From positions 248,001 through 312,000 of the forward strand of contig OZ237762.1 in the NCBI GenBank assembly GCA_965178125.1: a stretch of DNA of 64,000 bases. The letters run 5' to 3'. Numbering within the stretch: the first letter of the stretch is position 1; the number at the start of each line of letters is the position of its first letter. This stretch comes from Bilabrum cf. latius. Taxonomy: Eukaryota. The position numbers were made by a program, and so were the translations under genes. The notes under the pieces are model-generated. The model ran no database searches, was not told the origin of the DNA, and saw nothing but the letters and a program-made list of their open reading frames with translations. This document shows, piece after piece, positions 1 to 64,000 of this stretch.

Positions 1-1454
1 GACCCGTAAACTCCGCCGCGGATATCGAGGCCTTGATGCAGCAGCCATTCGGGGAGCACATCGATGCTGACGGCGGCACTGCAGACGGCAATCTCGGCTA
101 TGATAATATTGCTGATGCTGCAGACGAAGCTGAGACTGGTGCTGCAGACGAGACTGGTGCTGCAGACGAGGCTGAGACTGGTGCTGCAGACGAGGCTGAG
201 ACTGGTGCTGCAGACGAGGCTGAGACTGATGCTGCAGGCGAAGCTGAGAATGATGCTGCAGACGAGACTGGTGCTGCAGACGAGGTTGAGACTGATGCTG
301 CAGGCGAGGTTGAGACTGGTGCTGCAGACGAGGCTGAGACTGGTGCTGCAGACGAGACTGGTGCTGCAGACGAGGCTGAGACTGGTGCTGCAGACGAGAC
401 TGGCGATGCAGTCGAGGCTGAGACTGGTGCTGCAGACGAGACTGGTGCTGCAGACGAGGTTGAGACTGATGCTGCAGACGAGGCTGAGACTGGTGCTGCA
501 GACGAGACTGATGCTGCAGACGAGGTTGAGACTGGTGCTGCAGACGAGGCTGAGACTGGTGCTGCAGACGAGGTTGAGACTGATGCTGCAGGCGAGGTTG
601 AGACTGGTGCTGCAGACGAGGCTGAGACTGGTGCTGCAGACGAGACTGGTGCTGCAGACGAGGCTGAGACTGGTGCTGCAGACGAGACTGGTGATGCAGT
701 CGAGGCTGAGACTGGTGCTGCAGACGAGGCTGAGACTGGTGCTGCAGACGAGACTGAGAATGATGGTGCAGACGAGGCTGAGACTGGTGCTGCAGACGAG
801 GCTGAGACTGGTGCTGCAGACGAGGCTGAGACTGGTGCTGCAGACGAGGCTGAGACTGATGCTGCAGACGAAGCTGAGGCTGATGCTGCAGACTAGACTG
901 GTGCTGCAGACGAGGCTGAGAATGATGCTGCGGGTGAGGCTGATGCTAGCACTCTGGAGCAAGCAGGTGATGGCACCACCGTGTTGTCCTCATCGGCTGG
1001 GCTGGATCAGCCGTCATTCGTGCTGGCGTCGCAGGGTGCAGGGGACTGTGGTGCATCCCCCGCACACGATGCTGCGGCAGGCGCCTTCAGCCCTGGGGGC
1101 GTCAACGATTCGGTGCTGAGCGGCCCCTTGGACGATTTGGAGAACACAGCGGACCTAGATGGCACAGTGATGCTTGCAGGATCTGTGGTGCTGCCACCGG
1201 GAGCGCTGGCGGGAGCGGGAGCCGGAGCAGGGGCGTCAGCCGGTGAAATGTTGGCTGGTGCTGGGGGATAGGCACCCGTGGGTGGTGGAGAAGAGAGCAG
1301 CCGCCTTCAAGACAGCCAAGCAGGCCATAAGGATGCAGTGCGCGGGCATGAGAGTGCAGATGCACCATCAGGGGGCGGGGAGGATGGCCAAGCGAACGGA
1401 ACTGACGGACACACCGGTGAATTTGAGTAGGACAGTGTCGACGGGGGCAGCTAA
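1..1454 (+). CDS. Acidic tandem-repeat protein (ETGAAD/EAETGAAD repeats), 5'-truncated by the window edge
   Basis: The frame of ORFs 33..896 and 981..1271 is open from position 3. It passes in-frame TAG at 894, 1269 and 1428 and first meets TAA at 1452-1454. No recognisable domain. Confidence 0.65.
110..930 (+). repeat. Coding minisatellite of mixed 18-bp (GAGACTGGTGCTGCAGAC) and 24-bp (GAGGCT+18) units
   Basis: The tandem units are directly visible. A ~160-bp higher-order block (DEVETDAAGEV...ETGDAVEAETGAAD) occurs twice, at about 280-440 and 570-730. Confidence 0.95.
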
Positions 1455-1759
1455 TGCACATGAAATACCTAAGTGACTTTAGACTACGCTGCGTGGTTTT
1501 TGTTCTGTTTTGTGCTTTTCTCCTGCGGCGCCCAAGCCAACACAACTCCCTTGCAGATCGCAAGCACACGCCTGTGACTACGACCATATCGTGAGGTTGC
1601 CGCCACACCCACACACCACCCATCCACTCCATTATTCATCCATCCTCAGGAGTACAGAATCGATTGAACACTCCGCACTCCAACCTTCGCTGAAAGCTTC
1701 GCTAGCGCTGGCAGCAGTAGCAAGCAATCCGCCATCTCCCCAGGGACAGTCCCTGGCGC

Positions 1760-2296
1760 TTACACGCGCTTCACCCTGTACCTGTGAGTCACCTGCACGC
1801 TAGCCTTGCCGCCAGTCGGCCTGGTCAGCACCCATCCGCACTCCTCCTTGGGGCATACAACGATCGCGTTGGCGTGGCTGAACACGGTGGTGATGGTGCC
1901 GCAGTTGCTGCACTCGATGTCCAGGAAGTTCGAGTTGGGAGTCTGAACAAGACGAGCCTTCTTGTGCATGGTCTTCTCATCGGCAGCGCTGGGGTTCAGC
2001 ATGTCCTTGATCATCCATCCGGCGGCCGCCTGCAGTGCAACGTAGCAAGTGATCAACATCAACAGCATAGTACAGAGGCTGCATATGTTACAGTGACTAT
2101 AATTAACACAAGAATATGCCACGCGGTCCAGCGGTGCAGCATAGCCAACGACATTTAGTTGGCGTTCCAGCAAGCAAAATACTAAAATCCAGGCTAGCTA
2201 CCTCCACAATTATCAAATGCATACACCATGACAACAGCGTCTAAATAGATACATCATTAATTACCAATCCCGATAACCGGGTCCAAGACTCACCAT
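1760..2296 (-). CDS. RPS27: 40S ribosomal protein S27 (eS27)
   Basis: Exon 1 is the ATG alone (2296-2294), followed by a GTGAGT...CTGCAG intron 2293-2030. Exon 2 encodes HKKARLVQTPNSNFLDIECSNC...TVFSHA..C...C...L.RPTGGKA. Ends in TAA; no internal TAG. Confidence 0.95.
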
Positions 2297-2429
2297 TGTT
2301 GTTGGAATCCTCGATTTATGTTTTTTACGGCATTTGAGGTGATCGGATCGACAATAATAACGTTACCATCAAAATCTGGTTTTATACATCAACGGATTGA
2401 AAGGTATCACAGCTTTATGCTCAGGTACG

Positions 2430-2960
2430 ATGGGATCGTATCCATCACGAACTATTTTAGTTGTAGGTCTTGATGGCAGCGGCAAGTCAACACTAGTGGA
2501 ACAGGCTTGCAGACCAGTAGATTCGAAGGAGACCATGCTAATTGTGCCAACTACAGGTTGCATAAGAAAGAGAAGCTGTTTCGCGTATGGGGCCAACTGG
2601 ACGTTTTTCGATTGTGGTGGTAGAATTGAGGACAGAGTGCTGTGGCCTGAGACGATGCAGCACGTCGATGGGGTGCTATTCGTGCTCGATTCTGGCGACA
2701 TGGACAGAATCGCCGAACTTCGCAGCTGGGCTGCGCATGTTATGTAGCTAGCAGCGAGAACCGGCGATCGTCCTAGACCGGTCCTTTTTGCCTGCAACTC
2801 TCGTCCAGATCTGCCGAAGGAGCGAACGATGGATGCTCGCACCGCGAAGGAGGCACTGGGCCTGCAGTAGGCTATGCACTCCCAGCCGGTCACCGCCATG
2901 GACGTAGGGGCGCTTGATGGCATAGGTCTAGAGCAAGCGCTCTCGTGGTTTTTACAGTGA
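2430..2960 (+). CDS. ARF/ARL-family small GTPase (176 aa with TAG=Gln)
   Basis: MG start, P-loop GLDGSGKST, DCGG and FVLDSGD. Reading through TAG 2745 and 2868 adds PVLFACN and the Arf-type C-terminus GALDGIGLEQALSWF before TGA 2958. Confidence 0.85.
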
Positions 2961-3295
2961 CGATGCATCGGCCGTGGTGCGCAGATGAGGCATTCAGGCT
3001 GCAGCGCCAGCCAGTTGGTAGTTAGCACTTTGTTGTGGAGCATCGACTGCCAGTGATGGACCGCAATCGCACGAATGACAGCATCAGAAGATAGATACGT
3101 GATTGAATAGCTGAGGGTGCGAATCGTCAGGATAACTCTGTGCGTGTCAACAAGGAGGCATGAGCGAGCATGCAGCCTTCAAGTTGCCGGGCACACTCTC
3201 TGGCACTGGCACACAAAGCTAGCAGCTCCATCAGGCTCTTCGGCGGTCGAGGACAGCAGCGATGGATCGAATCAGTCCAGCTAATGGCCCGTCAA

Positions 3296-4230
3296 TCACT
3301 CGGCGAGCTCTCCCGAGTCGGCGATGGTGATCTTGCCGGCGGGCTTGCCAGAGGGGGAGCCCTTGCCCTCGACCGTCTTGACCACGTCCATGCCCTCGAT
3401 CACCTTGCCGAACACCACGTGGCGGTTGTCCAGCCAGGGGGTCTTCACGGTGGTGATGAAGAACTGGGAGCCGTTCGTGTCCGGGCCCGCGTTGGCCATG
3501 GACAGGATGCCGGGGCCCGTGTGCGTGAGGCTGAAATTCTCGTCCTGGAATTTCTCTGGGATGTTAAAAGCGGGGAAAATGCGTGAACAGATAGGGTCAA
3601 ATCGCAGGTAGCAGTCATGCGGTTGCGATCGCCCCAAGTGCGACTCATAGTTTGCGCTTGCCGTTCGGCCTTCATTACTCGTTCTCACCACCGTAGATGG
3701 ACTCGCCGCCCATGCCGTTGCCCATGGTGAAGTCTCCGCCCTGGATCATGAAGTTGGGGATCACACGGTGGAAGCTGCTGCCCTTGTAGTGGAGGGCCTT
3801 GCCAGAGTTGCCGGTGCCCTTCTCGCCCGTGCACAGGGCGCGGAAGTTCTCGACCGTCTTGGGGACGTCAGCGCCGTACAGGCCCATAACAATACGGCCA
3901 GCTGCCTCTCCGTCGATCTCAATGTCAAAGAATACCTTCTTGGTGATCTTGGGCTGCGGATCAAAGGCAAGGATCGTTCGTGATTGCTCTATCGTGAAGT
4001 GCCGCGGATTGCACTGTACCATAATGTAGCAATATCTGCACTTTATATCATCCACGTGACTCCAGATTATATTCAAAGTGCACGAGCTCTGCATGTGCGA
4101 CACGGTTCCACGTTGTCAGCAGGGTGTAACATTGGCAGCGAATCGCGCCAAAACTCACAGACTTGGCTTCAACACCGTTGGAAGCAAGAAACAAGCTAGC
4201 AACCGACAGAGTAGCAATCAAGGACATCAT
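3296..4230 (-). CDS. Cyclophilin-type peptidyl-prolyl isomerase with signal peptide (CypB-like)
   Basis: Motifs [47 protein letters not shown] and [10 protein letters not shown]. Hydrophobic first exon 4230-4159 followed by a GTGAGT donor (acceptor uncertain). Second intron about 3690-3558. Ends in TGA. Confidence 0.93.
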
Positions 4231-4385
4231 TATTGCTCTGACTCTCTGCTTGTACGACCCTCGTGCGCTTTGCGCGCAGTTCTGTATTAAATATGTATGT
4301 AAGGTGCACGTATTCCGTCGTCAGGTGCAACAATGCAGAAGCGCAATTGTACGTTAATCCGAGCACAAGTCAATTCCTACCAAGT

Positions 4386-5960
4386 ATGGCCAATGCTGTA
4401 AGAATATTCATACTCGCGATGCGAACGATTTTGTGTCCATGTGCTGTAGTGCCGCATTGAAACACGGTAATCCTTTCTTGCTCAAGCGTTCCATGGTGAT
4501 CACAGGCAGACATCGCTGCGCGAAACAAAGAATACGTGCTGAAGCTATCGGCCTTACCAGAAAACTCAACGTGTGCGGATTGCCGCGCCAAAGGTGAGCG
4601 AGCAATGTGGCCTGCCGGAACGCTCCCTGCTGCGCAAGCGAAGAGTGCGTCACATTGCGCTTCGCCACATTCACATACCTGCAATGATCGCAGCACCCCG
4701 ATGGGCTTCCGCGACTCTTGGTACGTTTATCTGCATTCGATGCTCTGGTCTGCATCGGCAGATCGGGACCCACATCACTTTTGTTCGTTCGGTTACGTTG
4801 GATGAGTGGAAGACGCGGCAGGTAAAGAAGATGATGGACTGGGGCAACCTGAAAGCTAACGCGTACTACGAAGCCAACATGCCCCGTGGCGCGTTCATTC
4901 CCACGGAGCACGACGGCGCGGGGGAGGTGGAGCGCTTCCTCCGGGACAAGTACGAGCGCAAGCTGTGGGCCCAGCCTTGCGACCCCGAGGACTTCCTCGA
5001 TGACTGGGACACGGACGCGGAGGAAGAAGCGAGGAACAGGATAAAGGGAGGCAAGCGGTCCAAGAAGAGCAAGAAGAACAAGAAGGAGAAGAGCTCATCC
5101 TCGAAGAAATCCAAGTCGTCCAAGAAAGACAAGGCAGGCAAGTCCAGCAGGAAGGAGGCACCCCCCCCTCCCAGCCCTGCCCCTGCCCCAGCCCCCGCTC
5201 CCGTCGCTGCTCCGGCCCCTGGTCGATCCAAGGCACAGCAAGAGGAGGCAGATGACGTGTTTGGGGACTTTTTTGCCCCCCAGGGCGGGGACTCGTCCTC
5301 GGGGGGAGGGGGCAAGGTCGCGACTGCCGCGGCCGTCGCTGCCCTGTCCCCACCCCGGGGGTCCGGCGGGGGGGTGTCCTCCTCGGATGTGTCTAGGAGG
5401 AGGAGGGCGGATCGGGCCGGGGCCAAGTCGTCGTCGAGGTCAGGGAACAAGGGTGCAACCTCCTCTTCCTCCTCCTCGTCCAAGAGCAAGCCAAAGCCCG
5501 CGCCGGTCAAGGCCGCCGAGCCCGAGTCGGACGACGAGGATGAGGACCTGTTCGCCATGCACATGTTCGAGGGAACACCGTCCACCCCGGGGGGTGCCAG
5601 CTCCTCCACCTCGGGGACCTCCGTCGGTGCATCGGCCCCCCACTTTTCGACTCCGGGCGAGTCGCCCAACCCCGCCCGCCCCACTGTGGACAGCACCTCG
5701 GCCCCTGCCCCTGGCCCCGCCTCCGCAGAGGACGTGGATCCCTTCGCGGATCCATCAGGCGGCGGAAGCAGTGTGATGAGTGCGCCCAAGGCGGACCCCA
5801 AGGCCGCCATCATGTCGGCCTATGGATAGACCGCGTCTCACGGTGGTGGTGCCGGTTCGGGTGCTGGGGCGGGGAATGGTGCTGGTGCTGGTGCTGGGCG
5901 AGCTGCGGATCCGTTTGCTGGCCTCATGGGTGGGGGCCAGGGGGGGCGTCCGGGGCAGAT

Positions 5961-5992
<32 letters not shown>

Positions 5993-6024
5993 GGATGGCG
6001 ATGGGGATGGGGGCCAGGCCTGGT

Positions 6025-6057
<33 letters not shown>

Positions 6058-6155
6058 GGGATGATGGCACCTCCGTAGGCAATGATGATGATGGCGCCAC
6101 CAGGGGCTAGGCCCATGCCCAACTTGTGGGCTCAGAGGCCGAATGGTGGGGCAGG

Positions 6156-6201
<46 letters not shown>

Positions 6202-6297
6202 GGGGGGATGGGCATGGGCATGGGCGCTATGGCGAGGCCTGGGCAGCCTGGGGCTCCTGGCATGAGCACCGGCGGTCCTCGGCCGTTCGGATCCTGA
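4386..6297 (+). CDS. ArfGAP (SMAP/AGD5-like) with Lys-rich segment, DPF motifs and Met/Gly/Gln-rich tail
   Basis: CADC...PRWAS..LG.FIC..CSG.HR..G.HI.FVRS..LD.W zinc finger. Introns 4398-4505 and 4594-4693. In-frame TAG at 5827 and 6076; TGA at 6295. Confidence 0.9.
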
Positions 6298-6499
6298 ATT
6301 GGTAGCAGCGCGTCAAATGATTATATATGCGTTTCAGTTGTCTGCACGGTCATCCACAGGCAAGCGTGGCAATGGCCATTGGCCAGAAGAATCGTTTTGT
6401 AACGATATGTTTCAGGAAAACTGATATAGTATTGTGGCCTTCGCACTGAACCTGCTGCTGCGCCAATTTATCCGGATCAAATACTGGTAGGACAGCATC

Positions 6500-7880
6500 A
6501 TGCACGCAGTTCGACCGTTGCGATCTCTTGCTACTCGTTCTGTTGCTGTAGGACGCCGGATGGCAAGCACCAAGGCGGCATCCTTACGATTTGCTCGATA
6601 TGGTAGCGTGAAGCAAGTTATCAAGTGAGAGGTATACACTGCCGCGTGCTCTGATGCGCCGAATGCATAGTTGTCTGGTAGTTTCCTACTCCTATCTGCT
6701 CCCCCTCGTCACTGACGCGTTCCTGCTGCAGAATGGAAGATGTCGAAGTCAAGGACCCCGCTGCCGATGAGGTGCAGGTCTCTTGGCAAGCAGCACCGGT
6801 GACTGATAGGGATTTTTCTACAGTGAGGTAGTCATCAATCATGCGGTGTCGAAACCTTGCATCTTGCTCCTTCCATAGCTTGTGTGGTGGGGGCATCTCG
6901 TGACCGTGGGGCGCTCACCCCGATCAGATACGCTCCATTCTGCGCGAATTTACAGCGTGCCAAATTCTAGAATCCGTTTTTGTTCTGCTAAGCGGTCGCA
7001 GATTGAAGGTTTCCTTGCCTCATAGGAAGTCCCCCTGCCAGCGGTGGCGGGGCACGAGGGCATCGGCGTGGCCTCCAAGGTAGGCTCGGGCGTGAAGGGC
7101 ATCAAGGAGGGCGACACGGTGGTGCCAGTGGCCCCAGGGGCTGGCACGTGGTCTAAGACATCTTTGGTGGCCGGCAAGGACCTCGCGGCCATCGAGCCAG
7201 TCAAGGGCAAGGACGTGGGCGACGTGGCCTCTATCTCTGCCGCCATCCTCCCCGGAGTCATGGCACGCGCCATGCTGGATGCCTCAGGGGCGGGCGAGGG
7301 CGACGTGGTCGTGCAGACCATGGGGCTGGGCACCGTGGGCATGTGCGTCAACGCCGAGGCCGCGGCCCGCGGCATCGTCGTGGTGAACACGCACCCCGAC
7401 CACCCCGATTGGCAGGAGCTCAGCGCACACGTCCAGGGCCTCAACCCCGCGGCCATGACCCTCACCGAGGAAGTCGCCAGGTCGCCCGAGTTCGCCCGTG
7501 TGACGAGTGACCTCCCCCGCGCCAAGGCCGTGATCGACGGGGCCGGCGGGGCCGCTGCTCTCTAGGCCGCGTACGCCCTCGGCCCCGGTGGGCAGGTGAT
7601 CACGTACAGCAACGCCTCGAGGAAGCCGCTGACCCTGTCCTACAAGCAGCTTCTTGGGCTGGGCATCTCGGCCAGGGGATTCAGCGTGGCGCAGTGGGCG
7701 GCGGCGGCCGGCTCCGATGCTGTGCAGGCGGCCGTGGGCGCCTCCCGCAAGGCGGCCGGCGACCTGGCCATGGGGACAGGCGCGCTTGTGCCCGTGCGGG
7801 CGGAGAAGATGGCGGGGTGGGAGGGCGCGCTGCGAAAGGCCAGCGATCCGTACGAGAGGCAGGTGGTGCTGGTCATGTGA
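6500..7880 (+). CDS. Mitochondrial trans-2-enoyl-CoA/ACP reductase-like MDR oxidoreductase (MECR-like)
   Basis: Arg-rich presequence, LPAVAGHEGIGV, GDTVVP..PG.GTW and GGQVITYS..SRKPL. Introns 6625-6731 and 6823-7001. In-frame TAG at 7023 and 7563; TGA at 7878. Confidence 0.8.
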
Positions 7881-8145
7881 GGGGCGGGGTAGGCGTGCAC
7901 TGCATTGTCGCGCGGCGTGGCGTAAGGGTGGTTGTCGATAAATCGGTCCACCGGTAGGAAATGGGTTGCTTGGATTAGAGATCGCTCGCTGCAGTGTGCC
8001 ATCGAGAGTGGAAGTTATCGCATCCCACGAATTGCAAATTGCCATTCAGTAGATCTACTACTAGTTCTAGTAGCTGGCTGGGCATGCCCTCCCTCATCAC
8101 ACACCTGCCGTCTTCGCCGTGCTTGCTTGTCGCACACCTGGCAAC

Positions 8146-9987
8146 ATGGGGAGGAAAAAGAGAGCAAACAGGACGAAGGCAACTGCTTGGTGCTACTATT
8201 GCCACAGAACCTTTGAGAACGAAGTAAGACAGTATCTTCGCCGCGCTACGTAAGGGTATCTAGATCCCGCGCCACTGTTGCCCTTGTCATTTCACGCCAT
8301 TGCTGCCCAGCGCAGGAGGTGCTTGTGGAGCACTAGCGTTCCAGACACTTCAAATGCATAGTTTGCAACAGAAAGGTGAGTTGTCCGTGTCGTAAAGGCT
8401 GCACGCCCCAACGAAGCTGCATTCGAAGCCACCGCGCTCCCCTGCTTGCCAACCTTGTTTGCACCGCAGATGGCTACTGTTTCTGCGATGGTTTCGCACT
8501 GTGCTCAAGTGCATAAAGAGTCAGTTGAGGCAGTTCCCGGCGCAAAACAGGGGTACGATGACATCAACATCGAGATCTTCGGCATGCAAGGTGTTCCACC
8601 GGAAGCACTTGCCGAGCATGGGATCACGTCAGGAGCAGACCAGCAGCCAAACAGAAAGAAAGCTAGAACCGAATCAAATAGTAGTACTGTAGGTGGGGGT
8701 CCCTCCGGTGGGCCTGGCTAGGGGGCGACGCAAATGCAGGGCGGATTCGAGGCAGTTGCTGGAGCTGCCGGTCCACTGGCCATGGGCGGCCCTGGGTTCT
8801 CAGGAATCGGCGGGCCGGGAGTACCATAGGGCCTCGGCTATTTAGGTGGCCCGGTTGGCACGGGCGCGTCTTCGCTGGGAGCGAACGCAGCCGCTGCCGC
8901 CGCTGCCACAGCGGGCCGCAGCGTTGCGCCGCAAGGGGCTGCACCTGGCGCGCAACCGGGCAGCTAGGCCACCGGGCTGGCATAGCTAGGATCGAATGCC
9001 CCCGGCAGTGCCCCAACCTCTGCACCCGTAGCCACGAGCTCCTCCTTCTCCTCCTCGTCCTCCTCGTCATCCTCGTCATCCTCCTCTGCTCCCTCTGCGG
9101 CGATCTCCTCCGCGGCCCGTGCCGTCCCCACAGGCCCGCTGCATGACCCGGTGCAGGAAACAGCGGACGGCACAATGCTTCAGTTCACCGACGACGGGGA
9201 GTCCCCCGAGGAGAAGAGGGCCCGTTTGCCCAAACACGCCATCGCGGTGCTGCAGGCCACTGGGGACCTAAGGGGAGCACAGCGTGTGGCACAGGAGGAG
9301 CACCATCGTGCAATGCAGCGGGCGGGTATGGCAGCCCCGCAGATGGTGGGGGGCATGAGGCCTGGCATGCAGGCACCGGCAGGTACCAGCACGGGAATGG
9401 GATTTGGAATGGGAATGGGGATGCAGGGGATGCAGCCCGGCCAACCGATGGGGATGGGTGGCATGCGGCCCGCGGGAATGATGATGTCTGGAGGGGCGTA
9501 TGGTGGAGCATACCCCGGCATGGGCATGGGCATGGGGGGGGCGGGTTCAGGCCTGGGGCAGCACTATCACCACCCTCCATACCCCATGCCGGGGGCAGGG
9601 GCGGCGGGGATGGGGAGTGTACCACCTCAGGGGCACGTCCCAGGGCCTGGACTGGGATTCGGCATGCAGATGCAAATGCAGACGCAGACGCAGATGCAGG
9701 CTCCATCCTCCTCGGCGCCATTCTCCGCGCCATTGCCACATGCATCTTCGGTGCCCACCGCAGTGCAGGCAGGTACTGGCCAGGTGCAGGTCCTGCCTGC
9801 TGGGGCGGGGGCTGGGGCCGGGGCTGGGGCTACAGCGGCGATTGGGGCGGCATCTGGAGGGATGCCAGCAGCTGCATCCTCCGCGGGATTTGGGGCAGGG
9901 GCAGGGGTAATAGCAGCCCCGCCTGCAGCGCCAGCAGTGGCCGTGACTGGCCAGTAGGGTCACGTTCGCAAGAGCAGGTGGGGGTGA
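8146..9987 (+). CDS. ZNF207: BuGZ/ZNF207/SUF4-like double C2H2 zinc-finger protein
   Basis: MGRKK..WCYYC.R.FENE / EVLVEH*RSRHFKC / HCAQVHKE..IEIFGMQGVP, plus SPEEKRA near the C-terminal region. Introns 8224-8315 and 8376-8469. TAG at 8334, 8719, 8827, 8965, 8983 and 9955; TGA at 9985. Confidence 0.88.
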
Positions 9988-10324
9988 CAGTAAGCAATCT
10001 GATGACGATCCTATTGTCGTGTCGGAAGGGAGCTGCACACTGCGGTGGGGTCTGACGAACAATACGTCTAGTTAGCCAACTAATCAATCTAGAAAACACT
10101 CAAAGGGTTGCAATAAAACGAATCGGATCGCCCCCGCCGCTGTATCTACGCACCATCGGCTGGCATCCTCGAGCAAGACAGCTAGCTCGAGCAGGCCAAG
10201 CCAGTTCTGTGCGCGCTGCCTGCAGGATGCTTCGGCAGCTAGCCAATTGAATAACAAACAGGACGGGCGGCGTAAGCCATACACACCAGCCAGCGATCCA
10301 ATGCCAAGCAAATGCGAATAAACC

Positions 10325-12013
10325 TCACCCCGTGCTCCCGTACGAAGAGGCCCCGGCTCCTCCCAGCGCGCCCGACGAGGCACCCCTGATCTCGGAGGTC
10401 CGAAGCACCGCCCGATCGTTCCCCCTCAGGCTCGCATGCGCCTCTGCCGTCTCCCCGCTCGCACGGCTCTCCGCTCGCTGGGCCGCGGTGGGATCAGCAG
10501 AGGAGCTGCGGGAGTACAGCGTGATGCCATCGCCGCTGCTGCTGCCGCTACCCCCCAGCGCGCCACCCCCCATCCCTCCCCCGCCCTTGTCCTTCCCCTT
10601 GCTTTTCGCAGCCCTCCCGCGACCGGGAGGCGCCGCGAGCGCGGAGGGCGTCCCCCCTGCGGAACCGGATCGCGCGGCGCCCCCCCTCTCCGGCGTCCCC
10701 GGCACCTCCAGCGCACCCCACCCGTCGTCCTTGTTCTCCATGGCGTCCTCTCTGCCCACACCGAATCTCGTGGCGGTGGCCGCGCCATCCACAAGCAAGG
10801 AGGCCTCTAGAGCCGCGGCTGCCCTCTCAGTGTCAACCCCGCCACCCACCGCGTCACCGTACTCCCCAGCACCCGCGTACACCGCCCCCGCGGCACCCCC
10901 CTCCTCCAGATCACCTCCCCCACGCAGCTCCGGATCCACGAGGGTCGAGTGCCCCTGCTGCAGCACCCCCGACGCGCCCAGAGCCAGCGCCCCTGAGGCA
11001 CCGCTCAGCTTGCCCGACCCCGAGCCTACCCCAGTCCCCAGCACCCCCTAGTTGGGGGCACCGTCCCCGTGCCCCCTCCCCGCCATATACCCGGACCTGG
11101 TGCTGTGGAAGTTGTCCGCGATGTCAGAGAACACGTCGGCGAAGCCAAAGGCCTGGCCCGCCCTGGAGGCCACGGTGCCCCTCTGCGCTTTGGTGACGGA
11201 GGGCACGCCCACCGCGCCCCCGGGCTCGTACTCCGCGCTGGGAAATGCCACAAAGTAAAGAGTGGCGAAGCCCAGCATCTCGATGCACAGGATAAAGTTG
11301 TTCCACTGGTCCGCGTCCCCGATTGATGCAGGCGCGGTCTGCACAAGGAGTGCCTGGTAGTAGGTGGCGATCACGCATAGCTTGATGGTGAGGAACTTGA
11401 AGATGGGGCTGAATCCACGGAGCAACTCCTTAGTGGCCATGTAGTACAGCAGCAGGGCGTACAGCGCCGCGGTGTACACGACGTTGTAGGTGATGCTGAG
11501 AGGCCACTGGTAGTACGGAGAGTGGTAGTAGCCAGCGCCGAGCATGACCAGAGACAGGACGCCGGCCACAGGCTTTACTATCACGAATATCAACACTACC
11601 TATCGGCACCTACGCAGGAAGGTGGCGCCGAGCTGGATCACCGGCAGGCAGCAGAAGGGCCAAGGGTGCTGCATTGAACCCTGCTCCTCGATCCCGTGCA
11701 GGCATGCAACCTCGCCTCCGCAATACTCTACAATCAACACAAGAAACGAATATACTACGAGTGCTTCATAAATATCCCGCACTGTGGCCAGGTATAACTA
11801 GGCTGCAGGTGCTGCCAGCGAAACAAAGCTAAGCAGGGCGTAAACTGGGAGCATGATGATCAACCGGATCACATGTTTTTGCATCTCTGGGCGGCTCCAA
11901 GCACTGAGGTGCTACCACATGTGAACGCAGCTTGCCGCGATTGCGATGAAGGCGCACGTCCCGGCGATCCCCAGGGCAGCCCCTCCGTCAACAAACTGCG
12001 CAGCGGAGCCCAT
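10325..12013 (-). CDS. TMEM184: TMEM184/organic solute transporter alpha (LAZ1-like) membrane protein
   Basis: Single frame encoding QKHVIRLIIMLPVYA, RDIYEALVVYSF, HPWPFC, FKFLTIK...TYYQ and NFILCIEM. TAG at 11912, 11798, 11600 and 11048; TGA at 10325. Confidence 0.9.
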
Positions 12014-12246
12014 CGCGGCAATTCCTAGCTACAAGCAAAGTTTGGCGAAGGATTATCCCAAGATTCGAAGTATTTGCACTTAATTTCAATTACTGGATGC
12101 AATGATGCACCCGAAGGCTGATGAAATGCGAATTTAAGTGGCATATTCCCGGTTTTTTGCGGCCTTCATCATGGGGTTCCGTGAACGTTCAACGAACAAA
12201 AATAAAAAATAACCCAACCCCGTTGACCTCCAATAACGGTCCCCGT

Positions 12247-15200
12247 TCAAAGCCCAATCGCTCTCTCATACCTGCGCCTAGCCCCATCCACAGAGAACAC
12301 GATGCCTTGCGTTCCCTCCCTCACCAGGATCTCCTGCTCCACCCATGCCTCGTTCCCCCCAATCCGCACCAAGTAGCTCCCCTCGCGCACCACCAGCTCA
12401 CCGTCCTCGTCTGCACTGGCCAGCACAGAGGCGGGGATGGTCAGGTGCAGCACCTGCGACTTGCCAGGGGCCAGCACGGCCGTGCGATCGAAGTCGAACA
12501 GCTCTTTGCGGGCACCAGACACCCGCAGCCCCTCCCCCCCTGTTGGGGTCACGAAGCCGAGCACGCTCCACGCCCCCGCCACAGAGCCAGTGTTGGTCAC
12601 AGTCACCGTGTACGACATCTCCTGCGCCCCGCTGGCCACGTCAGTCCCCGCCACAGCCATAGGTGCAACCCCCTCCCCGGAGGCCCACTGCACGTCGAAG
12701 GTGGTGTAGGACAGGCCATCTCCGAATTCCCACATGGCCCCGTCCTCGGGCCCGTAGAACATGTACGTCAGCCCGGGCACGTCATCGTGCGGCTTAATGC
12801 TCATGTCGAACATGGATCGCTTGCTGGTGATGTCGCTCGCGTACCAGGTGGTGGTCACTCTCCCGCTCGGGTTGGTCTGCCCCAGCAGCACCTCAGCGAT
12901 GGCGTCCCCTCCGAGTTCCCCGGGGTAGTGCGCGTCCACGATAGCAGGCACATTAGCCTTGACCCACGCATCCCCCAGCACCCCGCCGTGGATGTAGACC
13001 ACAACCAGCGGCTTGGACCCCGCCGCCTGCGCCACCTGCTGCAGCAGCTCCAGCTGGTGACCCGGCAGGTCGATGGACGTCCTGTCCTGTCCTTCCTGCT
13101 CCTCCATCTGGTCGATCCCAAGGAACACAACCACTGCGTCGGCGGAACCAGCCGCGTCCACGGCCTTCGCAAACCCCGACGTCTCCTGGCACCCAACACT
13201 GCAGCCTTCCTGGAACAACACGTTTGCCGTGGGAAGCTGCTTCTGCATGGCAAGCAAGGGTGTGTGTGAGTCGACAAGGGTGTTGGCGCCGTGGTAGTTG
13301 GACAGCATGTCCTGAGATGCGTTTGCATGCGGGCCGATCATGGCAATAGAGGACAGCTTGGACGCGTCCAGGGGCAGCACCCCGCCCTGGTTCTGGAGCA
13401 GGATGATGCCCTGCCGAGCCGCGTCCAGGGCAAGCTCTCGGTGGGCGGGCGTGTCCACTACCTCTGGCCCCAGCTGCAGGTAGGGGTTTCTCTCGGGCGG
13501 GTCCATGATCCCAAGCCGGATCACCTGCCGGAGAAAATTGCGGACGGCCGTCTGCACGGACGTCTCCGTGACGTTGCCGGTGTGCACTGCCTGTGAGAGA
13601 TCAGGATACGGGGGCGAACACACGAGGCCCCAGGTGCAACCAGCAGCACGGCATGGATGCACGAGTCCAAGGGCCAGCTAGCCATGGTATGCACCGCAGA
13701 ATAGCTTGCCCTGGAATGCATTTTCTTTTCCTTCCTCGTGTCCTTCTTACCTCTGCCAGGAACAGGGCGTACCATGACGTCACAGTTCCGCAGTTGACGT
13801 CAGTCCCGCCGTCCTGCAGCGCGGCGCGCACTGTGTCGCTCGCTCCGCTCGTGTAGTGGTGCTGGAGCAGCATGTCAGTGACAGCGCCACAGCTGCGCAT
13901 AAGACAAGGACAACGGGTAGATCTAGTGGGGACACAACGTGCGAGACAGCCGGGAAGGTAGTCGGGAGCAGCTCGGGAGAGATACGGGAGGGCAGGCACA
14001 CAGCGCCACAGACAGCGCCACAGTGCGATACACCCTTCATCTCACTCAGAGGCGATAAATCCGTTGAAGCCCCACTCCCCGCGGATGATGCCGTTGTTGA
14101 AGAACCCGTTCGCGCACGAAGGGATGCCGGTGGTCGCGTGGGTCTGGTTGCGCACCGTCACTGCGTTGTAGCTGCACATGGTGCTCTGCGCTTGCCCGCG
14201 TTCGATGGCCGACCGGAACGCGGGCCAGAAATACTCCACCAGCTCCCCATACGACACGATGGCGTTGAAGTCGTGCCTAGTGGTGCCGTTCCAGTTCTCG
14301 AGATCGTAGGCGGAGAAGTGCTTGGGCGTGGCCACCACCCGGATGTAGTCCTCGTCACCGAGACCCTGCAGCCCGGTGACGTGCTCAAAAGCATACTCCG
14401 AGTTGAGGACTGGGTCCTCCCCGGGCACCTCCTGTCCCCTGCCCCAGCGCGGGTCACGGAACAGGTTGATATCGGGAGACCAGGAAAACCCAGAGCCCCA
14501 CACGCCCTGGTTGCCCAGTGCCCTCGCTTCGTACGAAATAGCCTCCGCGACGCTCCTCCAGAGCGAGCGGTTGAATGTGGCCCCAAGCAGCAGACCGTGG
14601 GGGAAGGAGGTGGGGCACCCCGTGGAGCCGTCAACGCCCGAGGATCGGCCGCAGGCCACGCTCTCTACGCCGTGCAACGCCTCGGCGAACTTCATGGGAG
14701 GGATGCCGAGCACGCCCACTCCAGTCGAGTCGTACCCCTGCAGCATCCCGGCGGCCTGCTGCGGGGACACCCTGGGCACCAGGTCGTCCAGCCGCTGCTC
14801 GGGTGGCAGGTCTGGGTTGCAGTACGGGCGGTCCGGGTAATCGGCACAAGTGTACGGCGAGCTGGCATCCATGCATAGCGTAGGGTCCAAATCGGAGTGA
14901 AACTGACCGGTCGAGGGGTCGCGTTCCCACCGCTGCTTTGCACTGCCGTCGCAGCCATTCACAACCACAGCCATGCCAGCCTGCGGTATCCCAGCCAGCA
15001 CTTCAACGCACTTTCTGTTCATCAACGATTGCAGTGTGCGAGTAGTAGCATTATAAGTCCAATGCTGGTTCCACGGAGTATCCGTTGGAGCGTACAGGTG
15101 CAACGCAGCGTCCGTTTCATTGGACCAAAGGACTATATCTAGCACGAGCACGGGGTTGGTGCCGTGCAGCTCTAGCCTAGATCTGCAACAAGAGAGGCAC

Positions 15201-15407
15201 TAAATGATATTTCATGTAGGATCGTTGTAGTGACAGCTCATCAAATTATGTACAGTGTTCGTCTCACCCCTGGAACTACCAGTCTTGCGCCACAGACCAG
15301 CTCCCGCATGTCTGAAGCTGCACTGGATTTAGAGCCTCGGGGGCGGGCTACGCCTCAATGTAACATAACAATGCAATAATAAAGGGTGCCTGCGCATATA
15401 AGATCAT
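12247..15407 (-). CDS. Secreted GH3 beta-xylosidase-like glycoside hydrolase with N-terminal ricin-B (QxW) lectin domain
   Basis: Signal peptide MILYAQAPFIIALLCYIEA, QxW repeats, EALHG, WSPDINLFRDPRWGRGQEVPGEDP, KHF, MCSYN, SDCGA nucleophile motif, EQEGQDR and an Fn3-like tail. Introns 15267-15183, 14045-13893 and 13750-13591. TAG at 15348 and 15276; TGA at 12247. Confidence 0.92.
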
Positions 15408-15513
15408 ATTGTCTGTTTTCTGCGTGCGTGACTGTTTTTCCTGCAATGAGAAGGTTCGCGTAGGTTCGCCCCGGCTCAAGTTGATCCGATCATCGCCACA
15501 TGTACGCAGGCGG

Positions 15514-16927
15514 TCACTCCACACCACCGTCTGGTCTCGGACCACCCGCAGATCTCGGTACCGCTGCGCTGCCTGTGGCCTAGCCACCGCTAGCTGCGCC
15601 TGCGCCTTCTGCCCCGCTGGCACTGGCACCCCTTGGTGACTCCGAGTCGTCCCGTGAGAGCACCCCATCTGGTGTGACGATGAAATCCACGGGCTGGTCA
15701 TGCTCGCCCATAGGCACGTGCTCCGTGGCCCGCAGCAGTTCCCGGGCACCCTCGACTTCGGAGGTGGCGGCGGCAGGGCTGGCGGCCGCTGGTATAGCAC
15801 TAGGTCTAGTGGCACTGGCACTGGTACTGGTACTGGTACTGGCACTGGTACTGGCACTGGTACTGGCTGCAGTGTCCTCGCTGGGCACTCCTGATGAGCC
15901 AGCGCAGTCAGTTGCAGAGAACCTGTCTCCGCGCAACGGGAGCAGCTGTTCCCTGAGACACACGGCCTGCGGTGGGGTGTGAATCCATCACAGCCACTGG
16001 CATTCGGAGGTTTGAAAGATGATGGAATGCGGTGCACTCAGCGAAGCATACAGGCATGACAAATATAAGTAGAGGACAGTGGACATGCTGTTGATGCGCA
16101 GTACAACTGCCTCACCATCCTGACCGGCCTGGGAAGCCCGGCCTCTCGGTGGGCCCTGTCGATACGGGCGAGGAAAGTGTCTGCGAGCGAGGTGCCGGTG
16201 GATGATCACGCTCACGTGCAATCGAGCTTGACGCGAGATATGAGGTACACCGTGGCAATGGACAAAGCGAGACGGGCACCGTGTGGCTCATGGACATTTG
16301 CTCTTGCTATTTCTCACCGTAGAATCCGCCGCCGTGGCCCAGGCGGCCGAACGAACGGTCCATCGCCACGCAGGGAAGCAGAACCAAGTCCAAAGGCACA
16401 GGCTTCAATTGATCCATAGAATCAAGTTCTGACTTCGTGTATTCGGCGGCAGGGCCGACCTTTGTCTGGCGAACAACGCCTTCTGCTTCAATGCCGCAGC
16501 TTGCAAAGTCAATGGCCTCGGCCCAGCGAGACTTCCGAGATGCTTCAACAGAAGCAAGTAAATCATCAGGCCAATTTGGTTCTGGGATACCCCACTTTGT
16601 TTTGCCAAATGACTCAACGTGAGCACCGGATGGCACGGACAGGACGCCCATTTGACGACCTCCTGCTACTTTGGGCACATAAAGCGTCTTTCCGCCTCGA
16701 AAACACTGTGACACTATTGATCCAGTCTATAGCTCACCACCTTTCATCGACAAATAGCAGAATACTGATCTTGACTTAGCAAATATTGGATCTTTCGAAA
16801 TGTGGCGAGCAACTGCCTCGGACTGTCGGTCAATTTCTACCGTAGGAACCGCTTGTAGCACCTTACTAAAAGCCTTGCGCAAAGACCGTTTAATTACTTT
16901 CATATCCTTAGGTGCTTCTTGTGCCAT
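15514..16927 (-). CDS. MTHFS: 5-formyltetrahydrofolate cyclo-ligase
   Basis: KRSLRK, YLSM..GEL*T, YVPKV, KWGIPEP, LDLVLLPCVAMD...RLGHGGGFYD and VPMGEHDQPVDFIVTP. Introns 16317-16181 and 16115-15967. TAG at 16727 and 15580; TGA at 15514. Confidence 0.9.
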
Positions 16928-17604
16928 AGGTAGTGTGCATACGATACACGCGCGTGATTTTCTCAATGGATCGGAGCGCTCCGATCGAATGCCTCTCATC
17001 CACCGGCGCGGCGGGTTTCGTCCTGGAGCCGGGAAGTCAATGGAGCAAGCGTTCCACCCCTAGAGAAGCGCCGGCAGTGCTCCTCACGAGCCGCAAATGG
17101 GTTATTCGTATCTACAATGCGCTTGGACTGGGCAAAGTGTGCTTCAAGCTGAGTTCGGGTGTTCAAGCTGTCTGATCATGCCACACGGCATTTGACAATC
17201 AGTAAACACCATTCAATAGCCCACATATATGGCGTATCACCAACAGCAGCCCCACCGCCAGGATACACGTCCCCACCGCCCGACCATCCCCATCCTTTGT
17301 GGCCGGCGGTCATCTACCGCGACGGGACCACTGCCTGCCGCGTTCGATCCGCCCAGCGACTACCCTGCTTAACCAATCTATACTTCCAGAAGAGTCATTC
17401 CGCATGGCCAGGGCTGCCCGCTAAGGCACCGTCGGGCTCCACCAAGATCCTCACCTTGATAGTTCCGGTTTAGTAGGGGTCAGGCAATATCGGGTGAATC
17501 TGCAATCATTTGCTACTAGCTATATACATTACCGAATTTTTGGCATCACTTTCTTAGAAAGGGTCGACGTTTAGTAGTACTGCAGCCCAGTAGGGCCTGA
17601 ATCA

Positions 17605-20600
17605 ATGCCACGCCGCAATCGAGGAAAAAAATAGCAGGGAAGAGGTGGATAGCATCACCGACATCGGGGAAGAACACCAAACCAGCAGCAGACCACAGGT
17701 GCAGCCGCCGTGCGACCATCAGTCGCAAGCGCAAGCGCATTGATCTTAGATTCTGCCGTCATAACGCTCGCAGCGTGGCGACGGGGCCTTCTCTCCCAAC
17801 CTGAAGCGCACAGTCGGGTCGAGTCGCTGCAGATTGGGGGTCATTTGATATCAGACCCCTTGCCGAGGCTGCGTGGTGGGCACGATTCGCCGAAAGGAAT
17901 CTATGCCTACTAGGCACACCTGATGCTCTCGGGATCAGTACGTGGCCTTGAAAATCGAGTCGTGGAAAGCTAGGCCTAGGATGCGCCTTCTGACGACGAG
18001 TTCAGGCGTATGATTGTAGATGGCAGCTGGGAGTCTCTAGCTGACAAGAGAAGAGTACCAATCCAGCGCGAAGAAGTCCTTGCGGCTGCCGCAGAGGCAC
18101 GTGCTTCTACTTTGCTCGGGCGGTACACGGGCGGGTCTCTCCTGGGCCCCGAGTGGGGCGACGGGGTGCGTGAGATGGAGAACGCTGAGCACGAGGCTTG
18201 CAAGCAGGGCGAGGAGGATGCCTACTTTTCCATGCATCCTGCGGTCGACGAAGACCCGAGTGGAGCCGGCAGCAGCCCAACGTGCCCTGTTGGGTGGCCG
18301 TCCGAGCGATCCTACCGAATGCGCCTGCGGAACCTGTGCGCGGCCCCGGATCCGTCAGGCGACGCGGGGGCGCGTTCAGATGCTCATATACGTAGCTTGT
18401 TTGCATTTCCAGCGTCTGGTGGTGGAGGTGCGGTTGTGGTGTCACCAAGCGGCCAGGCATCAGCCAGCCATGGAGCAACGACTCGGCTGTTCAGCAGGTC
18501 GCACCCAGGCAGCTGGCCGGCCGTGGTGCACCCCACCGGTGCTGGTGCTGGTGCTGGTGCTGGTGCTGGTGCTGGTGCTGGTGCTGGTGCTGGTGCTGGT
18601 GCTGGTGCTGGTGCTCGTGCTGGTGCTGGTGCTGGTGCTGGTGCTGGTGCTCGTGCTGGTGCTGGTGCTGGTGCTGGTGCTGGTGCTGATCCGATCGCTT
18701 CGGCTCGACTAGAAGCTGAGTGCTGGTAGCGTGCCATGAGTAGCACCAGCATCAACAACACGAGTGGCCTGTTCCTCCACCGGCACGCGTGCCAGCAGGT
18801 TGTGCTATTGCAGGACAGGTTCTTGGGCTCCAGGTCCAGCAGGGGGCAGGAGTTCTGGGACGGTGGCGGCGGGCCTGACCCATGCTGCATCCAGGGAACA
18901 AGCGACGAGGAGGCAGCCGCGCGGGTATTGCAGAGGGCTCGGGGCAGGCGTGGGCCGGGACCGTCGGGAGATCGTGTTCGGACTGGCGTTGGCTTCGACG
19001 CCTGGGTGACTCTGGCAGCTGCAAGTACACGCACGATCGCAGCCTGGATGTCGGACTGTCCGCTCAATGTGTACACCCGGCCCGGTTCAGAGGGCAGAAG
19101 GGCGCTTGTGATTGCAGAAGATGCGACTCGCGGTGCTGGGGGGATCCCAGGCTACGACCCGTAGTAGACAGTCACAAGGCAGGAAACAGCTCGCATCGAG
19201 TCCCTTGTGGCTGCAGTCAGCCACGGCGCCAGGTGTGCAGCTGCTGCCATCGACGTGCTCGGGGAGGCTGTGAACGACTGGCGTGCAGCTGCTGCCATCG
19301 ACGTGCTCGGGGAGGCTGTGAACGACTGGCGTGCAGCTGCTGCCATCGACGTGCTCGGGGAGGCTGTGAACGACTGGCGCCAGGAGGTATTGGCTGCGAC
19401 AGGCAGGGCAGGTGCAGGTGCAGGTGCAGGCGCAGGTGCAGGCGCTGGTGCAGGTGCTGGTTCTGGCGCTGCGGCAGCTGGACGGGGAATCGGTGGAGAG
19501 ATCCACGGCATCGGTTGCGATGGGGGCGTGCAGTGCAGGTGCAAGGCTCGCGGCGGGTCGATTGGAAGAACGGCCGACAAAGGGCCGGAGGAGTACCCAA
19601 TCACAGAGCAGTGGGCCCACAGGTGCGCTCCATCAGTGGTGCGCGTGGCAGCAGGGGTCACTCAAATCCTAGAGGCTGCTTCATAGTGCCTCGTGGCTCT
19701 GGCTATGGGACCGCTTCATGGGGACGAGGGACCTGGGGCTCTGCCACGTGCAAGCACGCTTGCCATTCGGGCAGCGTGCCCTGTGCTGCTGCAGGCTGCC
19801 AACCGCTGGGACTCTGCCTGCAGGCCGTTCCTGCAGCAGCGCGAGGACCCGCTGCGTCCCCTGTTTGGGTGCCCGTGGATCTCGGGGACAAGGGGCACGC
19901 TACTGCACGGCTTCAACCCATGGGTGGTGCATGAAGCTGTCAGGCTCGCGTCTGCGGTGCAGGCGGACTGCGTGCTGCGAGAGGTGCGGCGGACGCGAGC
20001 CCTCGGGAGACCCGACCTGATGCGCCAGCTGAACAGCAGGGTGTGGCTGCCCGATTGGCTGTGGACTGTTGCGAGTGCCAGGCACAGGTGCATGTGGACG
20101 GGAGACGTGCAGTCCGCGACGGCCGCCGGGAGGCTCGTGGCCATGTGTCTGCAGAGAATCCCGTCGCCGGTGCTGGGACGATGGTACCAGTCCGAAGGCG
20201 CCACAGGTTGGGGAGGTGGCAGGCTGCGCCACAAGGACTACGCAGGGGATGGAGGACCGACACCTGCACAGCGATTGGTCTGGGGCACGGCTCGACTAGC
20301 TGGCCAGCAGATGTGGGATCTGGCCCTGGGGTGGATCCGGTGCCACTGCCGGGGAACAGTGGAGGAGCTGGCTGCGTGGGTGGACAGCGGTGAGGAGGAG
20401 CTCCGGCGCCTCGAGCACAAGAACGCTGATACGAGGACGGAGCGGTGGCACATCCGCAGGGAGAGGGAGCTTGCAGGTGAGCTGGGTGCAGGTGAGCTGG
20501 CTGCCGATGCAGGGGATGGTGACGCCCTCTTGGACTCGTGCATGTGCGTGGTGGGGGAAGAACCGGATAGGTGGAGGGACGTGGTGAGCATGGGGTGCTG

Positions 20601-21948
20601 GAACCTGATGCGGGGCGCCGACTCGCCCATGGTGACCCCGCTTCGGGCGAGGGGAGGCGCGTGCGTTGTTCCCCAGGCTGGCGAGGGGGCTCGAGGCGAG
20701 GTGGAAGGAGCGGACGAAGAAGGTGAGGAGGACTGGCGCCGCGCAGAGGGGATCGCCAGGTTCCGCAAGGGCAGGGCGGGCTACGGGCAACGCGGCAAGC
20801 ACGCATGGCGCAGCATCGTTTGCTGCGGACCCAGAGATCACGTGCCTCCTCCACCTCTTCCTCTTCCTGGCGCTTCACTGCCATCGTCGGCGCCGCAGTG
20901 GAGCCTGGGCTGGAAGCAGCAACTCGAGGCCAAAGTGGGTGAGCTGGAGAACATGGCCCCGAACAGAGAAGACGTAGCCCCGGATCTAGAGGACATGGCA
21001 CCGGATCTAGAGGATACGAGCACGGATATGGGCATGGGCATGGACATGGACATGAGCTCAGGGTCGGGCAGTGAAACCGCAGCATCAGAAGGCTCCATCG
21101 AAGCACTGCTGCGCTTCCCCACAGGCGCCATCGAGGCACAGCCCATCGTGGCAGCAGTGGAGCTGCACACGGTGGCAATGCTACGAAGCGTGCCCCATAG
21201 GCACGTGCCGTAGATGCCGCTTGCCGTGCACCTGCTGATCCAACGAGCCATGCAGACCGAGTGGAGAGAGAGGAGGGAGGGGAGAAGGCAGGCTGATGGA
21301 GGGGTTACAGGTGCTGCGAGCAGTGGCCCTGGTGCTGGCCCTGTGTCCAGCTCCAGCGCAGTAAGCCGTGATGGAGGGGCCCGTGCGGGCAGCCCTTTCC
21401 GCTGTACAACCCGAATAGTGTGCCTGACATCCGAGCCGACGCGGCTGCTCCTGCTGGGTGGAGACCCATGTGGTCAGCTCGACCGGTGCCCGGCCAGCTG
21501 GTTGGCCGCTAGGAGAGTGTAGGTCGCTTGCTGGAGGTGCTAGAAGATGTTCGCATGTCGCGGCGAAGGGAGCAGCTGCTTCGGTTTCGATCTACTCTTG
21601 CTTGGATGCCGTGAGCTTCGTACGAGTGATCAATCGAGCTTGTTCAGCACCTGGGTCGGAGAATGCTCTCGTTGTGGATCGTTTGCTTGTTTGCCATCCT
21701 CGCACCCGTGGATGGATCGGTCGGCTAATCATTAGCCGCTAATGTTGGACCTATTCATGAAGGTTCGTTTCCACTGGCAAGGGTTGCCCATCCCAGGCCC
21801 TAGATTCTACGTTTACGAAAATAATACAGATATGCAACTCAGCCAAAGCCAATCCGGAGTTCGGAATCCACAAAAGTCCGGTGCCAGCTAGCTACTGGTG
21901 GGGCAGAGCTCGCAGTGGGAGCGCTCTCCCACTGGGACTGCAAATTGA
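17605..21948 (+). CDS. Uncharacterised ~1,450-aa protein with Gly-Ala tracts and a Cys-rich C-terminus
   Basis: Seven ORF-track fragments share one frame. From ATG 17605 to TGA 21946 there are 14 TAG and no TAA or TGA. Hidden introns cannot be excluded. Confidence 0.7.
18538..18687 (+). repeat. (GGTGCT)n hexanucleotide microsatellite encoding Gly-Ala dipeptides
   Basis: About 25 tandem hexamers with two CGTGCT variants. Confidence 0.95.
19237..19380 (+). repeat. Near-perfect 3 x 48-bp coding tandem repeat (AAAAIDVLGEAVNDWR)
   Basis: Three head-to-tail copies that differ only at the last base; no spacers. Confidence 0.95.
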
Positions 21949-21977
21949 GAGAAAGCACAGTGAGCATCAGTGCTGCA

Positions 21978-24900
21978 TCACACTTGCTGTTCCACGCGAA
22001 GCAGGAACACCCGGTTCTTGATCCCCGAGCCCATGTTATTGAGCTCGGCTGGCACCGCCAGCAGCCCGCTTGCTGCGTCGATCACGTCCACATCTCTGAT
22101 CCGGTACCGCGTGTCAGCCGGGAAGGCGTACTCCTGCACGTTCGTGACACTGGGCGAATCCCCGCACATGATGCTGCCTACGTTGTTCACCTCTTTCACC
22201 CAGCACGTCAAGCTGGCCGTAAAGAAGAAGCCCATGTTGTGCTTGATGTTCAGGCTGGGGCTGCTCTGCCCGTACTGAAGTCCCGAAGGGAATACGACCA
22301 CGGGGTTCATCCCCTGCCTCAGGCTGCTCAGCGACACATGCATGATAGCAGTGCTGCTGTGAGCCACCCAGGTCGTGTCGTCGTTGGCCCCCTCGGAGGT
22401 CTGCGACCCGAAGGTGAAGCTGTCGGTGGAGCGAACATCAGGCGCTCCCCACGGCCAGCCCTTCTTGGTGGCAGGGTCGTACACCCAGTAGTTGTATACG
22501 CCCTTGATCAGGATCAGTGGGCCCATGACGTACGCAGAGTTCGCGCCCGACTGCGTTGAGTGCGTGAACACTCCTGTGTTCCCGGTGTAGGCAGCCCCTC
22601 CGGGCGCGTCCACCTCTGTGGCCTCGGTCTTGACGGACACTGCACCCTGCGCCCCCGTGGGATCCGACATCCGAAACAGCTGCTTTTGGTGGGCCACGAA
22701 GAAGTCGGCCGTGGCAGAGTCCTGCCCGTCCGCCACCACGGGGCCGATCAGCTGGAAGCGCTGCTAGCGGCTGTTGCCGTTCACGATCGGAGCGAAGCTG
22801 GCCAGCACGGGCAGCTCGGATACCTCGCTCGTCACATCCTGCCCGATGAAGGCCAGCGTGACATTGCTGTTCTGCTCGTCGTAACGCAGCACTAACCCAT
22901 TGCGCCATTCAGTCATGCTCTCGATCCGCTGGGTCTGGTTGAATACGCGAGTGGGGGCAGAGTCGGCGATGCCCAGGCGCATGAGGTCGTAGGTGGAGAC
23001 CCAAGGGTTCTCGCTGATCTGTCTGTACTTGACATAGTAAACCGTGCCATCAGCGGTAGTCGCCGAGGGGCCACTGGCGATGTCCTTCCTGGCCTGCTGC
23101 AGCGGGGTCATGTCCTCGTAGGCAGGCAGCATCCTGGGGGCCACGTCATCCGGGGCAGAGAGGTCCACGCTCCACGTGGCTGACTCGAAGGGGTTATCGT
23201 TGCGGTTTCGCTGAGGAATGCGGCCTATTCGCTTGGGCGTGTACCCTTTCAGGTTGAACTCGGTGTCGGACACGCGATCCACGGATTCCGCGCGGCGCAC
23301 CATGTTGCCCTGGCTGTCCACCACAAGGCCCATCTTGTCCAGGCCAACCACATCGGACAGGGGCACACTCGTCGGAATGTCTGTCACGGCCAGCACCAGC
23401 TCGAACGAGATCTCGGCCACCATCAGGCTGGCGTTGGCAGGGGAAGGCGCCAGCTCCAGCTCGAGCCTGGAATTGTTGAAGAACAGCTGCTGGTTGGCGT
23501 ACTGCCGGAGCAGGTTGCTACCGGCCTCGAGGCGTGAAAATGCACGGACTCGTCGGTGCAGGTTGCGCGCTCCCTGAAGCGACTCCCCCACGGCCCACAT
23601 GGTCAGGTGGGTCATGGTCGCGCCGTCCGGGCTCGCGGTGGGGGCCTGCCTCGTGGTCACGATGGCCGGCGCGCGCTGGCCCTGATACAGGGTGTTCATG
23701 ATGTTACTGCCGATGCTCGGCACGCGATCACAGTCGTGGAAGCCGGCGGGTGCGCTTCCTCCAGCCACCTTGAGGTCGATCCGCAGCAGCGGGGCCTCGG
23801 GCTCGAAGGCTGCCAGGGCAGCGGCGGCAGTTTCCTCGCACAGGCCCTGGGCCATGAGTCCCATGGACACGCGGGTAGGACCCTGCAGGTCATCTCGGGC
23901 TGGGGCCTCCTCGGGGCCAGAAGAGCCCTGTCTGCCAGAGTACACGAAAATGCGGCTGGTCGGATAGTTGCCATCTGCTGTGGGTGCCCCTGCATCGTAG
24001 CTGGCCGTGTACAGCACGCGGCCCTTGGCGCTGCTGATTTCTACGTTCGGTTGGTCGTTTCCCGAGAAGGATATGGTCGAATAAAGATTGCTCCCCGGGG
24101 GGTTCACGGCGTAAGCAGGCTCCTGGGCCTCGCTGCCCTGCGCGATACGGACGCACTCCAACACGATCGGCGTGGGCGGGTTCGCCGACCTCGTTCCGTT
24201 CTGCCTCGCCGCACAGAACTCGTCGGTTGCGGTGGGCACGAACGGTTGGCTGGAATTGTGCCCCGCCCTCACCGCCACTGGGTCGGTGAGATACTTGCCC
24301 CGAGCCAGCACTGTCACCAGGGTCCCAAAGGGAGCTGGGTCAAAGCGCATCAATGCATCGTCAACCGTGGAGCTGACATGGGTGAGCCGCAGCACGACGC
24401 TGCCGTCGTCCAGCCTCACGCCGCCCTTGAAGTTCATGGGGTAGTTGTTGCCGGAGTTGGGAAAGGCGGCAGCCACAGCCTGCTGCCACCCGCTCACCTC
24501 GCTGACCTGGCCCGTGGTGCCATCGTAGTAGTACGCGCTGAAATACATGCGATGCAGCAGCACCCCGTTCCCGTAAGCATTGATTCGCTCGAGCTGCTGG
24601 ATGGTGAAACTATTTCTCGCCGCATTAGTCTCAAACGTGGTTCGCATGGCATCGGCCAGCAGGACGGGGGTCTCGTCGAGCGCTGTCAGTATGTAGGGCT
24701 TGCCACCCTTCAGGAAGATCAAGTCCGTGGCGTCGTCACCGGTGCCAGACCCGCCGTTGGGCACCTTTGTGATCTGCTCGGGGGGCTCGTAACCCTGTCC
24801 TCCAGATGCCATGGCCCAGTTGGTTGCATTCGTCAGGTTGAGCCCGTCCTCCTCTAGCACAAGCAGCATGGCCTCCTTGGGCCCGTTGCTGTGGTGAGGC

Positions 24901-27136
24901 ACGATGCCTGTCTGCGCAGCGACTACCCCTCCCCGCCATGACACCATCTGCGACACGGAGCCGTGCTCCATGGCCCGCACCTCGTCTGCCTAGTCCAGCG
25001 CCTGGTCGATGGGTAGGTTGGTCGCAATGCGGTGGTATACTGGGATTCCATTGATGGTGTTCCCAGAGCTCCGTGTCTGGACGATTCTCCACTGGTTCGA
25101 GGCGCCATACGTGGTTCCCCTGCCAAAGATCAAGCCGGAGGAGAACTCATTCGGGAGACGGTCCAGCTGCATCTGGCCCAAGGCAGGGGTGTCGAAGCGA
25201 AGCAATGCAGTCTCCGCTATTGTGTTTGCCCTGGCCCGTGGGTTGTTGATCTACTACGGGTGTATCGCCCAGTCGTTGAACCGCACCACCAAGCCCTCCG
25301 GCCACTCAGTGGCGGCAACTGACCCCTGGCCCGAGTGGACGACGCTTCCGTCCGACATTTGGATGACCCCGTGACTCCCCGCCTCCTGCGCAGTCGTAGG
25401 AGTGCCAGCCCCCGCCGAGTCGTCGATGGACACCAGAGTGTAGTACACGATCATGGCGCCGGTGCTTGCATCGGTCGCCGGCTGCATGTCGGATCTCATC
25501 CCCGATCGGAAGTCAGTGTGTTCCTGCATATCCCTCAGTTGGCCGAACTGGTCGCGATCTTCCTGCGAGTAGTAGTCCAAGGGACCCTGCTGGGCCGCTT
25601 CCTGCATGATGCGGCGCGCAGTGACGGCGGCAGCCTCACTAGGCAGCCTGTAGGCCGCACTCGCCACTTTGAGCCCGGATCCCTGGCCCTGCACGTCCAG
25701 GGGTCGGTAGGCAGACGCTTGCGGGCTCTGGTGGTTGCCCGGTGAGGTTTCAAACCCGACTTGTGCCAGCAGCGAGCCCCGCTGCGCTCTCGTTCTCTCC
25801 TCCTCAATGGTTACGGCCAGGGAGATGAGGTTGGACAGGTACTCGCGGCCGTAATACTGCCCCGTGTTCCCTGTGGGTTTGCATGCGGGATTCGTCTCGT
25901 CCGTGGTGGTGGTGGCATCGAGGGCCACTCCCACGACCAGGAGGACCTCTCCGGCGGTCCTGTTGAGTTCCGCGACCATCGAGTCGACGCCCGTCCCGCA
26001 GGCCGGCGCCGCGGCCTCGAACTCGGTCATGGTCGCACGGGCGAGCACGCCAGCGGCGGGTGCAGGGCTGGATGAGGGGCTGGGGGCGGGGCCTGTCGAG
26101 GCTGGGGCGGACGGCGACGGGGAGGGGGAAGCGGACGACCCGCCTCCACCCGTGCCTGGGCTAGATGACGACGACGGCGAAGGGGAAGGGGAAGGCTCGG
26201 CCGCGATGGTTCCCTTCCTCCTCCTGCCCTTCAGGGAGCCATCGGGGTTCGCGGCGATGACGAGGGTGCGGCCGGTGCGCTCAGCCACCTCCTGCACGAT
26301 CGTGTCTGCGATGGACCCCGGGGCGGTGCCCTCCTCGATGATCCGATCCGCGACGGCCTCGATCTGCGCAGTGGCGATGGGCACGGTGGGTGCTCCCTGC
26401 ACGTTGCTGCCGTCCACCGCGGCAGTCACGAGGAAACCGAGTTCGGTGGGCGCAATTGGAGCAGCATCAGGATTGTAGACGAATACCTCCATACCGTCCA
26501 CGGCGGTGCTTCCGTTGACCCCCGGCAGGAGGTCAGTCCGGTCAACGCGCAGGCCTGCCCCGAGCGCTTCCTCAAGGGCCGCCTCGATGCTCTCAGCGTC
26601 GTCACACGCATCCGAAAGGTCCTGCAATAATTGAGAAAATAAATACATAAATACATAAATGCATACTGCAAGCATGCAAAGGTATCACGAGGCGGGGCAC
26701 ACGCAGGCACAACGGCTTTCGCGCTTACGGATTCCAACTCCAGCACGATCTCGACAAAGGCGTCCGATCCCAGCTCAGTCATTCGCTGCTGCACCCCATC
26801 CGGATCGCAAGTATCAGCTGCCAAGTCAGCAGAGCTTGGAGAAGCTTCTCCATTATCATCATCAGATGTAATGGCAAGGGCGACTGCCAGGAAGACGGCC
26901 AGCAAAACGACCACAGTTGCAATACCTCCAACGCAGACCGGGCTTAATCCGAAGCAACACACGTTCTTTTTACGATTTTTCTAGTCGGTGGCACCAGATT
27001 GATCCAGCTTGGTCTCTCCTTTCACGACGTGTACCTCAACAGCCGAGGCTTCAGCTGCTCGTGGCGCGCTTGCTCCCTTGCGGTTAGGCATCGGGTTCTC
27101 TACGCCGAATCCAGGTGCTGACTTAGTTGATTCCAT
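21978..27136 (-). CDS. Large type II membrane/surface protein (~1,680 aa) with one N-terminal TM helix, a Ser/Pro linker and a beta-rich ectodomain
   Basis: ATG 27136 and hydrophobic VCVGGIATVVVLLAVFLAVALAI. Intron 26728-26622 (GTAAGC..TTGCAG). TAG at 26981, 25254, 25251, 24990 and 22764; TGA at 21978. Family not recognised. Confidence 0.75.
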
Positions 27137-27386
27137 GAGATGCTTTTCAGTCCTATTCTATTGAGAAATCTCTCTGGAGGCAGAATTGAGAGCTGAAATA
27201 TGAGGTTACGGTGACTCGCGGGCAGCCTAAAACTCTGTTTTAATTTGTAAGGTATCGTTTACGGAGCCAAGCCTCTACTATAGACTACGCTACTACTTTC
27301 CTAAGCCCGTTGCACACAGCTGATGTGCTGTTTGGCGTCACAAGTCATGCGTAGTTTCTCACTGCAGACGACTAGATCTATCGTAC

Positions 27387-30300
27387 TCAGAATTCGTCTT
27401 CGTCTCTCACGACGTCCTCCTCGAACGTGCCCCTGCCGACCAGCACGAAATCGAACGGCTGCCCCTTCCTCACGTACACCCGGAACCTGCTCCGGTACAG
27501 CTTCGCCTCCGTCGGCGTGAACCGCACGCCCACCAGCTGCGGCTGGGGGAGACCCCCGCCTGCCCCCTCCTCGTCCCCGATGCTCGCGGCCGACCCTTGG
27601 CCGCCGCCGCTGCCCCCAGGCAACGCCCTCACGCCCTCGGGCACGGCCTCCACTGTGACGAGTGCCCCGTCTACCTCTAGCCCGCTCCGGATGGTCTCCA
27701 GCCTCCACGTCTCGGTCGAAACCGACAGCAAGCAGCGAAGCTTCATGAACCCAGGGCCGCTGGACCCCGACCGAGCAAGCTTCGACACCACCACGTCCTG
27801 GCCAGCCCCAGCCCCAGCCCCAGCACCACCGTGCGATGCACCCGCCGCCTCCACCTCTCCCCTGGCTCGGGCGGCCTCCTCGGCCTCAGCCAGCTCGCGG
27901 GCCAGGGGCAGCCTGCCTAGGGCGCTGTTGAGCACCGCCCTCACCCTTGAGGCCCTTGTTCCCTGGGGCACGCCCCGCAGCACCAGCTCGCGGGCGAACA
28001 CCAGGGCAGGCAGGTCCCTCGCGGTTGCAACCTCGGGCGCGGCGGTGGGTCCCCGCAGCACCCCCCTCTACAGAGAGAACCCGAACACGCCGGGGTCGTC
28101 CACGGGGGGCTCCCTCGGCCCCCTCAGCTCCTCCTTGAGCGACTCGAGCCCCTCTGCCCTGGTGAGCCCCAGCGACTCGAAGTCGATCTTGATGGGCTCC
28201 CTGCCTGGTGGCTGCGGGACGTGCCTGATGGCCCACTCGGCATCCACCACGGATGGATTGGCAAGCCTCAGGAACGTCGTGGCGTGCTGGTCGGGCCTGA
28301 CCCTGCCAAACGCATGGAGGGAGGGCGCCAGCGTGACCTTGGGCCGGAGCACCTCGGACCTGAGGCCGACCCTCTGCTTGTGACCGTTAGCAAACTGCAG
28401 GACCAGCAGGCCCCGCGAGCGATCCACGAGAGGGCGACCATGTGCCCCCGGCATGCGGTGCGGCTTGCCACCCGGGACCACTGCCGTGCTCTTCTCCAGA
28501 TCGCCCCCCTCCAGAGCGGCAGCATCCTCCTCGTCTTGTTCCCCGGCCTGGCCCTCGGGCTGCGACTCGCCCACGAGCTGCTTGTAGTCTGCAGTGCCAA
28601 GCAGCAGCGCGGTGTCTTCCCCGAAACCGCCTGCACTGCCACCGGAAGCAGCACCACCCAGAGTCCCGGGCGCAGCTCCCGACGCAGCTAACCCGCCCTG
28701 GCCAGCACCACCGCTTGTATGTCTGTTCCCTGCGTCATTCTGCGGAGAGAACACCACCCGAACGGCCACGGACGTGCCCGGAGGCAGCGTCAGTATGTCT
28801 TTCCCAGCCTCCTGCATGCGCCTCAGCTGGGGAGTTACGTCGGCTGGTGGTGGGGGCGTGACGGCCACTGAGGTTTCGACCCCCTCGATGCGGAAAGGGC
28901 CCCTCGTCCACCTGGCAAACGTCATGGGCGCCGTCATGATGTTCGTAAGAGTGATGGTCTTGCTGTGCTCGGGGTGCTCGGGCGGCCTGGTGGCCCACGC
29001 GGTCACCTTGAACCAGGGGATGCCCCTCTCGCCCCTGCCCTTGTCCACGCTGAGCTCGGGTGTGGAGGGCTCGATCCTAGTGGCGAGACTCACTGCATTG
29101 CGCTGCACCAGCGTGCGCATGATTTGCGCCGCCTGCACCCTCCCACCCCCTCCCACAGAGGACTGGGAGCGGCTTCCCTGCAGGGCACCTGGGGGCGCGA
29201 CGGGGGGCGATGCAGGCCGAGGACCACCGGGGCCGAGATCGCCACCAGTTCCTGCTCCATCCTGACCCTCGATCACACCCTCGGGCTCATGCTTGCTCTC
29301 TCCGCTGCCCGGGGGCTGGTCCGGGCCTGTCTCGTCAGACACCAGCGCAAGCAGCTCTGCAGGCGGACGCTTCCTCCGGGGAACAAAGACGGCATCCGCC
29401 ACCAGCAACCCATTCCGGCCGTCCTGGGGGCCCCACCCAAGCGCTTGTTCCCTGGCCTGCTGCTCGTCGGTCGCAACCTCAGGCGAGGCCCTCACGGTGA
29501 ACACGCACCTGCCCTGGGCAGGCACGGTGCCTCGGGCAGGCACGATCTTGAACGGGGGCCGGTGCCTTGGGCCGCGCAGGGTGGGCTTCCGCACCACGAC
29601 CTCTACCTCCCTCTTGTTCCCTGACTCGTCCGTGCTGCCAGCGGGTGCGGGCTCCATGAGCACCTCCACCTCCCGCTCGGGTAGGCTCGGGTTGCGGCCC
29701 AGCAGCGCGTGCCAGACCACATGGGCATCCAGTGGGCTCGAATTCGTGACCACGATTCTGCGGTCCACGGTGGCCGACCCCTGCGCGATCTGGCCGAACC
29801 CCAGCCGCGGCGGGACGGTGTTGAGCGCCAGCCCAGCCACGTTGGGCTGTATCTCCAGCGGTGTCCCCACCACGTTCACCCGCAGCGGCACCCTCACCGG
29901 CTCTGTGCCGTCCATGTCGATCACCAGCTCGTCCTCGTAGGCACCGGGCATGTCTGCCACGCAGCTCACCCGGATGCAAGCCCACCCGAACGGATCCAGG
30001 TGCCTCTCGGCAGGCGATACCTGGAAAGCAACCCCGTTCATGAGCCGCAGCTGCGACCGCATCACCCTATCCTTCTGACGTTTCCGCAGCAAGAACTGGC
30101 CACCGTCGGACTGGAAGGCCTCTACGCCCTCCGCTGCGTCGCTCAGCCACGCAGTACGCTTCTACAACGAGGCACCATCTTCCCCGTCCTCGCCGTCGAG
30201 AGCGGGTGCACTGGTGGTGCGGAGCGCCCTCGCAGCCCCGGCGCCCGAGCCAGCCGCTCCATCAGCACCGCTGCCGCCACCGAGCGCAGGTGAAACACCC

Positions 30301-33300
30301 TCGAATTTGCCACTGAGCAGCTGCCCCAGCAGCTCCTTGCCCTGCGGGCTGCTCCGAAGCCTCCTGCGCAGCGCCCGCGCCTCTGGGCCACCCGTCTTGA
30401 GCATGCCAGCGGCTCGCATCCTGTGCCTGACTGCCTCCTGCCCGCTCGACCACACGATGGGGTCGTCCAGCGCGGCGGGGCCCAGCTCTTCCAGCCCCGC
30501 GTTCAACGGAGTTCCGGGCTCCTCCGCAGCTGGATACCTGTTCACAAATGCCCTGAAATCCGTGGGAATGCCAGTCAGGTTCATCACGCACACCGTGTAC
30601 GTGCGCCGGCTGAAGGTTGGGAACTCGTGCCCGAAATCTAGGCCCCTGCACGCACCCACCCTCGCCCCCGCCCTGCTCGCGCAGTCGTGCGCCACCCTGA
30701 CGGCGTCCATGGTGGCGTCATCCTGCACCGCCCTGGCCCCGCCCCTGGCCCTCTTCCTCTCCTTCTCCTTGTCCTAGATCCTGGCGTGCACACGGCTGAA
30801 GCGCCACAGCATGCACCGAATCAGTGGGATGAATGGATCGCCCTCCTCCTCCTCCTCCTCCTCCTCCTCCTCATGCTCCTCCTCATGGGCGGCATCCTCC
30901 TGCCTGCCTCCCTGCCCCTGCTCCTGGCTCTCGCCGATCCCTTCCCCGGCCACGGCGCCGTCTACGTCCTCCTTCCCTTCCTCGCCGTCCTTGGATTCCC
31001 CGGCACCTGCCTCCGCAGGCAAGCGCCCTTTGCCGACATCGGGGCCTGCACCATCCGAGCCGGACCCATCATGTTCTCCGCCTGCACCGGCGCCTCTACC
31101 TTCCGCTTGTTTCTAGTCATCAGCACCGCTATCTGCACCACCTTCATGTCCTCCAGCACCTGCTCCCTCCACCAGCTGATACTCGCGCAAGGCGTCCGGG
31201 TGCCGATCCAGCCACGACCTGAGGAGCACCTGCTCATCCCCACTGGCCTGCAGCATGCTCGCGGGCACACCGCCATCCTCCGACTCGCCCTCGCCCTCGC
31301 CCTCGTCGATCGCAGGCACGTCTAACAGACCCGCCCTCCTCGCGGACCCGAGTGCCTCCAGAATCAGGCCCTTGAACTCGTCCAAGGGAACCGTGCGGCC
31401 CCTGCCCGCTGCCTCCACCCTCCGGATCCTCCCCCGCACCGCCTCCTCCTCTTCAGCCTGCTCCACCAGCTCCAGCGGGAGGCCGAGCTCCGCGTACAGC
31501 TGCCGGAGGTGCGTGTCCACGGTAGGGGCAAGGAAGGAGGAGGGAGGCAGCAGCGGCCGGCCACGGTCGTCCTTGCCCAGCTCACGCACGAGGCGCCTGT
31601 TCCCTGCCTTTTGTTCTCTGGGGGGCCCCGAGGCGCCGCCAGAGGAAACACCGGGTGCATTGTCCTGCGCGCCCACAACAGCGTCTCCTTCGGCATCCAG
31701 CGCCAGCGGACACCCCTTCTCGCTGAGCACCGCAAAAGCAACGGAGAGACCCTTGACGATGCCTTTGATCTCGATCCCGATCGGCCTCGGTACTCCCTGC
31801 ACGTCCACTGCCATCAGCCCGGACATACTGCCCACTCGGGTGGGCGTCAGCGCCACCGTCACCTCCCTCTCCTTCCTGCCCTCCAGCGCGCCACTGTTCC
31901 CTGGCAGGATAGCCGCCTGGTAGGGCGGCACCGGAGGCACCCTGCCGCCCCCGATGGATCCGGTGCTAGAAGTGGACGCCGACATCACGGACTGCCCGCC
32001 GGAGATGACCGTGGCAGCCATGCCGTCCGGGCCGATCCGAAGCGTGCCACCTCCCCCGCTCCCGCCCCCGATGGACGTGCCATCGTCCGGAGACAGCTCC
32101 AGCCCCATCGCGTCGTTGATGCTCTGCAGAGCCCTGGCCTGCATCATCCCAGCGTACGGGTCCACAGTGTACTCGGCCCCAAGCGCAGACTCGTTCTTCA
32201 GAACGAACGTACGTGTCTCGGGCACACCGAGAAACCCGATCCCGTACAGCAGCCGATGCGTGCTCGCCTTGATGCGTGGAGCCTGCACCTCAGCCCGAGC
32301 ACCCACCCAGGTGTCCGCTTCCCCGCCATCCAAACGCACCCGGACCATGCCCCGGAAGGAGCCAGTTTGGCCACCCGCCTGGAACACGGCCTGCACGTCC
32401 ATTTCGCCGTAGGGAGGCAGCACCACCACGCTGGGCTCAAACCGCATCGAGTCAATAGAATGCTGATTGCCGCCCTTGCCACCCTTCACGGAGCTGCGCT
32501 TGCGACCGTGGGACCTGTCTGTCCACTGGCTGCCATCCCCGCGCTACTGATTGGCCCCACTCGCCCCCACTGGTCCTTCCTGCTCTGCAACAGCTGACTC
32601 CCCACCGGCACCCACCACGGGTCCTTGCGGCAGCTCACTAAACGCAGACCCCCCCGAGTCCAGCCCGCCCGGCCGCATGCCCCCGATAACGGCTGACGCC
32701 GTCGATGCAGCGCTGCTGCTTTCACCAGACAGACCCCCGGGCACGAGCGAGGACATGTGCATCATGCCCTCGCCAGCGCCGGACAGCCCTCCCAGCTCGT
32801 CGTTGAGACCCACGGCGCTGCCGACACCGAACCGGACGCTCCCCGGCTCTGGATACGGGAAAGAGGCCAGCGACGCTCCAGCGCTGGTGGGTGCTCGCAG
32901 GGACACCATGGGCCCCGCATCGGCAGCTGTGGCGGCCTATTCCACCGGGCCAGCCATGGCGAGCTCCTGCAGGTCCAGCACGTCCTTATCCTGCACCGGC
33001 ATGCAATGCAGCTGCACTCTCGCGTGGCAGCCGCTCATGTTCTGCAGCCTGAGCGGTCGCCTCTGCAGCTGCAGGGTCTTGACCAGCCCGAAGTCCAGCT
33101 CTGCCTGCGCCACCACGACGAGGGGCGCGTCCACGGCTGCAGCAATGTGCACGCTCTCCCCTCCGACAGAGGTACCGTCGGGCAGCTGGAAGACGACGTC
33201 GGCGTCGCACTCAAACTCCCCTGGACATGCGGCCTCGAATCCACAGGTGAGAACGACCGTGCCGCCGGGGGCAATCACGCCCTCCTCGGGTCCGAAGGAG

Positions 33301-36300
33301 AACACCTGCGTGTCAAAGCCAGCTCCCGTCCCCTCGGTCGTCTCGCCAAGCGCGGCAAGCGCCACCACCTCCGCCGAGCTGACCTCGAGCGCATCGATAT
33401 TGCCTCCGGGCACTCCGTCCTTTGCGGCAAGGCCCGTTGACTGCGGAGGAGGGGCGCCGCTGGAGGTGCCAGCAGACTTCCCTGCTTCACCTCTCTCCCT
33501 GGTTTCGACGATGCCGTCGCCCGTGGCGAAGGTGGCGGCGGTGGAGTCTCCACCCCGCACCGGTGGGCTGTACTCGGCGAGGGCACGGGCCGCATCCACC
33601 GAATTCGCGACCAGAAAGTACCCCTCCTCGTCGGCGTGATCGCCCTCCCCATCCCCGCTCGAGTCGGACATGGCCCCGCCGGATCGATTGCTGCCAGAGG
33701 AGCCCGGCCTGCCCTGATGCATGCCATCCCTGGGACTTGTCATCCCCCCGATCCCATCCCCATCCTCCTCCTCCCCTTCCCCTTCCCCAGCCTCTCTTGT
33801 GTGAGCCTCCCCCTCACCCACAGCGAACTGCTCTGCAGCAGATACCACGGCACCGCTCAGCCCGGGCTGCTCCTCCATGGCATCTCCACCAACATGCCCT
33901 GCACCACCATGCCCTGCACCACCACCACCACCATTGGTACCGCTGCTGCCGGGACGGCTGTCTCCCTTGCCTCGATCGCCCAACAGACGACTCCCACCAG
34001 CGATCGGCGTGCTCCTGCCCGGGCCCAAACCACCACCCCTGGATGAAGGCAGTGCCAGCACCCCGCCACGCCCCGCCCCGCACAGCTCATCCACCCTCCG
34101 CTGGCACGGCCTCAGCCGGACCCTCGGTTCCCCGACGAAGAACCTCACAGGCGTGGCACCGGGGTTCTCAAGCACCACCTCTCCGGACCGTTGTTCCCCG
34201 GGCAGGCAGGGCCTCAGCAGCACCGCAGGCTCTCTGATCGCAGGGGGGTTCACCGCGCCCTCTCCCGCGAGCAGCATCCGCACGCAGCTTTGTGTCTCTC
34301 GCAGCACGCGTCCGGGCGCCTCCTCCAAGCCGATGGCACCTGGGGTAACCTGTTCCCCCATGGTCTCCCTCCTCACCCTCTCCATCTCCGCATCGTCCTC
34401 CTCCTGCCGGGCCGACTCACGGGCCGTTGGCGCCCTGGGCACGCCTCTGATGAGTAGCCTCCCCTCGGCCCTGTGTTCCCTGGCCGTCTGGGGAGTGAAG
34501 GTCACTTCGAAGGTGGCCTCGCCCATGCCCTCGATGCGGCACGCGGGAGGGCTGATCGTGAACGCGCCCACGGATTCGGTGGAGGCCAAGGAGGGCGTCT
34601 TAGAAGCCACCGCGAGTGCGATTCGGTTCAGCTCTGCGGTCTCGAGCCCACTGAGCTCCTCCGCGTCGATCCCATCCGCCCCCGCCCCCTGCAGCACCTC
34701 TGCAATGGCACCGCCCGCGCGGATCTCAGCCTCGGCACCCTCCCCGAACTCGAGCTTGCGCAGCGTCTCTAGGCCTAGCACCTGCTGCAGGCCGTCCAGA
34801 GAGTCGCCCTCAACCAGCGCCTTCCCGCGCCTGAGCAGGGCGACCTGGTCCGCAAGCAGCGGCGGCAGCACACCCGCCAGGCGATGTCCCTATTCCCCGC
34901 CGTGCGCCTGCCGCACGGCCGACACCTCTGCCTCGGGGACGGTTTCGAAGTCCACAAGCACCCTTACTGCAGCCCCCTTGCCGCTCCGCCGGCCGTGCCT
35001 TCCCCCTCCACGGTTCCCTGCCTTGCTTTGCACTGTTCCCTGGCCTCCTTCTCCACCCCCCTGGTTCGGTCCCAGAGCAGCTCGTTCCGCCTCGTCTGCC
35101 TCGCGCACGATCCGATGCGCGTCCTTGCTGTCCAGCGGCATCACGCGGGGGGCTCGCCCGCGGACAGGGCGCACCACCCAGCTGGCGTCAACCGGGAGCG
35201 GCGTGTCGTTGCGTATTGTGACAGTGCGCGTGACCTGGGTCCCTGCTGCTTGCAGACCGAAGGAGAGACGCTCTGCCAGTGCCAGCGCGGTGGCACCAGC
35301 GGCGGCAAGGGCCCTCGGTACTCTGGGAGCCACTGCGGCCCTCTGGACCAGCTGCTGGGCCTGCGCGGCTGCCATGCCCCGGTCCTGTGAAGACGGTCCC
35401 GTCCTGACGAGTGCGCCCATGGCCTGTTCGATGGCATCCGTGGGCGACATCCCAAGCAGGCGGGCCAGCCCTGCGGCCCTCTGCTTCATCAGGCGCCCGG
35501 TGGACACGCGGCTGGAGCTGCCTGCCAGTCGGGAGGTGCTGGGGGCAAGCCCGCCACCGACAGAGCCCGCTCTCGATGACCGTCGCGAGGATAACCCCTT
35601 GCTGGGGGGCGATGCAGCCTTATCCCCTGTCCCCCCAGGGGACGATGCACCCATCCCTTCCAGTGTCGGGACATTCACGCCGCCCTTGCTGCCATCCTTC
35701 CCCTCTCCCTCTCCATCTCGCTCTCCATCGGGATGAGCACGGGCCTTGGGGCTCTGCAATGGTGAGGGCAGCCCGCTCCCTGGCATCTCGCCCCCTCCTT
35801 GTTCCCTGGGATCCATCGCCTATCCGTTGTCATCTCCACCGACTGAGTCCGGCAATACTAGCTGAGCGTCCGTGGCAGTCCTCAGCCCCGCCGTCCTGGC
35901 CCTGAGCGCCCCTTCCATGTGCCTCCGCAGCATCCCGCGGACCTCCTCGGCCTCCACGGGGCCCAGCTGCCTGCGGTCGGGAGAGAAGGCGGCGCGGGAA
36001 TATGCCGCACTGGAGGAGCTGCTGCTCTGCGACGAGGAGCCCGCCTGTCCTCCCACCGCAACGACCACGGCCGAGCTGCCTGCCTCCTCCACTGCGGGAG
36101 GCAGCTGGGGAGGCTGCGCGGGCACGGCCTCGATGGCTGCCAGCCCCACCCGCATCTCGGAGCATTCTCCCACCAGCGTGTGGCGAGTGACGTCACCAGT
36201 GTCTGTGAGCATCACCACCTCACGGGTGTACCTCCCGACTGCGGGGGGCGCGAACAGGACCCGAATCTCCGCCTCCTGCCCCGTGCCCAGCTCGAACTGA

Positions 36301-39300
36301 GTTGGCTCGAGCACGAATGGAGGGCTGGCGATGCGGCCAGGGGCAGGGCCGTAGGGATTGCCCTCCTCCTCGTCCCCCGGAATGGCGGGCATGTTGAGCC
36401 TCCACGCTACTGAGGGGTCCGTCCCCGCGCGGGGGGGGAAGGCCTCAGCAGGGAACAGCCTGCACACCGTGGGGGAGCCCGAGTTGCTGAACCGGAACGT
36501 CTCGAAGGTCACGTCCATGGGCAGGCACAGTCCGGCCGAGAAAGACGAGGACAGCGACAGCACGGGCGGAGGCCTAGTCGCCACACACCGCACCGCGAAC
36601 TTGCCGGCCTCCGTGATGACTGTCAGCGTGTCGGTGTAGGTGCGATACCCGTTGGGCGTGAAGTGCACCCTAACCGACATGCCCATGCCGGGCGCAATCA
36701 CGTTGGACACCCGCCCATCCTGTCCGCCACCGGGCAGCTGGTCCGGATCGTCCGCGATCGGCCGCAGGCCGCCGCCACCCCTTTTCGACTCCGAGTCGCC
36801 TTCCTCCTTGCCCTCGCCCATGCCCCGCTGCGTGACCTGCCACCGGGGCTTGCCCCCGAGGTACACGGGCGGGTCGCAACCGAAGTACTCTGAAGAGGGA
36901 GGTATCACCCTGAGGGAGCGCCCAAGCCTGTCCGCGTTCCTGAACGTAAGCACCGTGGAGTAGGACCCCTCGGGGGCAAACCCCTCGAAGATCGCAACAC
37001 CGGGAGACACGAGGAAGGGCCCCGCCTGCACGGCGCCCTTGATCGCCCGCGCCGGTGGAGCCACCGTCACTCCACGCAGCGGGGCTCGTTTGGCCGCCTC
37101 GATGGCCGCCTCATCGGGGTTGGATCCCCCATCGAAAGCAGCGCTCCGCACGATTTCCAGCAGGTCCCCGCGATCGTCGCTCACGACCACGGTGCCGCGG
37201 CGAGTCTCCAGCCCCGGTCCCTTGAGCACCACAGCCGCATCCCCAGGTGACCGAGGCAGCCTTCCGTCCGCCACCGCCTACCGGATGTCCCTCTGCAGCT
37301 CGATCTGGTCGTCCACGGCCGCCCCCGCCGCCCCCGGCACCGTGGTCAGTGCCACGGCCTGGTCCTTCCTGCTCATAGTGGACAGCATGGCTGCGCTTGG
37401 ACCCCCAGGCACCACCACGACCTCTTCAGGCTCAGCACCAGCGGCGCGCTTTGAGGCATGCGCGCCCATGCTGCTGGGGCCAGCAAAGAGCTGCGACTCG
37501 TCGGCAAACGGGTCACCACTAGCTGACGTCACAGCGGCAAACGTCGCCAGCTTGCCCCCGGCACCGGCACCGGCACCGGCACCGGCACCGGCACCGCTAC
37601 CAAAATCTCCTCCATTGTCGCCAGGGCCGGCATCAGCACCGATCCCGAGAGCCGCACCCAGCTGTGTCCCAGCGAGTGGATGCTGCGCCACGGAGCCCCT
37701 CCGTCCCTTTGCCTTTCCTCTGCCCCTGTTTCTCGGCGGCCGTTGCGAACCGCTCCCATCACCGGATGCACCCCCCGACTACTGCCGCTGCTGGTGCTGC
37801 TGCTGCTACGTGTCGAGTACTCTGCTTCGGTCATGCCTGGGATTGCGGAGGTATCTCTGGCTGCGATCCATCCGCTCCTTCATGTCCGCATCTGCGAGCT
37901 CCTCATCCACGGGCTTGCGGGTCCTGCCCTGCCTCTTGCCCCGATCCCGCCGAGCCTTCCCACCAGCACCCGCGACTGCCCCTGCCCTAGCCGTGCTACC
38001 GCGGGGCCCCCCGGCTGGCTACACCCCCGCCGGTAGTGCCCTTCTAGGGGGCAGTCCCAGCTCCGCGGCCATCTTGGCATCCAGTTCCTCGTCTTCGAGT
38101 CCAATACCCCTACCGTCGTCATCCACCCCGATCTGGGCCTCGCTCCCGGCAGCACCCCTGCCCTTGGCTGCATCCCTCCTGCGCAGCGATGCTTCCAGCA
38201 CCTCCAGGTCGCTCTTGCCCTCCTAGTACCCCTCCCCATCTTCATCTTCATCTTCGTTCGAGTCCCCGTAGGACTCGCCCCCGAACTGACCAGCACCAAC
38301 TCCGTCCCTGCCAATCCCCGCAGCAGAGAACGTGACTCGCTTCGGGTCGGGCCCGATTGCACCCGCGCTCGTCAGGCGAGAAGCTATGCCCCCACCCGTC
38401 TCACTGGCCCCAGCTCCTGGACCAGCCGCCTAGGCCCCACCCCCTGATGCAGTGCCCCCGACCGCCGTCTCCTTCCCGAATCCACCGGTGGATTGGAGGA
38501 AGCGGTCCCTGTTGCTGGCCGTCCTCCTGGCCTGCGAAGCCGTGGCTGCCATGTACTGCGGGGTGCCTTCAGTGCGGTGGAAATCGGGCGGGGCCTGCCC
38601 CCTGGCCATGTTCCCGCTGCGCACCAGCTGGTCTTCCTTCTCCTTGTCTAGTAGCTATGAGGCCAGAAGGGCCTCCCCGCTGCCGACGGCTGCGAGGGCG
38701 TCTGCACCCGACGCGGGTGCAGCGGGGTCGAGGTATCCGAAACCGGCTGCAGCACCAGTGCCAGTGGCGGAGGCAGTGGAGGGGACGCCTGGTGGACCGG
38801 CAGGTGCTTGCGATGAGCCGGCGAGTGCGGCGGGCAGGTGGGACCGCGGCAGGGGCACTTCTTCTGCCTGGACTAATCCATGACTCCTGACATTTTCGTA
38901 GTGCTTCTTGTCTACGGCTGCCGCTTCTTTTCGAGCGCGCTGCATCTGGGCTTCGGTCGCAGCTGCATGTCGGACCTCGTTCGCCCTGGCAGCCTCGATC
39001 TGCGATAGTGACTCGGTGCAGACCATCCAGCAGGATATTTAACGGTACCAATATCACAATTGTTCGAAGCATTGCTAGAGTACGGCTGCTTACCTAGCCT
39101 AATTCGTCTGCATCTGGATCTGCAACAGCTGGCCCCAATTCAGCTGGACTACCAGACAGGGACACCGGAGCCTCTTCCGAAGATAGTAAGCCAATTCTTC
39201 CGTGATCACCGAGGCCTGTATCCCTGGCCTGCTCTGCACCGCCGTCTTCATCAGCATCGTAGAGATCAGCAAAGTTGCTCTTTATAATGTGACCTAAACT

Positions 39301-39354
39301 TCCAACCATTACGTCGTCGCCGCCTGGATCACCCGACCCCGCGGGGGTAGCCAT
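27387..39354 (-). CDS. DLEC1: DLEC1/CFAP81-like ciliary central-apparatus protein with ASH/Ig-like domains (~3,950 aa)
   Basis: Exon 1 39354-39094, intron 39093-39000, exon 2 38999-27387 in one frame with 15 TAG and no TAA/TGA until the final TGA. DLEC1-like segments: YLRNPR, RSLRVIPPSSEYF, IAPGM..VHF.P, RPPPVL, NGVAF..P...L.PF...DMPG.YEDEL. Confidence 0.78.
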
Positions 39355-39503
39355 CTAATGCTACTGTACTGGCTATTTTCTAGGTGAGAAATGGCACTTG
39401 GTTGTGCAGAAATCGCCGGTCGATGATCTCCTTTCCGTTGGCAGAGTGGTAGCGTGCAGTTTGCAGCATTGCTCGCCTTGCTCGCCACTTCTTCGTCCGC
39501 AGC

Positions 39504-42479
39504 ATGAAGCGGTACAAAATTTTGAAGCGGCTGGGTGATGGAGCCTACGGAACTGTATATAAGTGTGTGTCCAGGCAGACTGGCGAGGAAGTGAGATCGA
39601 TCGTGCGTTCTGGCAGGGCATCCGAGTTTTGCGCTTCTGGCAGTATTGCTCGTGAATCCACGCATGACGTGCCGCCTCATGGGTCTCGCAGGTTGCTGTG
39701 AAGAAAATGAAAAAGAAATTTTCAACCTGGGAAGAGTGCATGCAGCTTCGAGAGATAAAGGTACGCTATGGATTATGCAGTTTGCAGTTGCTGCACTTGC
39801 ACTTGCTCCGTCGACCCAGAGACGGTTGCTCTGTGGCACTTTCCCATTTAATTACCCATTACTGATACTCGTTCAATTTGATGCATTATTTACTCTGCAT
39901 GCTCTGCCCATGTGCCTTGCTCGCAGAGCCTCAAAAAGCTCAACCATGCGAATATTGTCAAGCTCAAGGAGGTCATTAGAGAGAAGGAGGAACTGTGGTT
40001 CGTGTTTGAGCTTATGTCTGGGAACGTCTACGACCACATGAAAGATAGAAAGAAGCCATTCACGGAGGCGCAGGTGCGATCGATCATGTACTAGATCTTG
40101 CAAGGCCTCGCTCATACGCATCGCCACGGCTTTATGCACCGCGACATCAAGCCTGAAAACGTGCTCACCAAGGGGGACAATGTCAAGCTTGCCGACTACG
40201 GCCTAGCCCGAGAGATCCGCTCCCGCCCGCCCTACACGGAATACGTTTCCACGCGCTGGTACAGAGCGCCGGAGATTCTGCTGCGGTCCACCGTGTACAA
40301 TAGCCCCATCGACCTGTTCGCGTGCGGTTGCATCATGGGAGAGCTGTTCACGCTGAGGCCATTGTTCCCTGGAGCAAGCGAGCCGGATCAGCTGTACAAA
40401 CTCTGCGCAGTGCTGGGGTCGCCCTCTCCTGAGGAGTGGGCGGACGGGCACCGCCTGGCAGCTCGCCTCAACTTCAAGTTCCCCGCCTTCGCGAGGCCTC
40501 CCCTGTCCACAGTGGTCCCGGGAGCCTCCCCTGCGGCCCTGGATCTCATGGAGCAGATGCTGAGGTATGACCCTAACAGGCGACCCACCGCGCAGCAGGC
40601 CCTGGCCCACCCCTTCTTCACCCAGAGCGCTGTGCAGCTGCCCGGCACGTTCATGTCTCCGGTGCCACAGGGAGGCCATGCGGGTGCAGCGGGGTTTTAG
40701 GCAGGTTAGGGCGCTAGTCAAGGCATGGTGAGCGGTGCGGGAGTGGCGGGGGGGACGGGCGAGGGGTCTTCGTCAGGTGCAGGCATGGGGGCCCAGCCAG
40801 GCACCGGTGGGACGGGGGCGCTGGCAGGGGGGATGGGCATGGGCATGGGGATGGGGATGGGGATGGGGATGGGGATGGGGATGGGACTTGGTGGAAGTGG
40901 ATAGCAGCCGATGAGCATGGATGCCGGTGTCGTGGTACCGAGTTGGATGGGCTCGGGGCAAGGACAAGGACAATCGCAGTCGCAGTCGCAGTCGCAGTCG
41001 CAGTCGCAGTCGCAGTCGCAGCAAAGCAGTTCGGATAGAAACAGCAGTGAGGTTGGGACTGGGGTTGGGAGCGGTGGGCGCGGGGGCAGTGGCCCCAAGA
41101 TGCGAGCTGCGGATCTGTTTGGGGACATCTCTGGGCTGGGTGACCTGAGTGACCTGAACGACCTGCTGGGGGATACTGGCGGGAGCAAGGCCGCTGGCTC
41201 GGGCGGGCGAACCGGGACTGGAAGCGGCAGCGGAATCGGAAGTGGGTCGGGCGGTGGTGATCGGGGCTAGAGCAAGGGATACGCTGCCCGATCTTCCAGC
41301 CAGATGCCCCAGGCGTACGGCATTGGGATGCATGGCAGTTCGCAGAGCTCTGGAATTGGGCAGCTCCATTCGCAGCACGAGAGCAAGCACCGGGCATTGG
41401 CAGCATTTCACGATCATGACCAAGGAGGCGGTGGGCATGCCGCTGAAATGGGCATGAACGGAGGCACAGACCACGGCGGTGGCGGCAGCGGGCTGCCGAG
41501 CCTTCCGTCGCAAGGGGTCAGCTATGGCATGCCTGGCTATGGTGCAGGAGCAAGTCAGGGCAGCTCTGCCGGCATGGGCATGGGCATGGGTGGCATGCCT
41601 TCGTCTATGATGACGAGTGCACCCGCACCGCTGGGTGGAGGTTATGCTGGACGTTTTGCAGGAGCATCGGCTGCGGTGGCCGCGGCCCGCACAGGCGAAG
41701 GCGGTGGGCGACTTGGGGCCGGTGGGATGGGTGGCCCGAGCACCAGCAGTCCCTATGGGCACCATGGGGGAGGCAGCAGCAGCAGCGGCAGCGGCAGTCA
41801 CGGGCACGGGCATGGATATGGATCATATGGTTCGAGCAGCTCACCAAGAGTTCCTTCCGGATCTGGCATGGGCGGTATCGGGGGGCCTGGGGCAGAGGTC
41901 GGCCACCGGAGCAGGCCGTCTGCGCTGGGCAGCGGTAGTAGAGGGATGGGGGGAGGCTCGCTGGGCAGCTCGGGTATGCCCGGGTCGGACTTGCTCCCGA
42001 TGAGGAAGAAGAGCCCGCTGGACGCGCTGGGGGTGGAGCTGGGCAGCGTTGGACAGCATCAGAGCCGCAAGCCGAACAGGCACGATAGGGCGAGGCAGGG
42101 GCAGAGGCCGGGGAGGTTGTCATCCCCTGCGTCCTTGTACGGTCTCTCCGGGATCAAGTAGCCGAAGGGGCACGGGCCAGTGCGCGCGGGGCCTGGCGTG
42201 CTGGGTGGGCTGGGCGGGATGGCGGGAGTCACTGGTGCAAGGGCGGGTGGCAGGGCCCTGCAGCCCATTGGTGGCGATGGGATAGGAATGGGGCAGCACC
42301 GGTCACCCGTGAGTAGCTTCGGTACGGACCCAGGTAGCATGGGCATGGGGAAGGGAATGGCAATGGGCATGGGAAGTGGGGCCGTGAGCCACGGCAGGAG
42401 GGCGGGGCACTCGGGTGCTTTGAGCCCACTAGCAGATGCCAGCAAGTACAGGTACGGGAAGCAAGCTGGGGGGACATGA
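39504..42479 (+). CDS. MAK: MAK/ICK (RCK-family) Ser/Thr kinase with long low-complexity tail
   Basis: [33 protein letters not shown] and [24 protein letters not shown]. Introns 39591-39691 and 39761-39926. TAG at 40092, 40698, 40707, 40902, 41268 and 42159; TGA at 42477. Confidence 0.93.
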
Positions 42480-42580
42480 GTGGTGCCCAGAACCTGACGG
42501 AATCTGGTTGCCGGGCCAGACGCGTAATACTTTTGAATCACACGTTCACTGTCAGCATGGGACCAAACAAATCAAAATCT

Positions 42581-45172
42581 TCATGCGCCTCTCACGAAAT
42601 TCACGGCAGGGTCCGTCAGCTCAACGGACAGTTCGTTCACCACCGCTGGGGCACTCACATTCAGCCAGCCCGCGTCACCTCTAGCCCCTTTGCACATGCT
42701 CCTGGCCTACTCCACGAGGCCCTTGACCATCTCTACACGGTGGTACCTGTCGTACACAGGTGCAACCACTAAAGCGCGGCGGTCAGGCACCACGGGATAC
42801 TGCCCGTCTCCAGGCCCGCATCCAAGCAGCGCCAGGCCGTCATCCCAGTCCGCTGGCAGCTCAGACACGTCGTGCGGCTTGCCTTCGCCGGCTCCTCCAA
42901 AGTACCCCAGCCGGGGCACAAGGCCGTGCCAATCGTACCACCTCTGATTCCCACCAGTCACTGCGTTGGCACCCCCAGCACGCATGGGTTCGATCGATGC
43001 GATCGCGGCCACACCGCGGACCCGCCCGTCCAGAGCACCAGCCACCAGCCCGGCCATCCCGCCCGCAGAATACCCCACAATGTAGATCCGCTCCGGATCC
43101 ACGGCTGGGAAGTCGGGCAGCCGATCCACCCTTCCCGCAGGTCGGAACGCCCCATCGCTCGTGTTGGCGACCAGCAGGTCCACGGCCGATCGTGCGTCCC
43201 AGGCCATGCGGCCCAGTCTAGACCACGAGGCGTACCTATCGTAGAAGTCGCGCCCCTCGTGCTGCCTCATGCTGAAGCCCAGCTGGTCGTACGTCACCAC
43301 CACGGCACCCGCCTGCTCCGCCAGCGACTCGATGATGCTCGTGGGCTGGTGGGGGTAGCCCTCCACGAACCCGCGCTGGTATGACAGAGGGTGCAGGAAC
43401 ACCACACCGGGCCTGCCCTTGCCCGCCGCATCCAGCCGCATGCCCTCTTCGCCACCAATGTCGTAGTACATGTCCCCTTTGACGTATGCCCCAATGTTCA
43501 CGTTGGTCCTCTGCAAGGAGGACTGCGGCTCGACAGGCGCAGCACTGGACTGGCCTCTACCAGTGCGGTTCTGATTCTATGCAATAATGCCACGCAGTGG
43601 TGCAGACTCTGCACGACTCTAGCCACCGGCTTCACCGCGCACACTGCCGTCTCCTCCCAGCTCGGCCTGTTCCTGATCCAGCTTCAGTTCGTCGTGTCCT
43701 AGCATCACGTCGATGTAGGGAAACGAGTCATACACGCCCCCGGGACTCCACGGCGTTCCCGTGGCAGCGCCTGGCGCATTCCCCCACAGCCATTGGAATC
43801 GGTCAATTCGGGAAGATTGTTTGCCGGGTAGGGCAGGAGGGCCTTGTTGCCTCTCTGCCCAGCCCTCCCATGAGTACCCCCGGTGCAGCAGATTAGATGC
43901 TTCCGGCCAGCGAGCGTCGTACGTGTACCCGGGAAGTCCGAAAGGATGGTAGTCGAAGTGCCAATCGAACCAGTCCACGTACCTGTGCGGTGTCTCCCAC
44001 CCGTGATGGGCTCCAGGCCGGTGGTCCAGCCTGAGGTTGCCTCGCCCGCCGGCGCCTGACCCGCCCACGAAGTCGTAAACGTCCAGCCCTGACAGATAGG
44101 TCGTTTCAATACCGAAGGAGGGGTCGCCGTTGTCGGTCCACGCGTTGGCATGCAGCACCGGGCGGGGGGCAATGAGTGCCAGCAGTCCGTGGGCATCGAT
44201 GGGGTTGGTGTCTTCGAAGCCAGCCATGCCCTTCAGTGAAGGAAGCCACCAGGGGCCGGGCCAGAAGGAGCTGGGAGTCTCGCTGAACGTGTTCCCTGAG
44301 CTGAACCGGTAGGAGTTAAACCCTGGCACGCCCGAGCTCGAGTCTGCCACTGCCGCGATCCTCTCGTCCCATGCAGCGGCGATCAGGGACTGCTTGCCGT
44401 TGCGGCTGTGCCCCGTGATCCCGATCCGGCTCGTGTTCAGCCTGCGGGAGCCTGGAGCGTTCTGCCCCTGCCTGTCAAACTCGTAGAGCAGGTCCACCAC
44501 CCTCGCCGCCAGGTACGCCCTCCTGGCGATCAGCTGGAAGGTGGCCCCCGGGTCCACTCGCTTGAACCCCGCAGTGGGGTCACCCTCCTCGCAGTGGGGG
44601 CCGTCTGCGCAGTTGTTGTCCGAGCCTGGGTACGTGATGGCGAGGTAGCCCCTCGCCGCCGCGATGATGCTCCAGCGCCGGTGGTTCGTCTGTGTCATGA
44701 ACACGGGGCACGGGGGTGAGCTCTGGCTGTCGGGGGCGCCGCACACCGCTGCTGGTGGCCACATCGCCTCGACCTCTAGAGTGGTCGGCTCCCCGGGCGT
44801 GGAGAAAGTCACGGAATACCACTCATCCGTGAAACCACGCGTCACAGTGGAATTCAGCACGCTCCACCGCGCGATCGCGGGCGGCGGGACAGACGGGAAG
44901 CTGCCGTAGTAGCTCTGCTCGAGCAAGTGCCTGATCTCGTCCTTGCGATCGACCCATACGTCGCTAGTGGGTCCGTATGAACGCACATCAGTTCCGTTCA
45001 GGGATGTGAGCAAGTCCGGGAGTGGAGTGGTAGAGAAATTGCGGGGCAAACGTGCCGCGATCTTCGGTGGCAAACGGCTACGCAAACCATCTTGCCACTG
45101 AAATCGCGTGTTGTCTGCATACACTAGTACTCCAATGCCTAACCAACACGTAACTATGCTTAAGACGCCCAT
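42581..45172 (-). CDS. Secreted tandem alpha/beta-hydrolase: CE15 (glucuronoyl esterase)-like domain plus a second hydrolase domain
   Basis: Signal peptide, RIGITGHSRNGK..L.AAAWDERI, DAHGLLALIAPRP and a second nucleophile elbow IYIVGYSAGG. TAG at 42707, plus 43619 and 43577 unless about 43642-43511 is an in-frame intron. TGA at 42581. Confidence 0.8.
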
Positions 45173-45303
45173 GATGGCGACCTAATACCAGTAAAGTGTG
45201 CTCAGTTGCAGTTGGGGCTTAAGTATTCGTTACAGTATCCATAATTCCGATTTAATCTCGAGAACGCACAAATTCGTGCAAACTCTCGTCTAAACGATTC
45301 AAT

Positions 45304-48300
45304 ATGAAGAACAAACTCGGTCTGACTGATACAATTGCCATGGTCCGTGATCTACAGCGCTTTGCTGGTATGAAGGTGATCAATGTCTATAACCTGAACC
45401 GCAAGATTTACCTGATCAGACTGCAGAACAAAAGTATGGGCAAGCGCGTGCTTTTGATCGAAAGCGGAACTAGGATGCATACCACGCGATACAGCAGAAC
45501 CAAGCCACCTATGCCTAGCACCTTTGCGATGAAGCTGAGAAAACACATTCGTGGGAAGCATCTGAACAGCGTGACTTAGCTTGGCCTCGACCGGGTGGTG
45601 GTGCTGCGATTCGGGCTGGGAGAAGGAGCATTCAATGTCATTGTGGAGCTATATGGGTAGGGGAACATCGTCCTGACCGACAATTCGTACACGGTGCTGT
45701 CGCTGCTCCGAGTGGTGGACGCGACAACCACGGAAGGGAAAGAGGGGGAAGCGGCCAAGGCACCGGCCCGCGGGAAGCGGGGTGGCGCCAAGACCAGCAA
45801 AGCAGCTGCAGGGAGCGGCGCGTCTGAATCTGCGGCATCCGCATCATCGGGAGAGGGGGAGCGCGTGTGGCGGGTGGGCGCTCCGTACCCCGTGGCGTTT
45901 GGCGCCAGGGACAGGGGAGGCCTCACTGACAGGATCGCGAGGAGCTTGCCCAGCGTGGCAGTGGTGGAGAACCTCGAGAAAAAAGAAGAGGGTGGTGATG
46001 GTGAGCCCGCTGTGGATGGAGCTGCTGCAGCTGCTGCTGGAGATGGAGATGACAAGGAGGCTATCGGGTCTGCAGCACACGATGCCGCTGGCGGTCCGAC
46101 CCCACCTGCCGGCATGGATCTTGCCGCGGAGACCGGCACGCTCGTCACATAGGTGAAAGAATTCCTGGCCGGGATGGCGGAGCGGCCCGCCCCCGGTCGC
46201 AAGCAGCGCGCTCGTCACACCCTTCGGTCCACGCTTGCGGCCCGGGGCAGCGGCCTGGAAATCTTCGGCACCGATCTTCTGGATCATGCCATCGTGGGCG
46301 CCGGGCTGGACCCCACCGAGCTCGTGTGCCAGGCACCTCTGCACGGCAAGAAGAGCAAGGGCAAGAAAGGCGGCAAGGTGGAGGCCAAGCCGGCAGGCCC
46401 AGAGGGCTACGGCGTTCCCAGTGAGGAGGTGCTGGCCCGCCTGGCCGAGGGCTTGAAGCGACTGCCGGGCATGCTTCGAGAGATTGGGCTTAGCGCATCT
46501 CCCACGGCGTACATTGTGGTCAAGCGAAGGGACGGTGCTGCCCTGGCCCATGGCCCGGTGGCTGTGGCGGAGGGTGCTGGTGCCCTGGATGGATTCGACG
46601 ACGATGAAGAGGAAGGTGAGCCAGAGGGTGAGGGGGAGGGGGCTAGCAAAGGCGATGGTGAGAGTGGTGTGAAGGGCGGTGGAGAAACAAGCAGCGAAGG
46701 AGAGGCCGCCGCGAAAGGATCCGCGGGTGGAAGCGACGCCGCTAATGCCAGCGCTGGTGCTGGGGCTTCCAGTGACGAGCCGGCCGGTGCCGACACCAGC
46801 GGCAGTAGCACGGGCAGCTCTGGCGAGTCCAAGAGCAAGCAGCCCAAGGATCCATTCGCCGAGTACGACTTTGTAGAGGTCAGTCCATCCCTGTTCAAGC
46901 AGCACGAAAGCAAGGCATACATCCCGGTCGCCAGCTTTGACCGGGCGTTGGACGAGTACTTCACGCGCGTAGATGCGGCGCGGGCAGACGCTGCCATTTC
47001 CGGTGCAAGGACGGCGGCCATGGCCCGTGTGGATCGCGCCAAGGCCGACAGCGAGAAGCGCGTGGGGGAGCTCCAGGCCGAACAGCAGCGCGCGGGCCAG
47101 TGGGGCTACCTGATCCAGAGCAACCTGCCGCAGGTCGACGCAACCATCAAGACCCTACGGTCTGCTCTGGACAGCGGCATGAACTGGGGCGATTTGGAGC
47201 GGCTGGTAGAAGCGGAGAGGGAGAAGGGCAACCCTGTGGCGAGGGCGATCGTGAGTATGGACCTGCCGAAGAGGAGGGTTACGGTCATGCTGCGCAACTG
47301 GGACGTCGAGGTGGAGGAGGACGGCGAGGACCAAGAAGAAGAAGAAGAAGATAGCGAGTCGGAGGATGAGGATGGCGAGGAAGAGGAGAAGAACGAGCAG
47401 GAGCAGGCATTCGAGCCCGTGGAGGTGTCCATCGACCTCACTGCGCCTGCAAACGCCTCAGAGTACTTTCAGCAGGGAAGGCTGGCGCGGGAGAAGGAGG
47501 AGAGGACCAGGGCAGCGGCCAGCGAGACTCTAAAGAGGCTCGAGAAACAGGCGGACAAGGACGCGGAAGCAGCCGTGCAGAAGGCCCACAGGCAGACGGG
47601 CGTCGTGCAGGCGTCCAGGAAGAAGGCATGGTGGGAGAAATTCGCGTGGTTCCTGTCTACAGACGGGCTCGTTGTGGTGGCCGGTAAGGACGCACACCAG
47701 AACGAGATGCTCGTGCGCCGCTACCTGCGGCCGCAGGACCTTTACGTGCACGCAGAGATCCACGGCGCTGCCACCGTGATCGTGCGGTCCCCCCTCTTCG
47801 AGCCCGAGCCGGGGGCTGGCATCCCGCCCTCTACCCTGCAGCAAGCGGGGGCTTTCTGCATCTGCAGGAGCGCGGCTTGGAAGGCCAACCGGCCCACGAG
47901 CGCCTGGTGGGTTTTCGCCTCGCAAGTCAGCAAGACCGCCCAGAGCGGGGAGTACCTGACGACCGGGTCCTTCATGATCAGGGGAAAGAAGAACTTCTTG
48001 CACCCGGCCAGGCTGGAGCTGGGCCTCGCCATCGCATTCAAGGTGGACGAGGAATCCGCGCTGAAGCGACTGGCCAGGAAGCCGCCGATGCGGGTGCAGC
48101 TGGGCGCTGTGGGTGCGAGGGAGGGCGCCCGGGACTCACTTACTGCGGCGAGCGCGGCCGCTCCCGGGTCGGAGGGCGAGGCTCGGGGAGCAGCCAAGAA
48201 GGGAGGCTAGGCAGGAGCAGCTTCTGCCGCGGACACGGGGGACGTCCCCGCAGCAGCAGGCTCTGCGGCCGAGGCCTCGTCCGGTGCGGGCAAAGCTGGC

Positions 48301-49320
48301 AGCAGCGGCGGCAGTGGCAGTGGTAGTGGTAGAGGCGACGGCACGCCGGCCTCACGGGGGACAGGCATGAGCACTGAGAGCGTGCTGGCGGGCCAGGCGC
48401 TCCCGCAGATCGGGGGCAGGAAGGTGAAGAAGGCGGAGGAGATCGAGCACGAGAAGGCCACCAAGGCCGCCATCCAGCGCAAGACGGAGAAGCTGGACCA
48501 GGCCCAAATCGAGAGGGCGAGGGCGGCTCGCGAGCGGAGGAAGAGGAAGAAGAGGGCAAAGTACGCCGACCAGGACGACGAGGATCGGCTGGTGGCGATG
48601 GAGGCCCTGGGCCATTCCACGGACGAGCTTCGTGCCAAGATCAAGGCTGAGGCTGGTGAGGACAGCAACAGCGACGGGGAGGAGCTGGGCGAGGGGGTGG
48701 GGCAGGGAACAGCGCCGATGCCAGAGGGTACCACGCACGTGGTGGGCACCAAGTTTGTGGTGTCCACGGCCGATCCCGGGGAGGAGGGGCCCGGGTTGGG
48801 GACGGGTGCTGCTTCGGGTGCTGGCGCCGGGGGTCTGCTTGATGCACCGCCTGCGGCTTCGAGGCACCAGACCTCTGGCGGCGCTGCCTTCGATGACGAG
48901 GACGAGGGTGATGTGTTCGTGCAGCAGTCGCATGGGTATACCGGCGAGGAGCTCAACATCGGCTCGCTGGTGATGGAGCCCAAGGAGGGCGAGGTGCTTC
49001 TGCACGCTGTGCCGGTGGCAGCCCCCTATGCCACGGTGGCTGACGCGAGGTACAGGGCAAAGCTGGTGCCGGGTGCCGGTAAGAAGGGCAAGACTGCCAA
49101 GTCGGTTGTGCAGCAGATGCTCGGCGGCAAGGTGCATTCTGGTAGGGAGAAGGATCTACTGCGGGGACTCAAGGACGAGGAGCTGGTGCAGGTGATGGTG
49201 GGAGACTGCAGGATCACCAGCATCAGCAACTCGACCAAGGCAGGGGGGAACAAGGGGGGCAAGGGAAAGGGCAAGGGCAAAGGCAAAGGAGGCAAGGGGG
49301 GCAAGAAGGGGGGCCGGTAA
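45304..49320 (+). CDS. NEMF: NEMF/Rqc2 ribosome quality-control subunit (NFACT domains)
   Basis: LLIESGTRMHTT, PSTFAMKLRKHIR, LGLDRVV, ELYG*GNIVLTD, WWEKFAWFLS, GKDAHQNE, YVHAEIHGA, QVSKTAQSGEYL.TGSFMIRGKKN and VPVAAPY. TAG at 45577, 45658, 46150 and 48208; TAA at 49318. Confidence 0.95.
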
Positions 49321-49645
49321 TCAGCCGGGGGGCAAGACCGGCAGCTCTGGAGCGTGCGGCAGCTCGCTGCTGGTGCGTAGCCTTGAAAAAGATAGGATAG
49401 GATAGCTGGTACATGCAACTGGATCGCCGTGCATCGTGTTCATCTGTTCAATGCGAATATGGCATGGGCACGCTCACTGCGGACACTTCCACCACCCCAT
49501 GGCACGGGTGACAGCGGGACTAGACCCTGATTATGCTAATTGCCAGTGGCAAATGCCTCTGCGAAAAGCCCAATCTGCACACCAAGCCCCTCGCTCGGTT
49601 ACACCCTCGGCGGGGATCGGATCAAGGGTCTGATCAAGGATCGGA

Positions 49646-50581
49646 TCAGGTGAACAGCAGCTCCCTCGCTTGCTCGAACAGTGACTTGGGAGGGGGCTCG
49701 GCCTCGTCCCCGACCGCGAGCAGCTCAACGTCGTACAGAAGCACTGCATTGCGGGGCACGCCCATCTTCTCCATTTTCTTGAAGCCGTAACCCAGGTGAG
49801 GCGGCACCCGCACCGTCCTCCTGTCACCGACCCGCATCCCCTGCAGCCCGAGCTCTAGCCCGATGACCATCTGCCGGGTCATCCAGAGCACGTGCAGCGC
49901 ACTGCCGCTCTCCGGGGAGTGATGGTCATCGACCACGGTGCCGTCCTCCAGCCGCCCCACGAGGTGCAGCTTCACGTAGTCGCCTGGGACTGGCTCGCCC
50001 GCCTTGGACTGGGCCTGCTCGGCGCTGCCAGCAGTCTGCTTGCGATCAGCGACAACCAGACCTTCATTACCTAGTGGTTGCCAGTCGGATGGCTCAAGCG
50101 GGCCGTAAATGGAGTGGGCGTCGCCTGGCAGCTCGGCTACTTCGCTGCTGTCGGGACGCTTCATCATGTCAAACCGCTCGCTGACAAATCGCTGCCTGGT
50201 CTCTGCCAGCGATTTATTTCCAGTCAATGCGTCTAACGACCCAGGGTCTGGCGGATCACCTGGCGATGGCCTTGGCATGCGATCTGATCCCTCCTCCTCA
50301 CCGCCCTCCTCCTCCAGCTCAGCGGCGCCAGCAGCCGCTGGCGACGAGCTTCCGGCAGCTCCAGCCGTGGATGTTGTGGTAGTAGCTGCACAAACAGCAG
50401 AAACAGAGTAACACGCTACAGGCGCTTGCTGAACTGGTGTCATTGCAATCCCAAGTGCAGCCTGCGTTAGCCGAGCCGTCTGCAACCTGCTCTGGCCTAC
50501 AACTCGCACAGAAGCCGAGTTAGTGGACGTCATTCTGTTCATTATAAGTCTGGCACACCTTGCTGCCGTTCTAGAAGCCAT
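49646..50581 (-). CDS. FKBP-type peptidyl-prolyl isomerase with putative mitochondrial presequence
   Basis: GDYVKLHLVGRLEDGTVVD, VIGLELGLQGMRVGDRRTVRVPPHLGYG and VPRNAVLLYDVELL. Ends in TGA; no internal TAG. Confidence 0.88.
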   Translation of the reverse strand: MASRTAARCARLIMNRMTSTNSASVRVVGQSRLQTARLTQAALGIAMTPVQQAPVACYSVSAVCAATTTTSTAGAAGSSSPAAAGAAELEEEGGEEEGSDRMPRPSPGDPPDPGSLDALTGNKSLAETRQRFVSERFDMMKRPDSSEVAELPGDAHSIYGPLEPSDWQPLGNEGLVVADRKQTAGSAEQAQSKAGEPVPGDYVKLHLVGRLEDGTVVDDHHSPESGSALHVLWMTRQMVIGLELGLQGMRVGDRRTVRVPPHLGYGFKKMEKMGVPRNAVLLYDVELLAVGDEAEPPPKSLFEQARELLFT

Positions 50582-50683
50582 TTTGTTGATTCAGTTTCGG
50601 GTAATGTGCCGACTGCGTCGAAGGGACAAGATATTCCGAGTTGCACGTGGCCAGCTGCAAAGCATGGCCCACTCTCGCGAGAA

Positions 50684-53600
50684 ATGAAGCACGCTACGCG
50701 CAGGGCTCAGACTTTGTGTATACTTTATAGGATTTTAAATCGCTAGAATCGATACCCTGGGCTATCTCTAACTAGATATCGTGATTTTTCTGCAGGTGCA
50801 CAAGACCAGGCTTGGGAATCAAGTGTTTCTGAGAGACGGACCGGAGGATCGATCCAGGACAGGAAGGCGGCCGGGTCACTGGATCGTCTAAGACGGCGCA
50901 ATGCGGTTCCAGTTGCAGAGGTTGCTCCTGATACGTTTGTGGGCACACGTAGTCGTTCCTAGCTGCAGGCAAAGAAGCGGGGCCCTCCTGTGATGCGAAA
51001 AGGCAAGCCCGTGGAGCCTCCCCCGCCGCAGGCGTACGTATAGGACTTGCTACGCGACTGCAAGCAACCATTAGACGTATTAGACGTGTTTGATCAAGAG
51101 CAAGGAGCGTTTGACCTCGTGAATTGCGCAGCTGCCTTGAGACGATTCCGCCAGCTGCAGGTCTCCAAAGCGCCCCACAAGCGAGCTTCTATAGACAAAC
51201 GTAGGCTTGCAGTACTTGCAGCCCACTCGATGACGGAGCTGGAGCAGCAGAAGCTGGCGCCCCCTCCTCGTACGATCGCCGCCCTCGCCCACAGCCTGAC
51301 TGCTCTCGGGTTCACCGACACCAAGTTTTCGCTCCGAGTCGCGAGCATGGCAGCGGGCCAGCTTCATCGCTTCAGCAGCATCGATCTGGCCCAGCTCCTG
51401 GGGGCCCTAAGCCGAGGGGGGCGAGTGGAAAGGCAGCGCGGGACGGGTGTGGTCGCTCGGTCCCCGCTCTACCACGGGGGCCTGCTGCAGGAAGCCAGCC
51501 CGAGGATCGCGCGGCTGGCCAACCGCATGAACGACCAAACATTGGCGCAGCTATGGCTCTCGCTCGCGACGGTGGGTCACCATGATGACGTGGCGGTGCC
51601 TGCGCTGGAGCGGGAGCTGCTGCGGAAACGGGCCGACCTCACTCACCAGGGGCTCTGCAATGCAGTGCATGGAGCCGCGAAGCTCGGCCGCAACCGCTCC
51701 CCGCTGTTCTCCGAGCTGGCCCCCGCCCTCACGAAGGCAGCCCCAAAACTCGCGCCCGTGGGACTGGCCCAGGTGCTATGGGCCTACACGAGCACGGGCA
51801 ACTTTGACCTACCCCTCATTGGGGCACTGGCCAAAGCGGCGAGGCACCCACAGAGGGCACGGGCCATGTCCCCGTAGCAGCTGGCCAACGTATCCACGTC
51901 GCTGGCTAGGACGGTCCTCTTTGCCGAGTCGGTACCCTACTATGCGGCCTAGTCTGCGGCTGTGCGGCTGGCCGGTCTCGAGGAGGAGGAGGCGGATGGT
52001 GGGAGGCATTCCGCGGAGGCAACCGGGGCACATGACCACGACGCAGGTATTCAATCGGTTGCATCCTAGTCGTCACACGGCTCGGCGCCCGTCATTGCGG
52101 AGGACAGGAGCAAGGTGACGAGTGGAAGAGATCTCGCGCTTGAGCTCGAGGTGGGGGGCGCCCCGCGCAGGGAACAGCTGCTCCGGGCGAAGGACCTGGC
52201 TGGCATGAGCCGGAGTCAGCTCAAAATGGAGAGCGGCAAGCGGAGGCAGGCACTGATCAAGTCCATTCGGCTGGAAGATGCGATGAAGCAGTTTGCGGGG
52301 CGCGCCAAGGCGCTCTTGGGGGCATGGGGTGAGTACGAATCCAGGCTGCATGCCGCCAAGAGCAGCGTGCGGCAGGAGGCAGAGCTCGCCCAGCATCCAG
52401 GGAACAAGGCGGGACCCGGTAGACCGACGGGCCATGCCCCGGACACGGTTGGTGGAGCGCTGGCGGACGACGACGATTCAATGGCTCCGAGTCAGCCAGG
52501 GAACAAGCACGGCAGCGAGGACGAAGAAAGAGAGCGCACGATGGACGCGTGGGGTGTGGTAGACACCGACGGTGAAGGTGACGATGGAGCGGCGGCTGGA
52601 GTGGCCCGCGCCATCTCGGAGTCCGTGCGCCCCGCATCGACAGGAACTGCCGCTTTGACCATGGAGGTTGAGCGCGCGAGGGAGGCTGTCGAAGCGAAAG
52701 GGGGCGTGTTCCACGGGGTCACAGGAGACATGAAGGACACTGGACGGGGCAGGGGGTAGTACCAGCAGCGCGCTCCCCAGGAAATGTTGCCGATCGACGT
52801 GACGGCTCTCGCGTCGACATTCCGGAAGCTCGGCGTGAAGGACGACGAGTTTAGCGGCATGGTGGCGGAGCACATGGCCAGGCACAGCATGAAGTACAGG
52901 GCGACCGACCTGATCAAGACGGCCGAATCGCTAGGGTGGCTCACGCCCCCGAGGCACGCAGCCGTTGCCGCCGCGGCTTTGGCCAGTCCCAAGGTCGCGT
53001 CTCGGCTGCAGAAGCAGACCGATGCGAGGCAGCTGGCTGCGGCAGTGACTGTGGCATCTGGCTGTCTGCGGCCCGCCCTCCTCCCCGCGCTCTACGCCCG
53101 CGACTGTTCCTCCAGGACCGGGAAGGGCGCGCCCCTCGGCTTCGTGCACGCGCTCAACGATCCAGTGGCCATGGCGGCGGCACCCAAACTCAGGCGGTTC
53201 CTCCGCGCGGCTGGAGACACGCTCGCAAAGCGAAGCACGGAGCTCTTGCCTGGGAGCCTAGCAATGGCTGCGGCGGAGCTAGCACTCGCGGGAATCGATC
53301 CCGGGGCCCTCCTGCTACGGCTGGCGAGGGAGTGCTCGCACAAGGACTTGAGGTCCTGGGCTGTCGCGCAGCGCTCCGCCCTCCTCGCGATTGGTCTGCA
53401 CTGCATTGCAGTGCATGAATCGGGTAGTTCCAATTCCGCGGACGCGGAGGAGGTTGCCCACGCCGCCCGCAAGATAGCAGGGTATGCCCTGCACCAGATG
53501 AAAACTGGGTCCATGAGTCCCGTGGATGCAGCTCTGTGCGCGCTTGGAGCAGCGCTGGCCACGAATCCGAATGGCGGGGCTACAGGGGGCTGGATCCAGC

Positions 53601-54892
53601 CCGAGACCGCGCTGAGGCTGGTGGAGGCTGCTGAGGAGAGGCTCCTGCGGGAGACCGCGGTGGAGGGCGGGATCCAGAGGGGGGACGGCGCGGACAGCAG
53701 CAGCATTGTGAAGGCGGTGCGCAAATCGGGGGCGCTGCCCGCACTGGGTCTGGCGAGGGCGATGGCGGTGGCGGTGGAGGCAGCCGGTGCGGATCGAAGC
53801 CCAGAGGCGCTGGGCGACGATGCCAGTGGGGGGGCACGCCGCAGCGAGCCAGATAGCCGCGTCCTTGCGAGCATCCGTGAAGCAGCTGCTCGGGCGGCCG
53901 AGGCATCACTCACGGGCTGGGGCGCGCTGTCCATGGCACCCAAGCCGAGCCCCAGCGTGACACGCGCCCCCAGCACACCCGCCATCGAGTTCCTAACCGC
54001 GGCCCTCGCCAAGACGATGCCGGGGTCCAACTGGGACCAGGGTGTGCTCAGGGCCCTGCAGGAGGCCTCCGAGGGGGACTCGGAGCTGGCCGACCTGCTC
54101 CGCGGCACAGAGGTTGCAACCGGTGGGGGCGAGCCCGCCGCTGGAGGCGCAGCGGACAATCGCGTGACCGTGGCTAGTGTGACGAGGGCGCTCCGCCAGC
54201 TGCGGGAGCGCGCGAGCCACGGAGGGTAGCACCGGTGCGGCATTCAGGCGGGCGTGGCGGAGGCGCTGGGCATGCTCAACGGATAGGAGGCGGGGCGCGG
54301 CACTGCGGTTGCTCTTGCTCTTGAGGTGTGGCCGCCGGCGAGGCTACCCAGCTCCGGTGGGGACGTGGGTGAGCCCCCCGAGTGGGTGCCGGGGGGGGCA
54401 TCCCCCGCCGAAGAGGTTGCAACCGGGAGTTCCAGCCAGAGCGGCGGTGGTCGCAGGGCGGGCGAATCGGCTGGGAGCACCGGAGGTCTGCGGCTCTGGG
54501 CACTGGCGGATGCCTGGGTGAGGGTGAGGGCGGGTGCCGGGTAGGAGAAATCGATGGCGGTGCCTGTTGTGGTTGCAACCGGGACCGCACCGTCGGGCGG
54601 TGGAGAGACTGGGCGGCTGTCCCCTCTGGACGCCTGGAGGGTGAGGATCCTTAAGAGGGGGGTGTCCGGTGGGATGGGGGGCGGCGTGGCGGTGGTGCGC
54701 GAGGGCGAGTGGAGGGATGCGGCGAAGGGGGGCTGGACCAAGGAGCAGCAGGACATTCTCCGCTCCGCCCCATCGGCAGGGACGCTGCGCAGGGTCCTGC
54801 GGGCAGCCAGAGGGGAGCATGCAGCATCGCCGGGGGAGCAGCAGTGCTCGCTTGTGAGGCACGCCCTGCACTCGGCAGGAATCCAGTTGTGA
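50684..54892 (+). CDS. Organellar helical-repeat RNA-binding protein (FASTK/HPR/OPR-like) with C-terminal RAP-like domain
   Basis: One frame from ATG 50684 to TGA 54890 with 10 TAG. Repeats FSSIDLAQLL.AL, MNDQTLAQL..SLA, LTHQGLCNA..G.A, LAPVGLAQV.WAY and MSP*QLANV. C-terminal WRVRILKRG...VAVVREGEW. Confidence 0.75.
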
Positions 54893-55034
54893 GCATCATA
54901 GCGTCCATGGTGCTGAAACGATACCAAATAATACAGTTGTGTGATGCACTTTGACGATTCGACTGGAGTAATATTGCGTCTGGCAGCGTATCGCTGTGAG
55001 ACAATCAGCTCCATTTCATACTCGCAGGGCGCAT

Positions 55035-55423
55035 TCACTGCTTGCCGGCCTTCTTGCGGGCAGCTGGGCTGTTCTTCTGCCAGTAAGCGGACACCACCTT
55101 GTCACCCTTGGCGGCCTCGGCCAGCTTCTCGAGGGTCTTCTGGTCGCCCTTGAGGTATGCGGCGGAGTAGCAGTACCTGATCTGGTCCTGCTGCTGATCC
55201 CACCCACCTGTGAAATGGGGTACCAACAAATTTGCATGATATCGCGAGTATTTTCCAGAAACTGGTTGGAAGTGATACGCAAGAGCAGCCAAACCAGCAC
55301 ACCGCAATCGGCAATCTGCAGTCTTGCAGCGAAATACCAAACTGAGCCCGCCACGCATCGAAAAACAAAGTAAATTCAAACAGTTGCCTCACCGGTCTGC
55401 TTGGTGAAACGTCCGCGCGCCAT
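55035..55423 (-). CDS. Small basic uncharacterised protein (67 aa)
   Basis: ATG 55423 and intron 55392-55208 (GTGAGG..CACAG) give MARGRFTKQTGGWDQQQDQIRYCYSAAYLKGD...KKAGKQ. Strong GC3 bias; ends in TGA. Confidence 0.7.
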
Positions 55424-55611
55424 CTTCCTAAATTTATTTCTTGCAGATTTCGTGGCTAGCGATCCGATCAAAAACCATTTCGCACGTCACAATAACAAAG
55501 TGCAACTTTAATTAAAACAGGACTTAAAGTGATTCAGAAACAAAGACTGAGACGCATATTATTATGCTGTACATATAAGTAGTTACTGCCAGCGGTAGTA
55601 TGGCATGCAAG

Positions 55612-56688
55612 TTAGAGTCTGCCAAAGTTGAGCTGCATGCCCTGAATAGCTACGCCTGCATTCGGATTCTTGGGTGCAGGGCGTTTAGCCGCCGGATGTG
55701 TCCCCTGGGAGCTTGCCGCAGAAGCTTCCATTTCAGCTGGACTGTCTCCGTATGCGAAAGCGGTGCCGTGATGCGGTCGACGTGGGCCACTCCCTCGTCG
55801 CGGTGTGGCGGACGTCTTGCTGAGCTCCGCCGGTGCACGCGCCCAATCCTTGGCCAGCTCGGTATGCTTAGTCGATGAAGATGTAGATGATCGCATGCTC
55901 GCTGGGCCCTATCGTGTATCACCTCGATCTCGGTTGATTGCGAGCCGCCTGGTGGCCACATCCAGCTCGTGCTGCAGGGCCGCGACAGCGGCACGGTGAG
56001 CATCTCGCTCCGCAGATGTGCGCTTTAGAGCCCGTTCCTCCTGCTTCAGCACCTCCTCTGCGTGCTCCTCGGCTGCCTTCTCCATAGCGAGCTGCTGCCT
56101 GGTCCTCCGGATGTCTCCTTGCAGCTTAGAGAGAGCGGCGGCCTCCTGCCTCTACGTAGCCTCGAACCGGCCAATCTGTTGCCGAGCGTCAGCAAGAGAG
56201 TGGGATACCTCGGCATGACGCCGAGACACCGCAGCGCAGTGCTCGTTCACTTGGACGATGCCTTTGTCGATCAAGGCGATGCGGCTGTCGCTGACAGTTA
56301 GTCGCTACGAGTGCGCGCGCTTGCGATTCTCCGCCTCAGCAGCCCACGTCTTTGTATCCTGTTCGACCATTGGGGGCCTCAGCTCGGCCTCCGGGAGCCT
56401 TGTGATCGGGCCTGGCTTGTGAGCGAATATGACATACCGGCGAGCTAGTGCGACCTGCACGGCGTCCGCAAGTTCCAGCGACGTGCTTTCTAGCGTCGCA
56501 ACCTTACTCATCACATCACTTAGAATGCGAGCTTGCTTTGACCGCTTCTGGATTGCAACAGCGCGCTCCGTCCGGGCTCGGGCAGCTGCGTCACGTTCTG
56601 TCTCAATTTCCTCCTCTGCCCGTGCCAGCTTTGCCTCTACCTCCTCAATCTCCCGCCCTAAAATTCCAACAATACCATGAGAGCTCAT
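55612..56688 (-). CDS. Coiled-coil protein of unknown function (358 aa)
   Basis: ATG 56688, E/R/A-rich heptads, TAG at 56305, 56152 and 55909, TAA at 55612. Confidence 0.65.
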
Positions 56689-56842
56689 TGCTTACGTACA
56701 ACCGTGAGAGCTGGAGCAGCTATGACGCATTGATGTGTGAGCAAAGCTGTTGCCGGCGTCGTGCGACCACCAGCAGCAGTTGCAGTTGGTCGATGGAGCG
56801 AGCACGGCACAAATAACACGAAGATCTGAAATAACTAGCCAT

Positions 56843-58191
56843 ATGCAATCATCCTCAGCAATAGAACAGTATTGCCAAGTTCCCATGAGAGTTCAACCGG
56901 CGCATTCTGTACCGATAGCAATCGATGCAGCAGCAATACAAGTTCAAGAAATTGCTCCGTCATCAGTCGAGCACGAACTAGTGCAGCTGGGACAGAAGCG
57001 ATAGCGCTCAGAGAGTCCTGACAACGTTGTTGATAGTCAACAGCTGGATTCCGTGCAGAATAGTGGGGAAAGTCTTTCAACAGACGTCCAGAGCGCCGCA
57101 TTCGGTCCTGCAGCATCGCAAGAGGAGTAGCGCTCGCCAAAGCGGCCTCGGATTCTAGAAGAAAGTGAAGTCGAGAAAATCAACACGCTAGGGAATACAA
57201 AAATTCAAGGTAGCCAAGGAGGCAATACGAGCCCATCGAGACGCAGTGCTCGCGCACCTCTCTCTGTCGCTGCTGCAGCACTATCAGCATGCGTGCTGCC
57301 ACAGCCTACCGAGCCACTTCCGAGCAAAGTTGAGATAGAGCTGCAGCAGGAAATGGTATCATCCTACGGCGTGCCCCCAAAGGAACTTAATGTTTCAAAG
57401 AAGCTAGAGTACCAGGCTCTCCCAGCAGCATCAGTCCAGGGAGTTCAGAAGCGTCCGGCAGGCGCCCTAGTGGCCGAGTGCCAGGTCCAATCCGCGGGCG
57501 TGGCACCTCAGATGAGTGCCACAGCAAAGATGCGCAGCGGGCCCATTCTAGGCCTGTACACCCTAGATGCTCGCGGGGGGTGGGACGACCTGAGGCTCCT
57601 GGCGGCCGGGTGCAAGCAGGCCGGCCGGGCTGCCAGAGTCACGGTCCGGGCGGTGTCCAGGGCATGCATGGAGACTATACACGGGATCGCAGACGGAATG
57701 CACGCACTGCCCGACTCCTTGATCGGCGCGTATCCGTCCTCTGTAGCGAGTCTGGAGCCTGTCTTGGCCGTCGCTTCCGACGAGGCATCCGCGGTGGATC
57801 CGGTCCAGCTCGCAGTGAGGGTGGCGGCGGCGAGAGCAGCAACGGCTGCCCAAGAAGCTATCCTCGGAAAGGACCCGTCGCTCGCCGTCGAGAGCTCGGG
57901 CAACTACCAAAGAGCCCTGCAGCAGCAAGCAGCATCCAAGGCAGGGCTTGCCCCAGGCGTGCGACAGAGAGACCTCCGCACCACCCCGCCCGTCGCTCTG
58001 GTCGTTGGGGCAGAGAGGATCCGTGCTTGCCTTCTGTCCATCCTGCTATCGGGAGACGGGTCCCCCCACTCGATCGAGCTGGTGGCTCGCAGCAGCATGT
58101 TCCTCACAATGGCAAACAGAGCACAGGCGCAGCTCGCGGCCCAAGCAGCAGCCCGTGCCACCGCTTCACCGAGCCACGGACAGGGACAGGA

Positions 58192-58230
<39 letters not shown>

Positions 58231-59404
58231 CGACGGCGAGCTGTCGCCAATCAAGGGTCGCCAACTGTGGCCCAGCTCGCCATCAAGGCGCATGGAAGCA
58301 CCGATGACCATGGGCGACACTGGATTCATGCATCGCCCAGGTCACGGCAGCGACCAGTCCACTCCAATTGAGCATGCACCCGCGCACCAGGCAGGACCAT
58401 CCTCGTCATCATCGGCTTCGTCTTCATCCTCGTCCGCGTCGTCTTCTAGCGCCTCATCGATGGGACCCTACACTCCCGCTGGCCCATTCATTCATGAAGA
58501 GCCGCCCCAGGACACGCGCGAGGCACCTCCGCTGCGCATCCATGACATGCTGCGCGGGGGCGCTCAAGGTCTCGAGAGGGGCATGGCCAGGGGCACTCTG
58601 GGAGGGCATTCTGGCTTCATGTACGACGCAAGGTTCGGGCATGGGGGAGTGGGTGGACAGCTCCAGCAGCGTCTAGTCCTGTCGCACCAGCCGCAGATGC
58701 ACCGCCACAGCAGGCTCATTCCCAGGGTCAGCGGCAGCACCAACAACTCGGGCAGCAGCATCTCCTCACGCACCCACTCCGCGGAAGGCAGGCGTAGAGC
58801 ACGCAGCGGGCCAACGCCCGGCCCAAGCGGAGCCGCAGTGCCTCGGCACCCCGGGCTGCGTTCTGCAGGGGCTGCCGGCATCACGGGCTTTGCCGCCGCC
58901 CTACATGCCCTGACGCGATTCAGCTGGCCAGTGGAGGGACGGCATGGCGACGTCGACGCTGCCTGTCTGCTGTAGCAGTACTGTGACGAGTGTGCCAAGC
59001 AGGGAGTAGAGCAGAGCGGTGCGTCTAGGACTGGCCCGCACGGCACTGGGTCGGGCTCTGCCCTAATGCAACCTGACGAAGACGAGGACGAAGACCAAGA
59101 CGAGGAGGAGGACGAGGACCAGACTCAGCGTAAGGGCGATTCATACGAAGCATTCGCTCCTGCATCGCGCCCCCCAAGCGGCCTTGCAGTGGTGGCGCTC
59201 GCCGGCTTGCTCGTGCTGTACACCCGCGGGATCGAGGACTTCCACATCGCGGCACACGGTCCGGACGCAGGCAGTGCCCCGCCGACCAGAGGGCAGCACG
59301 GCGTGCTGGGGCTCCTCCAGCAGCTTGCAGGGGCTCCCTGGGCCAGGTTTGCACTGGGTGCTTGCACCCGTCCTCAGTAGGCCTCGATGGAGACCCAGGC
59401 GTGA
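56843..59404 (+). CDS. Uncharacterised ~850-aa protein with low-complexity inserts
   Basis: One frame from ATG 56843 through TAG 57002, 57128, 58973 and 59378 to TGA 59402. Start codon uncertain. Confidence 0.6.
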
Positions 59405-59574
59405 CCCAATAGGGTGAAGGGCCTGTCTGCCTTCATCAGGCAGGCGCCGATCTGGCCCGATAGAGAGTGCATACTGCCGGATCAAGCAGCTTCTTCTTGT
59501 CAAGCCATAGCACGGTTGGCAGCCAGAGAATTCTTTTGTGCGATTCCCCACTGCCAATGCGCCACAGCAATCCA

Positions 59575-62500
59575 TCAGCTCTGGTCCAGCCACCCGTTCG
59601 CATTCACCCGCACCTCTACTGCTCCCAGCGAGCCCCCGCTCGACAGAGAGTACACCTGCCCCCCATCCCCGGCCCCGGCACCCACCGTGCCAATGCTCGT
59701 CCCCTGCACGCCCGCCTATCCATACGCCTCTGAAAGCAGCCGCTCCGCCAGCTTCCTCCCCCTCGCTCTGATGTCCCGCACGAGCAGCCGGCACAGGCGG
59801 CCCTCCTCGATGCAGTCCTCCATGTGACGAGTGCCTAGCCCCTCCTCCTCCACACGGTGAAGGAACCCGCGGACCACGCTCCACTTCTTCCTGCCCGCCT
59901 TGGCCCCTTGTTCCCCGGGGCCGCCCGACTGCACGATCCCAGGCCCGATCTTGCCGCCCACCACCTCGCCGGTCTCCGACTCGGCCGCCATCGCAACGGA
60001 GGCCAGCTCCTCTGCACAACGCACCAGCCCCTCCACAGCGTTTGCCACACCATCCCGCGCCAGCCCGCTGCGAAGCACCAGCCGAGACACATACTCTGCA
60101 TGCGCATCCTAGAGCTCAGCGAATCCCGTGCTCCCGCTGGCCCCACCTGCACCTGCTCCTGCTCCTGCTCCTGCACCTGCCCCGGCTCCAGACCCACCGC
60201 CCACGCCTGCCTCTGCGATCCTACCCATGAGCCGATCGGTCTCGGCCTGCACCACATCCACCTGCAGGAAATCCTCAACGGCGCCCAGCCCGTGCTGCAG
60301 CTGCCAGCTCGCGAGACCCACCTCGTGCCTCCAGGCAGCCACGGCACGCCTGGCCCTGGCCACGGCGTGGTGCCGGTGGTGCCGCACCAGTGCCTCCCCC
60401 TCGTCGCTGTCTTCATCTTCGTTTTCATCATCTTCGACCCCGTCTGCACCGCCCGCGCCCTCTGCCCTGCCGCCCCTCCCGCTGGCATTGGACCCGGCAG
60501 CCGCCATGGCCCTCGCTGCTTCCCGCTCCTTCACCACGTCCAGCACCGTGAATGGTGCCGGGCACTTCAGCGCACCCGGCCCCGCGCCCGCGCCTGCTGT
60601 TCCCCCCTTGTTCCGGTTTCTGGGGGACCCCTGCATGTATGACTTGATCGAGGAGACGGACCCGCCCGCCGCTGTGCCCTTGCCCAGGCCCTTGTCCGAA
60701 CCCTTGCCTCCACCCCTCGTGCCGTCTCCATCCCCGGCCCTGGGCGAGCTGTGAGGCGTCCTCGAGTCTCTGCTGAGACCCCCTGCCCTGAACCCGATCC
60801 GATGCTGCTGGCCCCTTCTCCAGACCTCGTGCAGGAGCTTGCGCCCCGCACGGATGCGCAGGAGCACCCTACCCAGCTCCGAGAGAACCACCTGGTGGGC
60901 CCGGGGAACAAGGAGAGGCAGCGGCCACTGCACCTGGTAAGACGGCGCCGCGCAGCTCCAGGTTCCGCTGGGCACCACCATGCCGGCCGCAGCCCGCAGT
61001 GTGCCGCTGGATCGAGCCTGCCTCGCGCTTGCCGCGACTGTGCTTGGCATGGGCGCATCGAGCCCTGCTTGCCGCGCTTCCTCGCGCGCCAGCAGCTCCG
61101 CGGCCCTGTCCTGCAGCGCAGTGAGGGAATCCCAGGCCTTACCTCTCGAGGCGGGTGCTTCCTCCAGGGAACAGAAGGTCCAGGAGGACAGCAGCGCCCG
61201 GCTGGCGCGGGCCATGCCGCGCCCCTGCCGCACCGCAGCCCCCAGCCCCGCCACGCCCAGGAAGCACCTCCCGGGGCACAGAGGCAACCGGTTCCTCGCG
61301 CCCTCGCTCAGGCCCGGCCGGCTGACCAGTCTGCAGGCACTCGCGATGGAGGCGCCCTCTCTGGATAGGGCGAGGCCAGACCCATGGCACGAGGCGCTGA
61401 GCCATTCGCCACCATCGTCACCCGATGACGAGCCCGTGGATGACGAGGAAGACGTCCCTGCTACCGATCCCGACCGAGCCACTGCACTGACGTTCGAAGC
61501 CACGTGCACCCCAACTCGCTTGCTGCCAGGGTGGGACTCCACCCGAACAACGAACCGGATAGAGTCAGCAGCAGCAGCAGTCGCGGGAGACGATGAGGCC
61601 TCCCGACCGGCACCCGCCGCAGTTACGTCGCCTCTGTCGGTCCCACTACCCGATGCCTCGCCAGCATGCCGCGGTACAAGCGACTGCGCCGATTCACCTC
61701 TCGAGAGACGCAGCTCCACACTGTCGTGCCTGGCTCCATCCGTGGAGGTTCGCTGCACCACTGAGGCTTGGGCGTGAAGGGAAGCCCGCCCCGTCTAGGA
61801 CTGTCCCTCTCCCCTGCTGCCTTCCGCACTCGTCACACTTTCACTCGTCACACTCAATCTGGCGCGCAACCTCACGGCACCCATCGCATCCAGCCCCGCC
61901 CAGCACTCCCCGCCTGACTCCCCCGCGCCGCCCTCATCTTCCTCGCCGTCCTCATCATCATCGACGCCCAAATACCCAACCGCGTCATCATCATCATCTC
62001 CACCTTTCTCACCCCCCCGTCGCTCCCTGCCGGGGAACAGACCCAGCCCGGCCCCCCTGGACCTGCTCACCCGCGCCACGCGACTGCACACGCCTGCAGC
62101 CGCCAGCTCGCAGTCGGCCTGGGGCAGGTCACCCTCGCCCACCTCTTCGGCGGCCGGCCGCAGCAGCAAGCACGCGTCCAACTCCGCCTCCAGCTGCCCC
62201 TCCGCACCCCGCGCACCGGATCGCAATGGCACATCCACAACCAGTTCAACAGCAAAGGCACCGCGCACATCGCAGGCCAGCCCGTGCCAAAGGGCACCAG
62301 GACCCTTCCGAGGGCACCAGAGAACAGGCCTGCGCTCTGCCAGCCGCTCCAGGTCGTCTGTACCCGCAACACCACCGACCTTGCTGCCCTTTGCGAGGCC
62401 GTCTCCGTCTTGATCTGCCCCTTTGGAGGCAGCACCCGTGCCGAGGCCGTCCTCCTCCTCAACGGTCTCCGCGCTGGCGATGCTCTCGCGCTGCAGTGCG

Positions 62501-64000
62501 CTGCACATGTGCTCGAGCGCCGCACCCACAGGCACGCACCTTCGATCCGCCGCCAGCAGCCCAGCCACCACCCGAGCGCTACCCCCGCCGTCTCGCCGCC
62601 TTATAAACCCTGGGCCAGGCCCCGACCCGCCTGTAAATTCGCGTCCACTGTGCCCACCCCCCAACCGGTCTGGCCATGCCAATGCAAAGCACCGGGGAAC
62701 AAATCCAAGCCGAAAGCAGTCTCCTGCGCGCTGCAGCACGGGGTTGGCAGAGCCCCCGTCCACGGCATCCAGCCCCTCCCCACTACCGGACACCCAATCA
62801 GCCGCAGCGCGGCCCAGCGCGGCGCTGATGACCCGCCCGATCAAGCCCGCATCGGGCATGGCACACCCGTTGGACAGCTCCTCCGCGATCGCCCGCCGCT
62901 GCGCAATGGACAGCACAGACCCACCAGCGCCCGTTCTCCCGCCCCGGCCTATGCTATGCCCCCGCCCTTCTCCCCTTCCTTTCCCTCTCCCTCTCGCCCG
63001 CCTCTCCTGCAGCGTCATGCCACAGGCCTCCCAGGGCCGCCAGCTAGACAATAGCGCCATCGATTCCTTCTCTTCACCTCCCCCGACACCGCTATGGTTG
63101 CCCCCGACCCCGACGCCGCCAGCAGCAGCATCACCCGCGCGCCCCCCAATGGGGGCAAGGGGCACGCAGTTGGCAGCAGCAACGGAAGGTCCCTTTGTCT
63201 CCAGCAGTGCAGCGGAGAGCAAGCCGTCTCCTTGCAGGACCGTGTGACGAGTTGCGACCAAGTGGTCGAGCAGGTGCCCGGGACCCACGCACAGCTGCCA
63301 CACCCTGGACAGCAGCAGCGACTCGATCCGCCTCGTGCAGAGGTCCACGCTCAGAGAGTGCCAGGCCCCCTGCTCCGCCAGCGCGCCCACGGCTTCCAAT
63401 ATGAGCTCCGAGTCCGTCCCGAGCTGCCGCCGCAGAACCGCGACGCCTGTCTTGCTTTCGTCTCCGTCCTCCCCCTCCTCTGCTTCATCGTTGTCCTCAC
63501 CAGCGGGAGCCCCCCTCCCCTGCGCCAGCACCAGCCCGCCGCCTCCCATGCCACCTGACCCCGCTCGCGACGACACCCGCCGGAGGTGCAGCAGCAGCTC
63601 CTCGGAGCTCGCACTCGTCACACCATGATCCCCCGGTCCATCAAGTTCGGCGCGCACCCCGTCCACCCCGGCACCCTCTCCACCCACGCCTGCCCCATCG
63701 GCCCCGCTGCCCCAGCCCCCGCTTGTCTCCGTCGCCACCCGAAGCAGGTTGGATATCTTGCCCAGACGAAGCACCCTCTTGGCCAGCCCGACGGGCATGA
63801 GCGCGTGGGGGATGTTGGCCGGCTGCAGGGCAAACGCAGATGTCCACGCTCTCTCGCTGCTCACTCGCGGGGCCCAGCCAGGGCGAGCGCGCACGAAGAA
63901 AATACCGGTCGTAGAGGCCATCGAGGCGGCGACCTGGTCTCCAGACCCGGCAAACCAGCTGATATCCGATGCGGGCAGCTGTCCTAGTGCCATCCAGCCC
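59575..64000 (-). CDS. Gamma-tubulin complex component (GCP/Spc97-Spc98 family, GCP4-like), 5'-truncated, with large low-complexity insertions
   Basis: IPH.LMP..LA.RVL.LGK, LL.HL.A.RH..LQGDG.L, YQV.WPL.L.V, FLQVDVV.A, F.EL*.AH.EY and terminal RVNANGWL. TAG at 61795, 60109 and 59716; TGA at 59575. Confidence 0.75.

Follow-up and report, generated by a model that had tools for sequence, protein, structure and literature searches.

Departures from the standard nuclear genetic code are rare, and those in which UAG and UAA carry different meanings are rarer still. In codon-capture models, which usually invoke A+T pressure, a stop codon falls into disuse before it is reassigned. The excerpted texts of PMC5304391 and PMC11687900 describe a split between UAG and UAA for Iotanema, a rhizarian, the green alga Scotinosphaera and a few ciliate lineages. 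In the fornicate Iotanema spirale, UAG encodes Gln and UAA and UGA are stops, with a tRNA-Gln(CUA) and an altered eRF1 as the predicted mechanism (PMC5304391, in excerpt). Among ciliates, Protocruzia tuzeti and two phyllopharyngean lineages read UAG alone as Gln (PMC11687900, in excerpt). Other meanings of UAG given in these excerpts are Ser in Scotinosphaera (PMC11687900), Leu in the rhizarian exLh and Glu or Leu in some ciliates. UAR=Gln, the NCBI table 6 type of code in which both codons are reassigned, is described there as far commoner, occurring in many ciliates, ulvophytes, hexamitins and the aphelid Amoeboaphelidium (PMC5304391, PMC11687900); for Amoeboaphelidium protococcarum, TAG and TAA are both reported as Gln (as cited in excerpts of PMC5304391, PMC6299283 and PMC11687900). 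An earlier note on the DNA analysed here had listed Iotanema, a rhizarian and some ciliates as split-code cases; the named cases stand, but the list was incomplete, missing Protocruzia tuzeti, the two phyllopharyngean lineages and Scotinosphaera (PMC11687900, in excerpt).

Here we examine a 64-kb stretch of protist DNA (the window) with a G+C content of 63%, whose nuclear code is very probably one in which UAG serves as an ordinary, fairly rare Gln codon and UAA and UGA as terminators, UGA being the most used. By the standard code, no stop-to-stop ORF in the window exceeds 741 aa. Reading TAG as sense yields six ORFs above 1350 aa (3883, 1568, 1534, 1507, 1474 and 1354 aa), whereas reading TAA as sense leaves the longest at 741 aa and extends no long ORF. 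With TGA as sense, many frames are moderately extended (longest 1313 aa) because the commonest stop triplet is taken away. In agreement with the ‘about 90’ of the earlier note, 17 stop-to-stop frames together contain 90 in-frame TAG, of which 79 lie downstream of the first Met, and no TAA or TGA. Since TAA and TGA were used as stops to delimit these 17 frames, their in-frame absence holds by construction, and the independent evidence is therefore frame length. In the region of the 3884-codon ORF, the five other frames contain 218 TGA, so that about 44 would be expected per non-coding frame, and none is seen. Across 12 Pfam-supported frames, 50 of 50 in-frame stop triplets are TAG, and the other frames beside them hold 293 TAG, 99 TAA and 673 TGA. 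UAG occurs at about 4.7 per 1000 codons and makes up roughly 11% of all Gln codons. GC3, tried as a guide to the coding frame in the window, gave no clean separation of frames.

The use of UAG as sense is confirmed by long conserved genes, by a relative with the same signature and by TAG kept in spliced transcript contigs. The earlier claim that read-through of TAG restores conserved genes was borne out by Pfam matches in TAG-containing frames for ARL, ArfGAP, MECR-like reductase, TMEM184, GH3, MTHFS, CFAP65/hydin-like, MAK, esterase, NEMF and GCP, the last with a match below cut-off. On the plus strand, an ARL/Arf-family GTPase frame (2361..2960; Pfam Arf, 1.8e-18) carries two TAG, an ArfGAP frame (4543..6297; Pfam ArfGap, 1e-29), whose first zinc-finger part probably lies in an upstream exon, also carries two, and a MECR-like enoyl reductase frame (6807..7880; Pfam ADH_N; PDB MECR, 1.9e-29) carries four, two of them in the homolog-aligned part; all three end in TGA. 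The minus strand encodes a TMEM184/Ost-alpha transporter (10325..12052; Pfam Solute_trans_a, 2.1e-62, and homologs), with five TAG, four of them after the Met, and a TGA end. On the same strand follow a GH3 glycosidase carrying a ricin-type lectin domain (12247..15211; Pfam Glyco_hydro_3, Glyco_hydro_3_C, Fn3-like and Ricin_B_lectin), split over at least two exon frames, 12247-13746 and 14042-15211, each with one TAG, and an MTHFS frame (16112..17083; Pfam 5-FTHF_cyc-lig, 4e-22, and PDB) with three TAG, one inside the Pfam domain.

The longest gene encodes a CFAP65/hydin-like flagellar protein (27387..39038, minus strand; Pfam Ig_CFAP65_4th, 5.7e-24, HYDIN_VesB_CFA65-like_Ig and ASH), with 3883 codons in a single 11.6 kb exon, 15 TAG and a TGA end. 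Next to it, on the plus strand, lies a MAK/ICK-type kinase gene (39504..42479; Pfam Pkinase, 7e-58), which has six TAG, ends in TGA and is predicted to comprise exons 39504-39590, 39692-39758 and 39925-42479, separated by GT..AG introns of 101 and 166 bases. A glucuronyl/acetyl-xylan esterase-like protein (42581..45229, minus strand; Pfam GCE_fung, 1.8e-22, and AXE1), covered by a contig piece of run X5 at 42563-45181, has four TAG, three after the Met, and ends in TGA. NEMF/Rqc2 (45256..49320, plus strand, Met at 45304; Pfam NFACT_N, NFACT-R_1 and NFACT-C; PDB human NEMF, 3.1e-136) contains four TAG. A gamma-tubulin complex protein (59575..63999, minus strand), whose frame is still open where the window stops, has three TAG and ends in TGA; its Pfam GCP_C_terminal match (5.7e-05) scores 23.2 bits against a cut-off of 25.8 bits, and a PDB search with its C-terminal half returned low-complexity matches only.

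Further TAG-containing frames have no assigned family or were recognised from their translation. A low-complexity protein with no Pfam family (8380..9987, plus strand) has five TAG, and a 1507-codon frame (17425..21948, plus strand) has 16, some of which probably precede the true start. Four TAG, including a TAG-TAG pair, occur in a 1568-codon frame (21978..26684, minus strand). The 1534-codon frame at 50288..54892 (plus strand; X5 piece 50681-54509) contains 11, about eight of them apparently after a probable start near 50993. A coiled-coil frame (55612..56691, minus strand), recognised from its translation, has three TAG and a TAA at its frame end, and an 887-codon frame (56741..59404, plus strand) has four. 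Three minus-strand genes have no TAG and end in TGA: a cyclophilin in two exon frames (3296..4115) and an FKBP-type isomerase frame (49646..50590), both recognised by eye from the translation, and a small Lys-rich gene (54958..55470), in which a joint in run X8 marks a 185-base intron (55205-55389) and run X5 has a poly-T loose end at 54958. Some frame ends in the window are exon ends rather than gene ends.

The fate of TAG in transcripts was followed in contigs of four runs (X5 to X8). Contigs of X5 and of X7 join the MAK exons across both predicted introns, and the TAG at 40092-40094 is unchanged in the spliced X5 contig. Of the 29 TAG within 39001-59000, parts of which are uncovered in some runs, 22 are covered by pieces listed for X5, X7 or X8 that show no difference from the window, and the NEMF TAG at 45577-45579 is covered by pieces of X5, X7, X8 and X6, again without difference. 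No run lists a letter differing from the window, and the runs therefore provide no substitution data. UAG thus stays in mature mRNA, neither spliced out nor edited, in contigs whose RNA nature is deduced from joints, gene-bounded pieces and the poly-T loose end, X5 being flagged ‘probably DNA’ and no run being recorded as RNA.

Gln is supported as the probable meaning of UAG by sites of invariant Gln, by Pfam scores and by comparing codons reciprocally with a relative. The TAG at 40092..40094 (plus strand) aligns with the invariant Gln of a kinase motif (IMYxILQGL), which is Q in 120 of 120 MAK homologs and in four of four printed CDK alignments. The first TAG of NEMF (45577..45579, plus strand) aligns with a near-invariant Gln (TxLGLDR), Q in 110 of 120 homologs and in the human, yeast and bacterial chains. 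The majority of TAG sites are variable positions carrying little information each: homologs have K/N/Q and D/S at the ARL sites, E/P/D at the MTHFS site, and E/A and G at the MECR-like sites, and three of the four NEMF sites are R-dominant. When each of ten residues was placed at six TAG sites and the Pfam scores for Pkinase, NFACT_N and Solute_trans_a were added up, Gln came top with 502.6 bits, followed by Arg (498.9, only 3.7 bits behind), Lys (498.0), His (496.2), Glu (495.5), Ser (494.1), Ala (493.1), Tyr (490.3), Trp (487.7) and Leu (487.1). Column likelihoods over ten alignable TAG sites gave +12.2 bits for Q, +4.1 for R, -1.2 for S, -6.7 for K, -14.3 for L and -15.3 for E. The Gln assignment of the earlier note, which had proposed looking for Gln enrichment in HMM alignments and for TAG in transcripts, agrees on the first count with the best Pfam score and the Q-invariant sites, and on the second with the TAG in the contig spliced at both MAK introns.

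A metagenome contig (L001) carries the same signature: its longest ORF grows from 624 aa under the standard code to 3073 aa with TAG as sense, and no long ORF is gained with TAA as sense. Its CFAP65-like ortholog has 23 TAG against the 15 of the window gene, at different positions, and the two proteins are about 59% identical. At 15 strictly aligned TAG sites, the partner codons specify Q six times, K and S twice each, and R, E, D, A and G once each. TAG=Q scores +20.5 bits in this comparison and TAG=K +2.5 (binomial P 5.6e-6). All six Gln pairs are an L001 TAG opposite a window CAG; the four TAG of the window itself stand opposite R, E, D and K, and none opposite Gln. In the MAK kinase domains of the window and the relative, which share 90% protein identity and show 125 synonymous differences in 250 codons, the invariant Gln is TAG in both, and at a second site CAG is opposite TAG. 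These sequence comparisons indicate that a divergent relative uses the same code as the window organism. Being common to a relative so distant in a fast-evolving protein, the code would be a clade trait, datable by sampling relatives.

How far UAA and UGA have kept their function bears on two other readings of the data. If both UAA and UAG encoded Gln, UAA could be too rare to see at 63% G+C, and TAA is indeed the rarest stop triplet on the two strands of the window (317, against 791 TAG and 1456 TGA). Among 16 long frames, moreover, only NEMF ends in TAA (49318-49320), and 15 end in TGA. Yet no in-frame TAA occurs in 16,666 codons, whereas 14-21 would be expected if it were decoded like UAG (P at most 5.6e-7; expectation from the third-position A/G ratios of CAR, GAR and AAR codons, 0.18-0.27). 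The NEMF TAA, the only secure TAA terminator seen, falls where homologs end, and read-through of TAA lengthens no long frame in either the window or L001, so that this reading, although the far commoner variant in the excerpted literature (PMC5304391, PMC11687900), is highly improbable. Much the same small probability attaches to a dual UAG, read as Gln within genes and as a stop at some gene ends by context, as in the context-dependent UAR or UGA described, in excerpted sources, for Condylostoma, Parduczia, karyorelicts and Blastocrithidia. The gene ends seen in the window number only about 20, too few to speak for the whole genome, so that UAG may have a minor role as a terminator. None of these ends, and no well-defined C-terminus, lies at a TAG. 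The long frames all close with TGA or TAA, and TAG occurs throughout genes, even close to their ends (codon 880 of 887 in 56741-59404). The data thus support UAA and UGA as stops, neither of them sense, as the earlier note had held. Its tally of 18 TGA and 4 TAA ends fared less evenly: the predominance of TGA stands, but the exact split was not reproduced. The frequent TAG-terminated conserved genes that the note had considered as contrary evidence do not occur among these ends.

Two further readings accept the long frames and question what TAG contributes to the protein. A sense UAG that specifies Lys, Arg, Ser, Glu or Leu instead gains some colour from the many TAG sites at which homologs have R, K, S, E or D, and from Arg, which ranks second both in the Pfam sum and by column likelihood. 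Against it stand the TAG codons at the near-universal Gln positions of MAK and NEMF, the 15.5-bit deficit of Leu in the Pfam sum, and the substitution pattern of the relative, which prefers Q to K by 18, to S by 20.6 and to E by 32 bits. The CAG/TAG interchange and TAG/TAG conservation in the kinase domain argue in the same direction, leaving another residue a slighter chance than either reading of the terminators. Slightest of all is the chance that TAG is untranslated, owing to hidden introns, pseudogenes or assembly errors, or is edited to CAG in mRNA. The genome does contain introns and no run is recorded as RNA, but the TAG lie within ungapped conserved motifs, the contig spliced at both MAK introns retains its TAG unaltered, and a frame of 3883 codons with neither TAA nor TGA has to be coding. 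In the relative, moreover, TAG occurs elsewhere in the same genes while protein identity has been maintained.

Single-gene trees and best matches tentatively suggest that the organism, read here as using UAG for Gln, is an intron-poor flagellated eukaryote, near or within stramenopiles. MAK groups with stramenopiles in its single-gene tree, and NEMF falls outside the fungal clade, chytrids included therein, in a FastTree analysis. Neither gene groups with alveolates, of which few were sampled, and both trees were built without any metamonad sequence. ESM Atlas clusters for the NEMF core are dominated by Chlorophyta and Haptophyta and are too coarse for placement. We know of no variant nuclear code reported in stramenopiles. 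Nor do the literature excerpts mention a UAG-only code for stramenopiles, labyrinthulomycetes or any heterotrophic flagellate besides Iotanema, though supplementary tables may name more lineages. An independent, undescribed origin of the code is plausible; its fuller form, a UAG=Gln-only origin in a GC-rich, intron-poor clade of heterotrophic flagellates within or near stramenopiles with at least two divergent members, is a tentative proposal to which we give somewhat less than even credence.

Set against the described systems, the window organism shares with Iotanema spirale the codon table, a non-ciliate flagellate identity and the predicted mechanism. It differs in terminating mainly with UGA, whereas UAA is the main terminator of Iotanema (PMC5304391, in excerpt), in encoding a MECR-like mitochondrial reductase and in the grouping of its MAK with stramenopiles, in trees from which metamonads are absent. 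With Protocruzia tuzeti and the phyllopharyngeans it has in common UAG=Gln and a UAA that is still a stop (PMC11687900, in excerpt). Unlike these ciliates, it has long chromosomal DNA, 63% G+C and a single 11.6 kb exon, and its MAK and NEMF stand apart from the few alveolates sampled. Rhizaria sp. exLh (UAG=Leu) and Scotinosphaera (UAG=Ser) likewise separate UAG from UAA in a non-ciliate nuclear genome (PMC5304391, PMC11687900, in excerpt) but differ by residue, Ser trailing Gln by 8.5 bits in the Pfam sum and by 20.6 in the comparison with the relative, and Leu by 15.5 in the former. Amoeboaphelidium protococcarum, a flagellated protist associated with algae, is similar in having a stop-to-Gln reassignment; both its UAR codons are reported as reassigned in the excerpted sources. 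An aphelid identity of the window organism is rejected, as UAA is not sense and NEMF lies outside the fungal clade.

By analogy with the systems in the excerpts of PMC5304391 and PMC11687900, a tRNA-Gln bearing the anticodon CUA, a derivative of tRNA-Gln(CUG), would decode UAG, and recognition of UAG by eRF1 would be lost or weakened. The CUA anticodon would pair with UAG and not with UAA, so that the two codons could differ in meaning. A tRNA scan found no tRNA gene, and an Rfam scan no match, in the window, L001 or L002. The window does not include an eRF1 gene either.

The analysis confirms a UAG=Gln-only code, of the NCBI table 15 type, in a GC-rich protist and at least one wild relative, a code type already known from a few lineages. 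A further non-ciliate lineage adds an independent case from which to learn how changes in the release factor and tRNA let UAG and UAA separate. Under codon capture, the reason for a disuse of UAG in a genome of 63% G+C is not obvious; G+C pressure should favour UAG, not deplete it, a point that would speak against simple codon capture. Gene callers set to the standard code fragment these genes, and a table 1 annotation of the genome will be badly wrong. In public protein sets, the CFAP65-like gene appears only as fragments of 600, 299 and 80 aa.

Read with the standard stops, the window (63% G+C) has a longest stop-to-stop ORF of 741 amino acids (aa), whereas TAG as sense opens six ORFs of 3883, 1568, 1534, 1507, 1474 and 1354 aa. 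With TAA as sense the longest ORF stays at 741 aa, and with TGA as sense many frames lengthen moderately (maximum 1313 aa), a predictable effect of losing the most frequent stop triplet. By Pfam, the TAG-containing frames are real eukaryotic genes: an Arf-like GTPase, an ArfGAP, a MECR-like reductase, TMEM184, a GH3 glycosidase (12247-15211, minus strand), MTHFS, a CFAP65/hydin-like flagellar protein of 3883 aa (27387-39038, minus), a MAK-type kinase (39504-42479, plus), a glucuronyl-esterase-like protein (42581-45229, minus), NEMF (45256-49320, plus) and a gamma-tubulin complex protein, the last at 23.2 bits, under its family cut-off of 25.8 bits. Every one of the 50 stop triplets that lie in frame within 12 Pfam-supported frames is TAG; the remaining five frames of these stretches hold 293 TAG, 99 TAA and 673 TGA.

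An earlier note had proposed a nuclear code with UAG as Gln and with UAA and UGA as stops, and its estimate of about 90 in-frame TAG agrees with our count: 17 frames totalling 16,666 codons contain 90 TAG (79 past the first Met), 554 CAG and 101 CAA. These frames were delimited by TAA and TGA, so the lack of both triplets inside them is by construction; frame length is independent evidence, with about 44 TGA expected in a non-coding frame of 3884 codons. Gene ends in TGA or TAA were likewise recovered, 15 of 16 long frames terminating with TGA and NEMF with TAA, but the exact split of 18 and 4 was not reproduced. TAA also terminates a coiled-coil frame. Tandem in-frame TAG-TAG occurs at codons 477-478 of 21978-26684 (minus) and at codons 50-51 and 580-581 of 17425-21948 (plus).

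For homolog searches TAG was translated as X, which kept its meaning from influencing the comparison. The kinase TAG at 40092-40094 (IMYxILQGL) faces Q in all four printed CDK alignments and in 120 of the 120 MAK homologs listed. Similarly, the first NEMF site (45577-45579, TxLGLDR) faces Q in human NEMF, yeast Rqc2 and bacterial RqcH, and in 110 of 120 listed homologs (the rest being T4, L3, M1, I1 and one gap). Other sites are variable: NEMF sites 2-4 face mostly R or gaps, those of TMEM184 R, K, Q and others, those of ARL K/N/Q and D/S, that of MTHFS E/P/D, and those of the MECR-like reductase E/A and G. When ten residues were tried for TAG, the summed Pfam bits of Pkinase, NFACT_N and Solute_trans_a were highest for Q (502.6), followed by R (498.9), K (498.0), H (496.2), E (495.5), S (494.1), A (493.1), Y (490.3), W (487.7) and L (487.1). 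Across 10 alignable sites, two of them within the weakly conserved kinase tail, column likelihood also favored Q (+12.2 bits) over R (+4.1), S (-1.2), K (-6.7), L (-14.3), E (-15.3) and Y (-19.4), in line with the earlier reading of UAG as Gln.

Further evidence comes from a relative. An exhaustive protein search, queried with a portion of the CFAP65-like gene, returned the fragments P0256 (600 aa, 71% identity) and P0257 (299 aa, 56%), along with an 80-aa piece that matches the window at every residue; cluster members of P0256 and P0257 were located on a JGI metagenome contig of 10,869 bases (L001, 60% G+C). There, the longest ORF extends from 624 aa under the standard code to 3073 aa, open past the contig end, with TAG as sense, and neither TAA-sense nor TGA-sense brings any gain; the relative therefore also reads TAG as sense. 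In public protein collections, the CFAP65-like gene and its ortholog exist only as fragments of 80, 299 and 600-606 aa, which is what gene callers using the standard code would be expected to yield for this lineage.

The two CFAP65-like proteins share 59% identity over 2889 pairs and carry 15 TAG in the window and 23 in the relative, with no shared column. A strict filter (at least 11 of 20 identical neighbours, no gap) retained 15 TAG sites, whose partners are Q6, K2, S2, R1, E1, D1, A1 and G1; with a substitution table derived from the same alignment, these score +20.5 bits for Q, +2.5 for K, -0.1 for S and -11.9 for E, and Q ranks first under looser filters too (19 and 33 sites). A Gln partner at 6 of 15 sites, against a 3.4% background (P = 5.6e-6), is in keeping with the true Gln codons of this alignment, whose self-conservation is 53%. 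Counting against the Gln reading, all six Gln pairs match the relative's TAG with the window's CAG, and the window's four own strict sites face R, E, D and K. On L001 (1-1700), MAK and the CFAP65-like gene lie head-to-head as in the window (39026-39600). Across 250 codons of the MAK kinase, 226 residues are identical with 125 synonymous codon differences; the invariant kinase Gln is TAG in both, and at a second conserved position the window's CAG corresponds to TAG in the relative. Both MAK intron positions are conserved between the two.

Under the published UAR=Gln code, UAA would be decoded like UAG. Applying the A/G third-position ratios of CAR, GAR and AAR (0.18-0.27) to the 79 TAG-bearing codon sets predicts 14-21 in-frame TAA, and none is observed (P at most 5.6e-7). 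Since, moreover, TAA read-through fuses no long ORFs in the window or L001, and the TAA of NEMF falls at the end point of the yeast and human proteins, this code does not fit.

Removal of TAG by splicing or editing was checked in contigs of four sequencing runs (X5, X6, X7 and X8) compared with 39001-59000. Two MAK introns had been predicted beforehand from reading frames; X5 and X7 contigs join 39590 to 39692 and 39758 to 39925, both with GT..AG ends, and an X5 piece continues through 39925-40732 with zero differing letters. In this region the listed pieces track gene boundaries, a poly-T run marks the loose end at 54958, and a third joint (55204 to 55390, CT..AC) is consistent with an intron in a gene on the minus strand. 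From the joints we infer that the X5 and X7 contigs are transcripts, although the runs are not recorded as RNA and X5 is flagged 'probably DNA'. Listed X5, X7 or X8 pieces contain 22 of the region's 29 in-frame TAG, and no letter differs from the window in any of the four runs; TAG is thus retained, unaltered, in contigs joined at both MAK introns. Three genes end in TGA and lack TAG: a cyclophilin (3296-4115, minus), an FKBP-type isomerase (49646-50590, minus) and a small Lys-rich gene (54958-55470, minus). Two of them have the greatest contig depth in the runs compared. Their lack of TAG would fit rare-codon avoidance at high expression, of which contig depth is a poor measure. The region is present, without a listed differing letter, in runs under four coded organism names from four coded studies; several cultures may contain the organism as a co-cultured companion, as prey, as a parasite or as a contaminant, or else the names may simply denote strains.

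UAG shows the usage pattern of a sense codon; for its decoding, we infer from PMC5304391 and PMC11687900 a tRNA-Gln(CUA), one anticodon change from tRNA-Gln(CUG), which would read UAG but not UAA, so that the two codons could differ. An eRF1 no longer recognising UAG efficiently would complete the change; that of Iotanema carries T32G within the GTS motif (PMC5304391). No tRNA genes were found in the window, L001 or a further sequence (L002), nor any Rfam matches within the 64 kb window. The window's codon table is already known from other lineages: Iotanema spirale (PMC5304391) and, among ciliates, Protocruzia tuzeti and two phyllopharyngean lineages (PMC11687900) have been described as using it. 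Unlike the window, Amoeboaphelidium is reported to have UAR=Gln (cited in PMC5304391, PMC6299283 and PMC11687900), the rhizarian exLh has UAG=Leu and Scotinosphaera has UAG=Ser. In the open-access main texts covered, this code is unreported for any stramenopile, labyrinthulomycete or heterotrophic flagellate besides Iotanema, and there is a substantial chance of an independent, undescribed origin common to a small clade.

In a NEMF FastTree (48 rows, picked from 120 listed matches and the query), the window lies apart from animals, from fungi (chytrids included) and from the green and red algae. It joins other sequences and a cryptophyte (99% local support), adjoining a clade with a diatom. 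Among the listed MAK matches that carry a name, the thraustochytrid Hondaea fermentalgiana ranks first (67%), ahead of oomycetes, ochrophytes and Cafeteria. The MAK FastTree (43 rows) sets the query within a stramenopile clade (96%), sister to a EukProt transcriptome with TSA prefix GECG (82%), which also gives the best TMEM184 match. These single-gene trees with local supports tentatively suggest an organism near or within stramenopiles. The CFAP65-like and MAK families are linked to flagella, and these genes would imply a flagellate stage. The long single exons, with introns that are short and few, are consistent with a compact protist genome. The GH3 glycosidase (12247-15211, minus) bears a ricin-type lectin domain, and the protein at 42581-45229 (minus) a fungal-type glucuronyl esterase domain, a pair that hints at a lifestyle degrading plant or algal cell walls.

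Long microsatellite-like runs lie inside coding regions (40800-42400, 5900-6300 and 9300-9900) and translate as GM, SQ, GA or GK repeats. At such runs, contigs were broken or wrongly joined during assembly, producing spurious joints around 49257-49299. Short acidic tandem repeats (ADEAETGA-like) occupy 1-1454, and their coding frame is ambiguous because three frames on both strands stay open through the array. In the plus frame 3-1454, one repeat unit reads AADxTG against AADETG elsewhere, a single G-to-T change from GAG.

Follow-up and report, generated by a model that had tools for sequence, protein, structure and literature searches.

Nuclear genetic codes in which UAG and UAA differ in meaning are rare. 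Reassignment of UAG alone to glutamine (Gln) is reported for Iotanema spirale, Hartmannula sinica, Trochilia petrani and Protocruzia tuzeti, and UAG is read as leucine in a rhizarian and in TARA ciliates and as serine in Scotinosphaera (PMC11687900). In the fornicate I. spirale, UAA and UGA are stops, a tRNA-Gln(CUA) is predicted and the release factor eRF1 carries the substitution T32G (PMC5304391); H. sinica, T. petrani and P. tuzeti likewise stop at UAA and UGA (PMC11687900). UAG is also Gln under NCBI table 6, used by many ciliates, ulvophytes, hexamitins, Streblomastix and Amoeboaphelidium (PMC11687900), and under NCBI table 15 in crAss-like phages (PMC9523058).

The window, the whole stretch of 64,000 nucleotides analysed here, probably shares the table of I. 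spirale and the three other UAG-only species; the code table is known, and the host appears new. The main stop of I. spirale is UAA (PMC5304391), whereas 18 of the 22 gene ends in the window are UGA; moreover, Iotanema is a fornicate, whereas a MAK-type kinase of the window groups with stramenopiles, in a tree that holds no fornicates. In H. sinica and T. petrani, 87-92% of genes terminate with UAA and 18.5-31.8% of Gln codons are UAG (PMC11687900), against UGA-dominated ends and a UAG share of about 11% in the window. GC content is given as 27.4-53.6% for the phyllopharyngean class (PMC11687900) and is 54-69% per 2 kb in the window. In table 6 hosts UAA is also Gln, whereas UAA ends genes in the window. 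The crAss-like phage genomes depend on bacterial machinery (RF1/RF2), unlike the window, which belongs to a eukaryotic nuclear genome with eRF1.

An in-frame TAG in a MAK-type kinase gene

The MAK-type kinase gene lies on the forward strand and consists of three exons and 902 codons with six internal TAG. Exon 1 (39504-39590) opens with the ATG at 39504 and is supported by its splice joint in contigs from two sequencing runs, X5 and X7. Both introns, intron 1 (39591-39691, 101 nt) and intron 2 (39761-39926, 166 nt), have GT-AG borders and are absent from these contigs; exon 2 (39692-39760) is defined by the same contigs together with the homologue alignment. Exon 3 (39927-42479) matches the Pfam domain Pkinase (E=7e-58), holds TAG at 40092, 40698, 40707, 40902, 41268 and 42159, and ends at the TGA at 42477-42479. 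Its identity to 120 homologues is 59-69%, and the named best matches include MAK and ICK. The HRD, DxG and TEY activation motifs of MAK/ICK (RCK) kinases are all present, the DxG motif being DYG where DFG is usual (40132-40200, forward strand). Compared with other MAK/ICK (CMGC/RCK) kinases the protein is ordinary except for a long Gly/Ser/Met-rich tail, and its codons are the point of interest.

Positions 40083-40106 read ATC ATG TAC TAG ATC TTG CAA GGC in the frame of exon 3, the TAG at 40092-40094 being codon 108. A preliminary description of this DNA had placed the TAG in the middle of the kinase domain, upstream of HRD, within IMY*ILQG, and the gene model and homologue alignment bear this out. 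Its warning that a stop here would remove the catalytic loop is equally sound, as termination at codon 108 would leave 107 residues. The column is nearly invariant for Gln, as the same description had expected of homologues: Q occupies it in 120 of the 120 best homologues (119 of 120 by a second alignment method), the modal residues per column spell IMYQILQG, and CDK structures among the best 5 alignments also have Q there (YLYQLLRG, YLFQLLQG).

Retention of the TAG in spliced contigs

Ten of the 12 listed runs, from five studies, contain the region 39450-49400 wholly or partly, and none is on record as RNA. We compared contigs from runs X5-X8, leaving out X1-X4 (the best-matching DNA runs and likely the source) and X9 and X10, which have a small share. 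The runs are flagged 'RNA?', X5 as 'probably DNA', and a transcript origin rests solely on the skipped introns. A 967-nt contig of X5 (record 1) skips both introns, shows no difference from the window over 39925-40732 and keeps the TAG, indicating, from contigs and with the run type a guess, that UAG is retained in mature mRNA. The TAG is likewise kept in X7, a run from another study (record 16), where a spliced contig extending to 40073 is joined by an overlapping contig (40048-40202) that spans the codon. The look across 40092-40094 in transcripts that had been proposed at the outset thus finds the TAG in place. Across the kinase, an esterase gene and a gene for NEMF, 12 of 13 TAGs fall inside listed contigs without a difference; the kinase TAG at 40902, beside a repeat, is outside every listed contig piece. 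No TAG/CAG polymorphism occurs among the listed contig pieces of X5-X8. Assembly error, splicing and complete editing of the codon 108 TAG are excluded.

The sequence of X5-X8 over 39450-49400 is identical, partly at low depth, and is filed under three other organism labels. Given these labels, the host may have been present in the runs as prey or as a passenger in co-culture.

A local accident could take the form of a pseudogene with a nonsense mutation, of misassembly, or of a site repaired by splicing or by RNA editing from UAG to UGG. It has on its side only the general expectation that an internal stop is usually a lesion, and some room for partial editing given that contigs drop rare variants. 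However, the same letters are found in runs from other studies and in the spliced contig, 82 internal TAG are spread over 22 frames of the window, the homologues carry Gln and not the Trp expected from A-to-I editing, and an in-frame TAG is common to the window and to a metagenomic relative, L001, at 82% identity. We give such an accident practically no weight. The reading that we hold with strong confidence is instead that of an intact, spliced kinase gene in a genome where UAG is Gln throughout and UAA and UGA are likely stops, that is, a nuclear code of the table 15 type.

TAG across the window

Under the standard code no stop-free frame exceeds 741 codons. Opening TAG lifts this maximum to 3883 codons, and TAG read-through in the window is therefore beyond chance; opening TAA leaves the maximum at 741 and opening TGA gives 1313. 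The 22 terminal frames, about 17,400 codons holding the 82 internal TAG, were run to the first TAA or TGA (a TAG terminator would escape detection) and end with TGA in 18 cases and TAA in four. Gln is written as CAG 572 times, as CAA 104 times and as TAG 81 times, making TAG a minor Gln codon at about 11%; this tally lacks one TAG, in the last exon of MTHFS, which ends at TGA and is included among the 82.

Long frames that appear once TAG is opened belong to the ArfGAP, OST-alpha/TMEM184, CFAP65/HYDIN Ig, kinase, glucuronoyl esterase and NFACT families, with a weak match to the gamma-tubulin complex. Nine of 14 scanned frames have a Pfam match, two of them being exons of a GH3 gene, and five have none. 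Further genes carry labels that we assume to be apt, namely DLEC1-like, MECR-like, ZNF207-like, FKBP and cyclophilin. The longest is a flagellar gene with CFAP65/HYDIN-Ig Pfam matches (27387-39002, reverse strand), presumably DLEC1-like, whose last exon of 3871 codons contains 15 in-frame TAG and no TAA.

Several other genes of the window deserve description in their own right. The product of a gene with one apparent intron at 21978-27250 on the reverse strand, about 1,700 aa long and with an N-terminal hydrophobic anchor, is predicted to be a type II membrane protein; its 1,551-aa last exon (21978-26633, reverse strand) has four in-frame TAG and no Pfam match. On the forward strand, a frame of 1,447 codons at 17605-21948 carries 14 TAG, GA repeats and three copies of the unit AAAAIDVLGEAVNDWR; its C-terminus is Cys-rich and it has no Pfam match. 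A two-domain esterase at 42581-45172 (reverse strand) combines a glucuronoyl esterase domain (PF22244) with an AXE1-like alpha/beta hydrolase, and one X5 contig spans this gene and stops near the gene ends. The GH3 glycosidase at 12247-15200 (reverse strand) has an N-terminal ricin-B lectin domain, and none of the 25 Gln codons in its last exon is TAG. Finally, an acidic tandem-repeat protein with ETGAADEA-like units (1-1454, forward strand) is cut by the start of the window; its final TAA comes 7 codons after a TAG.

Amino acid at the TAG codons

We checked four genes codon by codon at nine TAG columns. All three columns that are at least 80% conserved have Q, one each in the kinase, NEMF and the MECR-like gene, while five columns are variable and one is mostly gap. 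In NEMF (45304-49320, forward strand), the TAG of residue 92 (45577-45579) is present in all four compared runs and falls on a conserved Gln column: Q is found in 23 of the 25 homologues with a residue there and in the structures of human NEMF, yeast Rqc2 and bacterial RqcH. In what we take to be a MECR-like gene (last exon 7026-7880, forward strand), the TAG at 7563-7565 corresponds to Q in three of three relatives, at 78-96% identity. The TMEM184/OST-alpha gene (10325-12013, reverse strand; Pfam PF03619, E=2e-62) has in-frame TAG at residues 34, 72, 138 and 322; at residue 138, 76 of 149 sequences have Q and 56 have R. Residues 34 and 72 of TMEM184 and residues 119 and 969 of NEMF are variable and hold little information, and the TAG columns of MTHFS (where 3 structures have E, P or D) and ARL are uninformative. 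Sense codons in the four genes are standard, as in CTG, which is Leu at 30 of 30 positions, with noise in five rare codons (1-4 occurrences each). Pyrrolysine at UAG was considered as well and rejected, the homologues having Gln.

Two metagenome scans were run, the first yielding no relative and the second one locus, L001 (204-1269), with 55% GC against about 63% in the window. It encodes a TMEM184 protein identical to that of the window at 287 of 351 residues (82%). Its codons at the four TAG residues of the window gene (34, 72, 138 and 322) are TAG, CAG, CAG and GCT, the GCT column lying in a loose tail, and it has one further in-frame TAG of its own. Given the shared TAG, the private TAG and CAG at two columns, this second species appears to use the same code, with TAG and CAG exchanging for one another. 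In public protein sets (P0298, P0156) the L001 protein begins at a Met downstream of an in-frame TAG, which for P0298 is directly after the TAG common to L001 and the window.

Taken together, the genome-wide Gln reading that the preliminary description had implied from a single codon gains backing from NEMF, TMEM184 and the MECR-like gene. Judged from these alignments, TAG almost certainly stands for Gln throughout the nuclear genome.

UAA and UGA as likely stops

UGA is the main stop in the window and the 18 TGA-ended frames contain no TAA. The kinase TAG that started this work was by itself silent on TAA; the present evidence says that TAA is still a stop. The alternative is table 6 (the ciliate/ulvophyte/diplomonad code), with TAA and TAG both Gln and TAA merely rare in a GC-rich genome. 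Among nuclear variants table 6 is the most widespread (PMC11687900), the window has few TAA triplets (172 and 145 per strand), and past the TAA of NEMF 21 further codons follow until a TGA. Against it, the A-ending member accounts for 15-20% of CAR, GAR and AAR pairs, and about 15-20 internal TAA would be expected in those frames if TAA were Gln; with none seen, p=0.002 even when all four terminal TAA are taken as sense. No frame is lengthened by opening TAA alone. In addition, the TAA of RPS27 (1760-1762, reverse strand) coincides exactly with the homologous C-terminus: residue 72 aligns with human residue 76 of 84, which makes residue 80 the counterpart of the human last residue. The TAA of NEMF (49318-49320, forward strand) closes a tail that is Gly/Lys-rich like the tails in which homologues finish. 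We regard table 6 as very improbable and retention of UAA as a stop, with four TAA gene ends in 64 kb, as highly likely. RPS27 (1760-2002, reverse strand) is a divergent protein: its zinc-finger loop is longer by two residues, and its C-terminus differs from the usual one in sequence but not in length.

Another alternative is a dual, context-dependent UAG like that of Condylostoma or karyorelict ciliates, which would mean Gln inside genes and termination close to some 3' ends. In three of the 22 frames the last TAG stands 7-9 codons ahead of the terminal TAA or TGA, and those proteins could stop at TAG. However, the three genes whose C-terminus can be checked against homologues (MECR-like, RPS27 and NEMF) all end at TGA or TAA, and two unambiguous stops remain in the window, unlike the dual codes described in PMC11687900. 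We consider a dual UAG a shade less probable even than table 6, and retain a code in which UAG is Gln and UAA and UGA terminate.

Placement of the host

The window consists of nuclear eukaryotic DNA with introns and a flagellar-type gene, and its host is a GC-rich, intron-bearing, flagellated protist. In a careful tree of the kinase, built from 40 rows hand-picked from the 120 top matches and holding no named ciliate and no fornicate, the protein of the window falls in a clade with support of 95/91 whose named rows are all stramenopiles, and within it in a subgroup (90/86) with Cafeteria, Hondaea and Mucochytrium, labyrinthulids among them. Its branch is long (0.54). A quick tree of 121 rows gave a similar but weaker grouping, and in an AU test a placement of the kinase outside the stramenopile clade stays admissible (p=0.128). 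No close relative was named in the NEMF tree (27 rows) or in the TMEM184 tree (146 rows: the window, P0298 and 144 of 150 matches, six being too short). On this one gene, the host is probably a stramenopile; we lean slightly toward Bigyra within that group.

We found no nuclear reassignment of UAG in stramenopiles in the main texts of the open-licence literature, among the best 25-30 matches of broad queries, and the available portions of PMC13524828 and PMC12153298 add nothing further on the host lineage. We put at about an even chance that the host is a stramenopile and that, in addition, no earlier report of such a case exists. The wider proposal, which we likewise hold to be evenly balanced, is that a small clade of GC-rich heterotrophic stramenopiles (likely Bigyra, near bicosoecids and labyrinthulids) split UAG from UAA independently, with UAG becoming a Gln codon and UGA the main stop. 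On this view the change, which would have taken place in the absence of AT pressure, would be the first nuclear stop-to-sense reassignment of stramenopiles and as yet undescribed; at least two species, those of the window and of L001, would share it.

A model for UAG decoding

The model proposed for Iotanema (PMC5304391) could also apply here. By the simplest route, a copy of tRNA-Gln(CUG) would have been duplicated and its anticodon mutated to CUA, the mutant tRNA still being charged by glutaminyl-tRNA synthetase. Such a tRNA-Gln(CUA) would read UAG and skip UAA, since its wobble base, C, does not pair with A. In parallel, eRF1 would have lost or weakened its recognition of UAG while keeping that of UAA and UGA. 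In the 64-kb window, ARAGORN detects no tRNA gene, no Rfam match including rRNA was obtained, and eRF1 is not among the recognised genes.

UAG could alternatively be decoded by near-cognate tRNA-Gln(CUG) once eRF1 ceases to see UAG, with no dedicated tRNA(CUA). The RPS27 exons and the presumed cyclophilin exons that we checked contain no TAG, as this reading would allow. Such readthrough is within the capacity of tRNA-Gln in standard-code organisms (PMC13192750), and no suppressor tRNA is reported from the incomplete assemblies of H. sinica and T. petrani (PMC11687900). On the other hand, up to 15 TAG per gene demand efficient decoding, and both Tetrahymena and hexamitins are documented to have a tRNA-Gln(CUA) (PMC5304391). 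We think near-cognate decoding unlikely, and a dedicated tRNA(CUA) together with a change in eRF1 the reasonably probable mechanism.

Biological significance

If the host is a stramenopile, a known rare code would be new for that group. Explanations that invoke AT pressure or the dominance of UAA would lose force if the code had a new origin in a GC-rich genome that stops mainly at UGA. Such an origin would also supply a further natural pairing of eRF1 and tRNA with which to study how release factors distinguish UAG from UAA. With near-identical sequence in the runs of five studies and relatives at 78-96% protein identity, the change could be bracketed on the tree. For the clade of the window and L001, gene calling under the standard code shortens proteins, as in P0298.
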